A stretch of 64,000 nucleotides of DNA from Candidatus Sulfomarinibacteraceae bacterium. GTDB taxonomy: Bacteria; Acidobacteriota; Thermoanaerobaculia; Thermoanaerobaculales; Sulfomarinibacteraceae. The position numbers and the translations under genes are program-made. Below are positions 1 through 64,000 of the stretch, in pieces. The stretch is taken from assembly GCA_963796455.1 (NCBI GenBank), contig CAWCLO010000010.1, positions 64,001 through 128,000 of the forward strand, in the 5' to 3' direction. How positions within the stretch are numbered: position 1 is the stretch's first letter; each line of letters opens with the position of its first letter. A model generated the notes under the pieces. The model ran no database searches. It was not told the DNA's origin and was given only the letters and a program-made list of their open reading frames with translations.

Positions 1-1039
1 TGAATCCGGTCGCGATCACCGTCACCTGAACGGCGTCACCCAGATCCGGATCAACCACGGCACCAAAGAGGATCTGAGCCTCCGGATCGGCACCTTCGGT
101 GATGATCTCGGCGGCCTCGTTGATCTCGTTGAGGGTCACTTCTTCGCCACCCGTGATGTTGATCAGCAGACCGCGCGCCCCTTCGATGGATGTTTCTTCG
201 AGCAACGGCGAGGCGATCGCCTGTTGCGCGGCCTCGACGGCGCGGTGTTCGCCAGTGGAGGAGCCGACGCCCATGATGGCGTGGCCCATGCCCTTCATCA
301 CCGTCCTCACATCGGCAAAGTCACGATTGATGAGCCCCGGCACCGTGATGATATCGGCGATCCCCTGGACTGCCTGACGGAGGACATCGTCGGCGATGCT
401 CATTGCCTGTGTGAAGTTCGTATTGCGTTCGACGAACTTCAGCAAGCGATCGTTTGGAATCGTTATCAGGGTATCGACGTGCTCGCCGAGCTGTGTGATT
501 CCCTCATCGGCGACGTTGCGGCGTCGCGAGCCCTCGAATGAGAAGGGCTTGGTCACGACGGCAACCGTCAGCGCGCCCACGTCCTGCGCCATCTGGGCGA
601 TGATCGGCGCCGCACCGGTCCCGGTACCGCCGCCCATTCCGCAGGAAATGAAGACCATGTCGGACCCGTCGAGGAGATCGAAGATCTTCTTGTCTGCCTC
701 GAGTGCCGAATTCCGGCCCACTTCCGGGTTGGCGCCCGCACCGAGGCCACGGGTCAATTCCATACCGAGCTGGAGCTTGACCGGGGCGCGGCAATTCGAC
801 AGTGCCTGGGCGTCCGTGTTGGCGGCGATGAACTCCACGCCCTGGAGCCCGGCTTCGATCATCCTGTTGACCGAATTGCAGCCCCCACCACCAACACCGA
901 TCACTTTGATTCGAGCCGGCGCCGGTGTCTCATCGAGGAGAATTCCCGGTTCCGGACCAACCAGATGCAGATCCCGGTTCTCCGGTTCACGTTCATTTTC
1001 AGTCGCTTCACCCGTCGTTCCGTCATCAAACTCAATCAT
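1..1039 (-). CDS. ftsZ: Cell division protein FtsZ (3' end outside window)
   Basis: Read manually, absent from ORF track. ATG at 1039, then [38 protein letters not shown]. Follows ftsA. Confidence 0.97.
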
Positions 1040-2273
1040 GTCCACCTCCCAGTTCGAAAAAATCTCCGAGGGCATTCCGAAGCCATGCCACGAGGCTGCC
1101 CCGCGCTGCTCTCGCCGTCACCATCTGATTCCGCCGGTTGTGCTGCAGGCGAATCAACCCGCAGGCCACGGCCCATTCGGGACCGGATACCGGTTCCACA
1201 AGACCGGCCAACGCGCGTGGCGTTCCCGGTCGTACACGATGTCCAAAAATTGTTTCCGCCACCTCTTCGAGCCCCTCGAGTCGTGAAGCTCCTCCGGTCA
1301 GCACCACACCGGCCCTCGGCACCCGATCCAGGCCCTGGCCCACCAGCACCTTGTGGACACCGATGAAAAGATCACGCGCCCGTTCGTGCAGGATCTCGGC
1401 TGCGAAGGAAGCCATGTGAACCTGGTTGCCATCACCACCAAGGGCGGGGACCTCGACCGCGTCGGAATCGAGGCCCTCGCGATCGACGGCCGCGCCGACC
1501 TTGCGCTTGGTGCGTTCGGCGGCTGCGGTGGTGGTCTTGAGCACTGCGGCCAGATCGGCCGTGAAGTGACGCCCGGCCACCGGCACGGCTCCACTCGAAG
1601 CCACGACGCCATCGGCAAAGAGGACCCACTCAGTGGTGGCATAGCCGATATCGAGAACCAGGCACCCAAGCTCTTTTTCGTCCCGGGTCAAAACCGCCTC
1701 GGCTGCAGCCAGGGGCTCGTAGACCAATTGCCTGATGGCAATGGCTGCGTGGTTGACCGCCTGTTCGACGGTTTCGGCGTGAGTCCGGTTTGCATAAAGG
1801 ACATAGGCGGAAGCATCCAGCCGGGTCCCGGGCATTCCGACCGGATAGTCCATACCGGGTTGCCCGTCGAGGGCGAAACCGCATGGAATGATGTCGAGCA
1901 CCCGGAAATCTTCGGGAATCGAAACCTGAGCACATGCCGCGAGCGCGCGCTGGAGGTCGTCCGACGTGACCGTGTGATCGCGCCCGGTCACCGGAACCGA
2001 AGCCGTTGAAGGAACGCCCTGGATCGGGGTGCCGCCGATTCCGACCAGCGCGAGCTCCACCGGGATTTCCGCCATCGCCTCGGCCTCCTCAGAGGCCATC
2101 CGCACCGCCCGGGTTATTTCGTCAAGACTCGCGATCACGCCTTTGCGGGCACCGTCATGGCTCGCATAGCCGCAGCCGCGAACCACAAGCCGCTCGTCCT
2201 CCATCTCGCCGACGACCACCGAGACCGCGGAGGATCCCAGGTCGATACCGATGAGGGGTTGAATCTCGTTCAC
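1032..2273 (-). CDS. ftsA: Cell division protein FtsA
   Basis: [18 protein letters not shown] and [10 protein letters not shown] actin-like motifs. GTG at 2273 overlaps the ftsQ stop. Confidence 0.95.
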
Positions 2274-2980
2274 TGTCCGCCCCCGATGACCATACGATCC
2301 GCCCACCGCAAATCCGCCCATGCCTGGGGCACCCTGCCCCGCGTCAGCGCCGCGCACCAAGCGCTCTCGGCAAGACTCCCCCGCGGATGCACGTGGACGA
2401 CCTTTTCTTCTTCGGCCCCCGCCGGCAGCATTGTCACGCGGTAATCCGCCGGGGTGATTCGACGAATCGAAAGCACCCTCGCCTGGCTGGCCTCTTCCAT
2501 TCTTTGAGCAACGATCAACGCCCGGCGCCGATCTAGATCCCCGGCAAAAGCCTCCAGCACCGGCGGCACCGCGATATCGACGGTACCCGCCAGATCCCCG
2601 TCGCGGCCGACGCCGTGCCAACTTCGACCGACACGAACACTGCCTCGAACCGGTGCGGCCTCAGCCCGAACGACCAGGGTTCCGGGCAACTCCAATTCCA
2701 CCTGAACGTCGCCCACACCCGGCCACACCTCGACCCGGTCGCGAACCGCCTCGAGATCGAGGTCCAGGGTCGGTTGACCCACCAGTTCGTGTAGCGATCG
2801 CACCGTCGATGCGGGCAGTTTGGGGCAACCGTCGACCTGGACGTCGCTGATTCGCCATTGCGGCAGAGCCAGCAGCATGACCGGCACCACCGAAAGCATC
2901 ATCAAACCACGACGTGATCTGCGCCTCGTGGCCTGTGGCCGCAGCCGATCCGGTAGAAAGCGGGGAGTGTCGGTGCTCAT
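2270..2980 (-). CDS. ftsQ: FtsQ/DivIB family protein
   Basis: Basic N-terminus, one TM helix, POTRA-like segment and C-terminal ADLRW. Lies between murC and ftsA. Confidence 0.85.
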   Translation of the reverse strand: MSTDTPRFLPDRLRPQATRRRSRRGLMMLSVVPVMLLALPQWRISDVQVDGCPKLPASTVRSLHELVGQPTLDLDLEAVRDRVEVWPGVGDVQVELELPGTLVVRAEAAPVRGSVRVGRSWHGVGRDGDLAGTVDIAVPPVLEAFAGDLDRRRALIVAQRMEEASQARVLSIRRITPADYRVTMLPAGAEEEKVVHVHPRGSLAESAWCAALTRGRVPQAWADLRWADRMVIGGGQ

Positions 2981-4341
2981 GCTCCACCTTCCAGCCACGC
3001 CGTCGCCAGGCGATCGACATCGCCCGCGCCGACCGTCAACATCACATCGCCCCGTTGAAGAAGCTCTTCGAGCAACTGCGAGGCCTCGGCAACCGGGGGT
3101 CCCTCGGTGACATTCGGGTGGCCGAGCTCCGCGGCCAGATCGACGACCAGCCGCGAGCTGACGCCATCGATCGGCTGCTCCCGTGCCGGGTAGATCGGTA
3201 AAACAACCGCTACGTCCGCCGCCATCAGTGCCGACGCAAAATCGCCGGCGAAATCGCGAGTGCGGCTAAAGAGATGGGGTTGGAAGACCGCCACCATGCG
3301 CCGGTCGGGCATGGCCTGTCTCGCCGCCTCGAGCAGCGCACGGATCTCGGTCGGGTGATGAGCATAGTCGTCGACAACGGTCACTCCGTCACGTTCGCCC
3401 TTGACTTCGAATCTGCGGGCAACCCCATGAAAATCCGCGCAGGCTTCAGCAATGACGGAGAAGTCGATTTCGAGTTCCAGAGCCACCGCAATCGCGGCCA
3501 TGGCGTTGAGCGCGTTGAATCGTCCGGGCAGGGAGAGAAAGACCTCGCCGAGAGCCACCCCGTCCCGGATGACCTCGAAGCCGGTCCCACGGGAGTCGGT
3601 GTTTCTGATCTCCATCCGGAGATTCGCTTCGGAAGATGCGCCATAACCGATGACCTCACGACGAATCCTGTGACGGCAATCCCAGATGCCCGCGTTGTCC
3701 GCGCACAGAATCACCGTTCCGAAGGCTGATGTGTGGTTGGCAAAGGACACAAACGCCGCTTCGAGACCCGCCACGTCACCATAACAATCGAGATGCTCGG
3801 GCTCGAGATTCGTGATCACCGCCAGATCGGGGTTGAGCTCGAGGAACGATCGGTCGAATTCATCCGCCTCGCAGACGAACCAGCTGCCGGCGCCTACTTT
3901 GGCGTGAGAACCCATGAAATGGGCTCGGCCGCCGACAATGATCGTGGGATCGACACCGGCCGCAGTCAGAAGATGGCCGATGAGCGCAGTGGTCGTGGTT
4001 TTGCCATGGGTCCCGGCAACAGCAACGCCCCGCCTGCGGCGCATCAACTCGGCCAGAAGCTCGGCCCGACGCACGACCGGCAGACCGCGATCAACGGCAG
4101 CACGAAGCTCCGGTTCAGCCGCCGCAACCGCACCGGTCATGACGACGGCATCGGCATGCTCGATGTGGTCCGGATCGTGACCCAGGGAGATGTGGGCTCC
4201 AAGCCTCTGCAGTCTTTCGGTGCGTTCGCTGAAAGCCAGATCGCAGCCACTGACCACCGCTCCCTCGCTGATGAGGAGCTCGGCGAGCCCGCACATGCCG
4301 ACCCCACCGACGCCCATGAAGTGAAGGTGCCGGCCGTTCAC
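2977..4341 (-). CDS. murC: UDP-N-acetylmuramate--L-alanine ligase
   Basis: HFMGVGGVGM, AGTHGKTTTT, EADEFDRSF, DDYAHHPTE, FQPHLFSRT. Confidence 0.97.
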   Translation of the reverse strand: MNGRHLHFMGVGGVGMCGLAELLISEGAVVSGCDLAFSERTERLQRLGAHISLGHDPDHIEHADAVVMTGAVAAAEPELRAAVDRGLPVVRRAELLAELMRRRRGVAVAGTHGKTTTTALIGHLLTAAGVDPTIIVGGRAHFMGSHAKVGAGSWFVCEADEFDRSFLELNPDLAVITNLEPEHLDCYGDVAGLEAAFVSFANHTSAFGTVILCADNAGIWDCRHRIRREVIGYGASSEANLRMEIRNTDSRGTGFEVIRDGVALGEVFLSLPGRFNALNAMAAIAVALELEIDFSVIAEACADFHGVARRFEVKGERDGVTVVDDYAHHPTEIRALLEAARQAMPDRRMVAVFQPHLFSRTRDFAGDFASALMAADVAVVLPIYPAREQPIDGVSSRLVVDLAAELGHPNVTEGPPVAEASQLLEELLQRGDVMLTVGAGDVDRLATAWLEGGA

Positions 4342-5414
4342 ACCACACCCCCGATGGCGAGCAGGCGATCAGCGATCCTCGACGCCGCACCGGGCAAGGC
4401 CACGGCCCGCGCACACTCACCCATCCGCTGCAGCCTCGCCCCATCCCGCAGTAGCTCGCCAAGCACCGAGGCCACCCGTTGTGGTGCCGCCTCGGCTTCG
4501 GTCAGCACCAGGGCACCACCGGCCCGCTCCAGACTTCGCGCGTTGAAATCTTGATGGTTGCCCGCCGCAGCACCAAAGGGGACCAGCAAGGCGCCGCGAC
4601 CGGCCGCAGCCAACTCTGACACGGTCAGCGCGCCCGAACGCGCCACGACCAGATCGGCGTCGGCGAACTCCTGCCAGGGTTGCGCGAGAAATGCCGAGAC
4701 CGACGCTTCCAGCTTGAGGTCCTGGTATGCGGTCTGCACGACTTCGGACCAACGAACACCGGCCTGATGGCGAATTCGGATATCGAGACCCTGGTCCCTG
4801 AGGGAGGACAGAGCCCTGGGCAGAGTGCGATTGAGGAAAAGCGAGCCCTGGCTGCCGCCCAATATCAGGAGACGGGGTGGCTCGCCGATTTCGATATCCG
4901 AGACATCGAAAAAATCACTGCGAACAGGATTCCCGGTCCACTCCGCCGGCATTGATGGGAAAGACCTCACCGCGTCCTCGAAACCACAACAAATGAGGTC
5001 CGCAAATGGGGCCAAAAATTTATTGGTCCACCCGGGAATCGAATTCTGCTCCTGGAGAACGGTCGGCACGCCAAGCAGACCGGCCGCTCCGAGACCGGCG
5101 GTGGAGGCATAACCACCAACGCCCAAAACAACCAGCGGTTTGATCCGCAGCAGCGTGCGAACCGCCGTGATGATCGCAGGCGGCAACATCGCCATTGCGC
5201 GCGCCGCCGCCACCGGGCCGCGTGCGTGAGCGCCTTCGAGATCGACCAAGGTGATTGGAATTCCACGTTCCGCCACCAGCTCCGCCTCGAGACCACGGCG
5301 CGCTCCCAGCCAGTGCGCCTCGACCTCCCTGTTTTTGAGCTCGCGCGCCACCGCCAGACCGGGAAAAATGTGCCCGCCGGTGCCGCCGCCCGCGATGACG
5401 ACCCGCCGATTCAT
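4338..5414 (-). CDS. murG: Lipid II GlcNAc transferase MurG
   Basis: AGGGTGGHIFP, EQNSIPG, GNPVR, GGSQGS, RSGALTVSE. True start is inside the longer ORF-track call. Confidence 0.96.
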   Translation of the reverse strand: MNRRVVIAGGGTGGHIFPGLAVARELKNREVEAHWLGARRGLEAELVAERGIPITLVDLEGAHARGPVAAARAMAMLPPAIITAVRTLLRIKPLVVLGVGGYASTAGLGAAGLLGVPTVLQEQNSIPGWTNKFLAPFADLICCGFEDAVRSFPSMPAEWTGNPVRSDFFDVSDIEIGEPPRLLILGGSQGSLFLNRTLPRALSSLRDQGLDIRIRHQAGVRWSEVVQTAYQDLKLEASVSAFLAQPWQEFADADLVVARSGALTVSELAAAGRGALLVPFGAAAGNHQDFNARSLERAGGALVLTEAEAAPQRVASVLGELLRDGARLQRMGECARAVALPGAASRIADRLLAIGGVV

Positions 5415-6502
5415 GCCTGCACCTCGCGCGACAGGTTGAGGAGAATACCCACCGACATCAGCGTGATGACCATCTCGGTCTTTCCGTAACTCACCAGGGG
5501 CAGAGGAATGCCTTTTGGAGGCAACATGTCCAGGCAGACCATCATGTGGACCAGCCCCTGAACCGCAAAGGCGACGGTCAGACCGAAGGCGAGGAGCGCA
5601 CGACGTTTGTCCTCCAGACGGGCCGAGATCACAAAACCCCGCCAGGACACGATCGCGGTCAAGGCAATGAGGATCAGCAAACCAACCAGCCCGAGTTCCT
5701 CGCCGGTGATGGCGAAAATGAAATCGGTGTGTGGTTCGGGCAGAAAAAAGAGTTTTTGCAGTCCGGACCCATATCCGCGACCGAAGAAACCTCCGCTGCC
5801 GATGGCTACGAGGCTTTGGTGGCTCTGCCAACTGGCTGCCGCCGCCCCGTCCGCATCGAGGAATGCCCGGACCCGAGCCAACCGGTACGGCGATGCCATC
5901 ACCGCGATGACCAGAGCCATCGCACCGCACAGTGCAGGAGCAGCAAGCAGGCGCAGCGGAAGACCCGAGACAAAGGCCATCGAACCCAACACCACCAGCA
6001 GCAGCGCGGCCGAACCGAGGTCCGGTTGGGCGACGATCACCGCCGTCGTGGCAACGCTGACGGCGGCGATCACTGCCAGACGTTTCCGCGGCCACCCTTC
6101 TCGCCGAGCCTCTTCGAGCAGAATCGCGAGCAGCATGATGAGGGTCAGCCGCACCAGGACGGAAGGTTGTAGAGAGAGCCCTGCGACGCTGACCCAACGA
6201 TGGGTCGCTGCCACAGGCGCCTGGGCATACGCGGCGAGCATCAACAGCCACCCACCGGCGAGCCCGGCGATCACCAACCTCCGGTCGGTCAACAAGGAGC
6301 TGCGAAGATGCATGCAGATCACCAAGACCCCGAGCCCGATCATGGCGGTGGCCGCCTGCCAGGTGAAAAAGTAGGAACCCGGCCGACCGTATCGTTCGGT
6401 CGCGATCAACCACGAGGCCGAAGCGAGAATCGCGAGACCGATCGCCGTCAACATGATGGAGGCGCCGAGAAGCAAACGATCGAAACGCTGCTTTATGGGC
6501 AT
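5411..6502 (-). CDS. ftsW: SEDS peptidoglycan glycosyltransferase FtsW
   Basis: Polytopic membrane protein with QPDLGS, LFFLPEPHTDFIFA and GIPLPLVSYG. Position in dcw cluster. Confidence 0.93.
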   Translation of the reverse strand: MPIKQRFDRLLLGASIMLTAIGLAILASASWLIATERYGRPGSYFFTWQAATAMIGLGVLVICMHLRSSLLTDRRLVIAGLAGGWLLMLAAYAQAPVAATHRWVSVAGLSLQPSVLVRLTLIMLLAILLEEARREGWPRKRLAVIAAVSVATTAVIVAQPDLGSAALLLVVLGSMAFVSGLPLRLLAAPALCGAMALVIAVMASPYRLARVRAFLDADGAAAASWQSHQSLVAIGSGGFFGRGYGSGLQKLFFLPEPHTDFIFAITGEELGLVGLLILIALTAIVSWRGFVISARLEDKRRALLAFGLTVAFAVQGLVHMMVCLDMLPPKGIPLPLVSYGKTEMVITLMSVGILLNLSREVQA

Positions 6503-7833
6503 GAGGCCACCTCCCGCCGAGCCAGCTCGGCAAAGACGTCGCCCCGCTCGTCGTAACCGGAGAACTGATCGAAGGACGCGCAGCCCGGCGCCAACAAAAC
6601 CCACTGGCCGGATTCCGCGTGGGTCCTGGCACGCTCGACCGCCTCGGTGAGGGTGCCGCAGATTTCCAGCGGGGCAGAGCCTTCGAGAGCCTCTCCGATC
6701 ATCTGGCCATCCTCACCGATGAGGTAGATCCGTGACACCGCGCGTTGGATCTCGGTCGCCAACGGTGCGAAGTCCTGGCCCTTGGACAAACCCCCGAGGA
6801 TCAAATGAACGGAATCATCGCCGTATCCGCCCAGCGCCGCCAGAGTCGCACCAACGTTCGTGGCCTTGGAGTCGTCCACCCAGCGCACACCACCGCACTC
6901 GTGGACCGTTCGATGGCGATGAGCAAGACCATCGAAGCTCGTCAGAGCCTGAACAATCGCGTCCTTCGAGACGTCGAGGGCCGAGGCCGCGAGCGCGGCG
7001 GCCAAAGCGTTGGCCACATTGTGGAGCCCACTCAGCCGCATTTCGGACCTCGTGATAATGCGCTCGCCACCGACGACCAGATCGATCCCGGCGAGATAAG
7101 CGTCCGCAGGATGCGATATCGAGAAAGTGCGCTTGGGGGCCACCGTTGGAGTCGACGCCACAGCTTCGTCGTCAGCGTTGAGAACCGCAACATCGTGCAG
7201 CCCTTGAAAAGCAAAGACCTTGCGTTTCGCAGCGAGGTAGGTATCGAGGTCAGGGTGACGCTCGAGATGGTCCTGGCTGAGGTTGAGGAAGACTGCAACC
7301 CGGGGCTGCATTTCGGTGAGGAGCTCGGCCTGGAAACTCGAGATCTCGAGCACCCAGCTTTCCCACCCGCCCTCGTGAACCAATTGCGAGGCGGCGGTGC
7401 CGAGGTTTCCTCCGGCGACGGTCGCCCGGCCCGAGGCGTTCAACATCATCGCCACCAACTCGGTGACGGTGCTCTTGCCGTTCGACCCGGTCACCGCAAC
7501 CAACGGTGCGGCCGGTCGGTGACGCCAGGCAAACTCGACTTCCGTCATCACACGGATTCCACCGTCGCGCGCCGCTTCGAGCAGGGGCGCGTTGGCTGGG
7601 ACTCCGGGTGACACGATGACCAGCCCGACTCCCTCGAGACAGCCCTCGGGGTGCCCGTCGAAAAACAGGCGCTCCTCGCCGGAAAGCTTGGCGAGTTCGT
7701 CGCCGAACTCGGTTCTGGCCCGGAGGTCGGTGATCCAGACCTCAGAACCGTCGGTGATGGCGAGACGCGCCGCAGCGACGCCCGAACGACCGAGGCCGAC
7801 AATCAGAACACGGGATGAAGCCTGGTACGTCAT
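6493..7833 (-). CDS. murD: UDP-MurNAc-L-Ala--D-glutamate ligase
   Basis: GLGRSG, SPGVP, TGSNGKST, LEISSFQ, DDSKATN, CASFDQF. Confidence 0.97.
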   Translation of the reverse strand: MTYQASSRVLIVGLGRSGVAAARLAITDGSEVWITDLRARTEFGDELAKLSGEERLFFDGHPEGCLEGVGLVIVSPGVPANAPLLEAARDGGIRVMTEVEFAWRHRPAAPLVAVTGSNGKSTVTELVAMMLNASGRATVAGGNLGTAASQLVHEGGWESWVLEISSFQAELLTEMQPRVAVFLNLSQDHLERHPDLDTYLAAKRKVFAFQGLHDVAVLNADDEAVASTPTVAPKRTFSISHPADAYLAGIDLVVGGERIITRSEMRLSGLHNVANALAAALAASALDVSKDAIVQALTSFDGLAHRHRTVHECGGVRWVDDSKATNVGATLAALGGYGDDSVHLILGGLSKGQDFAPLATEIQRAVSRIYLIGEDGQMIGEALEGSAPLEICGTLTEAVERARTHAESGQWVLLAPGCASFDQFSGYDERGDVFAELARREVASCP

Positions 7834-7834
7834 G

Positions 7835-8920
7835 TCACCTCAGCTTCAGGGTCGACAGCCCGGCGAGGGCAAAGACGACGGCAATGATCCAAAAACGGAC
7901 CACGACCTGGGTCTCGGTCCATCCCAGCAATTCGAAGTGATGATGGAGCGGCGCCATCCGAAAGACCCGTTTCCCACGCAGTTTGAATGAGGCAACCTGG
8001 ATGATGACCGAAAGCTCCTCGAGCACGAACAAGCCACCGACGATCACCAGCAACAACTCCTGTTTGGCGACCACCGCCACGATGCCGATCCCGCCGCCGA
8101 GAGCGAGGGAGCCCACGTCACCCATGAAGACCTGAGCCGGGTGGCAGTTGAACCACAGGAACCCTACCGCGGCACCAACGATGGCGCCGGTGAAAATCGC
8201 CACCTCGCCGGCTCCAGAGACCGGCACGATGCGCAGGTACTCCGCGATCCGGACGTGGCCGGCCACATAGACAAAAAGCGTATAGGTCGCGGCGGCAATC
8301 GCGACCGTACCGACGGCGAGACCATCAAGACCATCCGTGAGATTGACGGCGTTCGAGGTCCCGATGAGGACCACCGCCACAAACGGCAGGTAGAAAATCC
8401 CCAGGGGCACGAGAACATCCTTGAGGAACGGCACGGCAAGGGCACCCGCGTGCGGCGCCGGCATCGCCGCGGCCTTGGCCATGAGACCGGCGGCGACGGA
8501 AACCAGAATCTGCAGAGCGAGCTTCTGGCGGACGGTGAGACCGAGGTTGCGCTGCCGGCGCACCTTGAGCAAATCGTCGGCGAGGCCTATCGCTCCAAAA
8601 CCCAACATCACCAGCAGAACCGTCCAGATGTATGGGTTTTCCAGGTCAGCCCACAACAGGGTCGTCAGCACGACGCTGGAGACGATGAGCAGGCCACCCA
8701 TGGTCGGCGTTCCGGCCTTGACCTGGTGGTGTTCCGGCCCTTCTTTACGGATTGCCTGCCGCACCTGAAGCTCACGCAACCGGCCGATCAGCCAAGGTCC
8801 CGCGATCAGGCTGATGAAGAACGCGGTCGCGATGGCCAGCCCCGTTCGGAAGGTCAGGTATCGGAAGACGTTGAACCCGATAAAGGTGTCGCTCAAGGGG
8901 AGGAGCAGCCAATACAGCAT
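7835..8920 (-). CDS. mraY: Phospho-N-acetylmuramoyl-pentapeptide transferase
   Basis: KAGTPTMGG, NAVNLTDGLDGLA, FMGDVGSL, MAPLHHHFE. Confidence 0.98.
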   Translation of the reverse strand: MLYWLLLPLSDTFIGFNVFRYLTFRTGLAIATAFFISLIAGPWLIGRLRELQVRQAIRKEGPEHHQVKAGTPTMGGLLIVSSVVLTTLLWADLENPYIWTVLLVMLGFGAIGLADDLLKVRRQRNLGLTVRQKLALQILVSVAAGLMAKAAAMPAPHAGALAVPFLKDVLVPLGIFYLPFVAVVLIGTSNAVNLTDGLDGLAVGTVAIAAATYTLFVYVAGHVRIAEYLRIVPVSGAGEVAIFTGAIVGAAVGFLWFNCHPAQVFMGDVGSLALGGGIGIVAVVAKQELLLVIVGGLFVLEELSVIIQVASFKLRGKRVFRMAPLHHHFELLGWTETQVVVRFWIIAVVFALAGLSTLKLR

Positions 8921-10299
8921 CAGGCAGCCTCCCCATTCGTCAAGGCCGCCACGGTTCGATCCAGACCGACCCCTCGCGAACCCTTGACCAGGATCACGTC
9001 CCCCGGGCTCAAAAGGCCGCGCAAGAATTCCACCGCCCGCTCCGCATCATCGACGAGGTGAGAGGTGGATTCCGCCAGCCCCGCTCGGCGGGCGCTGTCG
9101 ACGATCCGCCGCGCATGCTCTCCGCCGACCGCCACCAGCACGTCGCAAGCCGCTGCCGCTTCACACCCGACCTGTTGGTGGGCCGCGGCAGCCTGGTCGC
9201 CCAGTTCGTACATCTCGCCGAGCACGGCCACCCTCCGCCCCGGCGCACGGGAGAGGAGATCGAGCAATCGAGCTACGGCGACCGGCGAAGCATTGTAGGA
9301 ATCGTCCACCAGGGTGATCCGATCACCGAGTTCGAAGATCCTGCCGCGATGTTCCGGCGCCTGAAGCCGCGGTGCGATCGCAGCCACCTGGTCCGCCGTC
9401 ACATCCAAGGCCGACGCGGCGGTGGCCGCCGCCAGCAGATTCTCCGCCTGGTGACGACCGGCAATGGAAAGGTGAATCTCCGCTGAGCCATCGGGGAGGA
9501 CGAGGCGAAACCGGGAACCCAGAAGGCCGCGGTCCTCGAAGTCTTCGATCCAGGCATCGCGGTCAGCCGACCCGTAGAGCAGGACCGATGCCTCGGTCAT
9601 CGCCGGGAATTTCTCCTGGTTTGGATCGTCGGCGTTGATCACCAGGGTGCCATCGGAATCGAGCCACGGCAAGAGCTCCGCCTTGGCCCGGACGACGCCT
9701 TCGAGACCATCGAAGGACTCGATATGGGCAGGTGCGATACGGGTATAGAGCAGAACATCCGGGCGCAGGATTCCACCCAGGATATCGAGCTCTCCAGGGG
9801 TGCTCATCCCGGCCTCGGCGACAAATACCTCGATGTCCGGTTCTTGCGAAAGCACCTCGGCCGGCAGACCGAGGGTGTTGTTGCGGTTACCGGTCGAAGC
9901 TCCTGTCATCCGGTGCGATGCCAGTATTTCAGCCAGGAAGTCCTTGGTGGTGGTCTTGCCGACCGATCCGGTCACCGCGGCGACCCTCCACCCTTTGTTT
10001 CGGCGTTCAACACGTGCGAGCTCATGATAGGCCGCGAGTGGATCGTTGACGCGAATCAGTGCGCGGCCTTCCGGAGGCGAAACGAGCTCGACGTCGTCAC
10101 GGACCAAAGCAGCTCCCGCCACATCCATCGCGGCAGCCACGAACTCGTGACCATCTCGTCGTTCCCCGGGGAGCGCCACATAGAGGTCGCCGGTCTCCAA
10201 ACGCCGCGAATCGACCTCGACACCCGTCAGGGACACGGATTCACTGCCCTCGACCCGGCCGTCGATGACGCGAGCGATCTCGAGAGCCGTCATTTGCAC
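8920..10299 (-). CDS. murF: UDP-MurNAc-tripeptide--D-Ala-D-Ala ligase
   Basis: VTGSVGKTTTK, DDSYNASP, LGEMYELG, LVKGSRG. Confidence 0.96.
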   Translation of the reverse strand: MQMTALEIARVIDGRVEGSESVSLTGVEVDSRRLETGDLYVALPGERRDGHEFVAAAMDVAGAALVRDDVELVSPPEGRALIRVNDPLAAYHELARVERRNKGWRVAAVTGSVGKTTTKDFLAEILASHRMTGASTGNRNNTLGLPAEVLSQEPDIEVFVAEAGMSTPGELDILGGILRPDVLLYTRIAPAHIESFDGLEGVVRAKAELLPWLDSDGTLVINADDPNQEKFPAMTEASVLLYGSADRDAWIEDFEDRGLLGSRFRLVLPDGSAEIHLSIAGRHQAENLLAAATAASALDVTADQVAAIAPRLQAPEHRGRIFELGDRITLVDDSYNASPVAVARLLDLLSRAPGRRVAVLGEMYELGDQAAAAHQQVGCEAAAACDVLVAVGGEHARRIVDSARRAGLAESTSHLVDDAERAVEFLRGLLSPGDVILVKGSRGVGLDRTVAALTNGEAA

Positions 10300-11756
10300 C
10301 GCACCCTCCGGGCCTCGGAGCGCACCACCTTCTGATCGGAGAAAGAAACTGTGGAGTCGGCCAGTGCCTGGGAGGCCTCGTGACCCTTCCCCGCCACCAG
10401 AACCAGGGATCGTTCGTCTGCCCGCTCCAGGGCAGTGGCGATGGCCGCACGCCGGTCGAGCTCGATGATGGGTTCGGCACCGGCGGCGCGGACGCCCTCG
10501 GCCACCGCTTCGGCAATTGCCGATGGATCCTCGGATCGCGGGTTGTCAGAAGTGACGATCGGAAGATCGGCGAGCTCACCGACGGCGTATCCCATCGGCC
10601 CGCGTTTGCCCTGATCACGGTCGCCGCCGGCTCCGAAAACGACGATCAACCGGCGGTCGGTCACACGCTCGAGGGCCTGGAGGACGGCACGCAGACCCTC
10701 GGGGGTGTGGGCAAAGTCGATGAAGATCGGGAAGGGAAGCTTTGTCTTGATTCGTTCGAGCCGGCCGCTGAGCGGGCGTGCGCGTTTGAGCCCGCGGCGG
10801 ATGGCCTTCGCCCCAACACCGAGCGCGTGTGCCGCAGCTGCCGCCGCGAGGGCGTTGCGCAGATTGTGGACCCCGACCAGGGGCAACCGAACCTTGGTTT
10901 CGACATCCGGCAGGCGGAGATCAAAACGACTGCCATTGAGATCGCTTTCAACCATGCGTGCGCAAACCGCCCCGCGAGTGAGCCCCCAGGAAAGATCAAA
11001 ATCCTGCACTTCGTCGAGCAGACGAGCTCCCCAGGGGTCGTCCACCGGCAGCACCCGCCAGCCCTCATGTTCGAGGTGATGGGTGAAAAGTTGACGCTTG
11101 GCCGCGAAATACGAGTCCATATCGTGGTGATAGTCGAGGTGGTCACGGGTCAGATTCGTCCACACCGCCACCTCGAACTCGAGGCCAGCCACCCGCTGCT
11201 GGCTGAGAGCGTGCGAGGAGACCTCCATGACGACCGCTTCGGCGCCCGCCTTGACCGCTCGCCGCAATATCGGTGCGAGATCGGTTGCCTCGGGAGTGGT
11301 GCGATCACCCGGGATCTCGGTTCCATCCGGCAGCAGGGTACCGAGGGTCCCGACGAAAGCCGTCGGCAGATCGGCCGAATTCAGAATCAGGCTGATGAGG
11401 TGGGCGGTGGTGCTCTTGCCGTTGGTGCCGGTGACGGCGATCAGCCGGAGCTTTTTCTGCGGGTTTCCAGCCAGGATCCATGCAGCTTTGGCCATCGCCT
11501 GGCGCGGTTTTTTGACCCGGATCCACGGCAGATCAAGACGCTTGGGGCGTCCGCGGTCGCTGAGGACGGCGGCGGCTCCCGCCTCGATCGCCTGATCGAC
11601 GTATTTGACGCCGTGCACATTCTCACCCGGCACCGCCGCAAAAAGATTGCCCGGCACGACCTGCCGCGAATCGTGGGTCATGCCCTTGACGCGGACATCG
11701 CCGTCACCGACGAGCGAGCCGTCGCGAAGGCGGTGGATCAGCGTGTCCACCTTCAC
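10290..11756 (-). CDS. murE: UDP-MurNAc-dipeptide--meso-DAP ligase
   Basis: TGTNGKST, MEVSSHAL, TNLTRDHLDYH, DNPR (DAP-type motif), AGKGHE. Confidence 0.97.
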   Translation of the reverse strand: MKVDTLIHRLRDGSLVGDGDVRVKGMTHDSRQVVPGNLFAAVPGENVHGVKYVDQAIEAGAAAVLSDRGRPKRLDLPWIRVKKPRQAMAKAAWILAGNPQKKLRLIAVTGTNGKSTTAHLISLILNSADLPTAFVGTLGTLLPDGTEIPGDRTTPEATDLAPILRRAVKAGAEAVVMEVSSHALSQQRVAGLEFEVAVWTNLTRDHLDYHHDMDSYFAAKRQLFTHHLEHEGWRVLPVDDPWGARLLDEVQDFDLSWGLTRGAVCARMVESDLNGSRFDLRLPDVETKVRLPLVGVHNLRNALAAAAAAHALGVGAKAIRRGLKRARPLSGRLERIKTKLPFPIFIDFAHTPEGLRAVLQALERVTDRRLIVVFGAGGDRDQGKRGPMGYAVGELADLPIVTSDNPRSEDPSAIAEAVAEGVRAAGAEPIIELDRRAAIATALERADERSLVLVAGKGHEASQALADSTVSFSDQKVVRSEARRVRCK

Positions 11757-13477
11757 GCGTCATCCTCCTCTTGGTCCAGCTTGTTCGAAGCGAGAAGGGG
11801 TTCCGGGGGCTCGATCTTCTCGGTCGGTGCGAGATCAAAGAGACAGGCCGAGGCTTCGGCGATCTCGGCAAAGACCGGCGCCGCCACCGTCGAGGCCCAG
11901 AAGTCGGTCTCGGCAGGATCTTCGATGGCCACAACGATGACGATGCTGGGATCGGGCATCGGGAAGAACCCGGCAAACCATGCAATGTGGTGCTGATCGT
12001 CAAATGTCCCGTTGACGGCACGTTGGGCGGTACCCGTCTTGCCGGCGGTCCGAAAACCGGCGACTCGAGCGTATTCTCCGGTCCCGTCGCGAACCACACC
12101 CTCGAGCATGACGCGAATCCGTTCGGCCAGAGCTTCGTCGAGGACCCGGACCTTCGGTTCCGAATACGCTGCCACGTTCTGAGCTTCCCGCGGCATCACC
12201 AGCCTCGGCTGCGGCAGCCAACCACCGTTGGCGATCGCTGCGTAGGCCATCGTCATCTGCAAGGGGCTCACGGTCATCTCCTGGCCGAGAGCGAAACCCG
12301 AACTGCTCATGCGCGACCAGGTACTGGTCTCGGGGAGCAACCCACGGGCCTCGGCGGGAAATTGGAGCCCGGTTTTACGCCCGAAACCAAAGGCGGAAAA
12401 GGCCCGCCAGAGATGGTCGTCGGGAACTCTCGCCGCGGCCTGGATGATCCCCACATTGGCCGAGTAGACAACGACCTCGTCGAGGGTGTAGAGACCGGGG
12501 CTGGCGTGATCCCGCACCCAGTGGCCAGCCACCCGGGTGCCTTTGTTGAGGCAGTCGAACTTCTCACCGGGTCGCACGACGCCTTCCGCAAGGGCCGCCG
12601 CGGCCACCATCGGTTTGACCGTCGAGCCAGGCTCCATGGCGTCCTGAACGGCCCGCAAGCGCCAGTTTTCCACCGGTGACGCGCCCGGGTCGGAAGGGTC
12701 GAAGGAAGGCAGCGAAACGATCGCCAGGATGTGGCCGCTTTGAGCATCGGCGACAACTGCAGATCCCGCCCGCGCACTATGCTTGGTGATGGCCTTCTGG
12801 AGGGCCGATTCGGCGCGTGCCTGGAGCCGGCCGTTGAGGGTCAGCTCGAGATCGTATCCGGCCCGGCCGCGATGCAGGCGCTGCAGCCGCACTCTGCGCT
12901 GGATGGCGTCGTTGACCGAAAGATACTGCTCGGGTTCGCCTGCGAGGTAGTTGTTGAGAGAATGTTCGAATCCCGACCGGCCGACGGTCAAAAGCTCTTC
13001 GCGACCGGTGAACCCAACCACCGGCGCCGCCAGGGTGGCCTGGGGATAGATCCGCGCCGAATCGGGCACCAGCACGACAGCCTGCGGTGCGAGACTTCGC
13101 ACCTCCTCGGCAACGGGACGAGTGACCCGTTGCGCAAGCCACACCGACCTCGGGCCGCGCTCGATGCGTTTTTTGAGTTTTTCTTTCGTTGTCTCGAGCA
13201 GGGGCGCCGCCGCCTGGACAAAGATCTCGGGGAATTCAAGGCGTTTGGTGTCGACCTGAATTGCCATTCTTCCAACCGAGGTTGCGAGCACATAACCGTC
13301 TGATGTGCGGATCGAGCCCCGCGGACCTGGAACCTCGATCACATGTTGATGCTGTTTGAGAGCGAGTTCGCGCCACTCGGCATGTTCGACAACCGCCACC
13401 TGGATGGAGCGCGCCGTCACCGAAGCGACACCGAGGGCGAGCACGAAAACAACCGCGAGAAGACGTCTGCGGTTCAC
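11753..13477 (-). CDS. ftsI: Division transpeptidase PBP3
   Basis: N-terminal TM helix, EPGSTVKP (SxxK), SAN (SxN), KTGTAQ. Confidence 0.93.
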   Translation of the reverse strand: MNRRRLLAVVFVLALGVASVTARSIQVAVVEHAEWRELALKQHQHVIEVPGPRGSIRTSDGYVLATSVGRMAIQVDTKRLEFPEIFVQAAAPLLETTKEKLKKRIERGPRSVWLAQRVTRPVAEEVRSLAPQAVVLVPDSARIYPQATLAAPVVGFTGREELLTVGRSGFEHSLNNYLAGEPEQYLSVNDAIQRRVRLQRLHRGRAGYDLELTLNGRLQARAESALQKAITKHSARAGSAVVADAQSGHILAIVSLPSFDPSDPGASPVENWRLRAVQDAMEPGSTVKPMVAAAALAEGVVRPGEKFDCLNKGTRVAGHWVRDHASPGLYTLDEVVVYSANVGIIQAAARVPDDHLWRAFSAFGFGRKTGLQFPAEARGLLPETSTWSRMSSSGFALGQEMTVSPLQMTMAYAAIANGGWLPQPRLVMPREAQNVAAYSEPKVRVLDEALAERIRVMLEGVVRDGTGEYARVAGFRTAGKTGTAQRAVNGTFDDQHHIAWFAGFFPMPDPSIVIVVAIEDPAETDFWASTVAAPVFAEIAEASACLFDLAPTEKIEPPEPLLASNKLDQEEDDA

Positions 13478-13827
13478 TGAGCTGCCTCTTCAGACCTTGT
13501 TGCGGTCGCAGGAGCAGCAACACCGATCGGCGCCGAGGGCTCGAGCCCGATCTCGCGCGCTCGTTCGGCCAGGCGGTCGGGACTGCGCTCGTGTTCGAGT
13601 TCGAGCACAAGGAGTCGCTCGCGGTGTTCAAGCTGTGCAACCTGGGCGCGCAGACGGATCAGCTCGTAGTGAATCGAGGTACTGCGCAAGCGCGGCCAAC
13701 CAACCAATCCGAGTGCAAGCACGACCATCACCGAGACGATCAACAACGCACTCAGCACATGCGGCCAACGCCGGTCCCGTTGCGGGATCAGGAAACGATT
13801 GCTCGGGCCGAGGCCGTGGAGATCCAT
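13474..13827 (-). CDS. ftsL: FtsL-like cell division protein
   Basis: Short TM plus coiled-coil protein ending SPDRLAERAREIGL, between rsmH and ftsI. Confidence 0.8.
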   Translation of the reverse strand: MDLHGLGPSNRFLIPQRDRRWPHVLSALLIVSVMVVLALGLVGWPRLRSTSIHYELIRLRAQVAQLEHRERLLVLELEHERSPDRLAERAREIGLEPSAPIGVAAPATATRSEEAAQ

Positions 13828-13829
13828 CC

Positions 13830-14762
13830 TCAGCCTTCCTCGACGCGCTCGGCGACCCGCATCCGTGAGGACCTGGAGCGCGGATTGGCATCGACCTCGG
13901 CATCGTCCGGGCGAATCGGAGACCCGGTCAAGACTTTGACCACCCGTTGCGGGTTGCAGCGACAAACCGGCAGATCCGGGGGGCAGGTGCACCTTCCGGT
14001 TAACCGGCGAAGGGTGTGCTTGACAATCCTGTCCTCGAGCGAATGAAAGGAGATCAACGCCAGGCGACCACCCGGCGCGAGGGATCTCGCCGCCGGTTCG
14101 ACAAATCGTTCGAGCTGGCCGAGTTCGTCGTTGACGGCGATCCTGAGGGCCTGGAATGTCCTGGTCGCAGGGTGGATCCGACCGACCCGTTCTCTGACCA
14201 CCCTGCGGACAAGGGCGCTGAGCTGTGCTGTGGTGCGCAAGGGAGTTTCCGCGCGTTGTTTGACGATCGCCCGGGCCACCGCCCGCGCCCTGCGTTCCTC
14301 GCCGTAATCGCGGAGGATCCTCACCAGATCCTCCCACTCCAGGCGCTCGAGAAGATCGGCCGCGGTCTCGCCGGAGTCGCCCATTCGCATATCGAGAGGT
14401 CCGTCTGACGAGAACGAAAATCCGCGATCGGGATCATCCAACTGGAGCGACGAACACCCGAGATCGGCCAGGATCGCGACCGGTGCTTCGAGCTCGAGTC
14501 GCTCCAGCACCGCGGGGAGCTGATCAAAGGGTCCTTCGACCAGGCGTACCCGGTCTCCAAAACCCCGCAGCCGTTCGGCGGCGCGGGCGAGAGCCTGGGG
14601 ATCACGATCGAGCCCGAGCAGCCGAAAACCACGCTCCGCCCGAAGCAGCGCTTCGGCGTGTCCTCCGAGCCCGACAGTGGCATCCACCAGCAGGCCCGGT
14701 GCGGCCGGCGCGAGCAGCTCCACGATCTGGTCGCAGAGCACGGGAACGTGCAAGGAGGCCAC
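13830..14762 (-). CDS. rsmH: 16S rRNA m4C1402 methyltransferase
   Basis: HVPVL, DATVGLGGH, GPLDMRM, HPATRTFQALRI, ISFHSLED, NPRSRS. Confidence 0.97.
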   Translation of the reverse strand: MASLHVPVLCDQIVELLAPAAPGLLVDATVGLGGHAEALLRAERGFRLLGLDRDPQALARAAERLRGFGDRVRLVEGPFDQLPAVLERLELEAPVAILADLGCSSLQLDDPDRGFSFSSDGPLDMRMGDSGETAADLLERLEWEDLVRILRDYGEERRARAVARAIVKQRAETPLRTTAQLSALVRRVVRERVGRIHPATRTFQALRIAVNDELGQLERFVEPAARSLAPGGRLALISFHSLEDRIVKHTLRRLTGRCTCPPDLPVCRCNPQRVVKVLTGSPIRPDDAEVDANPRSRSSRMRVAERVEEG

Positions 14763-14774
14763 TTCCCTCCTCCA

Positions 14775-15218
14775 TCACAGCTCCAGCTGGGCGAGCTCTT
14801 CCAGCTCCTCGTCGCTCAGCGAAGCCTCTTCGAGGAATGATGCGGCGCGCGAACGATTGGTCACGGCCAGGTGGTTGATACGACCCGAAACCACGACCTC
14901 GCCCTCGACGCTGACCATCTCGCGTAACAGCGCCGGGACGAGGATGCGCCCCTGGTCATCGACCTCGAGCAACTGACCGTAGTTGACCCGTTCCACCAGC
15001 TTGAGAACCGCCGGTTTCATGGCGGGTTTGTTCAGGAGCTGTTCTTCGACCCCCTGCCACACCGCAAGGGGGTATACTCTGAGCTCATGGGGAAAGAAGG
15101 AACACACGTAGACTTCGCGGCCAAAACCGGCCTCGAGCTGCTCGCGCAGACGTGCCGGCAGCTTGAAACGCCCTTTGGCGTCAATCGTCGCCGGAAATCC
15201 ACCTCGAAATCGCTCCAC
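14775..15218 (-). CDS. mraZ: Transcriptional repressor MraZ
   Basis: Two MraZ repeats (IDAKGRFKLP, VDDQGRILVP). First gene of the dcw cluster. GTG start at 15218 is a best guess. Confidence 0.92.
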   Translation of the reverse strand: MERFRGGFPATIDAKGRFKLPARLREQLEAGFGREVYVCSFFPHELRVYPLAVWQGVEEQLLNKPAMKPAVLKLVERVNYGQLLEVDDQGRILVPALLREMVSVEGEVVVSGRINHLAVTNRSRAASFLEEASLSDEELEELAQLEL

Positions 15219-15264
15219 GATGCCCCCTCGAAGACCGAAGTTGCGCACACAGGGTCGTGATTTT

Positions 15265-15298
15265 CCACTTCGGACCTTATTGGACCACTTCTGACCAC
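15265..15298 (-). promoter_or_regulatory. MraZ binding boxes (GTGG at 10-bp period)
   Basis: Minus strand reads GTGGtcagaa-GTGGtccaat-aaGGtccgaa-GTGG, directly upstream of mraZ. Confidence 0.8.
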
Positions 15299-15301
15299 TC
15301 C

Positions 15302-15330
15302 ATGATGATCTGCTGTGGGCGGCATGTCAA
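15302..15330 (-). promoter_or_regulatory. Putative sigma70 promoter of dcw operon
   Basis: TTGACA (15330-15325), 17-nt spacer, CATCAT (15307-15302), just upstream of the MraZ boxes. Confidence 0.6.
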
Positions 15331-15402
15331 GGGTTTGGCTCACAAATAGATACGTGTTTATTGAGATGAAATCTCTCAGCTCTCCAGACCCCTCCAAGGA
15401 CA

Positions 15403-15449
15403 CCACAACATCTTGTGGTGCAGACAAAACTGACCACCACATCTGGTAG
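15403..15449. promoter_or_regulatory. Tandem NrdR-box-like operators
   Basis: CCACAACATCTTGTGG (15403-15418) and CCACCACATCTGGTAG (15434-15449), 31 bp start to start. Both resemble the consensus acaCwAtATaTwGtgt. Confidence 0.65.
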
Positions 15450-15648
15450 ACGACCGCAATTCCTCCACGCCTCTCGTGAATCGTCCCAAGTTGCAGACTC
15501 TTGCGAGCCAGCGAAGGCCCGTTCTCATTGATCGGTGGGAGAAATGAACCCCGGTCCCTGATCCCGACCGGATGAAAAAAAATACCCCTTGGAACCCGGG
15601 CTTCGCGCAAGGTTTCGTGATCGCCGGTACGGGTTAGAATGGGCGGCG

Positions 15649-16521
15649 ATGGAGAAATCCGCTATTCAACGGATCGGGGTCGTTCTCAAGACCACCAGCA
15701 GGGAGGCCGAGGCGCTCGGCCGCGAGCTTCTGGCGGAGATCAAACGACTCGGTCTGGTACCGGTCATCGATCGTGAGTCGGCGGCGGTTCTCGGCAGCGA
15801 GGATCAGATCGAACGCGTCGACCTGCCCGGCAAGGTTGATCTCGTAGTCGTCCTCGGCGGTGACGGGACCCTGCTGTCGGTCACCCGCGGCGAACTCAAT
15901 GGCACTCCGATTCTCGGGATCAACATGGGCACCCTCGGTTTTCTCACCGAGCACCCACCGGAAGCCCTTTTTTCGACCCTCAGGGCCGCCCTCGAAGGCG
16001 AGACGACCGTCGTCCGGCGCGAGCGGCTGATGGTCACCGTTGAAACTCCGGATCGTGAACCGGTGACCCGTTGCGTGCTCAATGACGCGGTGATCAACAA
16101 ATCGGCGCTGGCCCGCATGTTGACCATGTCGGTCCACGTTGACGGCGAGTTCGTGAGTCGATTCAGGGCGGATGGAATGATCGTCGCGACGCCGACCGGA
16201 TCCACCGCCTACAACCTGTCGGCCGGTGGCCCGATCCTCTATCCAAACCTCGAAGTCATCGTGGTGACCCCGATCTGTCCCCACGCGCTCACCAACCGCC
16301 CCCTCGTCCTGGGCCTCGATTCGCTGGTCGAGATCCGCCTCGAGTCCGTCTCCGAGGAGGTCTATCTCACCCTCGATGGCCAACAGGGCTTTCCTCTCAG
16401 CACGACGGATCTGGTCCGGATCGAATGTTGCCCCGATCCGGTCCACCTGATAGCCGATCGGAAACGATCGTATTTCCAGGTTCTGCACCATAAGCTGAAG
16501 TGGGGGGAGCGAGGCGGGTGA
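15649..16521 (+). CDS. nadK: NAD(+) kinase
   Basis: LGGDGTLL, GINMGTLGFL, VLNDAVI, ADGMIVATPTGSTAYNLSAGGP. Confidence 0.96.
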   Translation: MEKSAIQRIGVVLKTTSREAEALGRELLAEIKRLGLVPVIDRESAAVLGSEDQIERVDLPGKVDLVVVLGGDGTLLSVTRGELNGTPILGINMGTLGFLTEHPPEALFSTLRAALEGETTVVRRERLMVTVETPDREPVTRCVLNDAVINKSALARMLTMSVHVDGEFVSRFRADGMIVATPTGSTAYNLSAGGPILYPNLEVIVVTPICPHALTNRPLVLGLDSLVEIRLESVSEEVYLTLDGQQGFPLSTTDLVRIECCPDPVHLIADRKRSYFQVLHHKLKWGERGG

Positions 16522-19500
16522 GATACCGCCACCTGAAACGCACGGTGATTGCCGTGCTGGCCACTGTAGCCTTCTTCCTGATCTTCGGTCTGATCGTACG
16601 AACGGTTCTGGAAGCGGGGCCGACCCGGCGCGCCACCATTCGTTGGTTGGAAAACACCGCTGCCGACAACGGCGCGGACCTCAAAGTCGGAGATCTTCAC
16701 TGGGGCATCCTGCCGCCGACCATTCTCCTCAGCGATGTGCAACTCGATGCCGCGGGATTCAAGGCCGAGATCTCAAATCTGCACGTCGATCTCGTCAGGC
16801 TTCGACTGACCACTCGGACCGTGGAACTCGGTACTGTCGCCGCGCGGAACGTGAAAGTCTCTCTCGATGGTTTGCCTCCCAGGTCGGAATCCCCCGGCCG
16901 CGGTTTCAAAATTCGTATCCGACACCTCGAATTGGATGGGCTCGAATTCGAGGGGGTCGATCTTCCCGGCGGCCTGGCGCTTGATCTGGACGGACTCCGC
17001 GGCGGCTGGTCATCCGAAGACGGCAGACCCAAGGGATTTGTCGAAATCGCAAAGGCCCATGTCGCGCTCGGCACGATGACGCCTTTCGATACCGCCCTCA
17101 CGACCCGTTTCGAGTTGCCCGGGGACGGTCTCGTCATCTCCAAATATCGTCTCGACGGCGACGGATTCAATCTTCAGGGCCAAGGCCGAGTCACTTCGAC
17201 CGGGCAGCGCCTGGAAGCAAACGGTACGGTCGATGTGGAGTGGCTCGATCGTTTTCTCAAGACCAAGGGGCTGCTCGCCGGGAGCACCGAGGTGGCCGCC
17301 GTTTTCGACTCCTCAGAACGAGACTTGGTTCGTGTCGAAATCAGGGCCGGTTCCCTCCGGGCCAGCAATTTTCCGCTTCAAGACGTGGCAGGAACGCTTT
17401 TCTTTGACGGCCGTCAACTGCGCGGCGTTCTCGATCGCGCCCGGTTCCACGGCGGGCGGATCTCGGGTGACTATCTGCTCGAAGAATTCGGGGGATCTTT
17501 CCCCCACCGGGTCACGCTTCGTGGATCGGGGGTCTCCGCCAGCGGTTTCCTGGCGGACATCAATGTCGACACAGCAGGTCTGGCAGCCACCATGGACCTC
17601 GACGGCGGGGTGCGCTGGAACGGCAAACAGTTTCCCATAGGCCACGGTGAGGCGATGGTCGTTTTTCACGGTGCCCAACCCGGGCTACCGGTCGAAGGAC
17701 CGTTGCAGATCCGGCTCACCGGTGAGCGCCTCCTGCGCTTCGATGCCACGGAGCTTTCGATCGGAAATTCAAAGGCGCGCTGGCAGGGCGCGCTGACCGT
17801 CGGCACATGGGAGCCGGCGTGGGCAATCGACGTCAAGCCTGCGGTCCTCGAAGAAATCACCCCGCTGGTGAACGCCTGGGTCAAATCGACCATTCTTCCC
17901 GAAAAGTTGAGCGGTATCGGACATCTAATTGTCAATCTCAGCGGTCCTTTCTCCGATCTCCTGGTCAACGCGCGGGTCGATGCCGAACCTCTGATCTTCG
18001 ACCCGATCGTTCTCGACCGGCTGGTTACCGAAGTTACGATCGGTTCATCGATCCTTCGACTCGGTTCGACCCGTTTCCAGATCGGGGACGGTTTCGGAGA
18101 GGTTGAGGGCGGGCTTTCATGGGGTGAGGCGGCGGGTGAACAACAACTCGATCTCGAGATCCGGGGACGCCGCATCCCCATGAAGTCGGTCGCTTCATGG
18201 ATCGATCTCGATCAGCTTGTCGACACCGGCTTGATCTCCTTCAGCGGACTTCTCGAAGGCCCCATCGCCATGCCCCGAGGCAGCTGGCGATTCGATATCG
18301 ACGAACCATCCCTCGCCGGTCTCGCCCTCGGCCAGACCTCGACGACAGTCGATCTCGCCGACGCCCGATTCACATGCAATGAGCTCTCGAGCAGCAACGG
18401 CATGAATGGCGAGATCTGGTGGGATGTCAGCGGGGCGGTCACCGGCGGCTCACTCTCGTGGCCCGATATGCCGTTGGCGACCTTCGGCGAAGCCTTCACG
18501 ACCTTGATCGGAGCCAGTGCCGACACCACCCTTGATTTTGCCCTCCCCGGGGACAACCCTCCGACCGGACGCCTGGTGGCAAAGGCAAAAAACGGCCACT
18601 TCACCGTCGATGTCGGTCCTGAGACCGTACACGTGACCGCCGCCATGGAAGGGGCCGCCGAGGCCGAGGCGACGCTGGTCCGCGCGGCAGACGGCGCTCT
18701 CGTGGGACACGGATCCCTGGACCTCGGTTCGGCAAGTGGGATGCTCGCCTACCTGGCCCCCGAAGCCGGGGTCCCGCTCGACGGCAACGGTCGGGCGAGC
18801 TTCGATATCGACTGGTCGGACTCCGACCTGCCCCGGCTCGAAGGTGTGATCGAGGCGCTCGAGCTCGATCTCGACACCCAGCCCGTGCAGCTTCTGGAAC
18901 CCGCACGTTTCACCCTTTCCGAGAACGGATTCACCGTGCCCGGTCTGCGTTTACGGGCTCGCGACGAAGAGCTCTTCATCCGCTGGAACATCGCCGGGGA
19001 CGGTCAACTCAGCGGCAATCTCTCCGGCACGATGGACACGTTGTTGCTGCGCTTTCTGCTGCCCGATTGGGAGCCCGCCGGAACGGCCACAGGAATCGTC
19101 GAATTCCTGGGAACCATCGACAACCCGCTCTTCGAAGGAATCGCCGAGATCGATAAGGGCTCCTTTCGTTTGCCGGGCTCACGCACGATCCTGTCGCAGG
19201 TCAACGGAACGGTTCTCCTGGCCTCGGGCGAGGTCCAGCTCGAAGGAATGGACTTCCGGTTGATGGGCGGCAGGGGGCGCACTACCGGTCGCATCCGCAA
19301 CCTCGACGACACCATCATGCTGTCGCTGACCGGCACCGCCACCGGTGTTCGCTTCGAGGTGCTGCCCGATCTCGAAGCCCGTCTTTCGGGCAGCTGGCGG
19401 CTCAATGGACCGGTCGAAGATCTCACTCTTTCCGGCGATCTCGATGTGGATCGGATGAACCTGAACACCAAGGAGGATCTCGCTTCGCTTCTCCTGCGTT

Positions 19501-20258
19501 GGTTCGGTCAACCCGGAGGCTCGAGCTCCGAGGGTGGGCTCAACCTCGCACTGCATATCGAAGCGGATGAGAGCATCGATCTCCGCAGCCCGTTTCTGCG
19601 CGTCAAGGGCTCGGCATCGGTGGATGTTTCGGGAACATCCAACCGACCCGGCCTCATCGGCCAGGTCGAAGCCCTCGAGGGCGGCGACGCGACCCTGCTC
19701 GGCAACCGCTACGAGATCGATCGCCTCAGCCTCAATTTCTCGAACCCCGATGACATCGAGGCATTCCTCGATCTGCAGGCTACGACCTTTGTTCAAGAGT
19801 ATGGAGTCACCGTCCAGCTCTCCGGAACCACCGACCGATTCGTATCGACCGCCGTCTCGACGCCGCCCTTGAGCGCACCGGATATCTACTCCCTCCTCGG
19901 GGTCGGTTATCGGGGCAGCAACCTCGGCTCGAGCGCCATGGGCCTCGGTCTCGCCTCTTCGATTCTTTCGAGTGAGCTGACCTCGGTCTTCAAGCGGCGC
20001 GGCCAGATGGTGCTGCCCGTGGATCAGGTCCGGGTCGACCCCTTTGCCGCCGACACCACCGGCAACCCCACCGCGCGGGTCTCGGTCATCAAACAGCTCA
20101 CCCCGTCGTGGACCGTCATCGTTCAATCGAATCTGGCCGGAGTCCGCGAGCAGTTGATCATCAGCCGATGGTATCTGGCGCCCGGGCTCTTCATCGAAGC
20201 AGCTCAGCACGAGGATGGGTCCTATTCACTCGACCTCAAGCTGCGGCGCCCCTACTGA
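16518..20258 (+). CDS. tamB: TamB/AsmA-like translocation and assembly module protein
   Basis: N-terminal TM helix, long glycine/beta-rich body and TamB-like C-terminus. Directly upstream of an Omp85 gene. Confidence 0.8.
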   Translation: MRYRHLKRTVIAVLATVAFFLIFGLIVRTVLEAGPTRRATIRWLENTAADNGADLKVGDLHWGILPPTILLSDVQLDAAGFKAEISNLHVDLVRLRLTTRTVELGTVAARNVKVSLDGLPPRSESPGRGFKIRIRHLELDGLEFEGVDLPGGLALDLDGLRGGWSSEDGRPKGFVEIAKAHVALGTMTPFDTALTTRFELPGDGLVISKYRLDGDGFNLQGQGRVTSTGQRLEANGTVDVEWLDRFLKTKGLLAGSTEVAAVFDSSERDLVRVEIRAGSLRASNFPLQDVAGTLFFDGRQLRGVLDRARFHGGRISGDYLLEEFGGSFPHRVTLRGSGVSASGFLADINVDTAGLAATMDLDGGVRWNGKQFPIGHGEAMVVFHGAQPGLPVEGPLQIRLTGERLLRFDATELSIGNSKARWQGALTVGTWEPAWAIDVKPAVLEEITPLVNAWVKSTILPEKLSGIGHLIVNLSGPFSDLLVNARVDAEPLIFDPIVLDRLVTEVTIGSSILRLGSTRFQIGDGFGEVEGGLSWGEAAGEQQLDLEIRGRRIPMKSVASWIDLDQLVDTGLISFSGLLEGPIAMPRGSWRFDIDEPSLAGLALGQTSTTVDLADARFTCNELSSSNGMNGEIWWDVSGAVTGGSLSWPDMPLATFGEAFTTLIGASADTTLDFALPGDNPPTGRLVAKAKNGHFTVDVGPETVHVTAAMEGAAEAEATLVRAADGALVGHGSLDLGSASGMLAYLAPEAGVPLDGNGRASFDIDWSDSDLPRLEGVIEALELDLDTQPVQLLEPARFTLSENGFTVPGLRLRARDEELFIRWNIAGDGQLSGNLSGTMDTLLLRFLLPDWEPAGTATGIVEFLGTIDNPLFEGIAEIDKGSFRLPGSRTILSQVNGTVLLASGEVQLEGMDFRLMGGRGRTTGRIRNLDDTIMLSLTGTATGVRFEVLPDLEARLSGSWRLNGPVEDLTLSGDLDVDRMNLNTKEDLASLLLRWFGQPGGSSSEGGLNLALHIEADESIDLRSPFLRVKGSASVDVSGTSNRPGLIGQVEALEGGDATLLGNRYEIDRLSLNFSNPDDIEAFLDLQATTFVQEYGVTVQLSGTTDRFVSTAVSTPPLSAPDIYSLLGVGYRGSNLGSSAMGLGLASSILSSELTSVFKRRGQMVLPVDQVRVDPFAADTTGNPTARVSVIKQLTPSWTVIVQSNLAGVREQLIISRWYLAPGLFIEAAQHEDGSYSLDLKLRRPY

Positions 20259-20272
20259 GGATCTGGGTGAAG

Positions 20273-23074
20273 ATGCACCTGCCCCCCATATCTCACCAGC
20301 TTCCTGCTGGGGGTGTTGACGCGCCGCGCCTCACCTTCTTCGGTGTGGTGCTGCTGATCCTGGTGCTGGCCTGCACACCCGCCGCGGCCCAGACCGGTGA
20401 ACCGCTGATCAAAAGTGTCCAGGTCATCGGCAAGGGCGAGATCGACGAGGCCGAGATCGCCGAGATTCTCGAACTCGAGGTCGGATCAATCATCGATCGC
20501 GGCCGTCTGCGCGAGGTCATCACCACACTTTACGCCGGTGGCCAGGTGGAGTGGTTGAAGGTTGAATCGACGGAGGTCGACGGCGGTCTCGACGTTGTGG
20601 TGCGCATCAGCCTGCAGTCGACAATCTCTCAAATCAAGGTATTCACGAAGAAACCGCTGCTAAGGGTCAAGGTTCACCGGTGGCTCCAGATGGAGCCCGG
20701 CGATCCGGTGACCACAGCGACCATCGAAAACGCGAGAAGGCGCGTCGAACGGCGGCTGCAGGAACGCGGCCACGCCGACGCTCTCGTCGAAGCATTCATC
20801 AATTACGACCGGGGAACGAATACGGTTGTGGTGGAAATCCATGCCACTCCCGGATCACCGCAGGTGGTCGGCTCGGTGGTTGTGGAAGGAGCCGAAAACG
20901 AGGAGATAGAGACCGTCGCCGAGCCCAAACACAAGGTTGGCAAACGACTCACCCTTCGCCTCGAAGAACGACTCCGGTACCGCACCGAATCCAATCTCCG
21001 CGAAATGGGTTTCTGGGAGGCGGAGGTGCTCGAAGTCGAACGGCGCGCTGAGGGCGCGGACGTCGAGCTCGCCATGCGGGTCGACACGGGGCCCCGCTAT
21101 CGGCTCGAGCTCGAAGCGCCCGCCGAAAAGGAAAAGCTCGCTCAGAAGGCCTTTCCGGATCCCTCCGAGGAAGAGTTGCACCCTGCACAAACCGAAGCCC
21201 TTGCGGAGCAGGTCCAGGAACATCTCCAGGAAGCGGGGTATCTGCTCGCCAGGGTTTCCGCCGAACTGACAACCGACGGTGATGAACGGGTCCTCCTTCT
21301 TCGCGTCGATCCCGGTCTCAAGCTCAAGATCCAGGCGGTGGAGTTTCCGGGTGCGGAGCACGTTGCCAATGGGAAGCTCCAGCAAGCGGTGGCCGTCAAA
21401 CAGGGTGGGGCCGGTGGACGATTCCAACAGATGGTGAGCAGCGCCACCATCGAGGACGACCGCCGCCAGATCGAGCAGCTCTATCACGGTGAGGGCTTCC
21501 CCTTTGTCGTCGTCGCCACGGGCAAGATCGTGGCCACCGAAGAACCTCAGGCCGTCCGCGTCGTCTTCGCCATCGACGAAGGCACCCGCTGGCTCATCTC
21601 CGAAGTTCGGATCGAAGGCCTACCGGTGGAGGCCGCTGCGGATCTGGATACCAACCCCATGCATCTGGTTGCCGGATCGCCGTGGAGCCCCAGTGCCGTC
21701 GATCGCGCCCAACAGCGGCTCGAAAATGCATTGGCGGACACCGGTTATCCCGAGGGGCGGGTCGAAGCGGATGTCGACACAACGCAAGAAGGCAAGGCGT
21801 TGGTCACCTTCCGGATCGAGCCGGGCCCATTCGTCCGCGTCGGAGAGGTGATCATCGCCGGATTGCGCCACACTCGCGAAAGCATCGTGGCAGGAGTTGT
21901 CAGACGGGCAGGCGTCCGTACCGGTGAGCCCCTGTCGCGGGCGAAAATGCTCGAGGCGCAACGCGGTCTCTTCGAGCTCGGTCTTTTTCGCCGCGCCGAG
22001 CTGGTTCCAATGCCCGGTCAGGAACGCCGTGAGGACCGCAACATCGTCGTCCGTATCGACGAAGGCGAGCAGAAATCCTATCTCTTCGGTCTCGGCTACT
22101 CGGACCGCGACGCCGCCCGTCTGATCCTCGGTTGGTCCCACCTCAACCTGCTCGGTCGTGCCTACGCATTCGCGGCCGAGGTATCACTCTCGAACCGTCA
22201 ACAACGGTACTCGCTGTCGCTGAGAAAACAGCGCGCATTCGGTCTTCCGGTGCCGGCCCACCTGGCAATCTACCGGACGAACGAAGTGCTCGCCGACCGA
22301 GATCTGCTGCGACGGGGTCTGTGGCTCGATTTTGGCGACCGGCTCAATCGACCGCTGCGCCCCTGGCTTCGATACGAATACGAAATCATCGAACATCAAA
22401 ACGTGCCGGAGGATCTGCCGCCGATCATCGATGATGAGTTCGCCGAATCCAAGGTCGCATCGCTCACGCCAAGCGTCGAGTGGGACACCCGCGACAATCT
22501 CCTCTCACCCACCAGAGGCATCTACGCAACCGTTTCCCTCCAGTACGCCTTTCCAGCCTTCCAGGCCGACAATCATTTCCTCAAATTTCGGGTCGGGGGG
22601 ACGCTCTACAAACCCCTCGGTGGAGGATTTGCAGCCGTCGGTTTGAAGCTCGGAGCCATTAAACCTCTCTATGGAGACGACGGTTTGCCCGAAAACCTCC
22701 AGATCCCATTTGCCTATCGTTTCTTTGCCGGCGGCCGAACAACTCACCGCGCCTTCGCCATCGATGCGCTCGGTATCCCGGGCCAGACCATCATCGACGG
22801 CAACCCGATCGGCGGCAACGCCCTTGTCCTCCTCAACCTCGAATACCGCTACAGCATCGCCGGCCAGCTCTTCGCCGCGATCTTCCTCGACGCCGGAAAT
22901 ATCTGGGCATCTCCCAACGACGTCAACCTCGGTGAGATCCGCTGGGGCCCGGGGCTCGGCATTCAGTACTGGACTCCAGCCGGACCACTGCGAGCCGAGT
23001 ACGGGTGGAAGCTCGATCCCGCTCCCGGTGAAGCCAGCGGCCAGTTCTATGTCAGTTTCGGCGTTCCGTTCTAG
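20273..23074 (+). CDS. BamA/TamA (Omp85) family outer-membrane protein with multiple POTRA domains
   Basis: POTRA-like repeats, NLLGRA barrel start, RFFAGG, TPAGPLRAEYG, C-terminal F. Start is uncertain. Confidence 0.9.
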   Translation: MHLPPISHQLPAGGVDAPRLTFFGVVLLILVLACTPAAAQTGEPLIKSVQVIGKGEIDEAEIAEILELEVGSIIDRGRLREVITTLYAGGQVEWLKVESTEVDGGLDVVVRISLQSTISQIKVFTKKPLLRVKVHRWLQMEPGDPVTTATIENARRRVERRLQERGHADALVEAFINYDRGTNTVVVEIHATPGSPQVVGSVVVEGAENEEIETVAEPKHKVGKRLTLRLEERLRYRTESNLREMGFWEAEVLEVERRAEGADVELAMRVDTGPRYRLELEAPAEKEKLAQKAFPDPSEEELHPAQTEALAEQVQEHLQEAGYLLARVSAELTTDGDERVLLLRVDPGLKLKIQAVEFPGAEHVANGKLQQAVAVKQGGAGGRFQQMVSSATIEDDRRQIEQLYHGEGFPFVVVATGKIVATEEPQAVRVVFAIDEGTRWLISEVRIEGLPVEAAADLDTNPMHLVAGSPWSPSAVDRAQQRLENALADTGYPEGRVEADVDTTQEGKALVTFRIEPGPFVRVGEVIIAGLRHTRESIVAGVVRRAGVRTGEPLSRAKMLEAQRGLFELGLFRRAELVPMPGQERREDRNIVVRIDEGEQKSYLFGLGYSDRDAARLILGWSHLNLLGRAYAFAAEVSLSNRQQRYSLSLRKQRAFGLPVPAHLAIYRTNEVLADRDLLRRGLWLDFGDRLNRPLRPWLRYEYEIIEHQNVPEDLPPIIDDEFAESKVASLTPSVEWDTRDNLLSPTRGIYATVSLQYAFPAFQADNHFLKFRVGGTLYKPLGGGFAAVGLKLGAIKPLYGDDGLPENLQIPFAYRFFAGGRTTHRAFAIDALGIPGQTIIDGNPIGGNALVLLNLEYRYSIAGQLFAAIFLDAGNIWASPNDVNLGEIRWGPGLGIQYWTPAGPLRAEYGWKLDPAPGEASGQFYVSFGVPF

Positions 23075-23130
23075 CGCCGCTCTCGGGCCGAGAACTCGGT
23101 TCCGATGATTGCAGTGATAGGATTCACGGC

Positions 23131-24081
23131 GTGGTGACTCTCGAAACCCTCCTCCCCTGGATCTATCTCGCCGGCGGCATTCTCGGTCTCGGCCTGGGAG
23201 GGTCATGGCTGGTGGACGGAGCCTCGCGCCTCGCACTCAGGCTTGGCATCTCACCGATGATGGTCGGCCTGACGGTGGTCGGTTTCGGCACCTCGATGCC
23301 TGAGTTCTCGGTTTCGCTGATGGCGGCTCTCAGGGGCAGCGGCGGTTTGAGCCTCGGCAACGCCGTCGGTTCGAACATCATGAATCTGCTGCTGGTGCTC
23401 GGGGTGGCGTCGGTTCTGGTGCCGATCCACGTGGTCGGCAGCCGCAAACTCATGTACCGCGATCTGCTCTTCGGGCTGGTGCCGGCCGTGGTGCTCATCG
23501 TTTTTGCTCACAATGGCCACATCAGCCGGCTCACCGCATTGCTGCTTCTGGCGATCTTCTTCATCTTCATCGTGACCGCACTCCTGGCCGCGCGCGGAGA
23601 GAGCTCCGAACCAGCGGTGGTCGCCGGATCCACAGGAAAACACCTCGCCTGGACTGCATTCGGAATCCTGGTCCTTGTCGGCGGATCCGAGTTGCTGGTA
23701 TTGGGCGGAGTCGAGATCGCGCACCGCTTCGGCGTGTCCGAGGCCCTCATCGGATTGACCGTGGTCGCCTTTGGCACCTCGTTGCCGGAGCTCGCCACAT
23801 CGGTCGTCGCGGTCCTCAAGGGCCAGTGCGATATCGGGGTCGGCAACGTCCTCGGCTCGAATGTCTTCAACCTCGGCCTCGTGGTCGGCACGGCCTTTAC
23901 CATCCGCCCCGCCGCGGTCCCGGTCAACGTGATTCTGTGGGACATCCCCATATTGATTGCCGCCACTGCGATCGTCGGTCTCTTCGTGCTTCGCGACGGC
24001 CGCATCAACCGCTGGGAGGGCGCTCTCATGCTCTCCCTCTTTGTGGCCTATCTGGGTTTCATCGCGGTGAGGATCGCGTAG
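23131..24081 (+). CDS. Calcium/sodium antiporter (YrbG family)
   Basis: Two alpha repeats: GTSMPE...GNAVGSN and GTSLPE...GNVLGSN. Confidence 0.93.
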   Translation: MVTLETLLPWIYLAGGILGLGLGGSWLVDGASRLALRLGISPMMVGLTVVGFGTSMPEFSVSLMAALRGSGGLSLGNAVGSNIMNLLLVLGVASVLVPIHVVGSRKLMYRDLLFGLVPAVVLIVFAHNGHISRLTALLLLAIFFIFIVTALLAARGESSEPAVVAGSTGKHLAWTAFGILVLVGGSELLVLGGVEIAHRFGVSEALIGLTVVAFGTSLPELATSVVAVLKGQCDIGVGNVLGSNVFNLGLVVGTAFTIRPAAVPVNVILWDIPILIAATAIVGLFVLRDGRINRWEGALMLSLFVAYLGFIAVRIA

Positions 24082-24087
24082 CGATCC

Positions 24088-24194
24088 GAATTCGGAGTTC
24101 GGAGTTCGGGATTCGGGGTTTCGCGCACCCGACCAAAATAATCCCAACGATCCGGGATGGAAACTCCACACTCAGAATTCCGAACTCCGAACTC
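24088..24194. repeat. Inverted pair of heptamer tracts, (TTCGGAG)n ... (CCGAACT)n
   Basis: gaattcggagttcggagttcgggattcgggg ... actccacactcagaattccgaactccgaactc, between convergent genes. Confidence 0.8.
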
Positions 24195-24201
24195 AAAACC
24201 G

Positions 24202-26208
24202 TCAGGTTTTGTAGATCTGCTGCCTTCTGAGATCCTTGAGCCGGTCGCGGAGCCGTGCCGCCTCCTCGAACTCGAGGGCCTTGGCCGCCGAACGCATCCG
24301 TTTTTCGAGTTCGGTGATGAGCTTGTTGAGCGATACGGCATCATCCGGGAGATCCCCATCGTCACCGGCGACCCGCAAATTGGGACCACCGGGCCCGTAA
24401 TAGTCGAGCCCACTCATCGCCAGCAGCGGGCTGGCGACATCCTTGATGATCGTCTTGGGCTCGATCCCGTGTTCGGTGTTGTAGGCGGCCTGCTTCTCGC
24501 GCCGCCGCCTGGTTTCTGAAAGGGCCCGCTGCATCGAACCTGTCTCCTTGTCGGCAAAGAGGATGGCCTTGCCCTCGATATTGCGCGCGGCGCGGCCGAT
24601 GGTCTGGATGAGTGAGGTGTCCGAACGGAGAAAACCCTCCTGGTCCGCATCGAGGATCGCGACCAAAGAGACCTCCGGCAGATCGAGTCCTTCGCGCAGG
24701 AGGTTGATCCCAACCAGAACGTCGAACTCGCCCTTACGGAGATCAGCCAGGATCGCCGATCGTTCGAGGGTTTTGACTTCCGAATGGAGATAACGAACCC
24801 TGACATCGACCTCGGCCAGATAGCTCGAGAGATCTTCTGCCATTCGTTTGGTGAGGGTCGTCACGAGCACCCTCTCGCCGCGAGCCACCACCATCCGGAT
24901 CTCGGCCAGCAGCTCATCCACCTGGTGGGTAGCAGGGCGGACCTCGACCACCGGATCAAGCAGCCCGGTCGGCCGGATCAGCTGCTCCACGACTTCGCCT
25001 TCGCTGTGTTCGAGCTCGTAGGAGCGGGGTGTCGCGGAGACGAACACCACCTGGTGGATGCGCTCCTCGAACTCCTCGAAGGTCAGGGGCCGGTTGTCGA
25101 GAGCCGACGGCAGCCGGAAACCGTAGTCGACCAACGTTTGTTTACGCGAGCGATCGCCGTGGAACATACCGCCGACCTGGGGCACGGTGACGTGGCTTTC
25201 GTCGATGATGCACAAAAAGTCGTGCGGAAAATAATCGAGCAGAGTCGGCGGCGGCTCTCCCTGGAGACGACCGGTGAGGTGGCGGGAGTAGTTCTCGATA
25301 CCGTTGCAGTATCCGAGCTCGGTCAGCATCTCGAGGTCGAAGTTCGCCCGCTGCGCCAGCCGTTGCGCCTCGAGGAGTTTGTCCTGTTCGTTGAGTTCTA
25401 GCAGCCGCCCATCGAGTTCGGTGCGAATCCCGTCGATCGCCTTCAGGAGCTGCGACCGCGGCGTCACATAGTGGGTCCGCGGATAGATCGGCAGCCGGTC
25501 GAGTTCCTCGAGCGCCACGCCTCGAACCGGATCGATGCGTTCGATGGTCTCCACGCGGTCGCCCCAGAACGAAATCCGGACCGCAGTGTCGTCGTAAGGC
25601 GGATAGATCTCGAGGATGTCGCCGCGGAGGCGGAAGGACCCCGGCGCGAGATCGAGGTGGGTGCGTTCGTACTGCATCTTGGCGAGCTGTCTGAGGATGT
25701 CATCGAGCGGTTCTTCGACATCTTTTTCGAAGAGCTGGAGCATCCCGAAATACGCCTCGGGCGAACCGAGACCGTAAATGCAGCTCACCGAAGCGACGAT
25801 CAAAACGTCGCGGCGCTCGAAAAGAGAGCGCGTTGCCGACAAACGCATCCGGTCGATCTCTTCGTTGATCGAGGTCTCTTTCTCGATGAAGGTATCCGAC
25901 GAAGCCACATAGGCTTCGGGCTGGTAGTAGTCGTAATACGAAACGAAGTATTCGACCGCGTTGTCCGGGAAGAAGGCCCTGAATTCCTGGTAGAGCTGTG
26001 CAGCCAATGTCTTGTTGTGGCTCAGGACCAGGGTCGGCCGGTTGGTGGCCTCGATGACCTTGGCCATGGTGAAGGTCTTGCCCGATCCGGTGACCCCGAG
26101 CAGGGTCTGGAAGGCGACGCCGCCATCGACGCCCTCGACCAGGCGCTCGATAGCCTGAACCTGGTCGCCGGCGGGTTCGAAATCCGTGTTCAGGATGAAG
26201 CGACTCAT
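24202..26208 (-). CDS. uvrB: Excinuclease ABC subunit B
   Basis: [41 protein letters not shown]-terminal UVR domain. Confidence 0.98.
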
Positions 26209-26828
26209 ATGAGTTCGGAGTTTGGAGTTCGGAGTTCGGAGTTATTGCACTCTTGGCGACCGTCGGTGTGAGCCGAGGCTCGGTAATTCCTCATTCCGAA
26301 TTTCGAATTCCGAATTCGCGCATCCAACTGGATTGGTGGGATCCCGGATTCCTCGATCCATTTTTCGAGGATCAAGTTGAGCAGCTCGAGTTCTTCATCT
26401 TCGATCCGACCGTCGGTAAAGATCTCGCGGACCCGGGTGACGAATTCTCCCATCATCGGATAAGGATCGTCGACCCGTTCGAGCATGGCGCGAAAGTGAT
26501 CGAGGTTCTTCCGGGTTCGATTCGCCTCTTGCTGAGGGAGGCCCCTCGGGAGGCCGTTGATGACGGCGCTGCGCGAGCGTTCGAAATTCACCCACACCGT
26601 GCTCTTCATCATCGATGTCCCGGCGATGAGGACCCCGATCAAGAGCAACAACCCGATACCACAGCCATAGAGGGGAACCCTGCCGCCGCAACCGGGGTTA
26701 CCGCGCCACGCCTCCTTGCCCGTTGCCGCAGGGGCAAAGACCGGGCCATCCGCCGGTGGTTTCGGCCGGGCCTCTTCGTCGGTTGGTTTTTCTTCAACCA
26801 CCTCGTCATCGATTGGCTGGTCGCTCAT
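26205..26828 (-). CDS. Hypothetical single-TM protein with repeat-derived C-terminal tail
   Basis: Acidic N-terminus (MSDQPIDDE), [18 protein letters not shown] segment. Stop overlaps the uvrB start. Confidence 0.65.
26211..26318. repeat. Heptamer tracts (GAGTTCG)n and (AATTCCG)n
   Basis: gagttcggagtttggagttcggagttcggagtt ... aattcctcattccgaatttcgaattccgaattc. Confidence 0.8.
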
Positions 26829-26995
26829 CCGAACATTGTACCCGGCCCCACCACCCACGCGGATGCTGGATGCTGGTCCCTGAATCACATTGTCCAAGAT
26901 ACGGACTCGGACAGCGTTCAGGGACAGCGACAGGGCACGGCGGACAGGGTCAGCGACTGTAACCAGCGGCAGCCACCAGCGACAGCAATCGGCGC

Positions 26996-27349
26996 TCACT
27001 TCTTCGGATTCAACAGCCGCCAGGTCATGGCACGGACCCGATCGAAGGCGTTCATTGCGTCACGAGCGGTTGTCCGATTGATCGCCCCGGCGTGGACAAG
27101 GAGCTTCAAGTGGCTGTCGACCTCTTTCGCCGAGGCGTAGGCGATTCTCCAGTGGTACGACCGGTCTCTCCCGGATCGGCCGTGCCCTTCAGCAAGGTTT
27201 GCAGGGACTGAACTTGCCGACCGGATCACCTGATCGGCTATGGACTTCAGCGGAGCTGGAACCCTCATCACAAGATTGATCGCGATTCCTGCTGCTTCGA
27301 GGCCTTTCGAGTGGGCAACGAGGTTTGAGTTCGTGGCGGCGTTGGACAT
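26996..27349 (-). CDS. Four-helix-bundle protein (23S rRNA IVP / bAvd-like family)
   Basis: DQVIRSASSVPANLAEGHGR...IAYASAKEV family signature. GGAGG RBS precedes ATG 27349. Confidence 0.92.
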   Translation of the reverse strand: MSNAATNSNLVAHSKGLEAAGIAINLVMRVPAPLKSIADQVIRSASSVPANLAEGHGRSGRDRSYHWRIAYASAKEVDSHLKLLVHAGAINRTTARDAMNAFDRVRAMTWRLLNPKK

Positions 27350-27487
27350 GGTCACCTCCGGGTCGTTCATGCCCATCCCCAAAAGCCGGTGTGGCGGCCG
27401 ATGTCAAGGATGCCCTGCACCCTGCCTGTCCTTGACATCGGCCGCCCACCGGCTACCCCTTCCGTTGAACGACCCGGAGGTGGCCAT
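27348..27487 (-). other. 140-nt nested hairpin leader, copy 1
   Basis: Outer arms 27348-27369 and 27466-27487 are 21/22 complementary. Inner arms agccggtgtggcggccgatgtcaagga / tccttgacatcggccgcccaccggct. Confidence 0.85.
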
Positions 27488-27704
27488 TTCGCCGACTGGA
27501 CTCCTGATCGCTGCCGCCGCCGCTGTCCTCTGTCTCTGTTGCCTGTCGCTGACGCTGGACACTGTCGCTGCCGCTGGCGCTGATCACTGTCCCTGTTTGC
27601 CACAGCGGAACCGCGGTCGCAGGATCTATGCGAAAAGGCCTCTGGCCTCCCAACGAATTACAATTGAATGGAGCGTCTACAATGCCTTGGATCGGAGGAT
27701 CGAT

Positions 27705-28259
27705 ATGAGTGGGTTACTCGAACGCGACCGCGCAGCGCTTTTGGTCATCGACGTCCAGGACCGCATCAATGCCGTCATGGCCGACCAGAGCCACCTCCCC
27801 CGCCTCGAGGTACTGGTGGAGGCCTGCCGCGGGCTCGAAGTCCCGGTCATCGGCAGCGAACAATACCCCCAGGGCCTCGGCCCCACCGTTCCTTCTCTGT
27901 CAGATCTCCTCGGACAGGAGTGGCTTGGCAAGCTGACCTTCTCCTGCGCACGCGATGAAGGACTGCGCGATGCCGTCAAGGCGAGCGGCCGCGCCCAGAT
28001 CATCGTCACCGGAATAGAAACCCACGTCTGCGTCCTCCAGACCGTGATCGATCTTCTTTCCGACGGCTATGAAATCTATGTCCCCCACGACGCCGTCAAC
28101 TCCCGCCGCCCCGCTGACAAGGAGTGGGCCCTCAACCGCATGGCAGCAGCCGGCGCCGTCATCACCTCCACCGAATCCACCCTCTTCGAGATGCTCGAGC
28201 GCTGCGACACCGCCGACTTCAAAACGGTGGCCAAGCTGATCAAAAAGATCCCCGTCTGA
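27705..28259 (+). CDS. Isochorismatase-family (cysteine) hydrolase
   Basis: LLVIDVQDR, SEQYPQGLGPT, KLTFSC, GIETHVCVLQT. GGAGG RBS. Confidence 0.92.
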   Translation: MSGLLERDRAALLVIDVQDRINAVMADQSHLPRLEVLVEACRGLEVPVIGSEQYPQGLGPTVPSLSDLLGQEWLGKLTFSCARDEGLRDAVKASGRAQIIVTGIETHVCVLQTVIDLLSDGYEIYVPHDAVNSRRPADKEWALNRMAAAGAVITSTESTLFEMLERCDTADFKTVAKLIKKIPV

Positions 28260-28457
28260 AGAAACCCTTACCGTTGTGTTATCGGAGCGGCACTTTTTCC
28301 TGAGGATTTCCTGAGTGCAATAACCCAAACTGTTCCTTATGGTTCTGAGACTGCGTCTACCACACATAAGCTCATTTTGGTTGAACGACTTGCCTTCTCA
28401 CCACAATTCCCCCATACTTTTCTCAATTATTCGGCGACACAGGATGGAGGAGAGCTT

Positions 28458-29123
28458 TTGCGGAAGGCGTTTTTCCTCGGTGAGTGGACGGTCGAACCGA
28501 CCCTCGATCGCATCACGCGGGACGGTCAGACCGTCCGGCTGCGTCCCCGGGCAATGGACGTGCTCACCGCCCTCGCGGTGGCCTCAGGTGAACTGGTTTC
28601 GAAGCGAGACCTCATCGACACCGTCTGGCAGACCGAGTTCGTTTCAGAACACGCCCTCACCCAGGTCATCGCCGAGCTCCGGGCGGCGTTCGGCGACAAT
28701 GCCCGCAACCCGAGCTACATCGAAAATATCCCGCGGCGGGGTTATCGATTGATGGCCGCAGTGAACCAGGTCGCCGAAGCGAAGGAATCGCCCCGCGAGG
28801 CCTCGTTGCCTTTCAAGCTCGCGGGCGACGACGGCGACCACCCACTGATTCAGGGGCCCAACATCATCGGCCGCACCACCGACGCCGACATCTGCGTCGA
28901 CAGCACCGAAGTCTCCCGCTGCCACGCCAGGGTCACCGTCCAGGGCACCACCGCCACCATCGAGGATCTCGGCAGTAAAAACGGCACCTACCTCAACGGC
29001 GAACGCCTCGAGCGCCCGGCGCTGCTGACCAACGGCGACGAGATCTGGATCGGCCGCAGCATCGCCCGAATGCGCTTCTTCATCGAGGGCGAACCAACTG
29101 TCACCGAGCACACCGTGTCATGA
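28458..29123 (+). CDS. Transcriptional regulator with CadC/OmpR-type winged helix and FHA domain
   Basis: Winged helix LRAAFGDNARNPSYIENIPRRGYRL. FHA motifs IIGR, VSRCHA, DLGSKNGTYLNG. TTG start after GGAGGAG. Confidence 0.9.
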   Translation: MRKAFFLGEWTVEPTLDRITRDGQTVRLRPRAMDVLTALAVASGELVSKRDLIDTVWQTEFVSEHALTQVIAELRAAFGDNARNPSYIENIPRRGYRLMAAVNQVAEAKESPREASLPFKLAGDDGDHPLIQGPNIIGRTTDADICVDSTEVSRCHARVTVQGTTATIEDLGSKNGTYLNGERLERPALLTNGDEIWIGRSIARMRFFIEGEPTVTEHTVS

Positions 29124-29167
29124 CCTCGCACCGCGGCCCTCCGGACGGACCGCGGCGAGTTTCAACT

Positions 29168-29233
29168 GTGCAGCCGGGACGCCTGGACCACAAAGGCCTC
29201 GAGACAATAATGGCGCGGGCGTCTCGCCCCCAC
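29168..29233. repeat. REP-like family A, copy 1
   Basis: gtgcagccgggacgcctggaccaca...tggcgcgggcgtctcgcccccac. Related to the copies at 46160 and 52346. Confidence 0.7.
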
Positions 29234-29272
29234 ATCCACACAAAACTTCCCAGCCTCGGCGTGTCATCGCGA

Positions 29273-29361
29273 AGCCGCGAAGCGGCGACAGACATTAGCC
29301 TGGGGCGTCAGCCCCAGGTTCCGGGACCAATAAAAGAAACAAGCCCCGGAGGGGCGACAGA
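29273..29361 (+). repeat. REP-like family B, copy 1
   Basis: agccgcgaagcggcgacaga..tagcctggggcgtcagccccagg..agccccggaggggcgacaga. Reverse-complement copy at 57302-57391. Confidence 0.8.
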
Positions 29362-29382
29362 TTCCAGCCCCTGGGTCCCGGC

Positions 29383-32300
29383 ATGACTGACCGCCTCCCG
29401 CCGACCGTCACCGAAGCCGAGAGCGAGACCCTTGATATGCGCGGCGAACGGAAAACATTCCTGGCCGGGGAGATCGTCGGTGATCGATACCAGATCCTCG
29501 CTCTGCTGGGCCGTGGCGGCATGGGTGAGGTGTGGCAGGCCTTCGACCTCAAGCTCCGAGTCGATGTGGCCCTCAAGGCCCTGAGATCAGACATCTTCAA
29601 GAACGAGCGTAGGCGCGAGTCGCTCAGGCAGGAAGTTCGCTCGGCTCGAGATGTCGTCTCCCCCAATGTCTGCCGTCTCTACGATCTCCACGAAATGGAG
29701 GGCCTCGAGCTGGTGTCCATGGAGTTCGTGGACGGACAAACCCTTCTCGATGTGATGTGGGAACGGGCGCCATTGGATCTCCAGGAAGCCCAGGACATCG
29801 CCTCGCAATTCCTCGCGGGGCTTGAGGCCATTCACCATATCGGGCTCGTTCACAGAGACATCAAACCCGAAAACATCATGCTGACCCGGGCGGGTCGGGT
29901 GGTCGTCATGGACTTTGGCATCGCCCGAGAGGAGGCGGAAGGCTCGGGTACCGTCTCAGGAACTGCGGCTTACATGGCCCCAGAGCAAGCGGCCGGTCAG
30001 GCAGTCGACGCGCGCGCCGACATTTACTCAGCGGGCGTCGTGTTGGCCGAAATGGTCAACCCGGAGGGCCTCAAGAACCGCGAAAGCCGCGAGAGTGTCT
30101 GGGAGGCTGTCCGAGCCGAACCGGCCAAGATCCCTGATTCGCCCTGGGCCACCGTCATCACCAAGGCGGTGGCCAAGGACCGTGATCACCGATTCGACTC
30201 TGCTGCCGACCTGACTCGCGCCCTCGAAGACGTCACGCTCCGCGTCATCGGAGCCGACAACCTCCACCCCTACCCTGGCCTCGCCGCCTTCACCGAGGAC
30301 GACGCCGAGTACTTCTTCGGCCGCGAGGCTGAGGTGGAGCAGATGTGGCGCAAGCTCGAGGGGCCGCCGCGGATGCTCGGGCTCGTCGGGCCGTCCGGGG
30401 CAGGAAAGTCCTCGTTCATCGCGGCGGGCCTTGCCGCACATGCCCCAACCGCTTGGGAGATCATCCGATCAACTCCCGGAAACGCAGCGATTTCCTCGCT
30501 CGGCGCCGCGGTCGCCCGCGAGACGGCCGGCGACCCCAACGCGGTCGAACTCCTTCCCCGCTTCGGCAAGGCCGACGTGGCGGTCGATCTCATCTCTCGC
30601 TGGGCCGGGAGGAGCTCGCACTCGTTGTTGATCGTCGATCAGTTCGAGGAGCTGTTCACCCAGAACTCCGTGGATGAACAAATCCGTTTTACCGAAATGC
30701 TAAAGCGGTTCGTGCTCGAAGCCGACGTCCACGTGTTGCTGTCGATGCGAGACGATTTTGCAGTCTCCTGCAATAACCACGAGCCCCTTCGGCCAATCTT
30801 CCACGAACTGACCGTGCTCAACTCTCCGGCCGGGGCCAACCTACGTCGCGCATTGGTCAAACCCGCGCTGGCCTGCAGCTATCGCTTCGAGGACGACGAG
30901 TTGGTAGATGAAATGTTGATCGAGGTGGAGGGTGAACGTGGAGCGCTGCCGTTACTGGCCTTCGCCGCGGCACGGCTCTGGGATATGCGGGACCGAAAAA
31001 CCGGACTCCTCACCCGCCAGACCTACCAGGACATCGGTGGCGTCGGCGGCGCACTCGCACAACATGCCGAGGCAACAATCGATCGCATCGGCATCGAACG
31101 CATTCCGATCGTCCGCGAGCTCTTCCGTAACCTCGTCACCGCCGAGGGCACCCGTGCCCTCCGCGAGTGGGACGAGCTGTTGTCGGTGTTCGAAGAAGCT
31201 CAACGCGAGCCAGCTGCTGAAGTCTTGCGCAAGCTTGTCCAGGCTCGCCTTCTGACTTCGTACGAGGTTCGAGAAGACGAGCACGAACCGCGCCGTCGAG
31301 TCGAAATCATTCACGAATCGTTGCTCGCCACCTGGCCTCGCCTGGTCCGCTGGCAAACTCAGGACGCGGATAGCGTTCAACTGAGGGAACAACTCCGCCA
31401 AGCCGCCAAAACATGGAATGAGCAAGGTCGCAGCGACGATACTCTGTGGACCGGTTCGGCCTACCGGGAGTTCGAATCTTGGCGAGAACGATTCACGGGT
31501 GGTCTATCCAAAGCTGAGGAGGCATTTGCGGCAGCCATGAGAGCGCTGGCCGCGCGCCGACGGAACCGAAGACGATTTGCGGTCGCGACGATCATCGTCG
31601 TTCTGCTTGCAGTCCTGTCGGTGGTCGGTATCTCACGCCAGAAAGCGATTGCTGAAGCCCGCCGAGCCGAGGCATCGAAACTCGTGATGCTCGGAAATTC
31701 GGTGCTTGAGGAGGGCCGTACTCAGGCTCTCGCTTACTCGATTGCCGCCCTTGAACACAATGACTCGAAACCTGCGCGTCACCTGGCCACTAAATCCCTC
31801 TGGGCGGGACCACCCGCGACGTTCTTGCCATTTGAACAGGGGGCATGGTCCATCGATTTCGACACGAACGGGGACCGCATGGCCGTGGGGCATTCGACCG
31901 GGTTACTGAGAGTCTATCCCCGCGACGGGGGGCCGGTGATCACGCTCGATGACTTTGAAGGCCAACATGGTTTGCTGCTCCCAGGATTCTCTGCAGACGG
32001 ACAACTTTTTGTCAGCGGGGCCTCTCGGGCGAATGGCGAGATTCGCATTTGGAATACGGACAGCTGGAAGGTAAATAGGATTCTGCAAACTTCTGACCTC
32101 GTCGAGGTGGGCCAAAACGGATCCCTTGCAGCGTTTGGATTGTTTGAGCCCGGTGGCACCTCCCTGCTGTCCATTTCGGCCACGAGATGGACCGCAAACA
32201 CCACAATTCCAGAACGCAATTTTGTCGTGCACCGCTGGCCGCTCAAAGGTAGCGACCCGCAATGGATCGGTTCAGTCGACGTCACCGGGTCCTTGTTTGC

Positions 32301-33774
32301 CGCTACTCGCGGTCGAGATGCGTTTGTATCGGCGCACAGTGCGAATCTGTTCTTTCATCACGTTGGTCAAACCGGTCTCGGAACTCCAAGGCTGATCTTC
32401 AGTCATCCGGACTCCCTCGATATGGTCCGAAGGCCTGGATTCGATCCGTCGGGTGAACGGTTTGCATTGTGTGATCGTGAGGGCCGGCTGTTTGTTTGGG
32501 ATATTGGGGAAACCAACCGCCCTCGCGTTTTTCACGCACCCAGGGGTGATCCCATGAAAACCTCGTTCAGCCCCGATGGCTCGCGGCTCGCGGTCGCCAT
32601 CGATCCGGTTGGTGGGGCGCTCTGGGATCTCGCAGGCCCGGCTGGCGCCCTACCTCTGACCTTCGACGGGCATGCCAGGTATGGGTTGGAATTCTCACCC
32701 GACGGCCAGTGGCTCATGACCGCCATGGGCCCTCGTTGGCAATTGGCAATGTGGCCGGTGACAAACCAGTACTGGAGAATCCTCGACGGGCACGAGGGCG
32801 CAATCTCCGCCATCGAATTTTCGAATGATGGTTCGGTCCTCTATTCCCAGGGGGCTTCAGATGGGAAGGTGCTAGCGTGGCCCCTTTCAGGAATGGATTT
32901 GGAATCTCCCGAGGTCGTGTATCAGGCTGGGCCACATTTCGGAACCGGCCTTGCCATCGATCCCAAGGGGCGTTTCATAATCGTATCGACCGACGAGGTC
33001 GTGCTCAAGGTGTCTCTGGAAGGCGGATCGATCACAGAATACGACGCCGCGTGGAAGACCGCGCTCGACAACACTGGCAGGTATATTGCTGCCCAACTCA
33101 AGGTCTCGCCGACAATCGTCGTAACCGACTTAGAGTCTGAAGAACGATGGGAACTCTCAGGCCCGGGAGAGGGCCACGCTTCAGAACCATACTTTGATCA
33201 GGAGGGAAGGCTCTTGATAACCAGGGGCGGAGTTCTGAGCCGGTGGAATCCGATCGACGAAAGCACAGAGGTTCTCTTGGAGGACGTGCCATGGGGATTC
33301 CCATATCCGGACGGCCGAATAGTAATCCCCGGTGAAGGAAAACGGTGGCTGATTGATTTGGAAACGGGAAAACGGACGGAGTTTCCTCTCAAAGGTACGG
33401 CGGGTGCCTGGAACGTGAACCCCTCGGGGTCCATCGTCGCCAGGGGCGGCAGAGACGGAACGGTATCGGTTTGGTCTTTTGACGATCAAATTCTGCACGT
33501 GCTTCTTGGCCACAACGGCCCTGTCCGCGAACCGCGAATCTCTCCCGATGGGAAATGGATCGCGACTCACGGCGCCGACCACACAATCCGCCTCTGGCCG
33601 ATGCCCGATCTTTCAAATCGGCCGTTTCATGATCTCCCGATTGACGACCTCCTCTCCAGACTGAAGGCACTGACAAATCTCCGCGCCGTGCCAGACGACG
33701 AAGCTGATTTCGGATACACCATCAGTGCCGACTTCGGCACATATAGCGGCTGGGCGGAGGTACCTGAGTGGTAG
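29383..33774 (+). CDS. Ser/Thr kinase - nSTAND1-type NTPase - TM - WD40 beta-propeller protein, paralog 1
   Basis: Kinase motifs GRGGMGEV, VALK, HRDIKPEN, DFG, APE. NTPase motifs PYPGLAAF..FFGRE, GPSGAGKSS, IVDQFEELFT, GALPLL. Hydrophobic helix after an Arg run, then WD40-like repeats. Confidence 0.9.
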   Translation: MTDRLPPTVTEAESETLDMRGERKTFLAGEIVGDRYQILALLGRGGMGEVWQAFDLKLRVDVALKALRSDIFKNERRRESLRQEVRSARDVVSPNVCRLYDLHEMEGLELVSMEFVDGQTLLDVMWERAPLDLQEAQDIASQFLAGLEAIHHIGLVHRDIKPENIMLTRAGRVVVMDFGIAREEAEGSGTVSGTAAYMAPEQAAGQAVDARADIYSAGVVLAEMVNPEGLKNRESRESVWEAVRAEPAKIPDSPWATVITKAVAKDRDHRFDSAADLTRALEDVTLRVIGADNLHPYPGLAAFTEDDAEYFFGREAEVEQMWRKLEGPPRMLGLVGPSGAGKSSFIAAGLAAHAPTAWEIIRSTPGNAAISSLGAAVARETAGDPNAVELLPRFGKADVAVDLISRWAGRSSHSLLIVDQFEELFTQNSVDEQIRFTEMLKRFVLEADVHVLLSMRDDFAVSCNNHEPLRPIFHELTVLNSPAGANLRRALVKPALACSYRFEDDELVDEMLIEVEGERGALPLLAFAAARLWDMRDRKTGLLTRQTYQDIGGVGGALAQHAEATIDRIGIERIPIVRELFRNLVTAEGTRALREWDELLSVFEEAQREPAAEVLRKLVQARLLTSYEVREDEHEPRRRVEIIHESLLATWPRLVRWQTQDADSVQLREQLRQAAKTWNEQGRSDDTLWTGSAYREFESWRERFTGGLSKAEEAFAAAMRALAARRRNRRRFAVATIIVVLLAVLSVVGISRQKAIAEARRAEASKLVMLGNSVLEEGRTQALAYSIAALEHNDSKPARHLATKSLWAGPPATFLPFEQGAWSIDFDTNGDRMAVGHSTGLLRVYPRDGGPVITLDDFEGQHGLLLPGFSADGQLFVSGASRANGEIRIWNTDSWKVNRILQTSDLVEVGQNGSLAAFGLFEPGGTSLLSISATRWTANTTIPERNFVVHRWPLKGSDPQWIGSVDVTGSLFAATRGRDAFVSAHSANLFFHHVGQTGLGTPRLIFSHPDSLDMVRRPGFDPSGERFALCDREGRLFVWDIGETNRPRVFHAPRGDPMKTSFSPDGSRLAVAIDPVGGALWDLAGPAGALPLTFDGHARYGLEFSPDGQWLMTAMGPRWQLAMWPVTNQYWRILDGHEGAISAIEFSNDGSVLYSQGASDGKVLAWPLSGMDLESPEVVYQAGPHFGTGLAIDPKGRFIIVSTDEVVLKVSLEGGSITEYDAAWKTALDNTGRYIAAQLKVSPTIVVTDLESEERWELSGPGEGHASEPYFDQEGRLLITRGGVLSRWNPIDESTEVLLEDVPWGFPYPDGRIVIPGEGKRWLIDLETGKRTEFPLKGTAGAWNVNPSGSIVARGGRDGTVSVWSFDDQILHVLLGHNGPVREPRISPDGKWIATHGADHTIRLWPMPDLSNRPFHDLPIDDLLSRLKALTNLRAVPDDEADFGYTISADFGTYSGWAEVPEW

Positions 33775-36700
33775 ATCGCACTCATCTTCCGACCACCCTC
33801 ACCGAGGCGGAGAGCGAGACCCTCGATCTCCACGACCAGTGGCGGACCTTCACCGCAGGGGAGATTGTCGGTGAGCGATACCAGATTCTCGCTCTACTCG
33901 GTCGTGGTGGCATGGGTGAGGTTTGGCATGCCTTCGATTTGAAGCTGCGGGTCGATGTGGCGCTGAAGGCTCTTCGCTCAGACATCTTCAAAACCGAGCG
34001 TCGACGCGAATCGCTTCGTCAGGAAGTTCGGGCTGCTCGCGAAGTCGTCTCGCCAAATGTATGTCGCGTGTTTGACCTCCACGAGATGGAAGGCCTCGAG
34101 CTGGTCTCCATGGAGTTCGTCGACGGCCAGACCCTGCTTGATGCGATGCGGGACGGAGCGCCATTCGATCTCCAGGAAGCCCAGGACATCGCATCCCAGT
34201 TCCTCGCCGGGCTCGATGCGATTCACCAGATCGGCCTCGTCCACCGCGACATCAAGCCTGAGAACATCATGCTCACCCGCTCAGGGCGGGTGGTGGTCAT
34301 GGACTTCGGCATCGCCAGAGAAGAGGCCGAGGGCTCAGGAACCGTCTCGGGCACCGCCGCCTACATGGCCCCCGAGCAGGCAGCCGGCCAGGCTGTGGAC
34401 GCCCGCGCGGACATCTATTCGGCCGGCGTAGTCCTCGCCGAAGTCGTGAATCCAGACGGCCTCAAGAACCGGGAGAGCCGAGAGAGCGTCTGGGAGGCCG
34501 TCCGGGCCGAACCAGCAAGGATTCCGGACACGCCGTGGTCCGCAGTCATTACTAAAGCCGTGGCAACGGACCGCGACCATCGATTCGACTCGGCGGCCGA
34601 TCTCACCCGCGCCCTCGAGGAGGTCACCCTCCGCGTCGCCGGCGCCGACAACCTCCACCCCTACCCTGGCCTCGCCGCCTTCACCGAGGACGACGCCGAG
34701 TACTTCTTCGGTCGCGAGGCCGAGGTCGAACAGATGTGGCGAAAGCTCGAGGGACCGGCACGCATGCTCGGAATCATGGGGCCCTCGGGGGCCGGGAAAT
34801 CCTCGTTCATCGCGGCGGGACTCATCTCACATGCGCCAAACACATGGGAGATTCTTCCAGCAACTCCCGGAAACGCAGTTCTTGCCTCGTTCGCCTCGGT
34901 GGTCGCACGCGAAATGGCTGGAGACCCTGACGCCGTCGAGCTTCTCCTTCGCATCGACGAGCCCGATGTGGCGGTCGAGCTCATCTCCCGGTGGGCGGGA
35001 AGGAGCCCTCGCTCGCTGATCGTGGTCGACCAATTCGAGGAGCTCTTCACTCAGAACTCGAGTGAAGATCAACGGCGGTTTGCGGACCTGCTTCGCCGGT
35101 TTGTCATCGAAGCCGATGTCCACGTTCTGCTGTCGATGCGCGACGATTTCGCCGCGGCCTGCAACATTCACGAATCGCTGCGTCCAATCTTCCAGGACCT
35201 CACTGTCCTCGACCCACCAACCGGGCCGAATCTTCGCCGCGCAATCGTCTGGCCGGCGCAGAAGTGCGGCTACCGCTTTGAAGACGACGCATTGGTGGAG
35301 GAGGTTCTGGCCGAGGTGGAGGAAGAGCGGGGGGCCCTGCCATTGATGGCATTCGCCGCGGCCCGTGCCTGGGAGAAACGGGATCGAGAAACGGGCCTGC
35401 TGACTCGCGAGGCTTACCAAGCCATCGGTGGCGTCGGCGGCGCATTGGCCCAACATGCCGAGGCGACTGTGGACCGCATCGGCACCCAACACATCGCCGT
35501 CGTCCGCGAACTCTTCCGAAACCTCGTCACCGCCGAGGGCACCCGCGCCGTTCGCGAGTGGAACGAGTTGTTGTCGGTGTTCGTCGATTCGCAAGACGAA
35601 TCGCCCGAGGAGGTCCTTCGCGCGCTCATCGACGCTCGCCTTCTGACCTCATACGAAGTGCGCGAGGACGAGCACGAACCCACTCGCCGCGTGGAGATCA
35701 TACACGAGAGCCTGCTTGCCAACTGGCCGCGCCTCGTTCGGTGGCAAACCCAGGATCAGGAAGGCGCACAAATCCGCGACGAACTCCGGCAAAGCGCACG
35801 GTCGTGGGACGAGCACGGTCGCCACGACGACCGTCTCTGGACCGGCACCGCCTTCCGGGAGTTCGAGCTTTGGAGGGAGCGATATCCAGGAGGGTTGACC
35901 GAAACTGAAGAATCCTTCGCGAGGGCCACCACCTCCTTCTCGGCCCGCCGTCGTCGGCGCCGCCGAATTCTCGGCGCGGCGGGGGTCGCGATTTTGCTTG
36001 CGGTGCTCGCGATCGTCACTGGTTTTTGGCGGAAAAGCGAAAGACAAACACGAATTGCTGAAGCCCAGAGGCTGCTCGCCCTCGGCCAACTCGAAATGGA
36101 GAGATTCCCCACAGCGGCCCTGGCCTGGGCCAAGGCGAGCCTCAATATCGCCGACACGAAGGAGGGTCGGCTCTTCGCGCTCGAAGCGATCTCAAGGGGT
36201 CCACTGGCGAGAATCAGACAGTTCGATGTGAACAACGAGGGGGTGGCCCACCACGGGGTTTTCAGCCCGAATGGCGAGTGGATTGCGTATATGGGGTACG
36301 ACCTCCTCAAGGTGGATCATCGGTCAGGGGGCGCGATACGAGTCATCGATTCGTTCCCGAACGATCCGAACGCAGCTTTCAGGGATTTCTATCCGGTGTT
36401 TGATCGGGAGTCGTTACGGCTCTCCGTCTGGCGGTACCAATCCGAAAGCCGGTCCGCGGTCGTTCGCACCTTTGGGGTTCCTGACTTTGAGAAGGTCGTT
36501 CAGATCGAGAGACCGCTGGGCAAGGGCTTCTTCGAATACTGGCCGACATCCGCCGGTGTCTATCACCTGAATCGAAATCAAGGTGGGGTCGAAGTCTGGC
36601 ACCTCCCCCACGGTGGCGAATGGCGGCTATTCGACACGGTCGACGGTTTTGACCGCTGGTTTTTTGATCACCTCGGGGAGTGGGCGGTCTTCCGGCGAGG

Positions 36701-38213
36701 TCAAGAATTCTTTCTCCAATCTTTGGTCAGCTCTGGCGTTGAGCCACGTGTCATCGCCCGATTTGCCACCGAGGACTGGCGTATCAGGGTGGATCCCAAT
36801 TGCAAATGGATTGCCACCGCTCAACCCCAACAGGAACAGGTGTCGGTTTGGCCTGCTGGGTTGGATGTTTCCGAACCAGTCCGTCGTATCGACACAGATG
36901 GCCTGCCCATTTCATCCGCCCTCAATTTCCAGATCGATCAGCAGGGACGGCGCATTGCGGTTGCAGGAAACGTTGAAGGCGTCCGGATGGCAAAGATATG
37001 GGACTTATCGCAACCGGACGGGGCCGAACCTCTGGTTCTCCGCAATCCCGATGCCGAGTACATGAATGGGGTGAGCTTCGAACCGTCGGGTCGGTGGGCG
37101 GTAACAGGCAATACAGTCTGGGCTTCATTCTGGCCGATACCGGAGAATCCCCCGTTGGTCTTCTCGGGTGCCAGTTCCCGACTTCTGAACCTGGCTTTCA
37201 CGGTCGACGGCGCTTCGGTGTTCGTGCCTCTTTTTGATGGCGGTCCGCACTTGTTACACCTGACCCGTGGTAGCGACAATATTGAGCGCCTTGACCTGCC
37301 TGTTGTTTCCCTTGGAGGCATCGCCATGGATCCCGCGGGTCAATTCGTTCTCGCTGCCAAGAACCCCACCGGCGTACTTCTGCTCCCGTTCGATGGATCC
37401 GAGCACCGGGTCCTCGAAGGATTCGATGATGTGTGGGCAACGGCTCTCGCGTATGACGCCGACAGAGCCCTGGTTGCTGCTGCACCCTACCGTGGATCGA
37501 AGGACCAGAAGATCATTCGGGTAGTCAACCTCGATGGCGGGTCTTTAACAACTCTGGGACCGGCCGAAGATGCAGGGGATGGGTTCATTGGTGGCTTCAG
37601 CGAGCTCGAGTTTCTTCCGGACGGCAGGCTGCTTTCGGGCGGGAAGGGAGGAATCCGCCGTTGGAACCTGGAGAACGGCGAATGCGAGCTCTTGTACCCC
37701 GGCATGATCTTCCGGATGGACGTGAGTCCTGATGGGAGATTCGCCGTCGCCGCGCTGTTTGAGGATATGGGCGGGTTCGGGCCGGCCTTGCGGGTTGACC
37801 TGGCGACCGGCCAAACCCGAATCATGCCCGAATACGGGCACCAGAACAGATCCTGCGCAATCGGCCCGGACTCCGACGTGGTTGCCATGTCCGACAATGA
37901 CGGGAGGATTCGGATCGGGAGGTTGTCCGGCGGCGAGCCCCACACGCTTTTTGGTCACTCGAATAGCCCCGAAGGACTGTCGTTCTCGCCTGATGGTCGT
38001 TTATTGGCTTCCGGTGATGTGGGCGGCGCCGTGCGCATCTGGTCGGTGCCCGATGTTACAGGTCCGCCCCCGCAAGAGATGTCCCTGGGAGAGTTCCGAG
38101 CCAAGCTCGAATCATTCACCAATCTGCGGGTCGTGCCCAATGAAACTTCATCGACCGGCTGGCTGTTGGAGGTCGGCCCCTTCCAGGGTTGGGCGAATGT
38201 ACCGGAGTGGTGA
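33768..38213 (+). CDS. Ser/Thr kinase - nSTAND1-type NTPase - TM - WD40 protein, paralog 2
   Basis: Same motifs as paralog 1. Start overlaps the paralog 1 stop. Confidence 0.9.
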   Translation: MVDRTHLPTTLTEAESETLDLHDQWRTFTAGEIVGERYQILALLGRGGMGEVWHAFDLKLRVDVALKALRSDIFKTERRRESLRQEVRAAREVVSPNVCRVFDLHEMEGLELVSMEFVDGQTLLDAMRDGAPFDLQEAQDIASQFLAGLDAIHQIGLVHRDIKPENIMLTRSGRVVVMDFGIAREEAEGSGTVSGTAAYMAPEQAAGQAVDARADIYSAGVVLAEVVNPDGLKNRESRESVWEAVRAEPARIPDTPWSAVITKAVATDRDHRFDSAADLTRALEEVTLRVAGADNLHPYPGLAAFTEDDAEYFFGREAEVEQMWRKLEGPARMLGIMGPSGAGKSSFIAAGLISHAPNTWEILPATPGNAVLASFASVVAREMAGDPDAVELLLRIDEPDVAVELISRWAGRSPRSLIVVDQFEELFTQNSSEDQRRFADLLRRFVIEADVHVLLSMRDDFAAACNIHESLRPIFQDLTVLDPPTGPNLRRAIVWPAQKCGYRFEDDALVEEVLAEVEEERGALPLMAFAAARAWEKRDRETGLLTREAYQAIGGVGGALAQHAEATVDRIGTQHIAVVRELFRNLVTAEGTRAVREWNELLSVFVDSQDESPEEVLRALIDARLLTSYEVREDEHEPTRRVEIIHESLLANWPRLVRWQTQDQEGAQIRDELRQSARSWDEHGRHDDRLWTGTAFREFELWRERYPGGLTETEESFARATTSFSARRRRRRRILGAAGVAILLAVLAIVTGFWRKSERQTRIAEAQRLLALGQLEMERFPTAALAWAKASLNIADTKEGRLFALEAISRGPLARIRQFDVNNEGVAHHGVFSPNGEWIAYMGYDLLKVDHRSGGAIRVIDSFPNDPNAAFRDFYPVFDRESLRLSVWRYQSESRSAVVRTFGVPDFEKVVQIERPLGKGFFEYWPTSAGVYHLNRNQGGVEVWHLPHGGEWRLFDTVDGFDRWFFDHLGEWAVFRRGQEFFLQSLVSSGVEPRVIARFATEDWRIRVDPNCKWIATAQPQQEQVSVWPAGLDVSEPVRRIDTDGLPISSALNFQIDQQGRRIAVAGNVEGVRMAKIWDLSQPDGAEPLVLRNPDAEYMNGVSFEPSGRWAVTGNTVWASFWPIPENPPLVFSGASSRLLNLAFTVDGASVFVPLFDGGPHLLHLTRGSDNIERLDLPVVSLGGIAMDPAGQFVLAAKNPTGVLLLPFDGSEHRVLEGFDDVWATALAYDADRALVAAAPYRGSKDQKIIRVVNLDGGSLTTLGPAEDAGDGFIGGFSELEFLPDGRLLSGGKGGIRRWNLENGECELLYPGMIFRMDVSPDGRFAVAALFEDMGGFGPALRVDLATGQTRIMPEYGHQNRSCAIGPDSDVVAMSDNDGRIRIGRLSGGEPHTLFGHSNSPEGLSFSPDGRLLASGDVGGAVRIWSVPDVTGPPPQEMSLGEFRAKLESFTNLRVVPNETSSTGWLLEVGPFQGWANVPEW

Positions 38214-38462
38214 AGGCTGGTCGCACTGGTCTTCTTCAGGAGTTCACAAAACCCGTCCATAAGAGTATCGAACATATCCCTGACCGTTCCCAGATGACTT
38301 CGGTCACAACCGCATCGATCTTGTTGAATAGATCTTTCACTTCGTGTGGGTGATAAGGAAACGGAGTCGCAATATTTGTTGCTTATTTGCCTTTCAGGTC
38401 TCATATTGAGAAACAAGAAAACCTAGCAAAACGAATCGGCGCGCTCTTCTATCGGGGGGGTC

Positions 38463-41400
38463 ATGAGATATGCGGTCGTGCTGTTGGTCGTGTCGCTGGT
38501 GATAGTGTCTTCTCTTGCCGCCCAGGAAACAACCGGTGGCTTGCAGGGGGCGGTCGCAGACAAAGTCGGAAACCCGATCACGGGGGCGGTTGTCGAGGCA
38601 AAAGGGCCTTTCGGCACGGTCTCGACGAAATCGAACACCGAAGGCGAATATCGATTTCCCAGGTTGGCGCCGGGCAACTATTTGGTTTCAGCATCCTTCG
38701 AGGGCTATCCGACGGTGGAATCCGATCCAACCCGGATTGTTCTCGGTGAATCGGCGACCGTCGACTTCACACTCCGGCGAGAGTCCTTTTCAGAAGAGAT
38801 TTTCGTCTACTCCGACACGGTGACCATCGACTTCACCGAAAACCAGACGGCCACGAACATTCACCAGTATGAGATCGACTACCTGCCTCGGGGCCGCGAC
38901 TATACCGACGTGGTCACCTTTGCCCCCGGCACGGTCCTCAATCACCAGGGCGGCGGAATAATGATCGACGGGGCCTCGGGCCTCGAAAACCGCTACATCA
39001 TCGACGGCCTCGACACGACTGACCCCGTACAGGGTGACCCGGGCGTTCCCTTGCGTGCCGAATTCATAGAGGAGGTGCAGGTCAAATCGGCGGGCTACAT
39101 GGCCGAGTTTGGGGGTTCCACCGGAGGGGTGATTAATGTGGTCTCGCGCACAGGGAGCAATGAGTTTCACGGCTCGCTCTTTGTGGACATCGAGGAAAAC
39201 TCATGGAACGGTGCAGCGCGACAGGAGATCGAGTTCCATCTCAACGATCCCGGTGCCAGCCTGGTGACCTACGACAAGGATGACGAGGTTCGCTACGATC
39301 CCGGGTTTTCGCTGGGCGGCCCGATTCTACGCGGCCGGTTTTGGTTCTTCGCATCGTATCTGCCCGGTCTTCGGACCACAAAAAGGACGATTAACTGGGT
39401 AGACCATCCCCCCGATGTCTATCGCCAAAACTATCGTTTCGATTATGGCAGTTTCAATCTCACGGCCAACGTATCGAGTGCTCTGCTGATCAAGGCCGGG
39501 CTCAACGTATCACCGAATACCCGCGAGGGATCGCTGCCCAATCGAGACGGTCGTTCCGGTCTCCCGGGCCAGGAAAACTGGGCGCCGATTGGATCGAAAT
39601 ACGATCGAGAGACCTACCATCTCTCGGCCGACTGGGTCGTGAATAACGACCTCGTTCTGAGCGGTCGAGGGGGTCTTTACCACACCAACTACGAAACCAC
39701 CGGCATCGAGTCCTACGATGTCATCCATCAGTACTCTATCTACAGCGTCGCGGGTTTTTGTGATCGCCACCCTGTGGTGCCCTCCGGAGCCTGCAACAAC
39801 CCGGGCTGGTACAGCGACCCACTGCGCACGAAATGGTACCGCGACATCTACGAGCGGAAAGGTGCGGCGCTGGATGGCACCTGGTTCTTCCGTGGCGGCG
39901 GCCAGCACTCGCTCAAGGCCGGATATCAGACAGAGGAGATCTCCAACGACAAAAGGGCCGCGTGGAACGCCGAACGCGTCCTGTATTACTGGGACCGCGC
40001 CTATACAACCACGACCGGTGACAGCGTCCGCGGAGAGTTCGGTGTTTTTCTCCTCAACAATCCGTCGACCCTGGGAGACGTGGCCAGCCGGAATCAGGCG
40101 GCTTTCGTCCAGGATGCCTGGCAGGTGCGATCGAATGTCACACTCAACATCGGGGTTCGAATCGAAAAGGAGGAAATCCCAAACTACGGCGCCACCGGAC
40201 CCGACCCTGCGATCAGCTTCAATTGGGGGGACAAGGTAGCACCGCGTCTGGGATTAGCCTGGGACATCAGAAACGACGCGAAATGGAAGCTCTACGGCAG
40301 TTGGGGCAAGTATTACGATGTGACGAAGTACGCGGTCTCAGGTCTGCTCGGATCCGGGAGGAATGTCGGGTATTACTACACCTTTGATCATCCTGAAATC
40401 TTTCTCAACGAGACTCCGAGCTGCCGGACCGGCAACAACACGATTTTCGAGCGGCCCGACTGCCCCGCGGGCACCTTTATCGAAGCGATTAACTGGTTGC
40501 CAAACTCCGCGGATCCGGAGGTGTGGGAGGAACTCGGATTTCCCCTCATCGAACCCAATCTCAAACCGATGGAGACCTGGGAAGCTCAAATCGGGGTCGA
40601 CCACCAACTGACGATGAACATCCAGATCGGGGCCCGCTTCGTACACAAAGAGATCGTGCGGACGATCGAGGACGTCGGGATTCTCCTGCCCGGTATCGGC
40701 GAGATCTATGTCATCGGAAACCCCGGCGAAGGAATCACGATCGACGTCAGCGACCTGCCCTATGCCAAACCCGTGCGGGAATATGACGCCCTCGAACTCG
40801 TTCTGGACAAGCGTTTTTCCGACAATTGGTCTTTGCGCGCTTATTTCACTTTGAGCCGGTTGTGGGGCAACTACTCGGGCCTCGCCAACTCGGACGAGGT
40901 CAACGTTGTCGGAAACCCTTTGAACCCCATCGGTTCAGGAGGAAGAAGATCACCCAACGTCAGTCGTCTTTATGATCTTCCCGGTTCAATGTACGACCAA
41001 AACGGTGATTTCGTCTACGGACGTTTGGCGACCGACCGCACCCACCAATTAGGGGCCCAGTTCCTCTACAGCATCCCTTTCGGGCTCAACGTCGGCGTCA
41101 ACCAGTACATCGGCAGCGGCACCCTCATTTCCACCAAAGGATCCATCCTCGGCGGCGATTTCTACCCCTACGGTCGCGGGGACCTGGGTGAAACGCCGTG
41201 GATAACTCAGACCGATCTCTCGCTCTTCTACACCCTGACTCTTGGACGGGGGCTGAACTTCACCGTCGGACTGACGGTTCTGAATCTGTTCGATGAGGAC
41301 ACGCCAACAAGGAAGTGGCCGCACGTGCAAACACAAAATCTTGGAGTCACGAACGAAGACTTTCTCACCGGGTTCAATTACGCCGAGGAGTTGGCGGCGC

Positions 41401-41492
41401 TTGGCCCGGCGGCCCTCGACTCGCGCTTCGGCATGTGGGATACCTTTCAACTCCCGCGGGAACTCCGCCTGACACTCAAGTTCGAGTTTTAG
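38463..41492 (+). CDS. TonB-dependent receptor (Oar-like, N-terminal carboxypeptidase-regulatory-like domain)
   Basis: Signal peptide, YRFPRLAPGNY, plug ENRYIIDG..EEVQVKSAGYMAEFGGSTGGVINVV, APRLGLAWD, terminal F. Confidence 0.92.
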   Translation: MRYAVVLLVVSLVIVSSLAAQETTGGLQGAVADKVGNPITGAVVEAKGPFGTVSTKSNTEGEYRFPRLAPGNYLVSASFEGYPTVESDPTRIVLGESATVDFTLRRESFSEEIFVYSDTVTIDFTENQTATNIHQYEIDYLPRGRDYTDVVTFAPGTVLNHQGGGIMIDGASGLENRYIIDGLDTTDPVQGDPGVPLRAEFIEEVQVKSAGYMAEFGGSTGGVINVVSRTGSNEFHGSLFVDIEENSWNGAARQEIEFHLNDPGASLVTYDKDDEVRYDPGFSLGGPILRGRFWFFASYLPGLRTTKRTINWVDHPPDVYRQNYRFDYGSFNLTANVSSALLIKAGLNVSPNTREGSLPNRDGRSGLPGQENWAPIGSKYDRETYHLSADWVVNNDLVLSGRGGLYHTNYETTGIESYDVIHQYSIYSVAGFCDRHPVVPSGACNNPGWYSDPLRTKWYRDIYERKGAALDGTWFFRGGGQHSLKAGYQTEEISNDKRAAWNAERVLYYWDRAYTTTTGDSVRGEFGVFLLNNPSTLGDVASRNQAAFVQDAWQVRSNVTLNIGVRIEKEEIPNYGATGPDPAISFNWGDKVAPRLGLAWDIRNDAKWKLYGSWGKYYDVTKYAVSGLLGSGRNVGYYYTFDHPEIFLNETPSCRTGNNTIFERPDCPAGTFIEAINWLPNSADPEVWEELGFPLIEPNLKPMETWEAQIGVDHQLTMNIQIGARFVHKEIVRTIEDVGILLPGIGEIYVIGNPGEGITIDVSDLPYAKPVREYDALELVLDKRFSDNWSLRAYFTLSRLWGNYSGLANSDEVNVVGNPLNPIGSGGRRSPNVSRLYDLPGSMYDQNGDFVYGRLATDRTHQLGAQFLYSIPFGLNVGVNQYIGSGTLISTKGSILGGDFYPYGRGDLGETPWITQTDLSLFYTLTLGRGLNFTVGLTVLNLFDEDTPTRKWPHVQTQNLGVTNEDFLTGFNYAEELAALGPAALDSRFGMWDTFQLPRELRLTLKFEF

Positions 41493-41548
41493 GAAGTGGA
41501 GGCAGCAATCGAGAAACCGGACCCGAATCGCCGGCGGCATTCCGATGA

Positions 41549-44500
41549 ATGACTGACCCCGACCTCCCCCCAACCCGCACTGAAGCAGAGAGCGAGACGC
41601 TCGATCTGAGGGACGAGCGGAGGACATTCAACGCAGGCCAGGTCGTCGGTGACCGCTACCAGATCATCGCCCTGCTGGGGCGCGGTGGGATGGGTGAGGT
41701 GTGGCACGCCTTCGATCTCAAGCTTCGCGTCGACGTGGCGCTCAAGGCCCTGCGTTCTGACATCTTCAAGTCGGAGAAGCGTCGCGAATCGCTTCGGCAG
41801 GAAGTACGCGCTGCCCGCGAGGTCGTTTCGCCAAATGTCTGCCGGGTCTTTGATCTTCACGAACTCGAAGGCCTTGAACTGGTCTCCATGGAATTCGTGG
41901 ACGGCCAGACCCTGCTCGAGGTTCTTCGCGAGCACGGTCCCCTCGACCTCCAGGAAGCCCAGGATCTGGCCTCGCAGATTCTGGCTGGGCTTGATGCCAT
42001 CCACCAGATCGGTCTTGTCCACCGCGACATCAAACCCGAGAACATCATGCTTACTCGAGCAGGGCGCGTCGTGGTCATGGACTTCGGCATCGCCCGCGAA
42101 GAACACGAAGGATCGGGCACCGTATCCGGCACCGCCGCCTACATGGCTCCCGAGCAGGCCGCCGGCCAGGCCGTGGACGCCCGTGCCGACATCTACTCCG
42201 CCGGAATCGTCCTAGCCGAGATGGTCAACCCCACTGGCCTCAAGGACCGGGAAAGTCGTGAAAGCGTCTGGGAAGCCGTGCGCGCCGAACCAATCACAAT
42301 CCCCGACTCGCCCTGGACCGCGGTCATCACCAAAGCGGTCGCCAAGGATCGCGACCTACGGTTCGACTCGGCCAACGAACTCAGCCGTGCTCTCGAAGAG
42401 GTGACCCTCCGCGTCGTCGGCGCCGACGATCTCCACCCCTACCCCGGTCTCGCCTCCTTCACCGAAAAAGACGCCGAGTACTTCTTCGGCCGTGAGGCCG
42501 AGGTCGAACAGATGTGGCGGACGCTGGAGGGACCACCTCGTTTGCTTGGATTGGTTGGTCCCTCCGGCGCCGGAAAGACCTCCTTCCTGAGGGCGGGCCT
42601 TCTTCCAAGCGCTACCTCGACATGGGTCGTGGTCCGCTGCAAACCCGGAACCTCTCCCTTTGTGTCCCTGGGCCAGGCGCTGGCGCCCGAGATCGCCAGC
42701 GACGCTGAAGCCATGCTCCTTTTGCCCAGGGTTCAAGAGCCCGGCACTGCTGTCCAGCTTGTCAATCGATGGTCGCGATCAGCGCCCAACTCGGTACTGA
42801 TCGTCGATCAGTTCGAAGAGCTCTTCACTCTCAACGCTGAGGAGGTGCAGGACCGTTTTTCGGGTTTCCTCTCGCGTTTACCTCTCGAGGCAAACGTTTT
42901 CGTGCTGCTATCGATGCGTGATGACTTTTTGATGCTGTGCCACCAGATTGAACGGCTTCGTCCCATCGTGCATGGTCTTACCCTTCTGGACCCGCCAGCT
43001 GGAGCAAATCTCCGTCGAGCCCTCGTCCACCCTGCGAACAAATGCGGCTATCGATTCGAGTGTGACGAACTCGTGGAGGACATGTTGGCTGAGGTCGAGG
43101 GCGAACGCGGCGCTCTTCCGCTTCTGGCCTTTGCGGCTGCCCGCCTTTGGGAAAAACGAGATCGTGAAACGGGTCTCCTTACACGCGTCGCATACAACGA
43201 TATCGGCGGGGTCGCCGGCGCCCTGGCCCGCCACGCTGAGGCGACTATCGATCGCATCGGCACCAGCCACATCACCATTGTCCGCGAGATATTCCGAAAT
43301 CTCGTCACCGCCGGGGGAACTCGCGCGGTCCGCGAATGGGATGAACTCCTCTCCATATTCAGCAATTCGCACGGCGAATCACCCGAGGAGGTGCTTCGTC
43401 AGCTGATCGACGCACGCCTGCTGACGTCCTACGAAATCCGTGAAGAGGACAAGGCATCGACGAGGATGGTTGAGATTATCCACGAGTCCCTCCTGGCCAA
43501 TTGGCCCCGGCTCGTTCGTTGGAAAACACAGGACCAGGACGGCGCGCAGATCCGCGATGAGCTTCGCCAGGCGGCGCGCTCATGGGACGAACACGACCGG
43601 CAAAATGATCGACTCTGGACCGGCACTGCATTTCGGGAGTACCAGCTCTGGCGCGAGCGATACCCCGGTGGGCTAACCGAGTTGGAGGAGGAGTTTGCCC
43701 GAGCCATGACCGCCCACGCCAGACGACGTAGTCGACGAAGGCGAACCGCGGTGGCCGCGCTCATTGTCTTGCTCCTCGGCGGTCTGGCGGTTGTCGGGTC
43801 GTTCTGGCGCCAAGCCGAGCACGCTGCGCGCCGCGCGGAGGCAGCTGAGCTGGTCGCCCTCGGCCAGCTGGAGCTCGAAGGGCACCCGACAGCCTCAGTG
43901 GCCCATGCCATCGCCAGCCTCGAGCTTTCGGACTCTCCGGCCGCGAGAATGTTGGCCCTCGAGGCGTTGTGGCAGGGCCCGACCGCGATCATCATCAACG
44001 ACGAATGGACTCTTCAAACAGTGTTCACGTCGGACGGAAACTGGTTGATTCAGTCGCGTTCGGCTACTGGAACCACTCCGCTGCGTGTAATCGGTGCCGA
44101 TGGCTCGAGCACGGTGCTGGAGCACACTCAAGGAGGCCACGCCGCCGTTGAAGAGGCGGGGGTTGAAAGCGGATACTTCGGGCTGCTGGGGTGGGACAAA
44201 AACAATACTCAGGATGTTCGATCCCTATGGTCTGCACCAGAGAAGATGCTGCTCGCAGAGGCACGGTACGACGGGAGGGGGTTGCTGGGAGGCGTCTCGA
44301 TTCGGTCGGACGATCGCCGAATGCTGATGGTCGTCCACGGGGAAGACGGCCGCCTTGCTGTCGATTCCCTCGGCTTCGACGGTGATCACACGCGTCTCGG
44401 GACCATCGATCTCGACCTCGATCCCGATGAGGACACATGGCTGGTCAGAATGAACAACACAGGCCGGCAGATCGCGGTGGCGACCGGCCAGAAAATTTAT

Positions 44501-46135
44501 ACGGTCGAGATCGGTGATCACGGGCCGTCCGAACCCCGGTTCCTGGGTCGGCAAGAGACTCCACTCATAAAAATTGACATGGATGAGCGGGGCCGCTTTG
44601 TCGCGACTGCCGACGAAAACTGCAGGATACGGCTCTGGTACCTCGATGGTTCTACGGCGCCGGTTGTGATCCAGGGTCCTGCGGAAGGGTGTTCTCTCCA
44701 CACTCCGTCGGACGCAGGGGATTATCTGGTGTCATCCGGCCGTATGAATTCCACCAGTGACCGTGAGTACTGGGTCTGGTCGCTTGAATCCAGGCAACCG
44801 CGGCTGTTGCGACGCTTCGATGTTGGTGGGAGAGGAATAACTGGATACTGGCTGAGCGAGAATTTCTGGGTCAGGAGCGGGCCGGAGCAGCAGGTCCGTC
44901 TATGGCCGATCACGGCGCCGCCGGATGCAGAACCGATCTCTTTGCGCCGAGGCGAGGTTGGCCGATTTGGATATGCGAGGTTCCATCCCAACGAAAAATG
45001 GCTGGTCGTACCGGACGAATCCGGGCTTTCCGTCTGGCCCTTGGCTCGAACCTACCCGACAGTTTTTCGGGCCCACACAGGTCACGTGAATGGGCTTGTG
45101 TTCGGGCCCGAGGGACATTGGCTGGCATCGTCATCAAACGATGGCACGGTCAGGATCTGGCCGCTCGAAGGCGAGCCCCCTCCACGGGGGTGGACCGTCC
45201 TCGATTCTCCTGACCAGCGGGAAATGATGCTCGGGCTGGCGAGATCACCTGACGGCAAGCTACTTTTCGTCGGGAACAGTCGAGATGGCGGCCACCTGCT
45301 GAATCTCGGTGACGAGATTTCCACCACTCTTGTTGACGCTCCAGCCAACCAGATGGGAGGCGAAACCCGTCCCTACGGAGAAACAGCCTTTAGCATCGAC
45401 GGGCGATTTGTGGCTGCGGCATCGGAAGACCTCGAGGATGCCCTTCGAAAGATAGGCGTATGGGACGTCGCTACGGGTGAGCAGATCAATGTGCTGGCGG
45501 AGGGCGAGGTAAATGGCTGGGGCACCCCCCGGTTTACCGAGGACGGTCGTCTCATGGCTTTGGGCCGTTCGGGGTTGCGCTGGTGGGATGTGAAAACCGG
45601 CGAAACCGAAATGGTGTTCGGCGGGGTCTTCCAAAGGTACGCGACGAGCCAGGATCGGCGCCGTCTGCTCCTCCTCGAGGCGTCCACTCACGTTGACCCT
45701 GGGCGCGCCATCTTTCTTGATCTCGATACCGGAGTCGTGACGCCTCTCGAAACTCATGGCAATCGCATCCAATCCGTAGCATTGAATCCGTCCGGTTCTC
45801 TTGCGGTCACCGGCGACAGGGACGGTATCGTTAGGGTTGGACCTGTGACAGGCGAAGAGCCTCGAATTCTTCTCGGTCACGAAAACAGTGTCGATCAGAT
45901 CACTGTGGATCCAATGGGCAGGTTGATCGCCTCTGCGGGAAAGGACCATTCAGTCCGCCTCTGGCCCATGCCCGATCTCACCAAGCCCCCGCTTCACACC
46001 CTGCCGCGCGAGGAACTGATCGCCAAGCTCAAGACCCTCACAAATCTCCGGGCGGCTCGTGACCCCGAATCTGCCACAGGCTGGACCCTGACCCACGCCC
46101 CCTTCCCCGGCTGGGAGACGGTGCCGACATGGTAA
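41549..46135 (+). CDS. Ser/Thr kinase - nSTAND1-type NTPase - TM - WD40 protein, paralog 3
   Basis: Same architecture, Walker A GPSGAGKTS, shared tail LKTLTNLR...W. Confidence 0.9.
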   Translation: MTDPDLPPTRTEAESETLDLRDERRTFNAGQVVGDRYQIIALLGRGGMGEVWHAFDLKLRVDVALKALRSDIFKSEKRRESLRQEVRAAREVVSPNVCRVFDLHELEGLELVSMEFVDGQTLLEVLREHGPLDLQEAQDLASQILAGLDAIHQIGLVHRDIKPENIMLTRAGRVVVMDFGIAREEHEGSGTVSGTAAYMAPEQAAGQAVDARADIYSAGIVLAEMVNPTGLKDRESRESVWEAVRAEPITIPDSPWTAVITKAVAKDRDLRFDSANELSRALEEVTLRVVGADDLHPYPGLASFTEKDAEYFFGREAEVEQMWRTLEGPPRLLGLVGPSGAGKTSFLRAGLLPSATSTWVVVRCKPGTSPFVSLGQALAPEIASDAEAMLLLPRVQEPGTAVQLVNRWSRSAPNSVLIVDQFEELFTLNAEEVQDRFSGFLSRLPLEANVFVLLSMRDDFLMLCHQIERLRPIVHGLTLLDPPAGANLRRALVHPANKCGYRFECDELVEDMLAEVEGERGALPLLAFAAARLWEKRDRETGLLTRVAYNDIGGVAGALARHAEATIDRIGTSHITIVREIFRNLVTAGGTRAVREWDELLSIFSNSHGESPEEVLRQLIDARLLTSYEIREEDKASTRMVEIIHESLLANWPRLVRWKTQDQDGAQIRDELRQAARSWDEHDRQNDRLWTGTAFREYQLWRERYPGGLTELEEEFARAMTAHARRRSRRRRTAVAALIVLLLGGLAVVGSFWRQAEHAARRAEAAELVALGQLELEGHPTASVAHAIASLELSDSPAARMLALEALWQGPTAIIINDEWTLQTVFTSDGNWLIQSRSATGTTPLRVIGADGSSTVLEHTQGGHAAVEEAGVESGYFGLLGWDKNNTQDVRSLWSAPEKMLLAEARYDGRGLLGGVSIRSDDRRMLMVVHGEDGRLAVDSLGFDGDHTRLGTIDLDLDPDEDTWLVRMNNTGRQIAVATGQKIYTVEIGDHGPSEPRFLGRQETPLIKIDMDERGRFVATADENCRIRLWYLDGSTAPVVIQGPAEGCSLHTPSDAGDYLVSSGRMNSTSDREYWVWSLESRQPRLLRRFDVGGRGITGYWLSENFWVRSGPEQQVRLWPITAPPDAEPISLRRGEVGRFGYARFHPNEKWLVVPDESGLSVWPLARTYPTVFRAHTGHVNGLVFGPEGHWLASSSNDGTVRIWPLEGEPPPRGWTVLDSPDQREMMLGLARSPDGKLLFVGNSRDGGHLLNLGDEISTTLVDAPANQMGGETRPYGETAFSIDGRFVAAASEDLEDALRKIGVWDVATGEQINVLAEGEVNGWGTPRFTEDGRLMALGRSGLRWWDVKTGETEMVFGGVFQRYATSQDRRRLLLLEASTHVDPGRAIFLDLDTGVVTPLETHGNRIQSVALNPSGSLAVTGDRDGIVRVGPVTGEEPRILLGHENSVDQITVDPMGRLIASAGKDHSVRLWPMPDLTKPPLHTLPREELIAKLKTLTNLRAARDPESATGWTLTHAPFPGWETVPTW

Positions 46136-46159
46136 CGGCCGTTCTTTACCAACGGTAAT

Positions 46160-46224
46160 GTGCAGGCGGGACGCCTGCACCACAAAGACACGGGCTCAAG
46201 TGTGGTGCGGGCGTCTCTCCTGCA
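46160..46224. repeat. REP-like family A, copy 2
   Basis: gtgcaggcgggacgcctgcaccaca...tgtggtgcgggcgtctctcctgca, an inverted pair. Confidence 0.75.
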
Positions 46225-46252
46225 TTTTGAGCGTTCCGTGGAACGACGTATT

Positions 46253-46402
46253 TCAGGAGTCCTGTGGACCCTCACCATCGTGCACTCTGTCGGGTGTGAT
46301 CGGCAGGAAAGGGTTTATCTCCTGGACCGAACCGTAGCGCCGGCCGTGGTTGAGGTCCTCGGTGTAGAGGATGGTGGCGCCGAGGCGTTTGGTGGCTGCG
46401 AG
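46253..46402 (-). pseudogene. C-terminal remnant of a PIN-domain (VapC-like) toxin
   Basis: Manual translation LAATKRLGATILYTEDLNHGRRYGSVQEINPF...stop resembles the PIN C-terminal pattern LYSEDLQHG...NPF. No 5' part is present. Confidence 0.7.
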
Positions 46403-46411
46403 GCTCGAAGA

Positions 46412-47526
46412 TCAGACGAGCGTTTGAAGGAAGTTGAGCGCCGGGGTCAAACGGAGTCCGTCTGGTGTGACGACGTCCTTCGTCCCGGACAACGCGAGCT
46501 GCCAGGCCGGGCAATCTGGAAAGCGTCGTTTGAGGTATCTCAGGCTGCGATCCGCCTTCGAGTCCGCAAGCTTGCATTCGACCATGAGGATCGGCAGATT
46601 CCTCTCGACAACCACAAAGTCGACCTCGCGGTCCTCCGAATCACGGAAGTACCTCAGTTCGAGATCGCGGCCTTGGGTGTTGTTCCGGAAATGGACCCAC
46701 TTGAGCAGGTGTGAGGCAACCAGATTCTCGAATCGCGCGGCCGGGTCGGGCACCAGGCTCCAGTCGAAGTGATAGTGCTTGCGGGCCTTCTTGACCGCGC
46801 GGATGCCAGGGGCGCCGAACGGTGGCAGGCGAAATACGGCGTACAGGCGTTCCAGAATGCAAATCCAATTCTCGACGGTCTTGTGGCTCAGCTGAAGATC
46901 CTCGCGCAGCGCGTTGACCGAAAGCGGCGCGCCGACGAGATCGGGGAGCCTGAGGACGAGCAGCTCCAGATTGCCGAGGTCCTGGACCCGCTCGAGGCTG
47001 GTGAGTTCCTCTCGAATGAGGAGGTTCCGGTACTCCCTCGACCACCGTCTCGCTTCGACCTCCGATCCCTCGAAGAACGGTTCGGGAAAGCCCCCGAGGG
47101 TCAGGAGCTGCTGAAGATCATCGGCCGATACGAGACCGAGTTCGGCGACCGAGAGAGGGTGGAGCTGGAGCATGTGGTACCGGCCCTGGAGGGAATCGCC
47201 GGAAAAACGATAGAGATCGAGGCGGGCGCTCCCTGTTACGAGAATCTGCTGCCCTTTCGGCGGCCGTCGTAAATCCCCTTCAGGTAGTTTCGCCAGGAAC
47301 GGTACTTGTGGATCTCGTCGAATATCCAGATCGGGCTCACCGGGAGCTCTCTCTTGAGGATCTGCTCGCGGTCCTCGGCCACGTCCCAGTTGAGATATCC
47401 GCCGACCGTGCCCGGCAGGCTCATTGCCAGGGTGGTCTTCCCGACCTGGCGCGGTCCAGCGACGAAGACCATCTTGCGCTTCAGGTCGCGTACCACCTGC
47501 GGCTTCAGATACCGATCAAACTGCAT
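46412..47526 (-). pseudogene. AAA_14/DUF4143-type ATP-binding protein with a frameshift near 47253 (possibly a sequence error)
   Basis: GPRQVGKTT and FDEIHK lie in ORF 47236-47526. ILVTGSARLD..DSLQGR, GGFPEP and REVDFVV..ECK continue in the next frame. Confidence 0.85.
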
Positions 47527-47632
47527 TCAAAGATATTATCTGAATTTTCTACCGTGGTCAAAAAAAACTATAGAATTTTTCGACTGTTGGCGAAATTTAG
47601 AGGAACTCCAAAATTTCAAATCCAGACAGCAC

Positions 47633-48757
47633 TCAATACCGCAACATCGCGGCGATCCCGCCCGGTTCAGCCAGGGCCTTTTTGGCGTCGCCATCGACTA
47701 CTTCGACCTTGCCGCTCATTTCGAGGACGGACTGGCTGAGGCGGTCGATGCAGTGGGGCAGCGGGTGGACGTCCTCGCCGCAGTAGACGCAGGGGCCCTC
47801 GGCATGGGGTGAGTAGGCACTACAGGATCCGCACTCGCCTCCTTTTGCGGTGAAGCCCTTGCCGTAGAGGAGGGTCCAGACCCGGCCCTGGTTGACGGCA
47901 TCGAGGACGGGGGCGAAACCGGCCACGGCCTTGCCGCGGTAGTGGAGTTCGGCGAGCACGCCCTCGACCAGCACCTTTTCGCGGTCGCGTTCCATTTTGA
48001 GCTGGACCTTGAGGATCTTTTTGAGGACTTCCTTCTGCGTGGCTCCGACCTGCATGCTGACGGTGTCCACCAGCTTGCCGCGCATCCGCTTGGGCAGCAG
48101 GCGGGTGAGCTGGCCGGCGGCCCTGGGCGTACCGCCGACGATCAGGCGATCATAGGGCCCGCGCAGGGCGAGATCGTGGAGGGCGTCGATCACCTTTTTG
48201 GCGTGCGAGGTCATTTCGTCATCGCGGCGTTGATCGCGGCGTTTCTGCGAACGCATCTGGTCGGCTCCGAGCGAGCGGCTTCGGGCGGTCGTATCGGAGA
48301 TGAGATCGTCGTGTTCGGTGATCTCGCCCATGTGGACAGTGAAGATCCGGGCTTTTTTGTTGTCGGTGAGAGCGACTGCATAACGCTCGTGCTCATCCAT
48401 GGCTTCGACGACCGGGCGGAGAAAGGCGCCACGCCGCCAGTGGATGGACGCGGCGAAGGCAAGCTCGATCTGGTGGGACTCGCAGAGCTTGGTCTCGGGG
48501 TGGACGACGATCAGCGCCGCCTTCCCCTTGGGTCTCATGTCACGTATGAGTTTGAGGGCCTGCTTGCAGGCGGTGTCGAGGCGATCGCTCTTTTTCTGCC
48601 CTGCCTTGAGTTCCTTGACCAGAGCCTCGGCCTGCACGATAAAACCGCGTTTGCGGTTGGCCTGCTTGTTCTGGTCGATATCCAGGTAGATCGTGAGCGT
48701 ATAGGCTCGTTGCTGAGTCAACGTATAGAGTCGGCTCAAGACACCACGTCCAAGCAT
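47633..48757 (-). CDS. Bacterial aeRF1/eRF1-superfamily (baeRF-like) protein with Zn ribbon
   Basis: LTIYLDID, ARIFTVHMGEI, RSQKRRDQR loop, DRLIVGG, CxxC..CxxC, and C-terminal GGIAAMLRY typical of eRF1/pelota domain 3. Confidence 0.8.
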   Translation of the reverse strand: MLGRGVLSRLYTLTQQRAYTLTIYLDIDQNKQANRKRGFIVQAEALVKELKAGQKKSDRLDTACKQALKLIRDMRPKGKAALIVVHPETKLCESHQIELAFAASIHWRRGAFLRPVVEAMDEHERYAVALTDNKKARIFTVHMGEITEHDDLISDTTARSRSLGADQMRSQKRRDQRRDDEMTSHAKKVIDALHDLALRGPYDRLIVGGTPRAAGQLTRLLPKRMRGKLVDTVSMQVGATQKEVLKKILKVQLKMERDREKVLVEGVLAELHYRGKAVAGFAPVLDAVNQGRVWTLLYGKGFTAKGGECGSCSAYSPHAEGPCVYCGEDVHPLPHCIDRLSQSVLEMSGKVEVVDGDAKKALAEPGGIAAMLRY

Positions 48758-48883
48758 GGTCACCTCCCTTTTGTCGCACCCATATTCATCATGAGGTTCC
48801 CTTTCATCATACTCCTCCCGGGTGGGGCAAGGGAATCTCCACCGTCAGGCGAATTCCGTTAGGATAGGCACCGAGGTGCGCCC

Positions 48884-49498
48884 ATGAAGAAGATCGATGT
48901 TCGCAAACTTGCCTGTCCCGGTCCGGTGCTCGAGCTCCGGGACCTTTTTGACGCCGGGGAGCGCGAAATCGCGATGCATGTTGCCGACGAACTGTGCCGC
49001 TCGAACGTCACCCGTTTTGCCAGCACACGAGGCGCTACGGTAGACGTGGACGAGCGAGGGGATGGAAGCTTTGTCGTCTCGATCACCGCCGGTGACGATG
49101 CCGCCACCAGCAGACCTGGAGAGGCCGAGCTGCTCACCGCCGAAGGACCGGTTCGCTCCGGCGGCAAGCTGATCGTTCAGATCACGGCCTCGACCATGGG
49201 CACCGGTGATGACGAACTCGGTGCTCTCCTGATGCGGTCTTTCCTGAAGACCCAGGCCCAGCTCGATCGCCGACCGGACGCGATCATCTTTTATAACGAC
49301 GGCGTCAAGCTCTGCTGCGAGAGCTCGGTGCTGCTCGAAGATCTGGAGAATCTGGCGGAGACCGGGGTGGAGCTCATCGCCTGCGGGACCTGCCTCAATT
49401 ATTTCGAACTGGCCGACCAACTCCGGATCGGACGGGTCACCGACATGCTCGAGATCGCCTCGCTGCTTGCAGAGGCCGGGGCCGTCGTCCGGCCGTGA
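48884..49498 (+). CDS. yedF: Sulfurtransferase-like selenium metabolism protein YedF (TusA + DsrE domains)
   Basis: IDVRKLACPGPV, MGTGDDELGALLM, FYNDGVKL, ACGTCLNYF. Confidence 0.9.
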   Translation: MKKIDVRKLACPGPVLELRDLFDAGEREIAMHVADELCRSNVTRFASTRGATVDVDERGDGSFVVSITAGDDAATSRPGEAELLTAEGPVRSGGKLIVQITASTMGTGDDELGALLMRSFLKTQAQLDRRPDAIIFYNDGVKLCCESSVLLEDLENLAETGVELIACGTCLNYFELADQLRIGRVTDMLEIASLLAEAGAVVRP

Positions 49499-50637
49499 CC
49501 ATCTATTTCGATCACGGCGCGACGTCTTTCCCCAAGGCACCGGGAACGGCCGAAGCGATGCACCGGTTCCTCGACGAAGCCTCGGGGAACCCCGGCCGAG
49601 GCGGCCATCGTTTGACGCTGGCGGCGTCGAGGGCGGTGGAGGGGGCGCGCGAAACAATCGCTACGCTGCTCGGCGGCGATCCCGAACGAACCTTGCTCGG
49701 TCCAGGCACCACCTTCTGGCTCAACACCGTGATGCGTTCGTGCCTCGATGGCGGCGGCCGCGTCGTCACCTCAGCACTCGAACACAACGCCGTGATGCGA
49801 CCGCTGCGGTGGTTGGAAAAGAATCGAGGGGTCGAGGTCGTCGTGGTGCAAGGCGGCGATCGAACGGGCGTGCCGACCGCGGAAGAATTCGCTGCCCGGG
49901 TCTCCGAGGCACCCACAGCCCTGGTCGTATGCACTCACGCAAGCAATATCACCGGAGCCATCCTTCCGGTAGCCGAAATCGCGCAAGCCGTGGCACCGGT
50001 GCCGGTGCTGGTGGACGCAGCGCAGACCGCGGGTTCGATTCCCTTCGATTTTTCCCGGCTCGGAGTTGCTGCCCTCGCCTGCTCCGGCCACAAGGGTCTG
50101 CTCGGACCGCCGGGCATCGGAGTGTTGATGCTGGCCGAGGATTTCAGCGTCGAAGCTCTGATCCAGGGAGGAACTGGCTCGCACTCTGAAAGCGAGGAGA
50201 TGCCGGAGCATCTGCCTGATCTACTCGAGGCGGGAACGGCCAATGGAGTGGGCGCGGTCGGGCTCGGTGCGGCCTGCTCGTGGCTGAGCGAGCAGACGAT
50301 TGCCGCAATCCAAGAACGCGAACAGGATCTTTTGCGCCGCCTGGTTGCGGGGCTGTCAGACATTCCGGGTCTGACCATCCATGGACGATCCGATGACTCG
50401 AATCACATTGGAGTCCTTTCGTTCACGATCCGGGGCGTCGACAACGGTGAGCTTGCCGCCCGCCTCGACCGCGAGCGCGGCATCTGCGTCCGCGCCGGTC
50501 TTCACTGCGCACCGGCGGCGCATCGCCGGATCGGGACCTTTCCGGACGGTACGATTCGAATCGGCGTGGGGCCGTTCAATACAGAGAGCCATATCGATGC
50601 CCTTGTCGATGCGATGAGAATATCCACGGCATCATGA
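49495..50637 (+). CDS. Class V aminotransferase, cysteine desulfurase / selenocysteine lyase family
   Basis: IYFDHGATSFPK, EHNAV, DAAQTAG, SGHKGLLGPPG, RAGLHCAP. Confidence 0.92.
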   Translation: MTIYFDHGATSFPKAPGTAEAMHRFLDEASGNPGRGGHRLTLAASRAVEGARETIATLLGGDPERTLLGPGTTFWLNTVMRSCLDGGGRVVTSALEHNAVMRPLRWLEKNRGVEVVVVQGGDRTGVPTAEEFAARVSEAPTALVVCTHASNITGAILPVAEIAQAVAPVPVLVDAAQTAGSIPFDFSRLGVAALACSGHKGLLGPPGIGVLMLAEDFSVEALIQGGTGSHSESEEMPEHLPDLLEAGTANGVGAVGLGAACSWLSEQTIAAIQEREQDLLRRLVAGLSDIPGLTIHGRSDDSNHIGVLSFTIRGVDNGELAARLDRERGICVRAGLHCAPAAHRRIGTFPDGTIRIGVGPFNTESHIDALVDAMRISTAS

Positions 50638-50742
50638 GTGTTGAGTTTTGAGTTATGAGTTTTGATTTGCACCCACCCTCATGCAAGGCTGGAAGCGCCC
50701 AATGGCCGATACCGAACTCCGAATTCCGAATTCCGAATTCGG
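50637..50742. repeat. Heptamer tracts (TGAGTTT)n ... (CCGAATT)n
   Basis: gagtgttgagttttgagttatgagttttga ... ccgaactccgaattccgaattccgaattcgg. Confidence 0.75.
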
Positions 50743-50755
50743 TTCAGGTACGGCG

Positions 50756-52047
50756 ATGACCGGCCGGGACCTCCTTTTGGTCTTCGGCACCGTGCAGCGG
50801 GTGATGCGCGCCGAGAAGGCTGCGCGCGAGGTGGGACTCGATGTGGACGCCGTGCCGGCGCCGCGTTCGGTGAGTTCGCAATGTGGGGTGGTTCTCGAGG
50901 CGCGCTCCTCGGAAACTTCGGGGTTGAATACGGTCCTCGATGACCTCGGATTGCAACCGAAGACGGTCTATCGCGACGGTGGCACCGGTTGGACACCGAG
51001 CGCCCTCGACGCGGTGGTCGCCAAAGACCTCGTCAAATTGACCGCGGGCAGCGCCTATGGTGGGTGTGGCGCCAAACTTTCCAAGGGTTTGCTCGAAAAG
51101 ATCCTCTGTGGTCTGCCACGCCTCGTTTCCGACGATCTCCTGGTCGGTATCGAGTACGCCGATGACGCCGGGGTGGTCCGGGTCTCGGACGAGATCGCCA
51201 TCATCCACACCACCGATTTCTTTCCGCCGATGGTGGACGACCCGTACGCCTTCGGCCGCATCGCGGCGGTCAACGCCCTGTCCGATGTGTGGGCGATGGG
51301 TGGGACGGTCCTCGCCGCCATGAATCTGGTCAGCTTTCCCCTCTCGCAATACGATGGTGACACCCTGAAGGAGATTCTGCGCGGCGGTCTGTCGGCGCTC
51401 GAGGAAGCGGGCGGAGTGCTCGCTGGAGGCCATACGGTCGAGGGACAGGAGCTACTTTTTGGGCTCGCCGTCACCGGCACCGTGCACCCGGATCGGATCT
51501 GGCGCAACGCCGGTGCGCTGGCGGGCGATGTCCTGATCCTCACCAAGCCGCTCGGCACCGGAGTCATTACGACGGCGGCCAAGGCCGAGATGGTGGACGC
51601 CGCCCACCTGTCGACGGCCCTTCGATGGATGTCGACTCTCAACCGCGAGGCGGCCGAGGCGCTGCAGGATGCGGAACCGCATGCGGTCACCGATGTGACC
51701 GGTTTCGGTCTTGCCGGCCACGGCGCGGAGATGGCGGAGGCATCGGGTCTGGCCATCGAGATCGATCTCGGCGCGCTGCCTCTCCTGCCTGGTGCGTTGG
51801 AGGCCGCGGCGACAGGATTGGTTCCGGCCGGGGCCGGGAAGAACCGGACCAGCGTCGAGACGGTCCTCGAGATCGCCGAAGGTACCGACGAGCTCGGGTG
51901 GATCTTTGCTTCGACCCCCAGACTTCGGGTGGTCTGCTGGCGGCGGTGGCCCCCGAACACGCGGAGGCCGTCGTGCGGCGCCTCCCCGGAGCGGCCATCG
52001 TCGGCCGAGTGGTCAAGGGTGAGCCAGGGGCCATCAGGCTCGGATAA
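50756..52047 (+). CDS. selD: DUF3343-like domain fused to selenophosphate synthetase SelD, with a frameshift near 51895
   Basis: GGCGAKL, DDAGV, TTDFFPPMVDDP, AGGHT, LTKPLGTG, TDVTGFGLAGH. The conserved DPQTSGGLL lies in another frame that ends at 52047. Confidence 0.9.
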
Positions 52048-52345
52048 CCACAGCCCATCGGCCCGCGATTTTGAGCACCGAGCCTCGCCACTAGCGACCA
52101 CGAGTAAGGCAGTGGCGAGTCGGAACTTGCTGGCAACGATGAGGTTTCAGGAGGCCACCGGAATGCACCCGGGGCCACTGTGTCAATTGAAAATCCCCGG
52201 TGTTCGACTCCGTGTCTCGGTGCCCTCTCGTGGCTTTGGCTATTTTCGGCACCGGTTCCTGGGCTCGCGCGCCAGGCATAAACTGCCGCCCCCTCCGAGC
52301 TGAAGGCGTTTGATCGTCATCCCGAGCGAGTGCAGCATGGAGGAT

Positions 52346-52412
52346 GTGCAGGCGAGACGCCTGCACCAAAAGACGCTTCGAGGCATTTCTGGTGCGGCCG
52401 TCTCGGCCGCAC
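52346..52412. repeat. REP-like family A, copy 3
   Basis: gtgcaggcgagacgcctgcacca...tggtgcggccgtctcggccgcac. Confidence 0.75.
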
Positions 52413-52435
52413 ATTTTCTGTCCTCCCCGGTGCGG

Positions 52436-53203
52436 TCAAAAACCCTTCAAGCTGCGAAGGTGCTGCAGCAGGATCCCGGTGGCGACGGCGACGTTCAGGG
52501 ACTCGATCTCGCGGCTCATCGGAATGGTCACGGTGCCATCGGCAAGATCGATTGCTTCGGACGAGAGCCCGGGGCCTTCCGCCCCCAGGAGAATCAAACA
52601 GGGTTCGGTCGTTCGCCAACCATCGAGCGGACGGCCGCCCGCACCGGATGCCCAGACCTCGCCGCCCACCGTTCGCAGCCGTTCGACCGCTCCATCGGCC
52701 GAGACGCCCCGCTCCACAGGCAGGCGAAAGACCGAGCCGGCCGATCCTCGCACCGCGGCCGGACCAAAGGGGTCGGCGCAGTCGGGGGACAGCATCACCG
52801 TGGCTGCGCCAAGTCCGGCAGCCGCACGGACGATGGCGCCGAGGTTGCCGGGTTCCTGGACCCGTTCGAGCCACAGCCCGATCCCCCCGGAGGCATTCCA
52901 ACGCGGCAATTTCGGTTCCTGCGCCACCGCCAGAACGCCCTGTGGACTTCGGGTCGGAGCGATGTCCTTGAGGACGGAGCTTTCGACTTCGTAGACCTCG
53001 GCCGCGCGCTCGGCCCAGCCCACGATCTCGGCCTCATTCAGGAGATCCGTAGTGAGGTACAGCTCGCGAATCGGGATGCCCCAGCGAATCAGATCTGCCA
53101 CCAGCCGGCGGCCATCCACCACGACTTCACCATCGCGGCGCTGTTTGACCCGTTTTCTGAGATCCTTGACCCGGGAGCCGTGGCGTCCAATTGATTCAAT
53201 CAC
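52436..53203 (-). CDS. TrmH/SpoU family RNA methyltransferase
   Basis: VQEPGNLGAIVR, LGAEGPGLS, IPMSREIESLNVAVA. Confidence 0.93.
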   Translation of the reverse strand: MIESIGRHGSRVKDLRKRVKQRRDGEVVVDGRRLVADLIRWGIPIRELYLTTDLLNEAEIVGWAERAAEVYEVESSVLKDIAPTRSPQGVLAVAQEPKLPRWNASGGIGLWLERVQEPGNLGAIVRAAAGLGAATVMLSPDCADPFGPAAVRGSAGSVFRLPVERGVSADGAVERLRTVGGEVWASGAGGRPLDGWRTTEPCLILLGAEGPGLSSEAIDLADGTVTIPMSREIESLNVAVATGILLQHLRSLKGF

Positions 53204-53290
53204 TTTGTTGTGGCCTTGTCTGTGTTCATGCCGACATCATACGTCCATCAAGCAATCGATGCTCGGCCAAGAGAAGCAACTGCCGACGCC

Positions 53291-53391
53291 TGATGCTCGA
53301 TACTCGATCGCCCACCTACCCGCAGCGCTTCGGATCAGCCGACTCTCTCCTGAAATCCATCGAGAAACGAGTATCCAGCATCGAGTATCGG
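53291..53391. repeat. Inverted degenerate heptamer tracts (TCGATAC)/(CGAGTAT)
   Basis: tgatgctcgatactcgat ... catcgagaaacgagtatccagcatcgagtatcg. Confidence 0.55.
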
Positions 53392-53475
53392 ATGGGCAGG
53401 TTGGCGTTAGTGGATTTTTTCACAATCATTTGAGATAATTCCTACCCCGTCGCAAAACGCGACGGCAGAAGGGAA

Positions 53476-54702
53476 GTGGCAGATATGAGCCTCTCCTTGA
53501 TCGCCAAATCCATTGGCGAATCGGCAACCCTCAAACTCAACGAAGTGGCTGCTGTCCTACGAGCAAAAGGTGATCCGGTGATCCACCTTGGCGGCGGCGA
53601 ACCAAAAGGCAAGGCCCCACTCGATGCGATCCTCGCGGCGACCTCGCTGCTGACCTCGGGTGAGGTTCGTTACACGCCACCGGATGGCATCCCGGCGCTC
53701 AAAAAGGCGATCATCCGCTATACCGAAGATTTCTACGGTTGGCGGCCGGCCCCTGAGAACGTGATGGCCGCCGGCGGCGCCAAACAGGCGATCATGTCGG
53801 CTCTACACGCCATCCTCGATCCCCAGGAGGAGGTCATCTTCCCGGCTCCCTATTGGGTTTCCTACCCGGAGATGGTCAAGCTGGTCGGAGCGGTGCCGGT
53901 GCCGGTGCTCCCCGAAGACGGGTCCTTCATTCCCCGCATTCAGGACATCGAGCAGGTGATCGGTTCGTACACCAAGGCCATCGTGCTCAACAGCCCGAAC
54001 AACCCGAGCGGGGCCGTCTATCCAGCGGATTTCGTCAAGGATGTGGTGGAGCTGTGCGAGAAACGCGGTCTGTATCTGATCATGGACGATATCTACCACC
54101 GCCTGATCTACGACGGACGCACCCCGGTCAACGCCTACGAATTCGCCAAAGACCACACCGACAACTCGAAGTTGATCATCATCAACGGGGTCTCGAAACA
54201 GTACGCAATGACCGGTTTCCGGATCGGCTGGGCGGTCGCCAACACCAACCTGATCAAGGTCATGACCAACATCCAGGGTCACGAGACTTCGGGTCCGTCG
54301 GCGGTCCTGCAGCATGCGGCGGTCGGCGCCATCAACGGCATCCAATCGTCGGTGGACAGCCTTCGCACCACGCTCGAGAACAATCGCAATGTGCTTGTCC
54401 AGGAACTCAACGCTTTTGAAGGTGTTCGCCTGGAAGAGCCCGGCGGCACCTTCTACTCCTTCCCGGACTTCAGCCACTACGACAAGGACTCGGTCCGTCT
54501 TTCGAAGTTCCTGCTCGATAAAGTCCAGGTCGTTACCGTGCCCGGTGCGGAATTCGGCATGGAAGGCCACCTCCGCCTGAGCTTCTGCGGCTCCATCAAA
54601 GACATCACAAAAGGCATCGAGCGCATCAAGTGGGCCCTCGATCCGAACTCCCCCAATGAGCTTTACATCGGTGAGCGCAAGCTGGTGAGGGACTGGTCAT
54701 GA
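53476..54702 (+). CDS. Class I PLP-dependent (aspartate) aminotransferase
   Basis: GAKQA, PYWVSY, NSPNNPSG, DDIY, SKQYAMTGFRIG. Confidence 0.93.
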   Translation: MADMSLSLIAKSIGESATLKLNEVAAVLRAKGDPVIHLGGGEPKGKAPLDAILAATSLLTSGEVRYTPPDGIPALKKAIIRYTEDFYGWRPAPENVMAAGGAKQAIMSALHAILDPQEEVIFPAPYWVSYPEMVKLVGAVPVPVLPEDGSFIPRIQDIEQVIGSYTKAIVLNSPNNPSGAVYPADFVKDVVELCEKRGLYLIMDDIYHRLIYDGRTPVNAYEFAKDHTDNSKLIIINGVSKQYAMTGFRIGWAVANTNLIKVMTNIQGHETSGPSAVLQHAAVGAINGIQSSVDSLRTTLENNRNVLVQELNAFEGVRLEEPGGTFYSFPDFSHYDKDSVRLSKFLLDKVQVVTVPGAEFGMEGHLRLSFCGSIKDITKGIERIKWALDPNSPNELYIGERKLVRDWS

Positions 54703-56357
54703 GCAAGTATCTGAAATTCAAAACACCCGCCACCGACCAGGCCGGTGACCTCAAGAGCCGCTACGGGCTCGAAAACCACGGCCTCGTCCACCTCGATCGT
54801 GTCTATTGGAATCTGCCCGAGCCCGCCCTGTACGAGGAGGCCTCGTTCCGCCAGGAAGGGCGAATGGCCCACGGTGGTCCTCTGGTGGTCAACACCGGCA
54901 AGTGGTCGGCTCGAGCCGCGCAGGACAAATACGTCGTCCGCGAGCCATCGACCGAGGACACGATCTGGTGGGGCGAATACAACCGTCCCTATGCCGCCGA
55001 GAACTTCTCGTCGCTGGTGTCGCGCGTGCAGGCTTTTCTGCAGGACGAAGAGCTCTTTGTCCAGGACGCCTACGTGGGCGCCGACCCCGATTACCGGATG
55101 CCGATCCGGGTAATTACAGAATACGCCTGGCACTCCCTGTTCGCCCGCAATATGTTCATTCTCCCCAAGACCCAGGAGGAGTACCAGAACCACGTGCCCG
55201 AGTTCACGGTGATCGCCGCTCCGTCATTCAAGGTCGACCCGCGGATCGACGGCACCCGTTCGGACACGGCCATCATCCTCAGCTTTGCCGACCGCCTCGC
55301 GCTGATCTGCAACTCGCAGTACGGCGGCGAGATCAAGAAGAGCATGTTCACCGTCATGAACTACCTGCTGCCGAAGCAGGATGTTCTTTCGATGCACTGT
55401 TCGGCCAACGTCGGTGACGACGGCGACGTGGCGCTCTTCTTCGGTCTCTCAGGAACCGGAAAAACGACGCTCTCGGCGGATCCGAAAAGGCAGTTGATCG
55501 GTGATGACGAGCACGGCTGGTCGGACGACGGTGTCTTCAACTTCGAGGGCGGCTGTTACGCCAAGGTCATCCGGCTGTCGGCCGACAACGAGCCCGAGAT
55601 CTACGACACCACCCGCCGTTTCGGAACCATCCTTGAGAACGTGGTCCAGGACCCGACCTCGCGACGACTCGATCTCGACGACGATCGTTTCACCGAAAAC
55701 ACCCGCGCCGCGTACCCGCTCGAATTCATCCCCAACGTGGTGCCCGAGGGATCGGTCAAGTCGCACCCGAAGAACATCATTCTGCTGACCTGCGACGCCC
55801 AGGGGGTGTTGCCGCCGATCGCCAGGCTCGACCCCGAGCACGCGGTATACCACTTTATCTCCGGCTATACCTCGAAGATCGCCGGCACCGAGATCGGCCT
55901 CGGTATCGAGCCCGAGATCGCGTTTTCGGCATGTTTTGGCGCGCCGTTCATGGTCCACCACCCCTTCACCTATGCCGACCTGCTGCGCGCCAAGATGGAG
56001 AGACACGGCGCCACCTGCTGGCTGGTCAACACCGGTTGGGTCGGTGGCGGCTGGGGCGTTGGCAAGCGGATTTCGATCCGCCACACACGCAATCTGTTGA
56101 ACGCCGCCCTCGAGGGGATACTCGACAAGGTCGAGTTCCGCCAGGACAATATCTTCGGCTTCGAGGTTCCGCTGTCCTGTCCCGATGTGCCGGAGGAGGT
56201 GCTCGATCCCTCCACATCGTGGGGCAACAAGGATGAGTACTGGAAGCGCTATGACGCGCTGGCGGCTCGTTATGTGGAGAATTTCAAGCTCTATGCTGAC
56301 GGTTGTCCGGCGGAGGTCGCAGCAGCCGGTCCGAAGCGCTTGAAGACCGTGGGGTAG
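54699..56357 (+). CDS. pckA: Phosphoenolpyruvate carboxykinase (ATP)
   Basis: YGGEIKKS, MHCSAN, GLSGTGKTTLS, LIGDDEHGW, NFEGGCYAK, ENTRAAYP. Confidence 0.97.
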   Translation: MSKYLKFKTPATDQAGDLKSRYGLENHGLVHLDRVYWNLPEPALYEEASFRQEGRMAHGGPLVVNTGKWSARAAQDKYVVREPSTEDTIWWGEYNRPYAAENFSSLVSRVQAFLQDEELFVQDAYVGADPDYRMPIRVITEYAWHSLFARNMFILPKTQEEYQNHVPEFTVIAAPSFKVDPRIDGTRSDTAIILSFADRLALICNSQYGGEIKKSMFTVMNYLLPKQDVLSMHCSANVGDDGDVALFFGLSGTGKTTLSADPKRQLIGDDEHGWSDDGVFNFEGGCYAKVIRLSADNEPEIYDTTRRFGTILENVVQDPTSRRLDLDDDRFTENTRAAYPLEFIPNVVPEGSVKSHPKNIILLTCDAQGVLPPIARLDPEHAVYHFISGYTSKIAGTEIGLGIEPEIAFSACFGAPFMVHHPFTYADLLRAKMERHGATCWLVNTGWVGGGWGVGKRISIRHTRNLLNAALEGILDKVEFRQDNIFGFEVPLSCPDVPEEVLDPSTSWGNKDEYWKRYDALAARYVENFKLYADGCPAEVAAAGPKRLKTVG

Positions 56358-56360
56358 AGA

Positions 56361-56395
56361 TCGGAATTCGGAGTTCGGAATCGGAATTCGGAGTT
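56361..56395 (+). repeat. Heptamer tract (TTCGGAR)n
   Basis: tcggaattcggagttcggaatcggaattcggagtt, right after the pckA stop. Confidence 0.75.
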
Positions 56396-56648
56396 GTCAT
56401 CGCAGGGCTCTTTCTGATTTCATATCGCAATACTGCCCTTGACTTCGGGTGCCCAGGTCAGTGCTGTCCAAAACAAATCGTGATCTGAAGTTGCCCGGTT
56501 GACAACACGAAATTTACGTGTTGGATTTCGGCATTTCCGCTTCGTGGTTGCCCCGTGCCCGGGTCCGAATTGCAGCGGCACCGACAGTGTTCAGCGTCAG
56601 CGACAGAGGACAGCGGCGGCGGCAGCGATCAGGAGTCCAGTCGGCGAA

Positions 56649-56788
56649 ATGGCCACCTCCGGGTCGTTCAAAGGAAGGGGTAGCCGGTGGGCGGCCGATG
56701 TCAAGGACAGGCAGGGTGCAGGGCATCCTTGACATCGGCCACCACACCGGCTTGTGGGTAGGGGCATGAACGACCCGGAGGTGACCAT
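56649..56788 (+). other. 140-nt nested hairpin leader, copy 2
   Basis: 56649-56670 pairs with 56767-56788 and 56682-56707 pairs with 56726-56752. The 3' arm contains the RBS and the start of the ATG. Confidence 0.85.
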
Positions 56789-57140
56789 GTCCAACGCCGC
56801 CACGAACACCAACCTCGTTGCCCACTCGAAAGCACTCGAAGCCGCAGGAATCGCGATCAATCTCGTGATGAGGGTTCCAGCTCCTCTGAAGTCGATAGCC
56901 GATCAGGTGATCCGTTCGGCAAGTTCAGTCCCTGCGAACCTGGCAGAAGGCCACGGCCGTTTCGGTAGAGACCGGTTGAACCACTGGAGAATCGCGTACG
57001 CCTCGGCGAAGGAGGTCGACAGCCACTTGGAGCTCCTCGCCCACGCCGGGGCGATCAGCCAGAATGGAGCCGGTGAAGCAATGAAGGCCTTCGATCAGGT
57101 CCGTGCGATGACATGGCGTTTACTCAACCCAAAGTCTTGA
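56787..57140 (+). CDS. Four-helix-bundle protein (23S rRNA IVP / bAvd-like family)
   Basis: Same signature as 26996-27349. 16 of 117 residues differ by manual count. Confidence 0.92.
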   Translation: MSNAATNTNLVAHSKALEAAGIAINLVMRVPAPLKSIADQVIRSASSVPANLAEGHGRFGRDRLNHWRIAYASAKEVDSHLELLAHAGAISQNGAGEAMKAFDQVRAMTWRLLNPKS

Positions 57141-57301
57141 TTTCAGGGCTCCATGCCAGTCAAACGTGACGCTGACTCCTGTTCGCTGACGCTGAACACT
57201 GGTCGCCGTTCCCTGTCGCTGACGCTGATCGCGGCCACCGTCCCTGATCGCTGTCTGAGACTCTATCTTGGACAAGAGTGTGCTCAGGTCCAGGATTCGA
57301 T

Positions 57302-57391
57302 TCTGTCGCCCCTCCGGGGCTCGATATTGATTTTTTCATCTAATTCCTGGGGCTGACGCCCCAGGCTACTCTCTGTCGCCGCTTCGCGGCT
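57302..57391 (-). repeat. REP-like family B, copy 2
   Basis: Reverse complement matches 29273-29361 except for the spacers. Confidence 0.8.
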
Positions 57392-57469
57392 CACAATCTC
57401 CATTTTTCTCTGTGCCTCTGTCTCTGAGGTTGTTTCGAAACGCCCCAGATCGAAATCGCCGGTCGAGGT

Positions 57470-58381
57470 CTATTTCTGGATCGGGAGGCGCTCGGTCGAG
57501 TAAGTCGGCTTCTCCTCGCGCGGTTTGGCGGCGCGATTGGCGGCGCGGGCCTGCATTTTGCGGACCCATTCCTCCGGCGGTTCCTGCGGCGCGAAAGAAA
57601 CAAAGAGCGCGACCCAGCAAAAGGCCGCCGCGAGCCACCCAACGACGATACCGAGCACCGCCCACGGCATATCGAGCGCCACTGGCAGGACCACAAGAAC
57701 CAGGGCCGGTAGCATCCACACCAAAAGGGGCAGCATCGAGCTCAGGGGATTTCGCAGGACGGCCCAGAGCCCCCTCGCCCAGGCGACCAGAGCCGATCTC
57801 CGACCCGATTCGCCCACCAACCACGCCGCGCGGAGGGTGGAGAGCCAACCCAGAAGCACGATCATGCCCATGCCGAACAGGCCGAGCGCCAACACGATGA
57901 GCTCCGATCGCGCGGAGTCGACGATCATCCGCAATTCCCTTACAGCGAGCCAGATCGAGAAAGCTCCAGCAATCGTCACCACATTGCCGACCGTCCACAA
58001 CCGGGCGTATCGCCACCACCAGACGACGCCGTGGCCGAGGATTTCGGAGAGCCGTACCTTGGCGGCGCCCGCGCCCAGCCACCAGCGCACGATTCCTCCG
58101 TGCCACAGGACCGACCACGCGAAGAGCAACAGGACCGCAAGCACAAGCGCGACGGCGATTGGTACTGCCACCGGGCGCAGCAGTTCGAAGAAAATCAACA
58201 GGGAGTCTCCGTCAGGGAGATCGTGGGAAGGGAAGTTGGACCGGGCCGGATTGGCGGCCGCGTGAATGATGACCTGCGCCGGTATCAGGGCCGCGATCGA
58301 CACCATCCAGACAGCGAAGACCACCTTGCGCAACCTGAACGCTAGACGCAGTCCGTCGACCGGGGAAGGGCGACCCGCCAT
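57470..58381 (-). CDS. Hypothetical polytopic membrane protein
   Basis: About six hydrophobic segments. Starts 1 nt after the M1 peptidase stop. Confidence 0.75.
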   Translation of the reverse strand: MAGRPSPVDGLRLAFRLRKVVFAVWMVSIAALIPAQVIIHAAANPARSNFPSHDLPDGDSLLIFFELLRPVAVPIAVALVLAVLLLFAWSVLWHGGIVRWWLGAGAAKVRLSEILGHGVVWWWRYARLWTVGNVVTIAGAFSIWLAVRELRMIVDSARSELIVLALGLFGMGMIVLLGWLSTLRAAWLVGESGRRSALVAWARGLWAVLRNPLSSMLPLLVWMLPALVLVVLPVALDMPWAVLGIVVGWLAAAFCWVALFVSFAPQEPPEEWVRKMQARAANRAAKPREEKPTYSTERLPIQK

Positions 58382-58382
58382 C

Positions 58383-60419
58383 TCAGCTAAACCTTAAGAA
58401 GAGCCTGCCCAGGAGGCCGCCGATCTCGCGCATCCACCACAGTGGATGGTCGACGGCCCCAGGTTCAGCCCGCCAGTAATTGTCTGCTCGCTTGGTTTCA
58501 AGGGCCCACACACCGTCCGGATCCACCACCACCTGCAGCAATCGTTGCGGGCTTTCGAGCTGAAGACTCGCCCAACGATCCGCACCATCCCAAACCCTTC
58601 GTTCGGTCGATCCGTCGGCCCAGGTCAGTTCGAAAACCACCGGGCCGACAAAGTCGCCGCGGCGAACAAATCGCAGATCGATGGACCAATCGTCACCGTC
58701 GTCCCCGTCTCCGGTGGCCACATCCCAGGCCGATCCGTTCCAGTAGAATCCATCCACCAAAGGGGATCGGAAATGATCGACCGACATCACACCCCAATCC
58801 GGGGTGGAATCGGCAAAGACCGCCTGATCGAAGAACCAGCTCAGATCCTGACCGGCCGCCTCGCTCAGGACCGCTTGCAGATCCCGTCCCGTCGGGTGCT
58901 GAAAACGAAAGGTCGAAAAATAGTCTCGCATTCCGCGGGCCATCGCCTGCGGCCCGATCAGACCCTCGATCGTGCGCATCGCCACCGCCATCTTGCCGTA
59001 AGAAGCCAGGAAGTAGACCCACCGGTTTCGGTAGGACCACGACGAGCGGGCAATCGTGACGGGGATGTCGGGGATGGCCGGCGCGACCCGCATGGACGCC
59101 CAGACCGAATGAGGTCTGATCTCAGGCGCCAACCCATCATTCATGATGTCGCGGATGCACGAATTCTCGGCATAGGTCGTGACGCCCTCGTCCAACCAGC
59201 CCCGTTCGAATTCATTGGACGCCACCATCCCCTGGAAATACTGGTGGCCGAATTCGTGAGCGGTGACGCTTTCGATGTCAGGCGACCAGGAATAGGGTGG
59301 AAAGGCATCCAAACGATCGGCCCCGGTGGTGATAAAGGTCGGGTACTCCATGCCGCCCGCCTCTTCGGCGCCGTCGGGCGGCGACACGATGGTCAGCTGC
59401 GGATAGGGAAACGGTCCATAGTGGAGACCGAACCACGCCACCGAGAGCCTGGCCGCCCGAACCATTCTCGGCACCAATGCGCTCTGCGAACGCGGCACCA
59501 GGAAGCGCAGCCGCAGGGGCCGCAATTCGAGATCCGCGGAACTGACACCGAGCAACCTGCGAGCCCGTTCCAACCACACCATCGGCACATCCCGGCTCGG
59601 TTCGAAGTCCGTGACGAAGACCTCCATCAGATCGGGTGGTGCGGTGGACCACGCAAAGTCATGGACTCGATCAGCGCGGTAGCTGACAGTCCGGCTGCCA
59701 TCGCCCGCGACTCTGTTGCCGACCTCGATTCCGGTCGCACCGACGACCCAGTCCTCCGGGATGGTCATCTCCACCCTGTAGCTTCCGAAGTCGGCAAAAA
59801 ACTCCGACGAGGCGTGAAACTGGTGACAGTTCCAACCGGCTTCACCCTCGAAGACGGCGAGCTTGGGAAACCATTGCCCAACCAGATGGAACTCTCCGAC
59901 GAACCCGGTGCGGGCGATGATCCACGGCAGTTGCGCCTCGAACTCGATTTCCAGTTCAACCACCCCACCCGCACGAACGGCTTCGGGAAGCTGCACCCTC
60001 GCGACGGAGAAATCATCCGGATTGTCGTCATCCGGCCGCACGAACTCGAGGCCGGCGAGCAGATCAGTACCATCGGCGAGCCGGAGCGTGTCGATACGGG
60101 TCCAACCCCAACCATCTCCTCCCTGGCTGCGACCTCTCAAGGACCGCCAACCGAGTTCGCGCATGAAAGTGGTCCGCGAGCCCGCAAAAGCATTGAGATA
60201 GAGGTGGAAATAGAGTTCATCCGTCGCGACTCCGGAGGTATTGGTCCAGCGGATCCGCTCCACCCCGAGGATGCGGTGATTGACTTCATCGAGCACGACC
60301 TCGATGTCGTAGTTGGCTACTTCGAGTTCCACCGCCCGCATCGGGGCCGAAGTCGCAAGGATCGTGAGCAAGGCGACGATCGATGCAACGCGAAGCCGGT
60401 TGATCCGTAGAACCATCAT
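58383..60419 (-). CDS. Secreted M1 family metallopeptidase
   Basis: Signal peptide, LYFHLYLNAF, GGMEYP, HEFGHQYF (HExxH), WLDEG. Confidence 0.9.
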   Translation of the reverse strand: MMVLRINRLRVASIVALLTILATSAPMRAVELEVANYDIEVVLDEVNHRILGVERIRWTNTSGVATDELYFHLYLNAFAGSRTTFMRELGWRSLRGRSQGGDGWGWTRIDTLRLADGTDLLAGLEFVRPDDDNPDDFSVARVQLPEAVRAGGVVELEIEFEAQLPWIIARTGFVGEFHLVGQWFPKLAVFEGEAGWNCHQFHASSEFFADFGSYRVEMTIPEDWVVGATGIEVGNRVAGDGSRTVSYRADRVHDFAWSTAPPDLMEVFVTDFEPSRDVPMVWLERARRLLGVSSADLELRPLRLRFLVPRSQSALVPRMVRAARLSVAWFGLHYGPFPYPQLTIVSPPDGAEEAGGMEYPTFITTGADRLDAFPPYSWSPDIESVTAHEFGHQYFQGMVASNEFERGWLDEGVTTYAENSCIRDIMNDGLAPEIRPHSVWASMRVAPAIPDIPVTIARSSWSYRNRWVYFLASYGKMAVAMRTIEGLIGPQAMARGMRDYFSTFRFQHPTGRDLQAVLSEAAGQDLSWFFDQAVFADSTPDWGVMSVDHFRSPLVDGFYWNGSAWDVATGDGDDGDDWSIDLRFVRRGDFVGPVVFELTWADGSTERRVWDGADRWASLQLESPQRLLQVVVDPDGVWALETKRADNYWRAEPGAVDHPLWWMREIGGLLGRLFLRFS

Positions 60420-60489
60420 GAAAGTGTACCGGAATGGCGAAAGCTGGCATTTCTGGAGCAGAGCGTTTACATTGAGATCCGGACGGATC

Positions 60490-60921
60490 ATGCGACGACT
60501 TCTCATCCTCCTGTTGGTGTTGTCGGCCTCTATGGCGGCCGTCGCTGCAGATATCGACTTCCGGATCGGTATCGAGGATCTCTCCCTCGCCCCTCGGCCC
60601 GATGCACGCACCGAGGCGCGGCTGGCGCAGTGGAATGACCCCATGGGGCGGTTGATGTACCAATTCAATGCGCAGCAGTCGTGGCTGATGCGCGGCGGGA
60701 TGCCCGGCACCGATCGCGCAACGGGAGCGGTGGTCCGAGTCAAGGCCCAGAGTGGGGTCCCCATCCACCTCGTGGCGGCAAACGTCCAGGCCGGGATCGA
60801 CATCTCCAGCGATGAGATCGAGGTCATCGACTGGCCCTGGAAAGAGGAAGAGAGCCCGGCCGTGATGTCCTTGGAGAAGCAACTCTCGGTCCTCCTCGGT
60901 CAGCGGCTCAAGGCCGACTGA
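60490..60921 (+). CDS. Hypothetical exported protein
   Basis: Signal peptide MRRLLILLLVLSASMAAVAA. No family recognised. Confidence 0.65.
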   Translation: MRRLLILLLVLSASMAAVAADIDFRIGIEDLSLAPRPDARTEARLAQWNDPMGRLMYQFNAQQSWLMRGGMPGTDRATGAVVRVKAQSGVPIHLVAANVQAGIDISSDEIEVIDWPWKEEESPAVMSLEKQLSVLLGQRLKAD

Positions 60922-61151
60922 GCCCCCCGCCTAGCAACTGAGGAGCCGCAGATCACGCAGGTGAACACAGATTCAGGACACGGAAACTCTGTGTTTTTTT
61001 GATCTCAGACGAGTTTGCACGAATGGGTCGTCCCGAACAATGAGTCCTGTATCAGAGCAGTCGGACGGGCAAGCCACGGCGCGGCCTGAATGGCGAAGCC
61101 AACGCGTGAAAATTCGAAATCCGAAACCCGAAATTGCCCCATGGAATCGTT

Positions 61152-61424
61152 CTAGAGGCCTTCCTTGAGGTTTTTCGAGACTTTGAAGCGGACGCTCTTC
61201 GATGCGGCGATGGTGATGGTCTCACCGGTGGCTGGATTGCGGCCCGTACGGGCCGGTCGTTCCGAAACCTGAAAGGTCCCAAAGTTCGGCACCGTGACCT
61301 TGTCATTCGCTGCCAGCGCTTCTTCTATGATCTCGAAGAGAAGGTCGTAGGTCATCGCGACCTGTGTCTTCGGGTATCCGGTGAGTTCGGCCACTCGGTC
61401 CACGAGATCAGCCTTGCCTGCCAT
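61152..61424 (-). CDS. hup: HU family DNA-binding protein
   Basis: KADLVDRVA, NFGTFQV, ARTGRNPATGE, VRFKVSKNLKE. Confidence 0.95.
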   Translation of the reverse strand: MAGKADLVDRVAELTGYPKTQVAMTYDLLFEIIEEALAANDKVTVPNFGTFQVSERPARTGRNPATGETITIAASKSVRFKVSKNLKEGL

Positions 61425-61666
61425 GTTGCCTCCCAGGAGCTCGCTCGCCCGGACTATACACGAGGTTCCTGCCCGGATTCGCGAACGGCCTTCAATCGAC
61501 CCTATCGCCGACGACGAAGGGGGTCAAGACTCTCACGAGGCCAGGAATAGGAATCCACCGGACACCGTTGTCCCGGGTACCGGCACAAGCCGTGGATCAC
61601 AAACCGCTTCGGTCCCGTTGCGCAACTGATTCCACAGCCGCCACCGCTGCAAATGAAGGAGACGAT

Positions 61667-62122
61667 ATGCTGAACATCGGAGACCCCTTTGTCGAATTCG
61701 AGCTACCGGCTCACGACGGATCCACCGTCAACAGTGCCGATCTTGCCGACCGGCCTTTTCTATTGTTCTTTTATCCCAAGGCCGACACCCCCGGTTGAAC
61801 GATCCAAGCAAAACAGCTGCGTGACAGCTGGGATGATCTCGAGAAACTGGGAGTCGCAGTCTTCGGCGTATCCTACGACACACCTGAAAGAAACCGGGCA
61901 TTCGCTGCAAAAAACAACCTGCCCTTCCCGCTGCTGTCGGATCAGAACCACGATCTGGCAAAGGCGGTCGGCGCGGCTCGCACGTTGATTCCTCTACCAA
62001 AACGCATCTCCTACCTCGTGGGCGCCGACGGCAAGGTCCTCAAGAGCTATCCGAAGGTCGATCCGAAGAAACACGCCTCAGAGGTCCTGGCTGACTTTCT
62101 GGCGACAATAGCTGCCCAGTAG
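61667..62122 (+). CDS. bcp: Selenocysteine-containing peroxiredoxin (BCP/PrxQ)
   Basis: FFYPKADTPG-TGA(61796)-TIQA continues in frame through VFGVSYD, LPFPLLSD and RISYLVG to TAG at 62122. The TGA sits at the peroxidatic Cys position. Confidence 0.92.
61814..61830 (+). promoter_or_regulatory. Candidate bacterial SECIS hairpin
   Basis: CAGCTG-CGTGA-CAGCTG starts 15 nt after the UGA, with G at loop position 2. Confidence 0.65.
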
Positions 62123-62216
62123 TCGCCCGGAGGATCGGGAACGGGAGCTGGGGAGAAAGGGAGAAAGGGAATCTTCCACCGAAGGATTGGCGAGCTCCCT
62201 TTCTCCCTTTCAAACG

Positions 62217-62242
62217 AAAAAACGGGGCCCGAAGGCCCCGTT
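62217..62242 (-). terminator. Rho-independent terminator of mscL-mscS
   Basis: Minus strand AACGGGGCC-TTCG-GGCCCCGTTTTTT. Confidence 0.85.
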
Positions 62243-62265
62243 GATTCTGCGCTGTTGCGGGGGTG

Positions 62266-63084
62266 CTAGCTCGCCACTTCGTGGAGATGCACGTCCCGCT
62301 GCGGATAAGGGATCGAGCAACCGGCCGCCTCGAGACCTTCTTTGAGCTGACGGTTGAGATCGAATTTGAGGTTCCAGTAATCCTGGGCCATGCACCACGG
62401 CCGGACAACGATATCGACCGAGGAATCACCGAGATTCGAGACCGCGATCACGACCTCGGGATCGGCCAGCACCCGGTCATCGGCCGCCACGATTCCCTGG
62501 ATCGTGTCGATCGCGGTGCCGACGTTGTCGTCATAGGAGATGCCCATGACCATATCGAGACGCCGGTTCTCGTAGCCGTTGTAGTTGCTGATCGTCGCCC
62601 CGTAAACCTGGGAATTCGGTACCGTGATCTTGATGTTGTCTGGCGATCTGAGCGTGGTGCTGAAGATTCCGATCTCCATGACCACCCCCTTGGTACCGCC
62701 CGCCTCGACATAGTCGCCGAGATCAAAGGGGCGAAAGACCAGAAGCATCACTCCTGAGGCGAAATTGGAGAGAGTGCCCTGCAGTGCCAGACCGACCGCG
62801 AGACCGGCCGCACCGAAGATAGCGACCACCGAGGTGGTGGCAACTCCGAGGCGGTTGAGGGCGGCGATCAATACCACGGCCAGAACCCCGTAATAGACGA
62901 GCTTGGCGACAAAGGGCACCAGAGTGGGATCGATTTCGCCACGCTCGAGACCCTTTCGGGTCAGGCGGCGCGCCCAACCGGCGACCATCCGGCCGACGAC
63001 GAGGATGATGATCGCTGCGACCACCGGCTTGTAATTGTTGGACACAAAGGACCAGGTCGAATCGAGTAGCTGTTGAATCTCCAT
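62266..63084 (-). CDS. mscS: Small-conductance mechanosensitive channel
   Basis: GAAGLAVGLALQGTLSNFASG, RPFDLGD, VPNSQV, IPYPQRDVH. Confidence 0.94.
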   Translation of the reverse strand: MEIQQLLDSTWSFVSNNYKPVVAAIIILVVGRMVAGWARRLTRKGLERGEIDPTLVPFVAKLVYYGVLAVVLIAALNRLGVATTSVVAIFGAAGLAVGLALQGTLSNFASGVMLLVFRPFDLGDYVEAGGTKGVVMEIGIFSTTLRSPDNIKITVPNSQVYGATISNYNGYENRRLDMVMGISYDDNVGTAIDTIQGIVAADDRVLADPEVVIAVSNLGDSSVDIVVRPWCMAQDYWNLKFDLNRQLKEGLEAAGCSIPYPQRDVHLHEVAS

Positions 63085-63106
63085 AATCTCTTCTTTTCAG
63101 GCCCGA

Positions 63107-63562
63107 TCAGCCCGCCGCGAGCTCCGATGTACAGTTCGGGCACCGAGTGGCCTTGATGGCAATCTCGGTGCAACAGAAGTCGCAGTCCTTGGTCGTGGGC
63201 TCGGCCGGCGCTTCCTCTTCCTTCTTCTTCAAATTGTTGATCGCCTTGATGACCAGAAAGACCGCAAAGGCGACGATCAGAAAGCTGATCACGGTGTTGA
63301 CGAAGAGACCCCAGTTGATGGTGACCGCGCCGGCAGCCTGGGCATCGGCGAGGGCCGCATAGGGACCTGCGGGATCGCCCATCTTGACCACCGCGAAGAG
63401 ATTCGAAAAATCGACCCCGCCCATCAGCATCCCGATCGGCGGCATCAGCATATCGCTGACAAAGCTTTTGACGATGGTGCCGAATGCGGCACCGATGACG
63501 ATGCCGACCGCCATGTCGACCACATTTCCGCGCATTGCAAATTCTTTGAATTCCTTGAGCAT
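63107..63562 (-). CDS. mscL: Large-conductance mechanosensitive channel with Cys-rich tail
   Basis: [40 protein letters not shown]. Confidence 0.96.
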
Positions 63563-63645
63563 TCCATCCCCCTTCGATCGACTCTTCAAGAGTCGACCAT
63601 CTTGTTCCCCGTTAATTAAACAGCGTGCTTCGTCGCACGCGGACC

Positions 63646-64000
63646 TCAGAAGTTGAAGACCACCGATGCGGTCGAGGTCGTGTCCGTGCTCTTGGCATCA
63701 CCGATCGGCTCGTTGCGATAACGCACGTCGAAACCAAAACGGAGGGCCAACCACGAGTTGACCGCCGCTTCGATGGCGGTCATCGATGACAGCCGCCAAT
63801 CCGATGTTGTATCGAAATTCGGGAGGAAGACGAGGCGTTCGGTGAGCTTCGCACTCTCGCTGATCTTCCATTCCCAACCGAGGCCAAAGAGACCACCGAT
63901 GAAGTTCATGTCTTCCGCCGGCGGGATACGATCTTCCCAGGTATAGGCAAGACCCATGTCAAAGGTCAGAAGGTGGCGATCACTCTGCACCGCGAGGTAG
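63646..64000 (-). CDS. DUF481-like outer-membrane beta-barrel protein (5' end outside window)
   Basis: Amphipathic beta strands ending [15 protein letters not shown]. Confidence 0.7.

What the first reader, a model, noticed from the sequence alone, without database searches (positions are those of the whole stretch)
27348..27487. 140-nt nested hairpin leader, more conserved than its gene, that buries the RBS and start codon
Seen: an outer 22-bp stem (one mismatch), an inner ~26-bp stem and G-rich loops. The GGAGG and AUG lie in the 3' outer arm. The two copies differ at 5 of about 185 leader positions by manual count, four of them in loops. Inference: a selected structure acting as a translational lock, an RNase III substrate, an ncRNA partner of the protein, or a DNA hairpin used in mobilisation. 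It matches no RNA family I recognise.
Basis: partly seen in the sequence, partly recalled or inferred. Interest (0 to 1): 0.75.

Follow-up and report, generated by a model that had tools for sequence, protein, structure and literature searches.

The report
Fold-back DNA promoter on jumping cassette
This hairpin is the conserved leader of a small gene carried by a transposase-less jumping cassette present in about 65 copies per genome, and it is likely a promoter that would switch the gene on only when the DNA is single-stranded, a trick so far described mainly from plasmids.

Summary
The hairpin is real (z about -11.5) and covaries (28 of 56 pairs), but it is probably a DNA structure, not an mRNA lock. 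It leads a four-helix-bundle gene (PF05635/TIGR02436) in a cassette with IS4-type ends and 9-bp target duplications, present in 65 full and 169 shorter copies in this genome. Folded as the gene's template strand, it copies an RNA polymerase open complex: a paired -35 hexamer, a 16-17-bp spacer of variable but compensated sequence, paired T-12, a bubble from A-11, a pyrimidine-purine start at an upstream in-frame ATG, and a 22-bp downstream duplex. T-7, usual in host promoters (63 of 87), is mostly missing (12 of 139), which would silence it in duplex DNA. Wobble pairs favour that strand. The same motif occurs in relaxase-integrase elements. No transcript data were obtained; promoter activity, the source of single-stranded DNA and the protein's role are untested. 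This scan reached the same idea on other genomes and noted this cassette elsewhere in this genome; I found it in no paper searched.

The parts
27432..27437 (+). -35 hexamer (sigma70 consensus) on the non-template half of the folded + strand; paired in the fold
   Evidence: exact consensus in 60 of 63 own copies; 0 two-sided changes in alignment columns 66-72 against 3-24 per column in the spacer
27438..27453 (+). 16-bp spacer helix (16-17 in relatives), sequence variable, pairing kept
27454..27465 (+). T-12 (paired), then the unpaired non-template side of the bubble starting at A-11; position -7 (27459) is not T
27370..27383 (+). template side of the bubble; 27370 is the last unpaired base and templates the A of the upstream ATG, the inferred start site
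27348..27369 (+). gene-proximal outer arm (carries the GGAGG and the second ATG on the - strand); template half of the 22-bp downstream duplex
27466..27487 (+). distal outer arm; non-template half of the downstream duplex
27384..27410 (+). template half of the inner stem; read on the - strand it holds a twin -35 hexamer (27407-27402) with no usable -10 (A-11 in 1% of relatives)
27411..27428 (+). apex; 18 nt here, one or two small hairpins of variable length in relatives
26996..27370 (-). four-helix-bundle gene (PF05635 23S_rRNA_IVP, TIGR02436); 117 aa from ATG 27349, 124 aa from ATG 27370
27505..27598 (-). upstream arm of short degenerate repeats, hypervariable between copies; the left terminal repeat is missing from this copy (ends read by eye)
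26905..26992 (-). downstream arm of repeats, complementary in type to the upstream arm (ends read by eye)
26886..26904 (-). degenerate right terminal inverted repeat of the cassette (position read by eye from the ruler)
56459..57280 (+). second, complete cassette (822 bp) with both terminal repeats and a 9-bp target duplication with one mismatch; hairpin 56646-56791, gene 56787-57140

Best explanation
The hairpin is likely a single-stranded-DNA promoter: when the gene's template strand is exposed it is predicted to fold into a ready-melted sigma70 promoter that would start transcription at the upstream ATG, so the four-helix-bundle gene would be on in single-stranded DNA and off in the normal duplex. 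Shown: the fold, its covariation, its fixed geometry, the cassette and its copy number. Inferred: (1) host RNA polymerase binds the fold, with the distal half supplying -35, T-12 and A-11 and the gene-proximal half serving as template; (2) the transcript starts at 27370 and lacks the distal arm, so its GGAGG is free, and relatives without it use a leaderless start; (3) in duplex DNA neither half is a working promoter (no T-7 on one strand, no A-11 on the other) and read-through RNA folds over the GGAGG, a second lock; (4) the single strand arises during DNA uptake, conjugative transfer or repair, the same RNA may prime second-strand synthesis, and the protein helps the incoming copy persist. 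The cassette itself moves by a cognate IS4-type transposase in trans, without needing the hairpin.
For: Geometry: 159 of 193 gene hits from relatives could be parsed; TA lies 16-17 nt after the -35 hexamer on the template strand in 140 of 159 and the upstream ATG lies 28-31 nt after the twin hexamer in 148 of 159 (29 nt in 82). In DNA folds of 139 leaders T-12 is paired in 85%, A-11 in 4%, and pairing resumes at about +1 to +3; the base before the ATG is a pyrimidine in 137 of 139. A published open-complex scaffold uses a mismatch bubble from -11 to +2 (PMC4593229, passages seen). T-7 is present in 12 of 139 leaders but in 63 of 87 host sites with the same -35 and 17-nt spacing. Sequence is fixed at the -35 pairs while spacer pairs covary. 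Non-Watson-Crick pairs favour G.T on the template strand: 50 against 7 cells over -35 to -23; in the 63 own copies 102 C.A against 6 G.U cells on the mRNA strand. At -35 the twin on the mRNA strand decays in 18 of 159 while the template-strand hexamer keeps its T. Ten of 159 leaders lack the GGAGG and second ATG but keep the upstream ATG. A related motif with T at -7 (3 of 3) sits in TrwC-relaxase/integrase elements of other Acidobacteriota, twice directly after the relaxase stop, and all three in the orientation that makes the relaxase template strand the promoter strand. Private mutations hit stems and 0-fold sites at similar rates (0.15-0.32 per site) while shared variants avoid them; pN/pS is 0.51 for private and 0.09-0.13 for shared changes, so selection acts when copies spread.
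Against: No transcript, start site or in vitro data; no sequencing runs were examined. The conserved geometry is shared by descent, so the counts are not independent, and the parse required the -35 anchor (one search did not). Counted as distinct events the wobble bias is weak (5 vs 11, p = 0.21; 14 vs 21, p = 0.31; 18 vs 36 by genome, p = 0.02). Described Frpo-type promoters rebuild both -35 and -10 boxes in the stem (PMC9849209, 10.1101/2023.02.15.528439, passages), whereas here -10 is reduced to TA in a bubble. The own-genome spacer is 16 nt (61 of 63), one short of optimal. Two of the three relaxase-linked motifs fold with the bubble partly closed and lead to no gene. No TrwC relaxase or VirB4-type gene was found in this 90%-complete genome, no relative on plasmids, and no strand bias relative to replication (38 of 65). 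Arm-to-arm copying occurs (head-to-head duplication in L294, inverted apex in L107) and could create compensatory changes without selection; copies recombine heavily, which blurs the selection argument.
Confidence: 0.65

Rival explanations
1. RNA translational lock: the whole hairpin is transcribed as a 5' leader and keeps the gene untranslated until it is opened by a protein, nuclease or ligand.
For: The GGAGG and second ATG are fully paired and opening a ribosome footprint costs about 30 kcal/mol; 130 of 159 leaders keep both; covariation is strong.
Against: No G.U excess on the mRNA strand; the mRNA strand is the more stable RNA fold in only 28 of 76 leaders; 10 of 159 leaders keep the architecture without GGAGG or second ATG; it does not explain a fixed -35 hexamer, spacer length, TA and start-site spacing; no promoter was found upstream.
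Confidence: 0.15
2. Single-strand origin only: RNA polymerase uses the fold to make a short primer for second-strand synthesis, and gene expression is incidental.
For: Related motifs in relaxase-integrase elements precede no gene; such primer sites are known and Frpo does both jobs (PMC4595007, PMC12672017, passages).
Against: The inferred start coincides with a conserved in-frame ATG followed by a GGAGG and a protein under purifying selection; the cassette has no replication or transfer origin that I could identify.
Confidence: 0.08
3. 6S-like RNA decoy: an RNA from either strand mimics an open promoter and binds sigma70 holoenzyme.
For: Size and bubble-between-two-stems shape resemble 6S RNA (recalled); both strands fold about equally well as RNA.
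Against: No 6S match in Rfam even at E up to 5; exact conservation of the -35 sequence suggests base reading in B-form DNA (inference); no promoter or terminator bounding such an RNA.
Confidence: 0.05
4. Neutral quasi-palindrome kept perfect by template switching and gene conversion among copies.
For: Arm copying and apex inversion are seen (L294, L107); four-gamete incompatibility among coding sites rises from 0.42 to 0.75 with distance.
Against: The internal loop between two perfect stems stays non-complementary in nearly all leaders; shared variants are depleted in stems relative to 4-fold sites; the retained arm decays faster in gene-less copies (0.082 vs 0.032, against 0.116 vs 0.083 in the left end).
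Confidence: 0.04
5. Invertible promoter: recombination between the outer arms flips the inner segment so that the -35/TA promoter faces the gene.
For: A promoter-like unit faces away from the gene between 22-bp inverted repeats.
Against: 0 of 159 relatives and 0 of 63 own copies are in the flipped state; inner-stem pairing would not be needed. Assemblies show only majority states.
Confidence: 0.03

Closest known systems
Frpo/ssi single-stranded-DNA promoters of F, ColIb-P9 and pESBL leading regions (classes 1-3)
   Same: Long fold-back of the template strand that presents sigma70 elements; predicted active in single-stranded and silent in duplex DNA; sits directly before a small gene (PMC9849209, PMC12672017, 10.1101/2023.02.15.528439; passages seen, figures and supplements not seen).
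   Different: Chromosomal, in about 65 dispersed copies of an insertion cassette; about 140 nt; -10 reduced to T-12/A-11 at the edge of a built-in bubble with T-7 mostly absent; drives one PF05635 gene. Sequence similarity to Frpo was not tested.
RNA-polymerase-dependent single-strand origins (sso) of rolling-circle plasmids and ICEs
   Same: Folded single strand recognised as a promoter by host RNA polymerase (PMC4595007, passages); related motifs here lie in relaxase-integrase elements.
   Different: The start faces a conserved protein gene with its own ribosome site; no rolling-circle or transfer origin identified in the cassette.
Mobile insertion cassettes (MIC231) and MITEs
   Same: Terminal inverted repeats and target duplication of an IS, passenger gene instead of a transposase, moved in trans (PMC3129680, passages).
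   Different: The passenger module (repeat arms, hairpin, gene) is found between at least two unrelated kinds of ends in one genus and is under purifying selection.
ORF-bearing 23S rRNA intervening sequences (S23p of Coxiella, Leptospira; PF05635) and DGR Avd
   Same: Same protein family (2gsc at E = 0.003); gene enclosed by complementary arms; Avd resemblance per PMC10053308 (passage).
   Different: Not in rRNA; in the Coxiella element the region before the start codon is variable and the ribosome site is cut off by RNase III (PMC4990558, passages), whereas here the leader is the most conserved part; no reverse transcriptase was looked for or seen beside the two window copies.

Membership tests
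Frpo/ssi ssDNA promoters | [quoted passage not shown] | tested here: met
   DNA fold z = -11.95; covariation
Frpo/ssi ssDNA promoters | -35 box in duplex at correct spacing from -10 and start | tested here: met
Frpo/ssi ssDNA promoters | Canonical -10 box rebuilt in the stem | tested here: not met
   only T-12/A-11; T-7 in 12 of 139; -11 to +1 unpaired
Frpo/ssi ssDNA promoters | [quoted passage not shown] | tested here: not met
   dispersed chromosomal cassettes; no plasmid hit; related motif in relaxase elements
Frpo/ssi ssDNA promoters | Transcription from ssDNA but not dsDNA | not testable with these tools
   needs in vitro transcription or 5'-end mapping
Frpo/ssi ssDNA promoters | Sequence similarity to classes 1-3 | not tested
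   reference sequences not in hand
Mobile insertion cassette (IS4-type, DUF4372 transposase) | Terminal inverted repeats shared with an autonomous IS | tested here: met
   same ends bound about 1.37-kb elements L057, L073, L084; DUF4372 + DDE_Tnp_1 in L073 and L084; similar ends in congener G017, L450
Mobile insertion cassette (IS4-type, DUF4372 transposase) | Target-site duplication | tested here: met
   9 bp exact in 20 of 46 end pairs, at most one mismatch in 29 of 46
Mobile insertion cassette (IS4-type, DUF4372 transposase) | Cognate transposase in the same genome | tested here: not met
   not found in G000, 90.5% complete; present in 6 of 77 family genomes
Mobile insertion cassette (IS4-type, DUF4372 transposase) | Empty site in a close relative | not tested
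   no filled/empty comparison was run
23S rRNA intervening sequence | Inserted in an rRNA gene | tested here: not met
   both window copies are intergenic between protein genes and Rfam finds no rRNA in the window; other copies' contexts were read only as flanks
23S rRNA intervening sequence | Encodes a PF05635 protein | tested here: met
   55.8 bits, cut-off 33.8
Rfam RNA family (incl. 6S) | Covariance-model match above gathering score | tested here: not met

The most novel reading that the evidence does not exclude
A selfish chromosomal gene family that senses its own single-stranded state: a pre-melted, T-7-less fold-back promoter, borrowed from the single-strand origins of mobilisable elements, fires the 23S-IVS/Avd-like protein only when a copy enters a cell or invades as single-stranded DNA, and the protein then promotes that copy's establishment or recombination. 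This would give the first function and expression condition for the large, unexplained PF05635 family and a new class of ssDNA promoter.
Probability: 0.3. Interest if true: 0.9.

Novelty: new variant of a known kind. Interest (0 to 1): 0.72.

Why it matters
Single-stranded-DNA promoters are described from conjugative plasmids and single-strand origins. A compact one that copies the open complex base for base, on a chromosomal cassette in dozens of copies, would extend the principle to transposable elements and give a 140-nt, directly testable ssDNA-state switch. It also offers a testable reason why PF05635 genes are conserved yet seem unexpressed in growing cells (S23p was not detected in vivo; PMC4990558): they may be read only from single-stranded DNA.

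Tried and rejected
Rfam: no family at gathering score; 9 weak hits are generic hairpins. Hairpin as transposition signal: rejected, because 71 gene-less copies lack it (28 with left end, 41 with right end, 13 of 21 with near-exact duplications) and relatives use other ends. Conventional duplex promoter: 0 sites in 26700-27800. Invertible switch: 0 of 159 and 0 of 63 flipped; an earlier attempt at this test parsed only 1 arm and was uninformative. Replication-strand bias: none (38 of 65 full, 86 of 168 shorter). DNA-type GNA triloops at the apex: 8 of 22 loop types, split 4 and 4 between strands, so not used as strand evidence (one search was a failed parse). Covariance model R1: 0 of 150 other phylum genomes, with only 20 candidates scored each. 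Plasmid relatives of the protein: none. Viral contigs: 7 of 124 pattern hits had extended stems and 3 had TA at 16-18 nt; their neighbouring ORFs did not look like this family by eye and were not scanned. One of the four non-G000 pattern hits (L430) lacks the extended stem. The four unrelated PF05635 genes of this genome have repeat arms but no such hairpin. Expression and start site stayed unchecked because no sequencing runs were obtained. The number of distinct spacer sequences was not computed, and some part boundaries are read by eye. No structure or complex prediction was run. Literature: 10 searches found no paper on this cassette or on ssDNA promoters before PF05635 genes; the library lacks most subscription papers, and bioRxiv supplements and all figures were not seen.

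Full report
Observation. The nested hairpin is at the stated place. It folds far better than shuffles as RNA on either strand and as DNA, has a 22-pair outer and a 26-pair inner stem, and matches no Rfam family. The gene behind it (27349-26996, - strand) encodes a four-helix-bundle protein of PF05635/TIGR02436.

The cassette. A search of the whole 5.02-Mb genome gave 234 loci: 65 with a full gene (63 also with a full leader) and 169 shorter ones; 58 of the 65 have an intact frame. Complete copies are about 820-890 bp, with 19-bp terminal inverted repeats and 9-bp target duplications (20 of 46 end pairs exact, 29 within one mismatch). The same ends bound about 1.37-kb autonomous elements in other phyla whose transposase carries DUF4372 and DDE_Tnp_1 (the label IS4-type is recalled and was suggested by an earlier scan note). 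No such transposase was found in this genome, but one with similar ends is in a congener. The flagged copy has lost its left end; the copy at 56459-57280 is complete. Record titles carrying the same ends and the Acido-Lenti-1 RNA in the window point to an Acidobacteriota host. The hairpin-plus-gene core occurs in 18 of 24 congeners by DNA and 22 of 28 family genomes by protein; among the congeners examined only G006 showed these ends, while seven showed a different end motif (ISL3-like by recall and earlier notes). Seventy-one gene-less copies carry a REP-like palindrome in place of hairpin and gene and still have ends and duplications. So the hairpin belongs to the gene, not to transposition.

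Selection. Across 63 copies, diversity is 0.014-0.053 in stems, 0.014 in the apex, 0.11-0.17 in the internal loops, 0.046 at 0-fold and 0.26 at 4-fold sites. Private changes occur at 0.15-0.32 per site in stems, apex and 0-fold sites alike, but shared variants are scarce there; pN/pS is 0.51 for private and 0.09-0.13 for shared changes. Copies decay once inserted, and intact ones found new lineages. Heavy recombination among copies means this cannot be pinned to the transposition step.

Covariation, but not RNA-like. I aligned 71 of 78 parsed leaders (7 near-duplicates dropped) plus the two window copies. With the named structure, 94.6% of cells pair and 28 of 56 pairs show two-sided change, above all 500 shuffles and all slid controls (relatedness inflates this). 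Yet G.U on the mRNA strand is not favoured: 6 against 102 C.A cells in own copies and 19 against 56 in relatives; as distinct events 5 vs 11 and 14 vs 21 (not significant) or 18 vs 36 by genome (p = 0.02). The opposite strand is the more stable fold in 48 of 76 leaders as RNA and 47 of 76 as DNA. C.A on the mRNA strand is G.T on the template strand.

Promoter geometry. The pairs that never covary (columns 66-72) spell the sigma70 -35 consensus on both strands, pointing outward. In 159 parsed leaders (of 193 gene hits with enough flank) the template strand has TA 16-17 nt after its hexamer in 140, and an in-frame ATG lies 28-31 nt after the twin hexamer in 148. Folding the template strand as DNA in 139 leaders puts T-12 in a pair (85%), leaves A-11 open (4% paired), and restores pairing at about +1 to +3; a pyrimidine precedes the ATG in 137. 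In the flagged copy the bubble is 27455-27465 opposite 27370-27383, and the base templating the A of that ATG is the last unpaired one. This is the layout of the scaffold used to crystallise an open complex, with a mismatch bubble from -11 to +2 (PMC4593229, passages). The host uses ordinary promoters, with T-7 at 63 of 87 comparable sites, while the element has it in 12 of 139, and the twin on the mRNA strand has A-11 in 1%; a consensus scan finds no duplex promoter. Ten leaders lack the GGAGG and second ATG but keep the first ATG; 130 keep both. The inference is a promoter complete only in the folded single strand, whose transcript begins at the 3' arm and so escapes the lock.

Outside support. 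A pattern search of 401 phylum genomes hit 3 besides this one. Three of those four loci fold alike and have T at -7; they lie in TrwC-relaxase/integrase elements, two directly after the relaxase stop and one beside a tRNA-Leu gene, where single-strand origins or promoters are expected (PMC4595007, passages). They precede no obvious gene and two have a partly closed bubble. This genome encodes ComEC and DprA (widespread genes, weak evidence) but no TrwC or VirB4-type gene was found, and copies show no replication-strand bias, so the source of the single strand is open.

Against. No expression data; lineage-shared counts; anchors required; arm-to-arm copying seen in L294 and L107; a -10 unlike the rebuilt boxes described for Frpo (PMC9849209, 10.1101/2023.02.15.528439, PMC12672017; passages only). 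The RNA lock remains real for any read-through transcript.

Comparison and novelty. It works like an Frpo/ssi promoter but fails two membership features (rebuilt -10, leading-region location), so it is filed as a variant, not a member. The carrier meets the mobile-insertion-cassette definition (PMC3129680, passages) except that the transposase is not in this assembly. It shares only the protein with 23S rRNA intervening sequences (PMC4990558, PMC10053308, passages). Ten literature searches found no description (listings only unless named above). Earlier notes of this scan described the cassette in this and other genomes and the ssDNA-promoter idea in other genomes; I had the promoter geometry, and those notes are not counted as evidence.

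Verdict. Real, selected, not in Rfam; most likely a fold-back ssDNA promoter (0.65) on a non-autonomous IS4-type cassette; new variant of a known kind; interest 0.72.

Noticed in passing
G000 genome-wide, e.g. C7:103305-103759: Family of 71 gene-less cassettes in which a REP-like palindrome replaces the inner hairpin and gene while the distal outer arm is kept; similar short palindromes lie in the window at 29166, 46158 and 52344.
   Followed up: partly
G000, e.g. C10:438147-438605 and about eight others: Recurrent internal deletion joining the inner stem to about codon 57 of the gene through a short shared sequence.
   Followed up: partly
L294 (G350:C128:10600-12043): Two four-helix-bundle genes head to head around a fully symmetric hairpin in which both halves are of the gene-proximal type.
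   Followed up: no
L443:6946-7014, L444:7610-7677, L445:15411-15479: Candidate single-strand origins or promoters in small TrwC-relaxase/integrase elements of other Acidobacteriota.
   Followed up: partly
L384, L397, L406 (viral contigs): Hairpins with outward-facing -35 hexamers, extended stems and TA at 16-18 nt, not beside this gene family by eye.
   Followed up: partly
window 24083-24195, 26210-26319, 50692-50742, 56358-56398 and cassette flanks: Heptamer arrays between genes; those flanking cassettes match the 9-bp target consensus with a 7-bp period and may arise from repeated insertion and excision.
   Followed up: no
G000 C4:1278094, C1:983149, C9:2726, C10:733004: Four unrelated PF05635 genes, flanked by short-repeat arrays (inverted on the two sides in three of them) but without this hairpin.
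   Followed up: partly
window 29273-29318 and 57346-57391: Two Acido-Lenti-1 RNA matches (RF01687), each next to another palindromic repeat.
   Followed up: no
window 28377-43000: Winged-helix/FHA regulator followed by three tandem paralogous large Ser/Thr kinase-NTPase-WD40 genes.
   Followed up: no
L032-L094 subset, L045, L080, L092: The same terminal repeats bound other gene-less elements of 120-410 bp carrying different palindromes in related and unrelated genomes.
   Followed up: no

Follow-up and report, generated by a model that had tools for sequence, protein, structure and literature searches.

Proteins of the type at the center of this study have been catalogued before. Kaur et al. 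2021 (PMC8195603) list the architecture Pkinase+nSTAND1+TM+BetaPropeller in Figure 2 source data 1 (for example, NDJ62327.1), and their table also includes an HTH+Pkinase+nSTAND1+TM+BetaPropeller form in Chloroflexi. The domain order is identical to that of the three receptors described below, and their table likewise contains fusions of DNA-binding domains to this chassis. A previous sequence-only reading of this DNA had raised the possibility that the combination is undescribed, which does not hold for the receptor proteins. In that study, such proteins are table rows among predicted conflict systems, and passages of the main text treat nSTAND1 with FGS sensors (PMC8195603). The strings “FHA+nSTAND1,” “wHTH+nSTAND1,” and “Thermoanaerobac” have no occurrences in Figure 2 source data 1, “TonB” has none in 12 files from the study, and the parts of the published material that were searched showed no regulator acting as partner, no operator, and no transporter as target (PMC8195603). 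Likewise, no circuit joining such receptors to a regulator and a TonB-dependent transporter (TBDT) was found in the literature searched. The receptor type was known before; what is new is a shared promoter element, a pair of T-x-T-E motifs, and sister receptors in which a wHTH domain replaces the kinase.

Several characterized systems resemble parts of the locus. In Mycobacterium tuberculosis (PMC4601284), the Hanks kinase PknH controls EmbR, an OmpR-type wHTH-FHA factor, through the FHA domain, and PknK, in which a kinase is fused to a STAND module, acts on the transcription factor VirS. However, EmbR has a BTAD domain that our regulator lacks, PknK is soluble, and neither system has a STAND module between kinase and membrane, variable sensor arrays, or a TBDT target. 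In the PknG-GarA/OdhI system (PMC8546545), N-terminal Thr sites of the kinase hold an FHA substrate whose own Thr tail can be phosphorylated, much as we propose below. GarA, a metabolic inhibitor, carries ETTS at its N-terminus, whereas our regulator, a DNA-binding protein, carries T-x-T-E at its C-terminus. ToxR and CadC (PMC10629549) have the same type of wHTH, bind in tandem, and control an outer-membrane protein gene. The sister receptors noted above have a ToxR-like topology, but ToxR and CadC lack STAND, kinase, and FHA domains, and our regulator is itself soluble.

On the sensory side, Bacteroides HTCS proteins that act with a SusC-type TBDT (PMC3243724) and the one-component regulator BguR (10.64898/2026.01.10.698779) use a periplasmic double seven-bladed propeller of 700-900 aa, a membrane span, and a cytoplasmic output that acts on transcription of a TBDT-containing locus. 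In those proteins, the sensor is instead N-terminal (the opposite orientation), signaling uses His-Asp chemistry or no phosphorylation, the output is of the AraC/LuxR type, SusD and glycan enzymes are in the locus, and sensor and locus are paired. The five genes reported here include no SusD, glycan enzyme, or His-Asp sensor, and none recurs in the flanks (100 proteins scanned, among them part of the 163 flanking ORFs); a Sus-like PUL with HTCS is thus an analogy only. Apaf-1 and the bacterial Avs/NLR-like STAND proteins (PMC12803255) share the layout of effector, STAND, and repeat sensor, including a WD40 double propeller. Their sensors are cytoplasmic, whereas the propellers here lie beyond a predicted membrane segment, and the output here appears to be transcription rather than death.

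The window, which is the whole stretch of 64,000 nucleotides analyzed, carries five genes on the plus strand, and an ORF check confirmed the positions assigned to them earlier. These encode a CadC/ToxR-type wHTH-FHA regulator (R, 28458..29123, with a TTG start after GGAGGAG), three kinase-nSTAND1-TM-double-propeller proteins (K1, 29383..33774; K2, 33768..38213, whose start overlaps the K1 stop; and K3, 41549..46135), and an Oar-type TBDT (T, 38463..41492), which ends 56 bp before K3. The composition of the locus is not due to chance. The genome encodes only four strong nSTAND1 proteins, three of them at this locus, with 51 kinase matches and two wHTH-FHA genes overall. No plus-strand terminator appeared in the intergenic gaps in a sigma-70/terminator scan that was itself uninformative.

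All three receptors have intact Hanks-kinase motifs (GRGGMG, ALK, HRDIKPEN, DFG, and APE), an intact Walker A (GPSGAGK[ST]) and Walker B (VDQFEELF), a poly-Arg stretch followed by one hydrophobic 19-mer at residues ~732-752, and Pfam matches to WD40 repeats, in agreement with the sequence-only reading. Pfam searches gave Pkinase E values of ~1e-41 for each and nSTAND1 (PF20703) scores of 313-332 bits (cut-off 27.1) over model positions 1-378 of 379. The modeled STAND module (pLDDT 81) matches Cdc6/Orc1, archaeal ATPases, Apaf-1, CED-4, and NLRP7 with TM-scores of 0.33-0.45; by the PF20703 match, the Walker motifs with the helical and winged-helix domains that follow them, and this fold match, the receptors belong to the nSTAND1/STAND class, in which no solved nSTAND1 relative was found by sequence. 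Walker A is kept in all 120 homologues, and the kinase is intact (HRDxKPEN) in 87 of 87 full-length ones. K2 is 90% identical to K1 in the kinase, 75% in STAND, and 28% in the propeller, with corresponding median pairwise identities among homologues of 82, 71, and 30%, and the propellers of the homologues form 84 clusters at 60% identity. Because of frameshifts in many relatives, tblastn was used to map the loci, and the tree (42 ORFs) and pN/pS set (25 ORFs) were restricted to intact ORFs. The kinase is tightly constrained (pN 0.05-0.08 at pS 0.61-0.66). Recent gene conversion among K1-K3 was ruled out, as synonymous sites are near saturation.

The predicted transmembrane helices lie at 31576..31638 in K1, after the poly-Arg stretch, and at equivalent places in K2 (about 35967-36029) and K3 (about 43748-43810), all on the plus strand. 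The 19-mer has a Kyte-Doolittle (KD) score of 2.5-3.0, and the next best window scores 1.1-1.4. A helix with KD of at least 2.0 occurs at the equivalent place in 118 of 120 homologues, 112 have an uncharged run of 20-22 residues there, and K+R counts are higher before than after the helix in every one. These are the sequence signs of a single transmembrane segment, and the variable propellers are likely periplasm-facing. Alternatively, the helix could be a membrane anchor or part of a bundle, with cytoplasmic propellers that clamp the STAND module as in Apaf-1, an arrangement that we consider unlikely. Sensors of the Apaf-1/Avs type contact the NTPase directly. Consistent with such a clamp, Apaf-1 is the top Foldseek match of the AlphaFold model of K1 residues 290-1463 (pLDDT 83), there are basic residues after the helix as well (mean 3.8 K+R), and the post-TM parts have no even-Cys bias (39 even and 46 odd propeller counts, against 109 of 113 even for TBDTs), although an exported control set was also unbiased. 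Furthermore, nSTAND1+BetaPropeller without TM is about as frequent as the form with it (499 vs 461 text occurrences; PMC8195603). However, the Apaf-1 match has a TM-score of only 0.2, and the model places the K1 segment within one straight 65-residue helix, with the propellers on a helical stalk beyond it. The uncharged run is also variable between conserved flanks (0 of 21 columns at least 90% conserved), no second TM would return the chain (second-best KD ≤1.86), and linked genes encode exported proteins. The post-TM part is also Cys-poor, as befits a periplasmic location. Although 88% of 93 post-TM parts score as exported-like, this composition score is confounded by propeller make-up.

The locus recurs with conserved gene order across the genus, which likely belongs to Ca. 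Sulfomarinibacteraceae (Acidobacteriota). All 10 close R orthologues from 24 other genomes of the genus have a K-type kinase within 2 kb downstream on the same strand, although these genomes are kin rather than independent samples and just the kinase start is visible in three loci. In some relatives, opposite-strand genes lie between R and the first kinase, and co-transcription of R and the kinases is therefore uncertain. Of the 17 kinase-type loci in the order, 15 have a TBDT no more than 5 kb away, and both misses are at contig ends. Among 17 loci of more distant Acidobacteriota, 10 have one in the sequence retrieved around the kinase; as a control, the count for the other kinases in this genome is 1 of 48 (4.4% expected). 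None of those 17 distant loci has a wHTH-FHA gene or the operator described below, and the R branch is therefore lineage-limited. Receptors occur in tandem arrays of up to six copies and outnumber TBDTs, many sharing one or two transporters with no fixed pairing. The sister wHTH-STAND-TM-propeller receptors were found at 15 loci, of which 13 adjoin a small secreted HExxH metallopeptidase with its own 11-bp periodic upstream stretch. Two changes of the wHTH label are required on a quick STAND tree in which one row (L066, at a contig end) is mislabeled and three are unlabeled.

R is a 221-aa protein with Pfam matches to Trans_reg_C (E 3e-16) and FHA (E 1e-20). Its best NCBIfam match is CadC, below the CadC cut-off, and its best PDB matches are the DNA-binding domains of CadC and ToxR and the FHA domain of GarA. 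The OmpR-type wHTH is combined with an FHA domain that carries phosphothreonine-binding residues (GR, SRxH, and NGT motifs), as in EmbR/SARP-FHA regulators; there is no Pfam match to BTAD between the two domains, and R is, by analogy, an EmbR-like regulator that is not a SARP. A T-x-T-E motif is common to the R C-tail and the kinase N-tails. R ends in P-T-V-T-E (29094..29108, plus strand), a candidate phosphothreonine site, and the K1 N-tail has the same sequence (29401..29415, plus strand), a candidate FHA docking site, with T-L-T-E in K2 and T-R-T-E in K3. The motif is found in 10 of 10 C-tails of R orthologues, the window R included, compared with 7 of 1789 long ORF ends as background. It also occurs in 54 of 88 homologue kinase N-tails (TE[GA] in 72 of 88) but in none of 20 other kinases that the genome encodes.

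A triple 11-bp element is located ~103 bp upstream of a -10-like hexamer at both R and the TBDT, where it forms predicted operators at 28277..28308 (three tandem units, 104 bp upstream of the hexamer at 28413) and 38268..38299 (a matrix match, 102 bp upstream of the hexamer at 38402), both on the plus strand. The hexamers were taken from alignments, not from the sigma-70 scan. A simple TCCTGA-N5-TCCTGA pattern mostly matched a dispersed REP-like repeat, and a matrix was used instead. Trained solely on nine R-orthologue upstream regions, the matrix returned the T element as the top match in the whole 5.0-Mb genome (score 25.1). The R element scores 14.2 with a matrix built without the R site, and 14 is reached by 0.09% of 4311 background upstream windows. 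Ten of 12 array TBDTs (11 of 13 with the held-out site) have a match that scores at least 24 and lies 102-103 bp from a -10-like hexamer. The element is missing from two array TBDTs, and none of 16 other TBDTs carries it. Upstream regions of R and TBDT genes are 62% alike within the element and 29-33% alike in flank, spacer, and promoter, and the element is shared although array TBDTs span several subfamilies that are only ~25-30% alike. All eight exact matches in 10 genomes are inside arrays, a count that informs on absence elsewhere only since the pattern was derived from these sites. One genome (G006) has operator-bearing TBDTs at three loci but no close R (best 50%). R is likely to bind the element upstream of both genes.

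T has a hydrophobic N-terminus and Pfam matches to CarboxypepD_reg (PF13620), OMP_b-brl_4, and a TonB barrel (PF00593), whereas the plug (PF07715) is matched in just part of its homologues. With a CarboxypepD_reg N-terminal extension, a barrel, and no STN match, it fits the Oar subclass as defined in PMC6434023. We ruled out a fixed TBDT orthologue, as T has three ~60% identical paralogues away from STAND genes.

Given the shared T-x-T-E motif, the shared element, and the wHTH swaps, the output is likely transcription, with the TBDT as a target. The proposal that an FHA regulator reads out a kinase-STAND cascade gains partial support from gene order, the Thr motif, the promoter element, and the wHTH-for-kinase swaps, and the TBDT, which is indeed present, is best read as a regulated output, not only as a neighbor or input. 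Nothing observed contradicts that proposal on the transmembrane helix, on the co-occurrence of the genes elsewhere, or on the predicted kinase-FHA interaction. The element shared by the two promoters suggests that the receptors would switch on an outer-membrane transporter via a single adjacent transcription factor. The ligand, for which a protein or peptide is the likeliest candidate, would bind one of many differing double propellers and cluster the receptors, whose STAND modules would exchange nucleotide, oligomerize, and set a threshold. By analogy with STAND and receptor-kinase biology, the near-identical kinases could then phosphorylate one another's N-tail T-x-T-E. As in PknG/GarA and PknH/EmbR, R would dock there by its FHA domain, become phosphorylated on its own T-x-T-E tail, and act on the common element before R and the TBDT. 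More transporter might bring in more ligand, giving a positive loop like that of HTCS-SusC units, except that many receptors would feed one regulator. On balance, we judge it probable, by a modest degree, that the receptors signal through phosphothreonine to R, which turns on its own gene and the transporter as a conserved module.

The TBDT could also be a signal inlet, its periplasmic CarboxypepD_reg extension touching the propeller as FecA contacts FecR. TBDT adjacency persists phylum-wide where R and the operator are absent, and the modeled stalk would hold the propellers away from the membrane segment. Such contact is nevertheless improbable: T has no STN match and the Oar extension is distinct from the signaling STN domain (PMC6434023), TBDT subfamilies have been exchanged, and receptors outnumber TBDTs without fixed pairing.

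As the purpose of the circuit, we slightly favor the uptake loop over immune surveillance, although kinase-type loci have no conserved catabolic enzyme and many receptors serve each transporter, unlike 1:1 nutrient loci. With the same wiring, the propellers could be periplasmic pattern-recognition sensors that detect proteins of phages, predators, or competitors, and R could mount a non-lethal defense in which the Oar-type channel serves for export, as a decoy, or to change the surface, a joint reading that is possible but doubtful. It joins a constant kinase/STAND portion to very diverse sensors in tandem arrays, and the nSTAND1+TM+propeller chassis bears caspase or TIR elsewhere (“CASPASE+nSTAND1+TM” has 103 text occurrences; PMC8195603). 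Oar is reported to export a protease in Myxococcus. The receptors would then be, with the same tentative standing, cell-surface pattern receptors on an NLR chassis, with the membrane between STAND switch and sensor, and dozens of divergent periplasmic propellers would feed one phosphothreonine-to-transcription channel that ends in a non-lethal outer-membrane response. If so, bacteria would have a counterpart of receptor-kinase immunity, and the many caspase- or TIR-nSTAND1-TM-propeller proteins would also sense outside the cytoplasm. However, the receptors have no toxic effector fused to them, and none bears the operator; the effector joined to STAND is an intact kinase, itself potentially toxic. 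The PADLOC matches to the receptors cover the generic kinase domain, with kinase models only and no Avs or bNACHT model among the best 25 matches per protein, and propeller pN is below pS in the closest pairs (0.27 vs 0.54).

nSTAND1-TM-propeller proteins are common in bacteria (they fill hundreds of rows in the table of Kaur et al. 2021), and the literature searched yielded no study of their ligands or of how a STAND switch functions across a membrane that separates it from the sensor. The 32-bp element, the small soluble regulator, and the two Thr motifs of this locus offer a concrete readout. Therefore, a reporter assay is possible in a laboratory strain, and ligand, topology, and the need for ATP-driven oligomerization become testable. 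The locus also hints at what some of the many Oar-type transporters in Acidobacteriota may do.

The arrays are enriched in toxin-antitoxin and DUF4143 genes, which have been weighed in favor of an immune purpose. Family searches in sets of five genomes placed 6 of 21 DUF4143, 11 of 36 PIN, and 3 of 15 AbiEii matches within ~10 kb of arrays. However, 19 of 20 such cargo genes are on the opposite strand, the nearby toxin-antitoxin genes lack the operator, and positions differ between genomes, so these genes look like later insertions. An integron cassette array was ruled out, as an attC-like site was found at 0 of 22 cargo gene ends. In the window, a DUF4143 gene with a PADLOC PDC-S01 match (46412..47173, minus strand) converges on K3 and is accessory cargo outside the circuit. 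It is followed by a short remnant that presumably resembles a PIN C-terminus.

All five co-oriented genes described in the sequence-only reading are present: a gene for a wHTH-FHA regulator (R, 28458-29123), three receptor genes (K1, 29383-33774; K2, 33768-38213; K3, 41549-46135), and a transporter gene (T, 38463-41492), each on the forward strand. R combines Trans_reg_C and FHA domains, and its nearest solved relatives are the DNA-binding domains of CadC and ToxR and the FHA domain of GarA. K1, K2, and K3 share one layout: an intact Hanks kinase is followed by a full-length nSTAND1 module, then by a poly-Arg run and a single hydrophobic helix, with ~650-700 propeller residues at the end. T is a TonB-dependent transporter (TBDT) with the CarboxypepD_reg extension reported to define the Oar subclass (PMC6434023). 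Whereas the genome has 51 kinase matches, there are only 2 wHTH-FHA genes and 4 strong nSTAND1 proteins; three of the latter are in this locus, and the fourth carries a wHTH domain instead of a kinase. Pairwise identity among K1, K2, and K3 is 86-90% for the kinases, 66-75% for the STAND modules, and 28-33% for the propellers. Only 5-8% of nonsynonymous sites differ between the kinases, with synonymous sites near saturation, as expected if all three must meet one partner. Named full-length relatives (66-67% identity) are Ca. Sulfomarinibacteraceae records, and one homologue carries the label Holophagae, which makes Thermoanaerobaculia (Acidobacteriota) the most likely class of the host.

The earlier suggestion that topology be checked was pursued with 120 homologues, in which a single candidate transmembrane (TM) helix is kept in place. 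Its KD value is at least 2.0 in 118 of them, and no second candidate was found above 1.86. The uncharged run spans 20-22 residues in 112 homologues; the helix sequence is variable and its flanks are conserved. Basic residues are more numerous before the helix than after it in all 120 (means of 7.1 vs 3.8), and the positive-inside rule, which we used to orient the helix, gives a predicted topology with the kinase and STAND module inside and the propellers outside. Two further tests of location are weak: the part following the helix contains few Cys (0.34 per 100), and its composition resembles that of exported proteins in 88% of 93 cases, but it has no even-Cys bias, and neither does the exported control set. 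In an AlphaFold model of K1 residues 290-1463 (pLDDT 83), one 65-residue helix spans the hydrophobic segment. Foldseek placed Apaf-1 at the top among double-propeller proteins, with a TM-score of only 0.2, and structure comparison with the STAND module by itself matched Cdc6/Orc1, archaeal ATPases, Apaf-1, CED-4, and NLRP7.

We then considered conservation in two sets of related genomes, 24 others from the genus and 16 from a second family; these are kin, not independent samples. A close R orthologue occurs in ten of the 24 genomes, and all ten have a kinase-type receptor within 2 kb downstream (only the start of the kinase is visible in three). Arrays hold 1-6 receptors, and several occupy the same position, flanked by an isochorismatase gene on one side and a baeRF10 gene on the other. 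We tallied 33 loci, comprising 17 kinase-type, 15 wHTH-type, and 1 untyped. A TBDT lies within 5 kb of 15/17 kinase-type vs 3/15 wHTH-type loci, an FHA domain within 5 kb of 8/17 vs 1/15, and a small secreted HExxH protein within 5 kb of 0/17 vs 13/15. As a control, such a TBDT is found within 5 kb of 1/48 other kinases of the genome (4.4% expected). Of 350 further genomes sampled across the phylum, 12 have a strong STAND-TM match (one, G186, is unpublished). Because a TBDT is present in 10 of 17 loci from 11 of these more distant genomes (G186 left out), and neither wHTH-FHA nor the operator described below is found in any of the 17, the pairing of receptor and TBDT is taken to be older, and the branch with R narrower.

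The termini of R and the kinases share a motif. The last residues of R are P-T-V-T-E-H-T-V-S, and the first of K1 are M-T-D-R-L-P-P-T-V-T-E. T-x-T-E is found in 10/10 R orthologue tails read vs 7/1789 long ORF ends, and kinase N-terminal tails carry T-x-T-E in 54/88 and TE[GA] in 72/88 cases vs 0/20 other kinases of the genome. PknG is described as recruiting GarA, itself equipped with a Thr switch, via an N-terminal autophosphorylated Thr (PMC8546545), and the wHTH-FHA factor EmbR as phosphorylated by PknH through its FHA domain (PMC4601284). In sister receptors, the same wHTH type as in R is fused straight to STAND, and a quick tree built from 42 STAND domains requires two changes of the wHTH label. 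The original proposal of an FHA readout is partly supported by the shared motif, the gene order, and the promoter element described below, and the wHTH-for-kinase swaps point to transcription as the output. More distant wHTH-FHA paralogues adjoin different kinases or TBDTs, and most of them end in Thr-rich tails of another kind. Since the partners of such paralogues (loci L190, L191, L192, L193, L195, and L197) are non-STAND kinases, further wHTH proteins, and TBDTs, the combination of wHTH-FHA, receptor, and TBDT seems to be a broader theme of the lineage.

A predicted 32-bp operator would connect R with the transporter genes. A matrix trained on sequences upstream of nine R orthologues (window excluded) has its top match in the entire 5.0-Mb genome at window position 38268, before T (score 25.1). 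The site before R (28277) has a score of 14.2; among 4311 background windows, 0.09% reach this level. Among co-oriented array TBDTs, 10/12 score 24-36, every one 102-103 bp before a -10-like hexamer; one more, found later, brings the total to 11/13, a count that leaves out the TBDT of genome G022, whose start was not located. None of 16 other TBDTs reaches a score of 10, including six near STAND genes of other type or orientation. Between R-type and TBDT-type upstream regions, similarity is 62% inside the element and 29-33% outside, and the operator-bearing TBDTs fall in several subfamilies despite this common element. The operator consists of three 11-bp units, and PhoB-type boxes have 11-bp spacing. 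Tandem binding by wHTH domains has been reported for ToxR (PMC10629549). In ten genomes, all 8 exact matches of the derived pattern are inside arrays, so the predicted regulon looks local; of the 22 one-mismatch matches, 3 fall inside arrays, and a single repeated sequence in genome G008 accounts for 11. Genome G006 counts against the link between R and the operator because it has operator-bearing TBDTs yet no close R in its assembly. Six R orthologues (L036, L050, L054, L056, L073, and L077) have an ATG ~10 bases after a -10-like hexamer, which suggests that their mRNAs may be leaderless. In the window, R has no ATG at this place but a TTG preceded by a Shine-Dalgarno-like sequence.

The sister receptors are one-component wHTH-nSTAND1-TM-propeller proteins of ToxR-like topology, with up to five in tandem (L183:7382-11458, reverse strand, in G000 C1; arrays also in L038/L039, L033, and L053). 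Directly upstream of genes for these receptors or for wHTH-FHA proteins, at L183:11560-12213 (reverse strand), L185:8960-9562 (forward strand), and 14 loci in relatives, are genes for a ~200-aa family with a signal-peptide-like stretch, HEALHHAG (HExxH), four conserved Cys, and no Pfam match. The genome has only 2 copies, and we regard a zincin-like nature of the secreted protein as a lead only. Upstream of these peptidase genes, wHTH-type loci have a stretch unlike the operator, with an 11-bp autocorrelation peak of 0.42 vs 0.23-0.32, anchored in 10/14 regions.

What purpose might this circuit serve? The predicted logic, in which an external double propeller acts through a membrane span on TBDT transcription, is that described for Bacteroides HTCS-SusC loci (PMC3243724) and BguR (preprint). 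Proteins and cyanophycin are predicted substrates of Ca. Sulfomarinibacter (PMC8528874). In this genome, several other Oar-type TBDT genes have peptidase neighbors, and the one-component receptor form pairs with the zincin-like protein. On these grounds, we lean slightly toward an uptake function in which the proposed wiring would form a peptide-sensing loop. An immune function, which we consider less likely but for which there is also a real case, would accommodate the diversity of the propellers (84 clusters at 60% identity; no match above 41% for those of K1 and K2 among sampled homologues), the sharing of one regulator by many receptors, the lack of any recurring catabolic enzyme, and the clustering at arrays of DUF4143 (6/21), PIN (11/36), and AbiEii (3/15) matches in sets of five genomes. 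However, 19/20 of these clustered genes are on the opposite strand. PIN, AbiEii, HepT-like, and AAA_14-DUF4143 genes insert tail-to-tail after array genes, almost always on the opposite strand (window 46136-47173, with the sole DUF4143 match of the genome, and arrays in L035, L036, L047, L054, and L056), and no attC site was found with any of the 22 cargo genes.

Whether the combination is undescribed had been left to a search. The name nSTAND1 comes from Kaur et al. 2021 (PMC8195603), whose Figure 2 source data already list the Pkinase+nSTAND1+TM+BetaPropeller architecture and have "kinase+nSTAND1" at 42 places, 23 of which were examined; "FHA+nSTAND1" and "wHTH+nSTAND1" are absent from that supplementary file, and "TonB" from the 12 supplementary files searched. 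Doré et al. predicted periplasmic sensors for some STAND proteins, and a 2026 STAND survey (PMC12803255) describes bacterial Apaf-1-like proteins and may classify the receptor clade in its supplements. No description of the circuit of receptors, R, operator, and TBDT target was found in the literature searched, mostly outside subscription journals. The locus is a real, conserved signaling module whose parts are known, and its assembly, operator, and transporter target appear undescribed.

Several other features of the window were observed. REP-like palindromic repeats at 29167-29364 and 46159-46224 have copies elsewhere in the genome; the gap after K3 gives 53 blastn matches, and a second dispersed family makes up most of 103 matches in a simple pattern search. 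A 764-aa ORF (4341-6632, reverse strand) matches glycosyltransferase 28 (MurG-type) domains from residue 411 onward only; its N-terminal part, without a Pfam match, may represent another gene of the cell-division cluster, either fused or overlapping. Finally, genes for a TusA-DsrE fusion, a class-V aminotransferase, and a Se/S-carrier plus AIRS protein, which we take to be SelD-like, stand in a row at 48884-52303 and likely form a sulfur/selenium relay.
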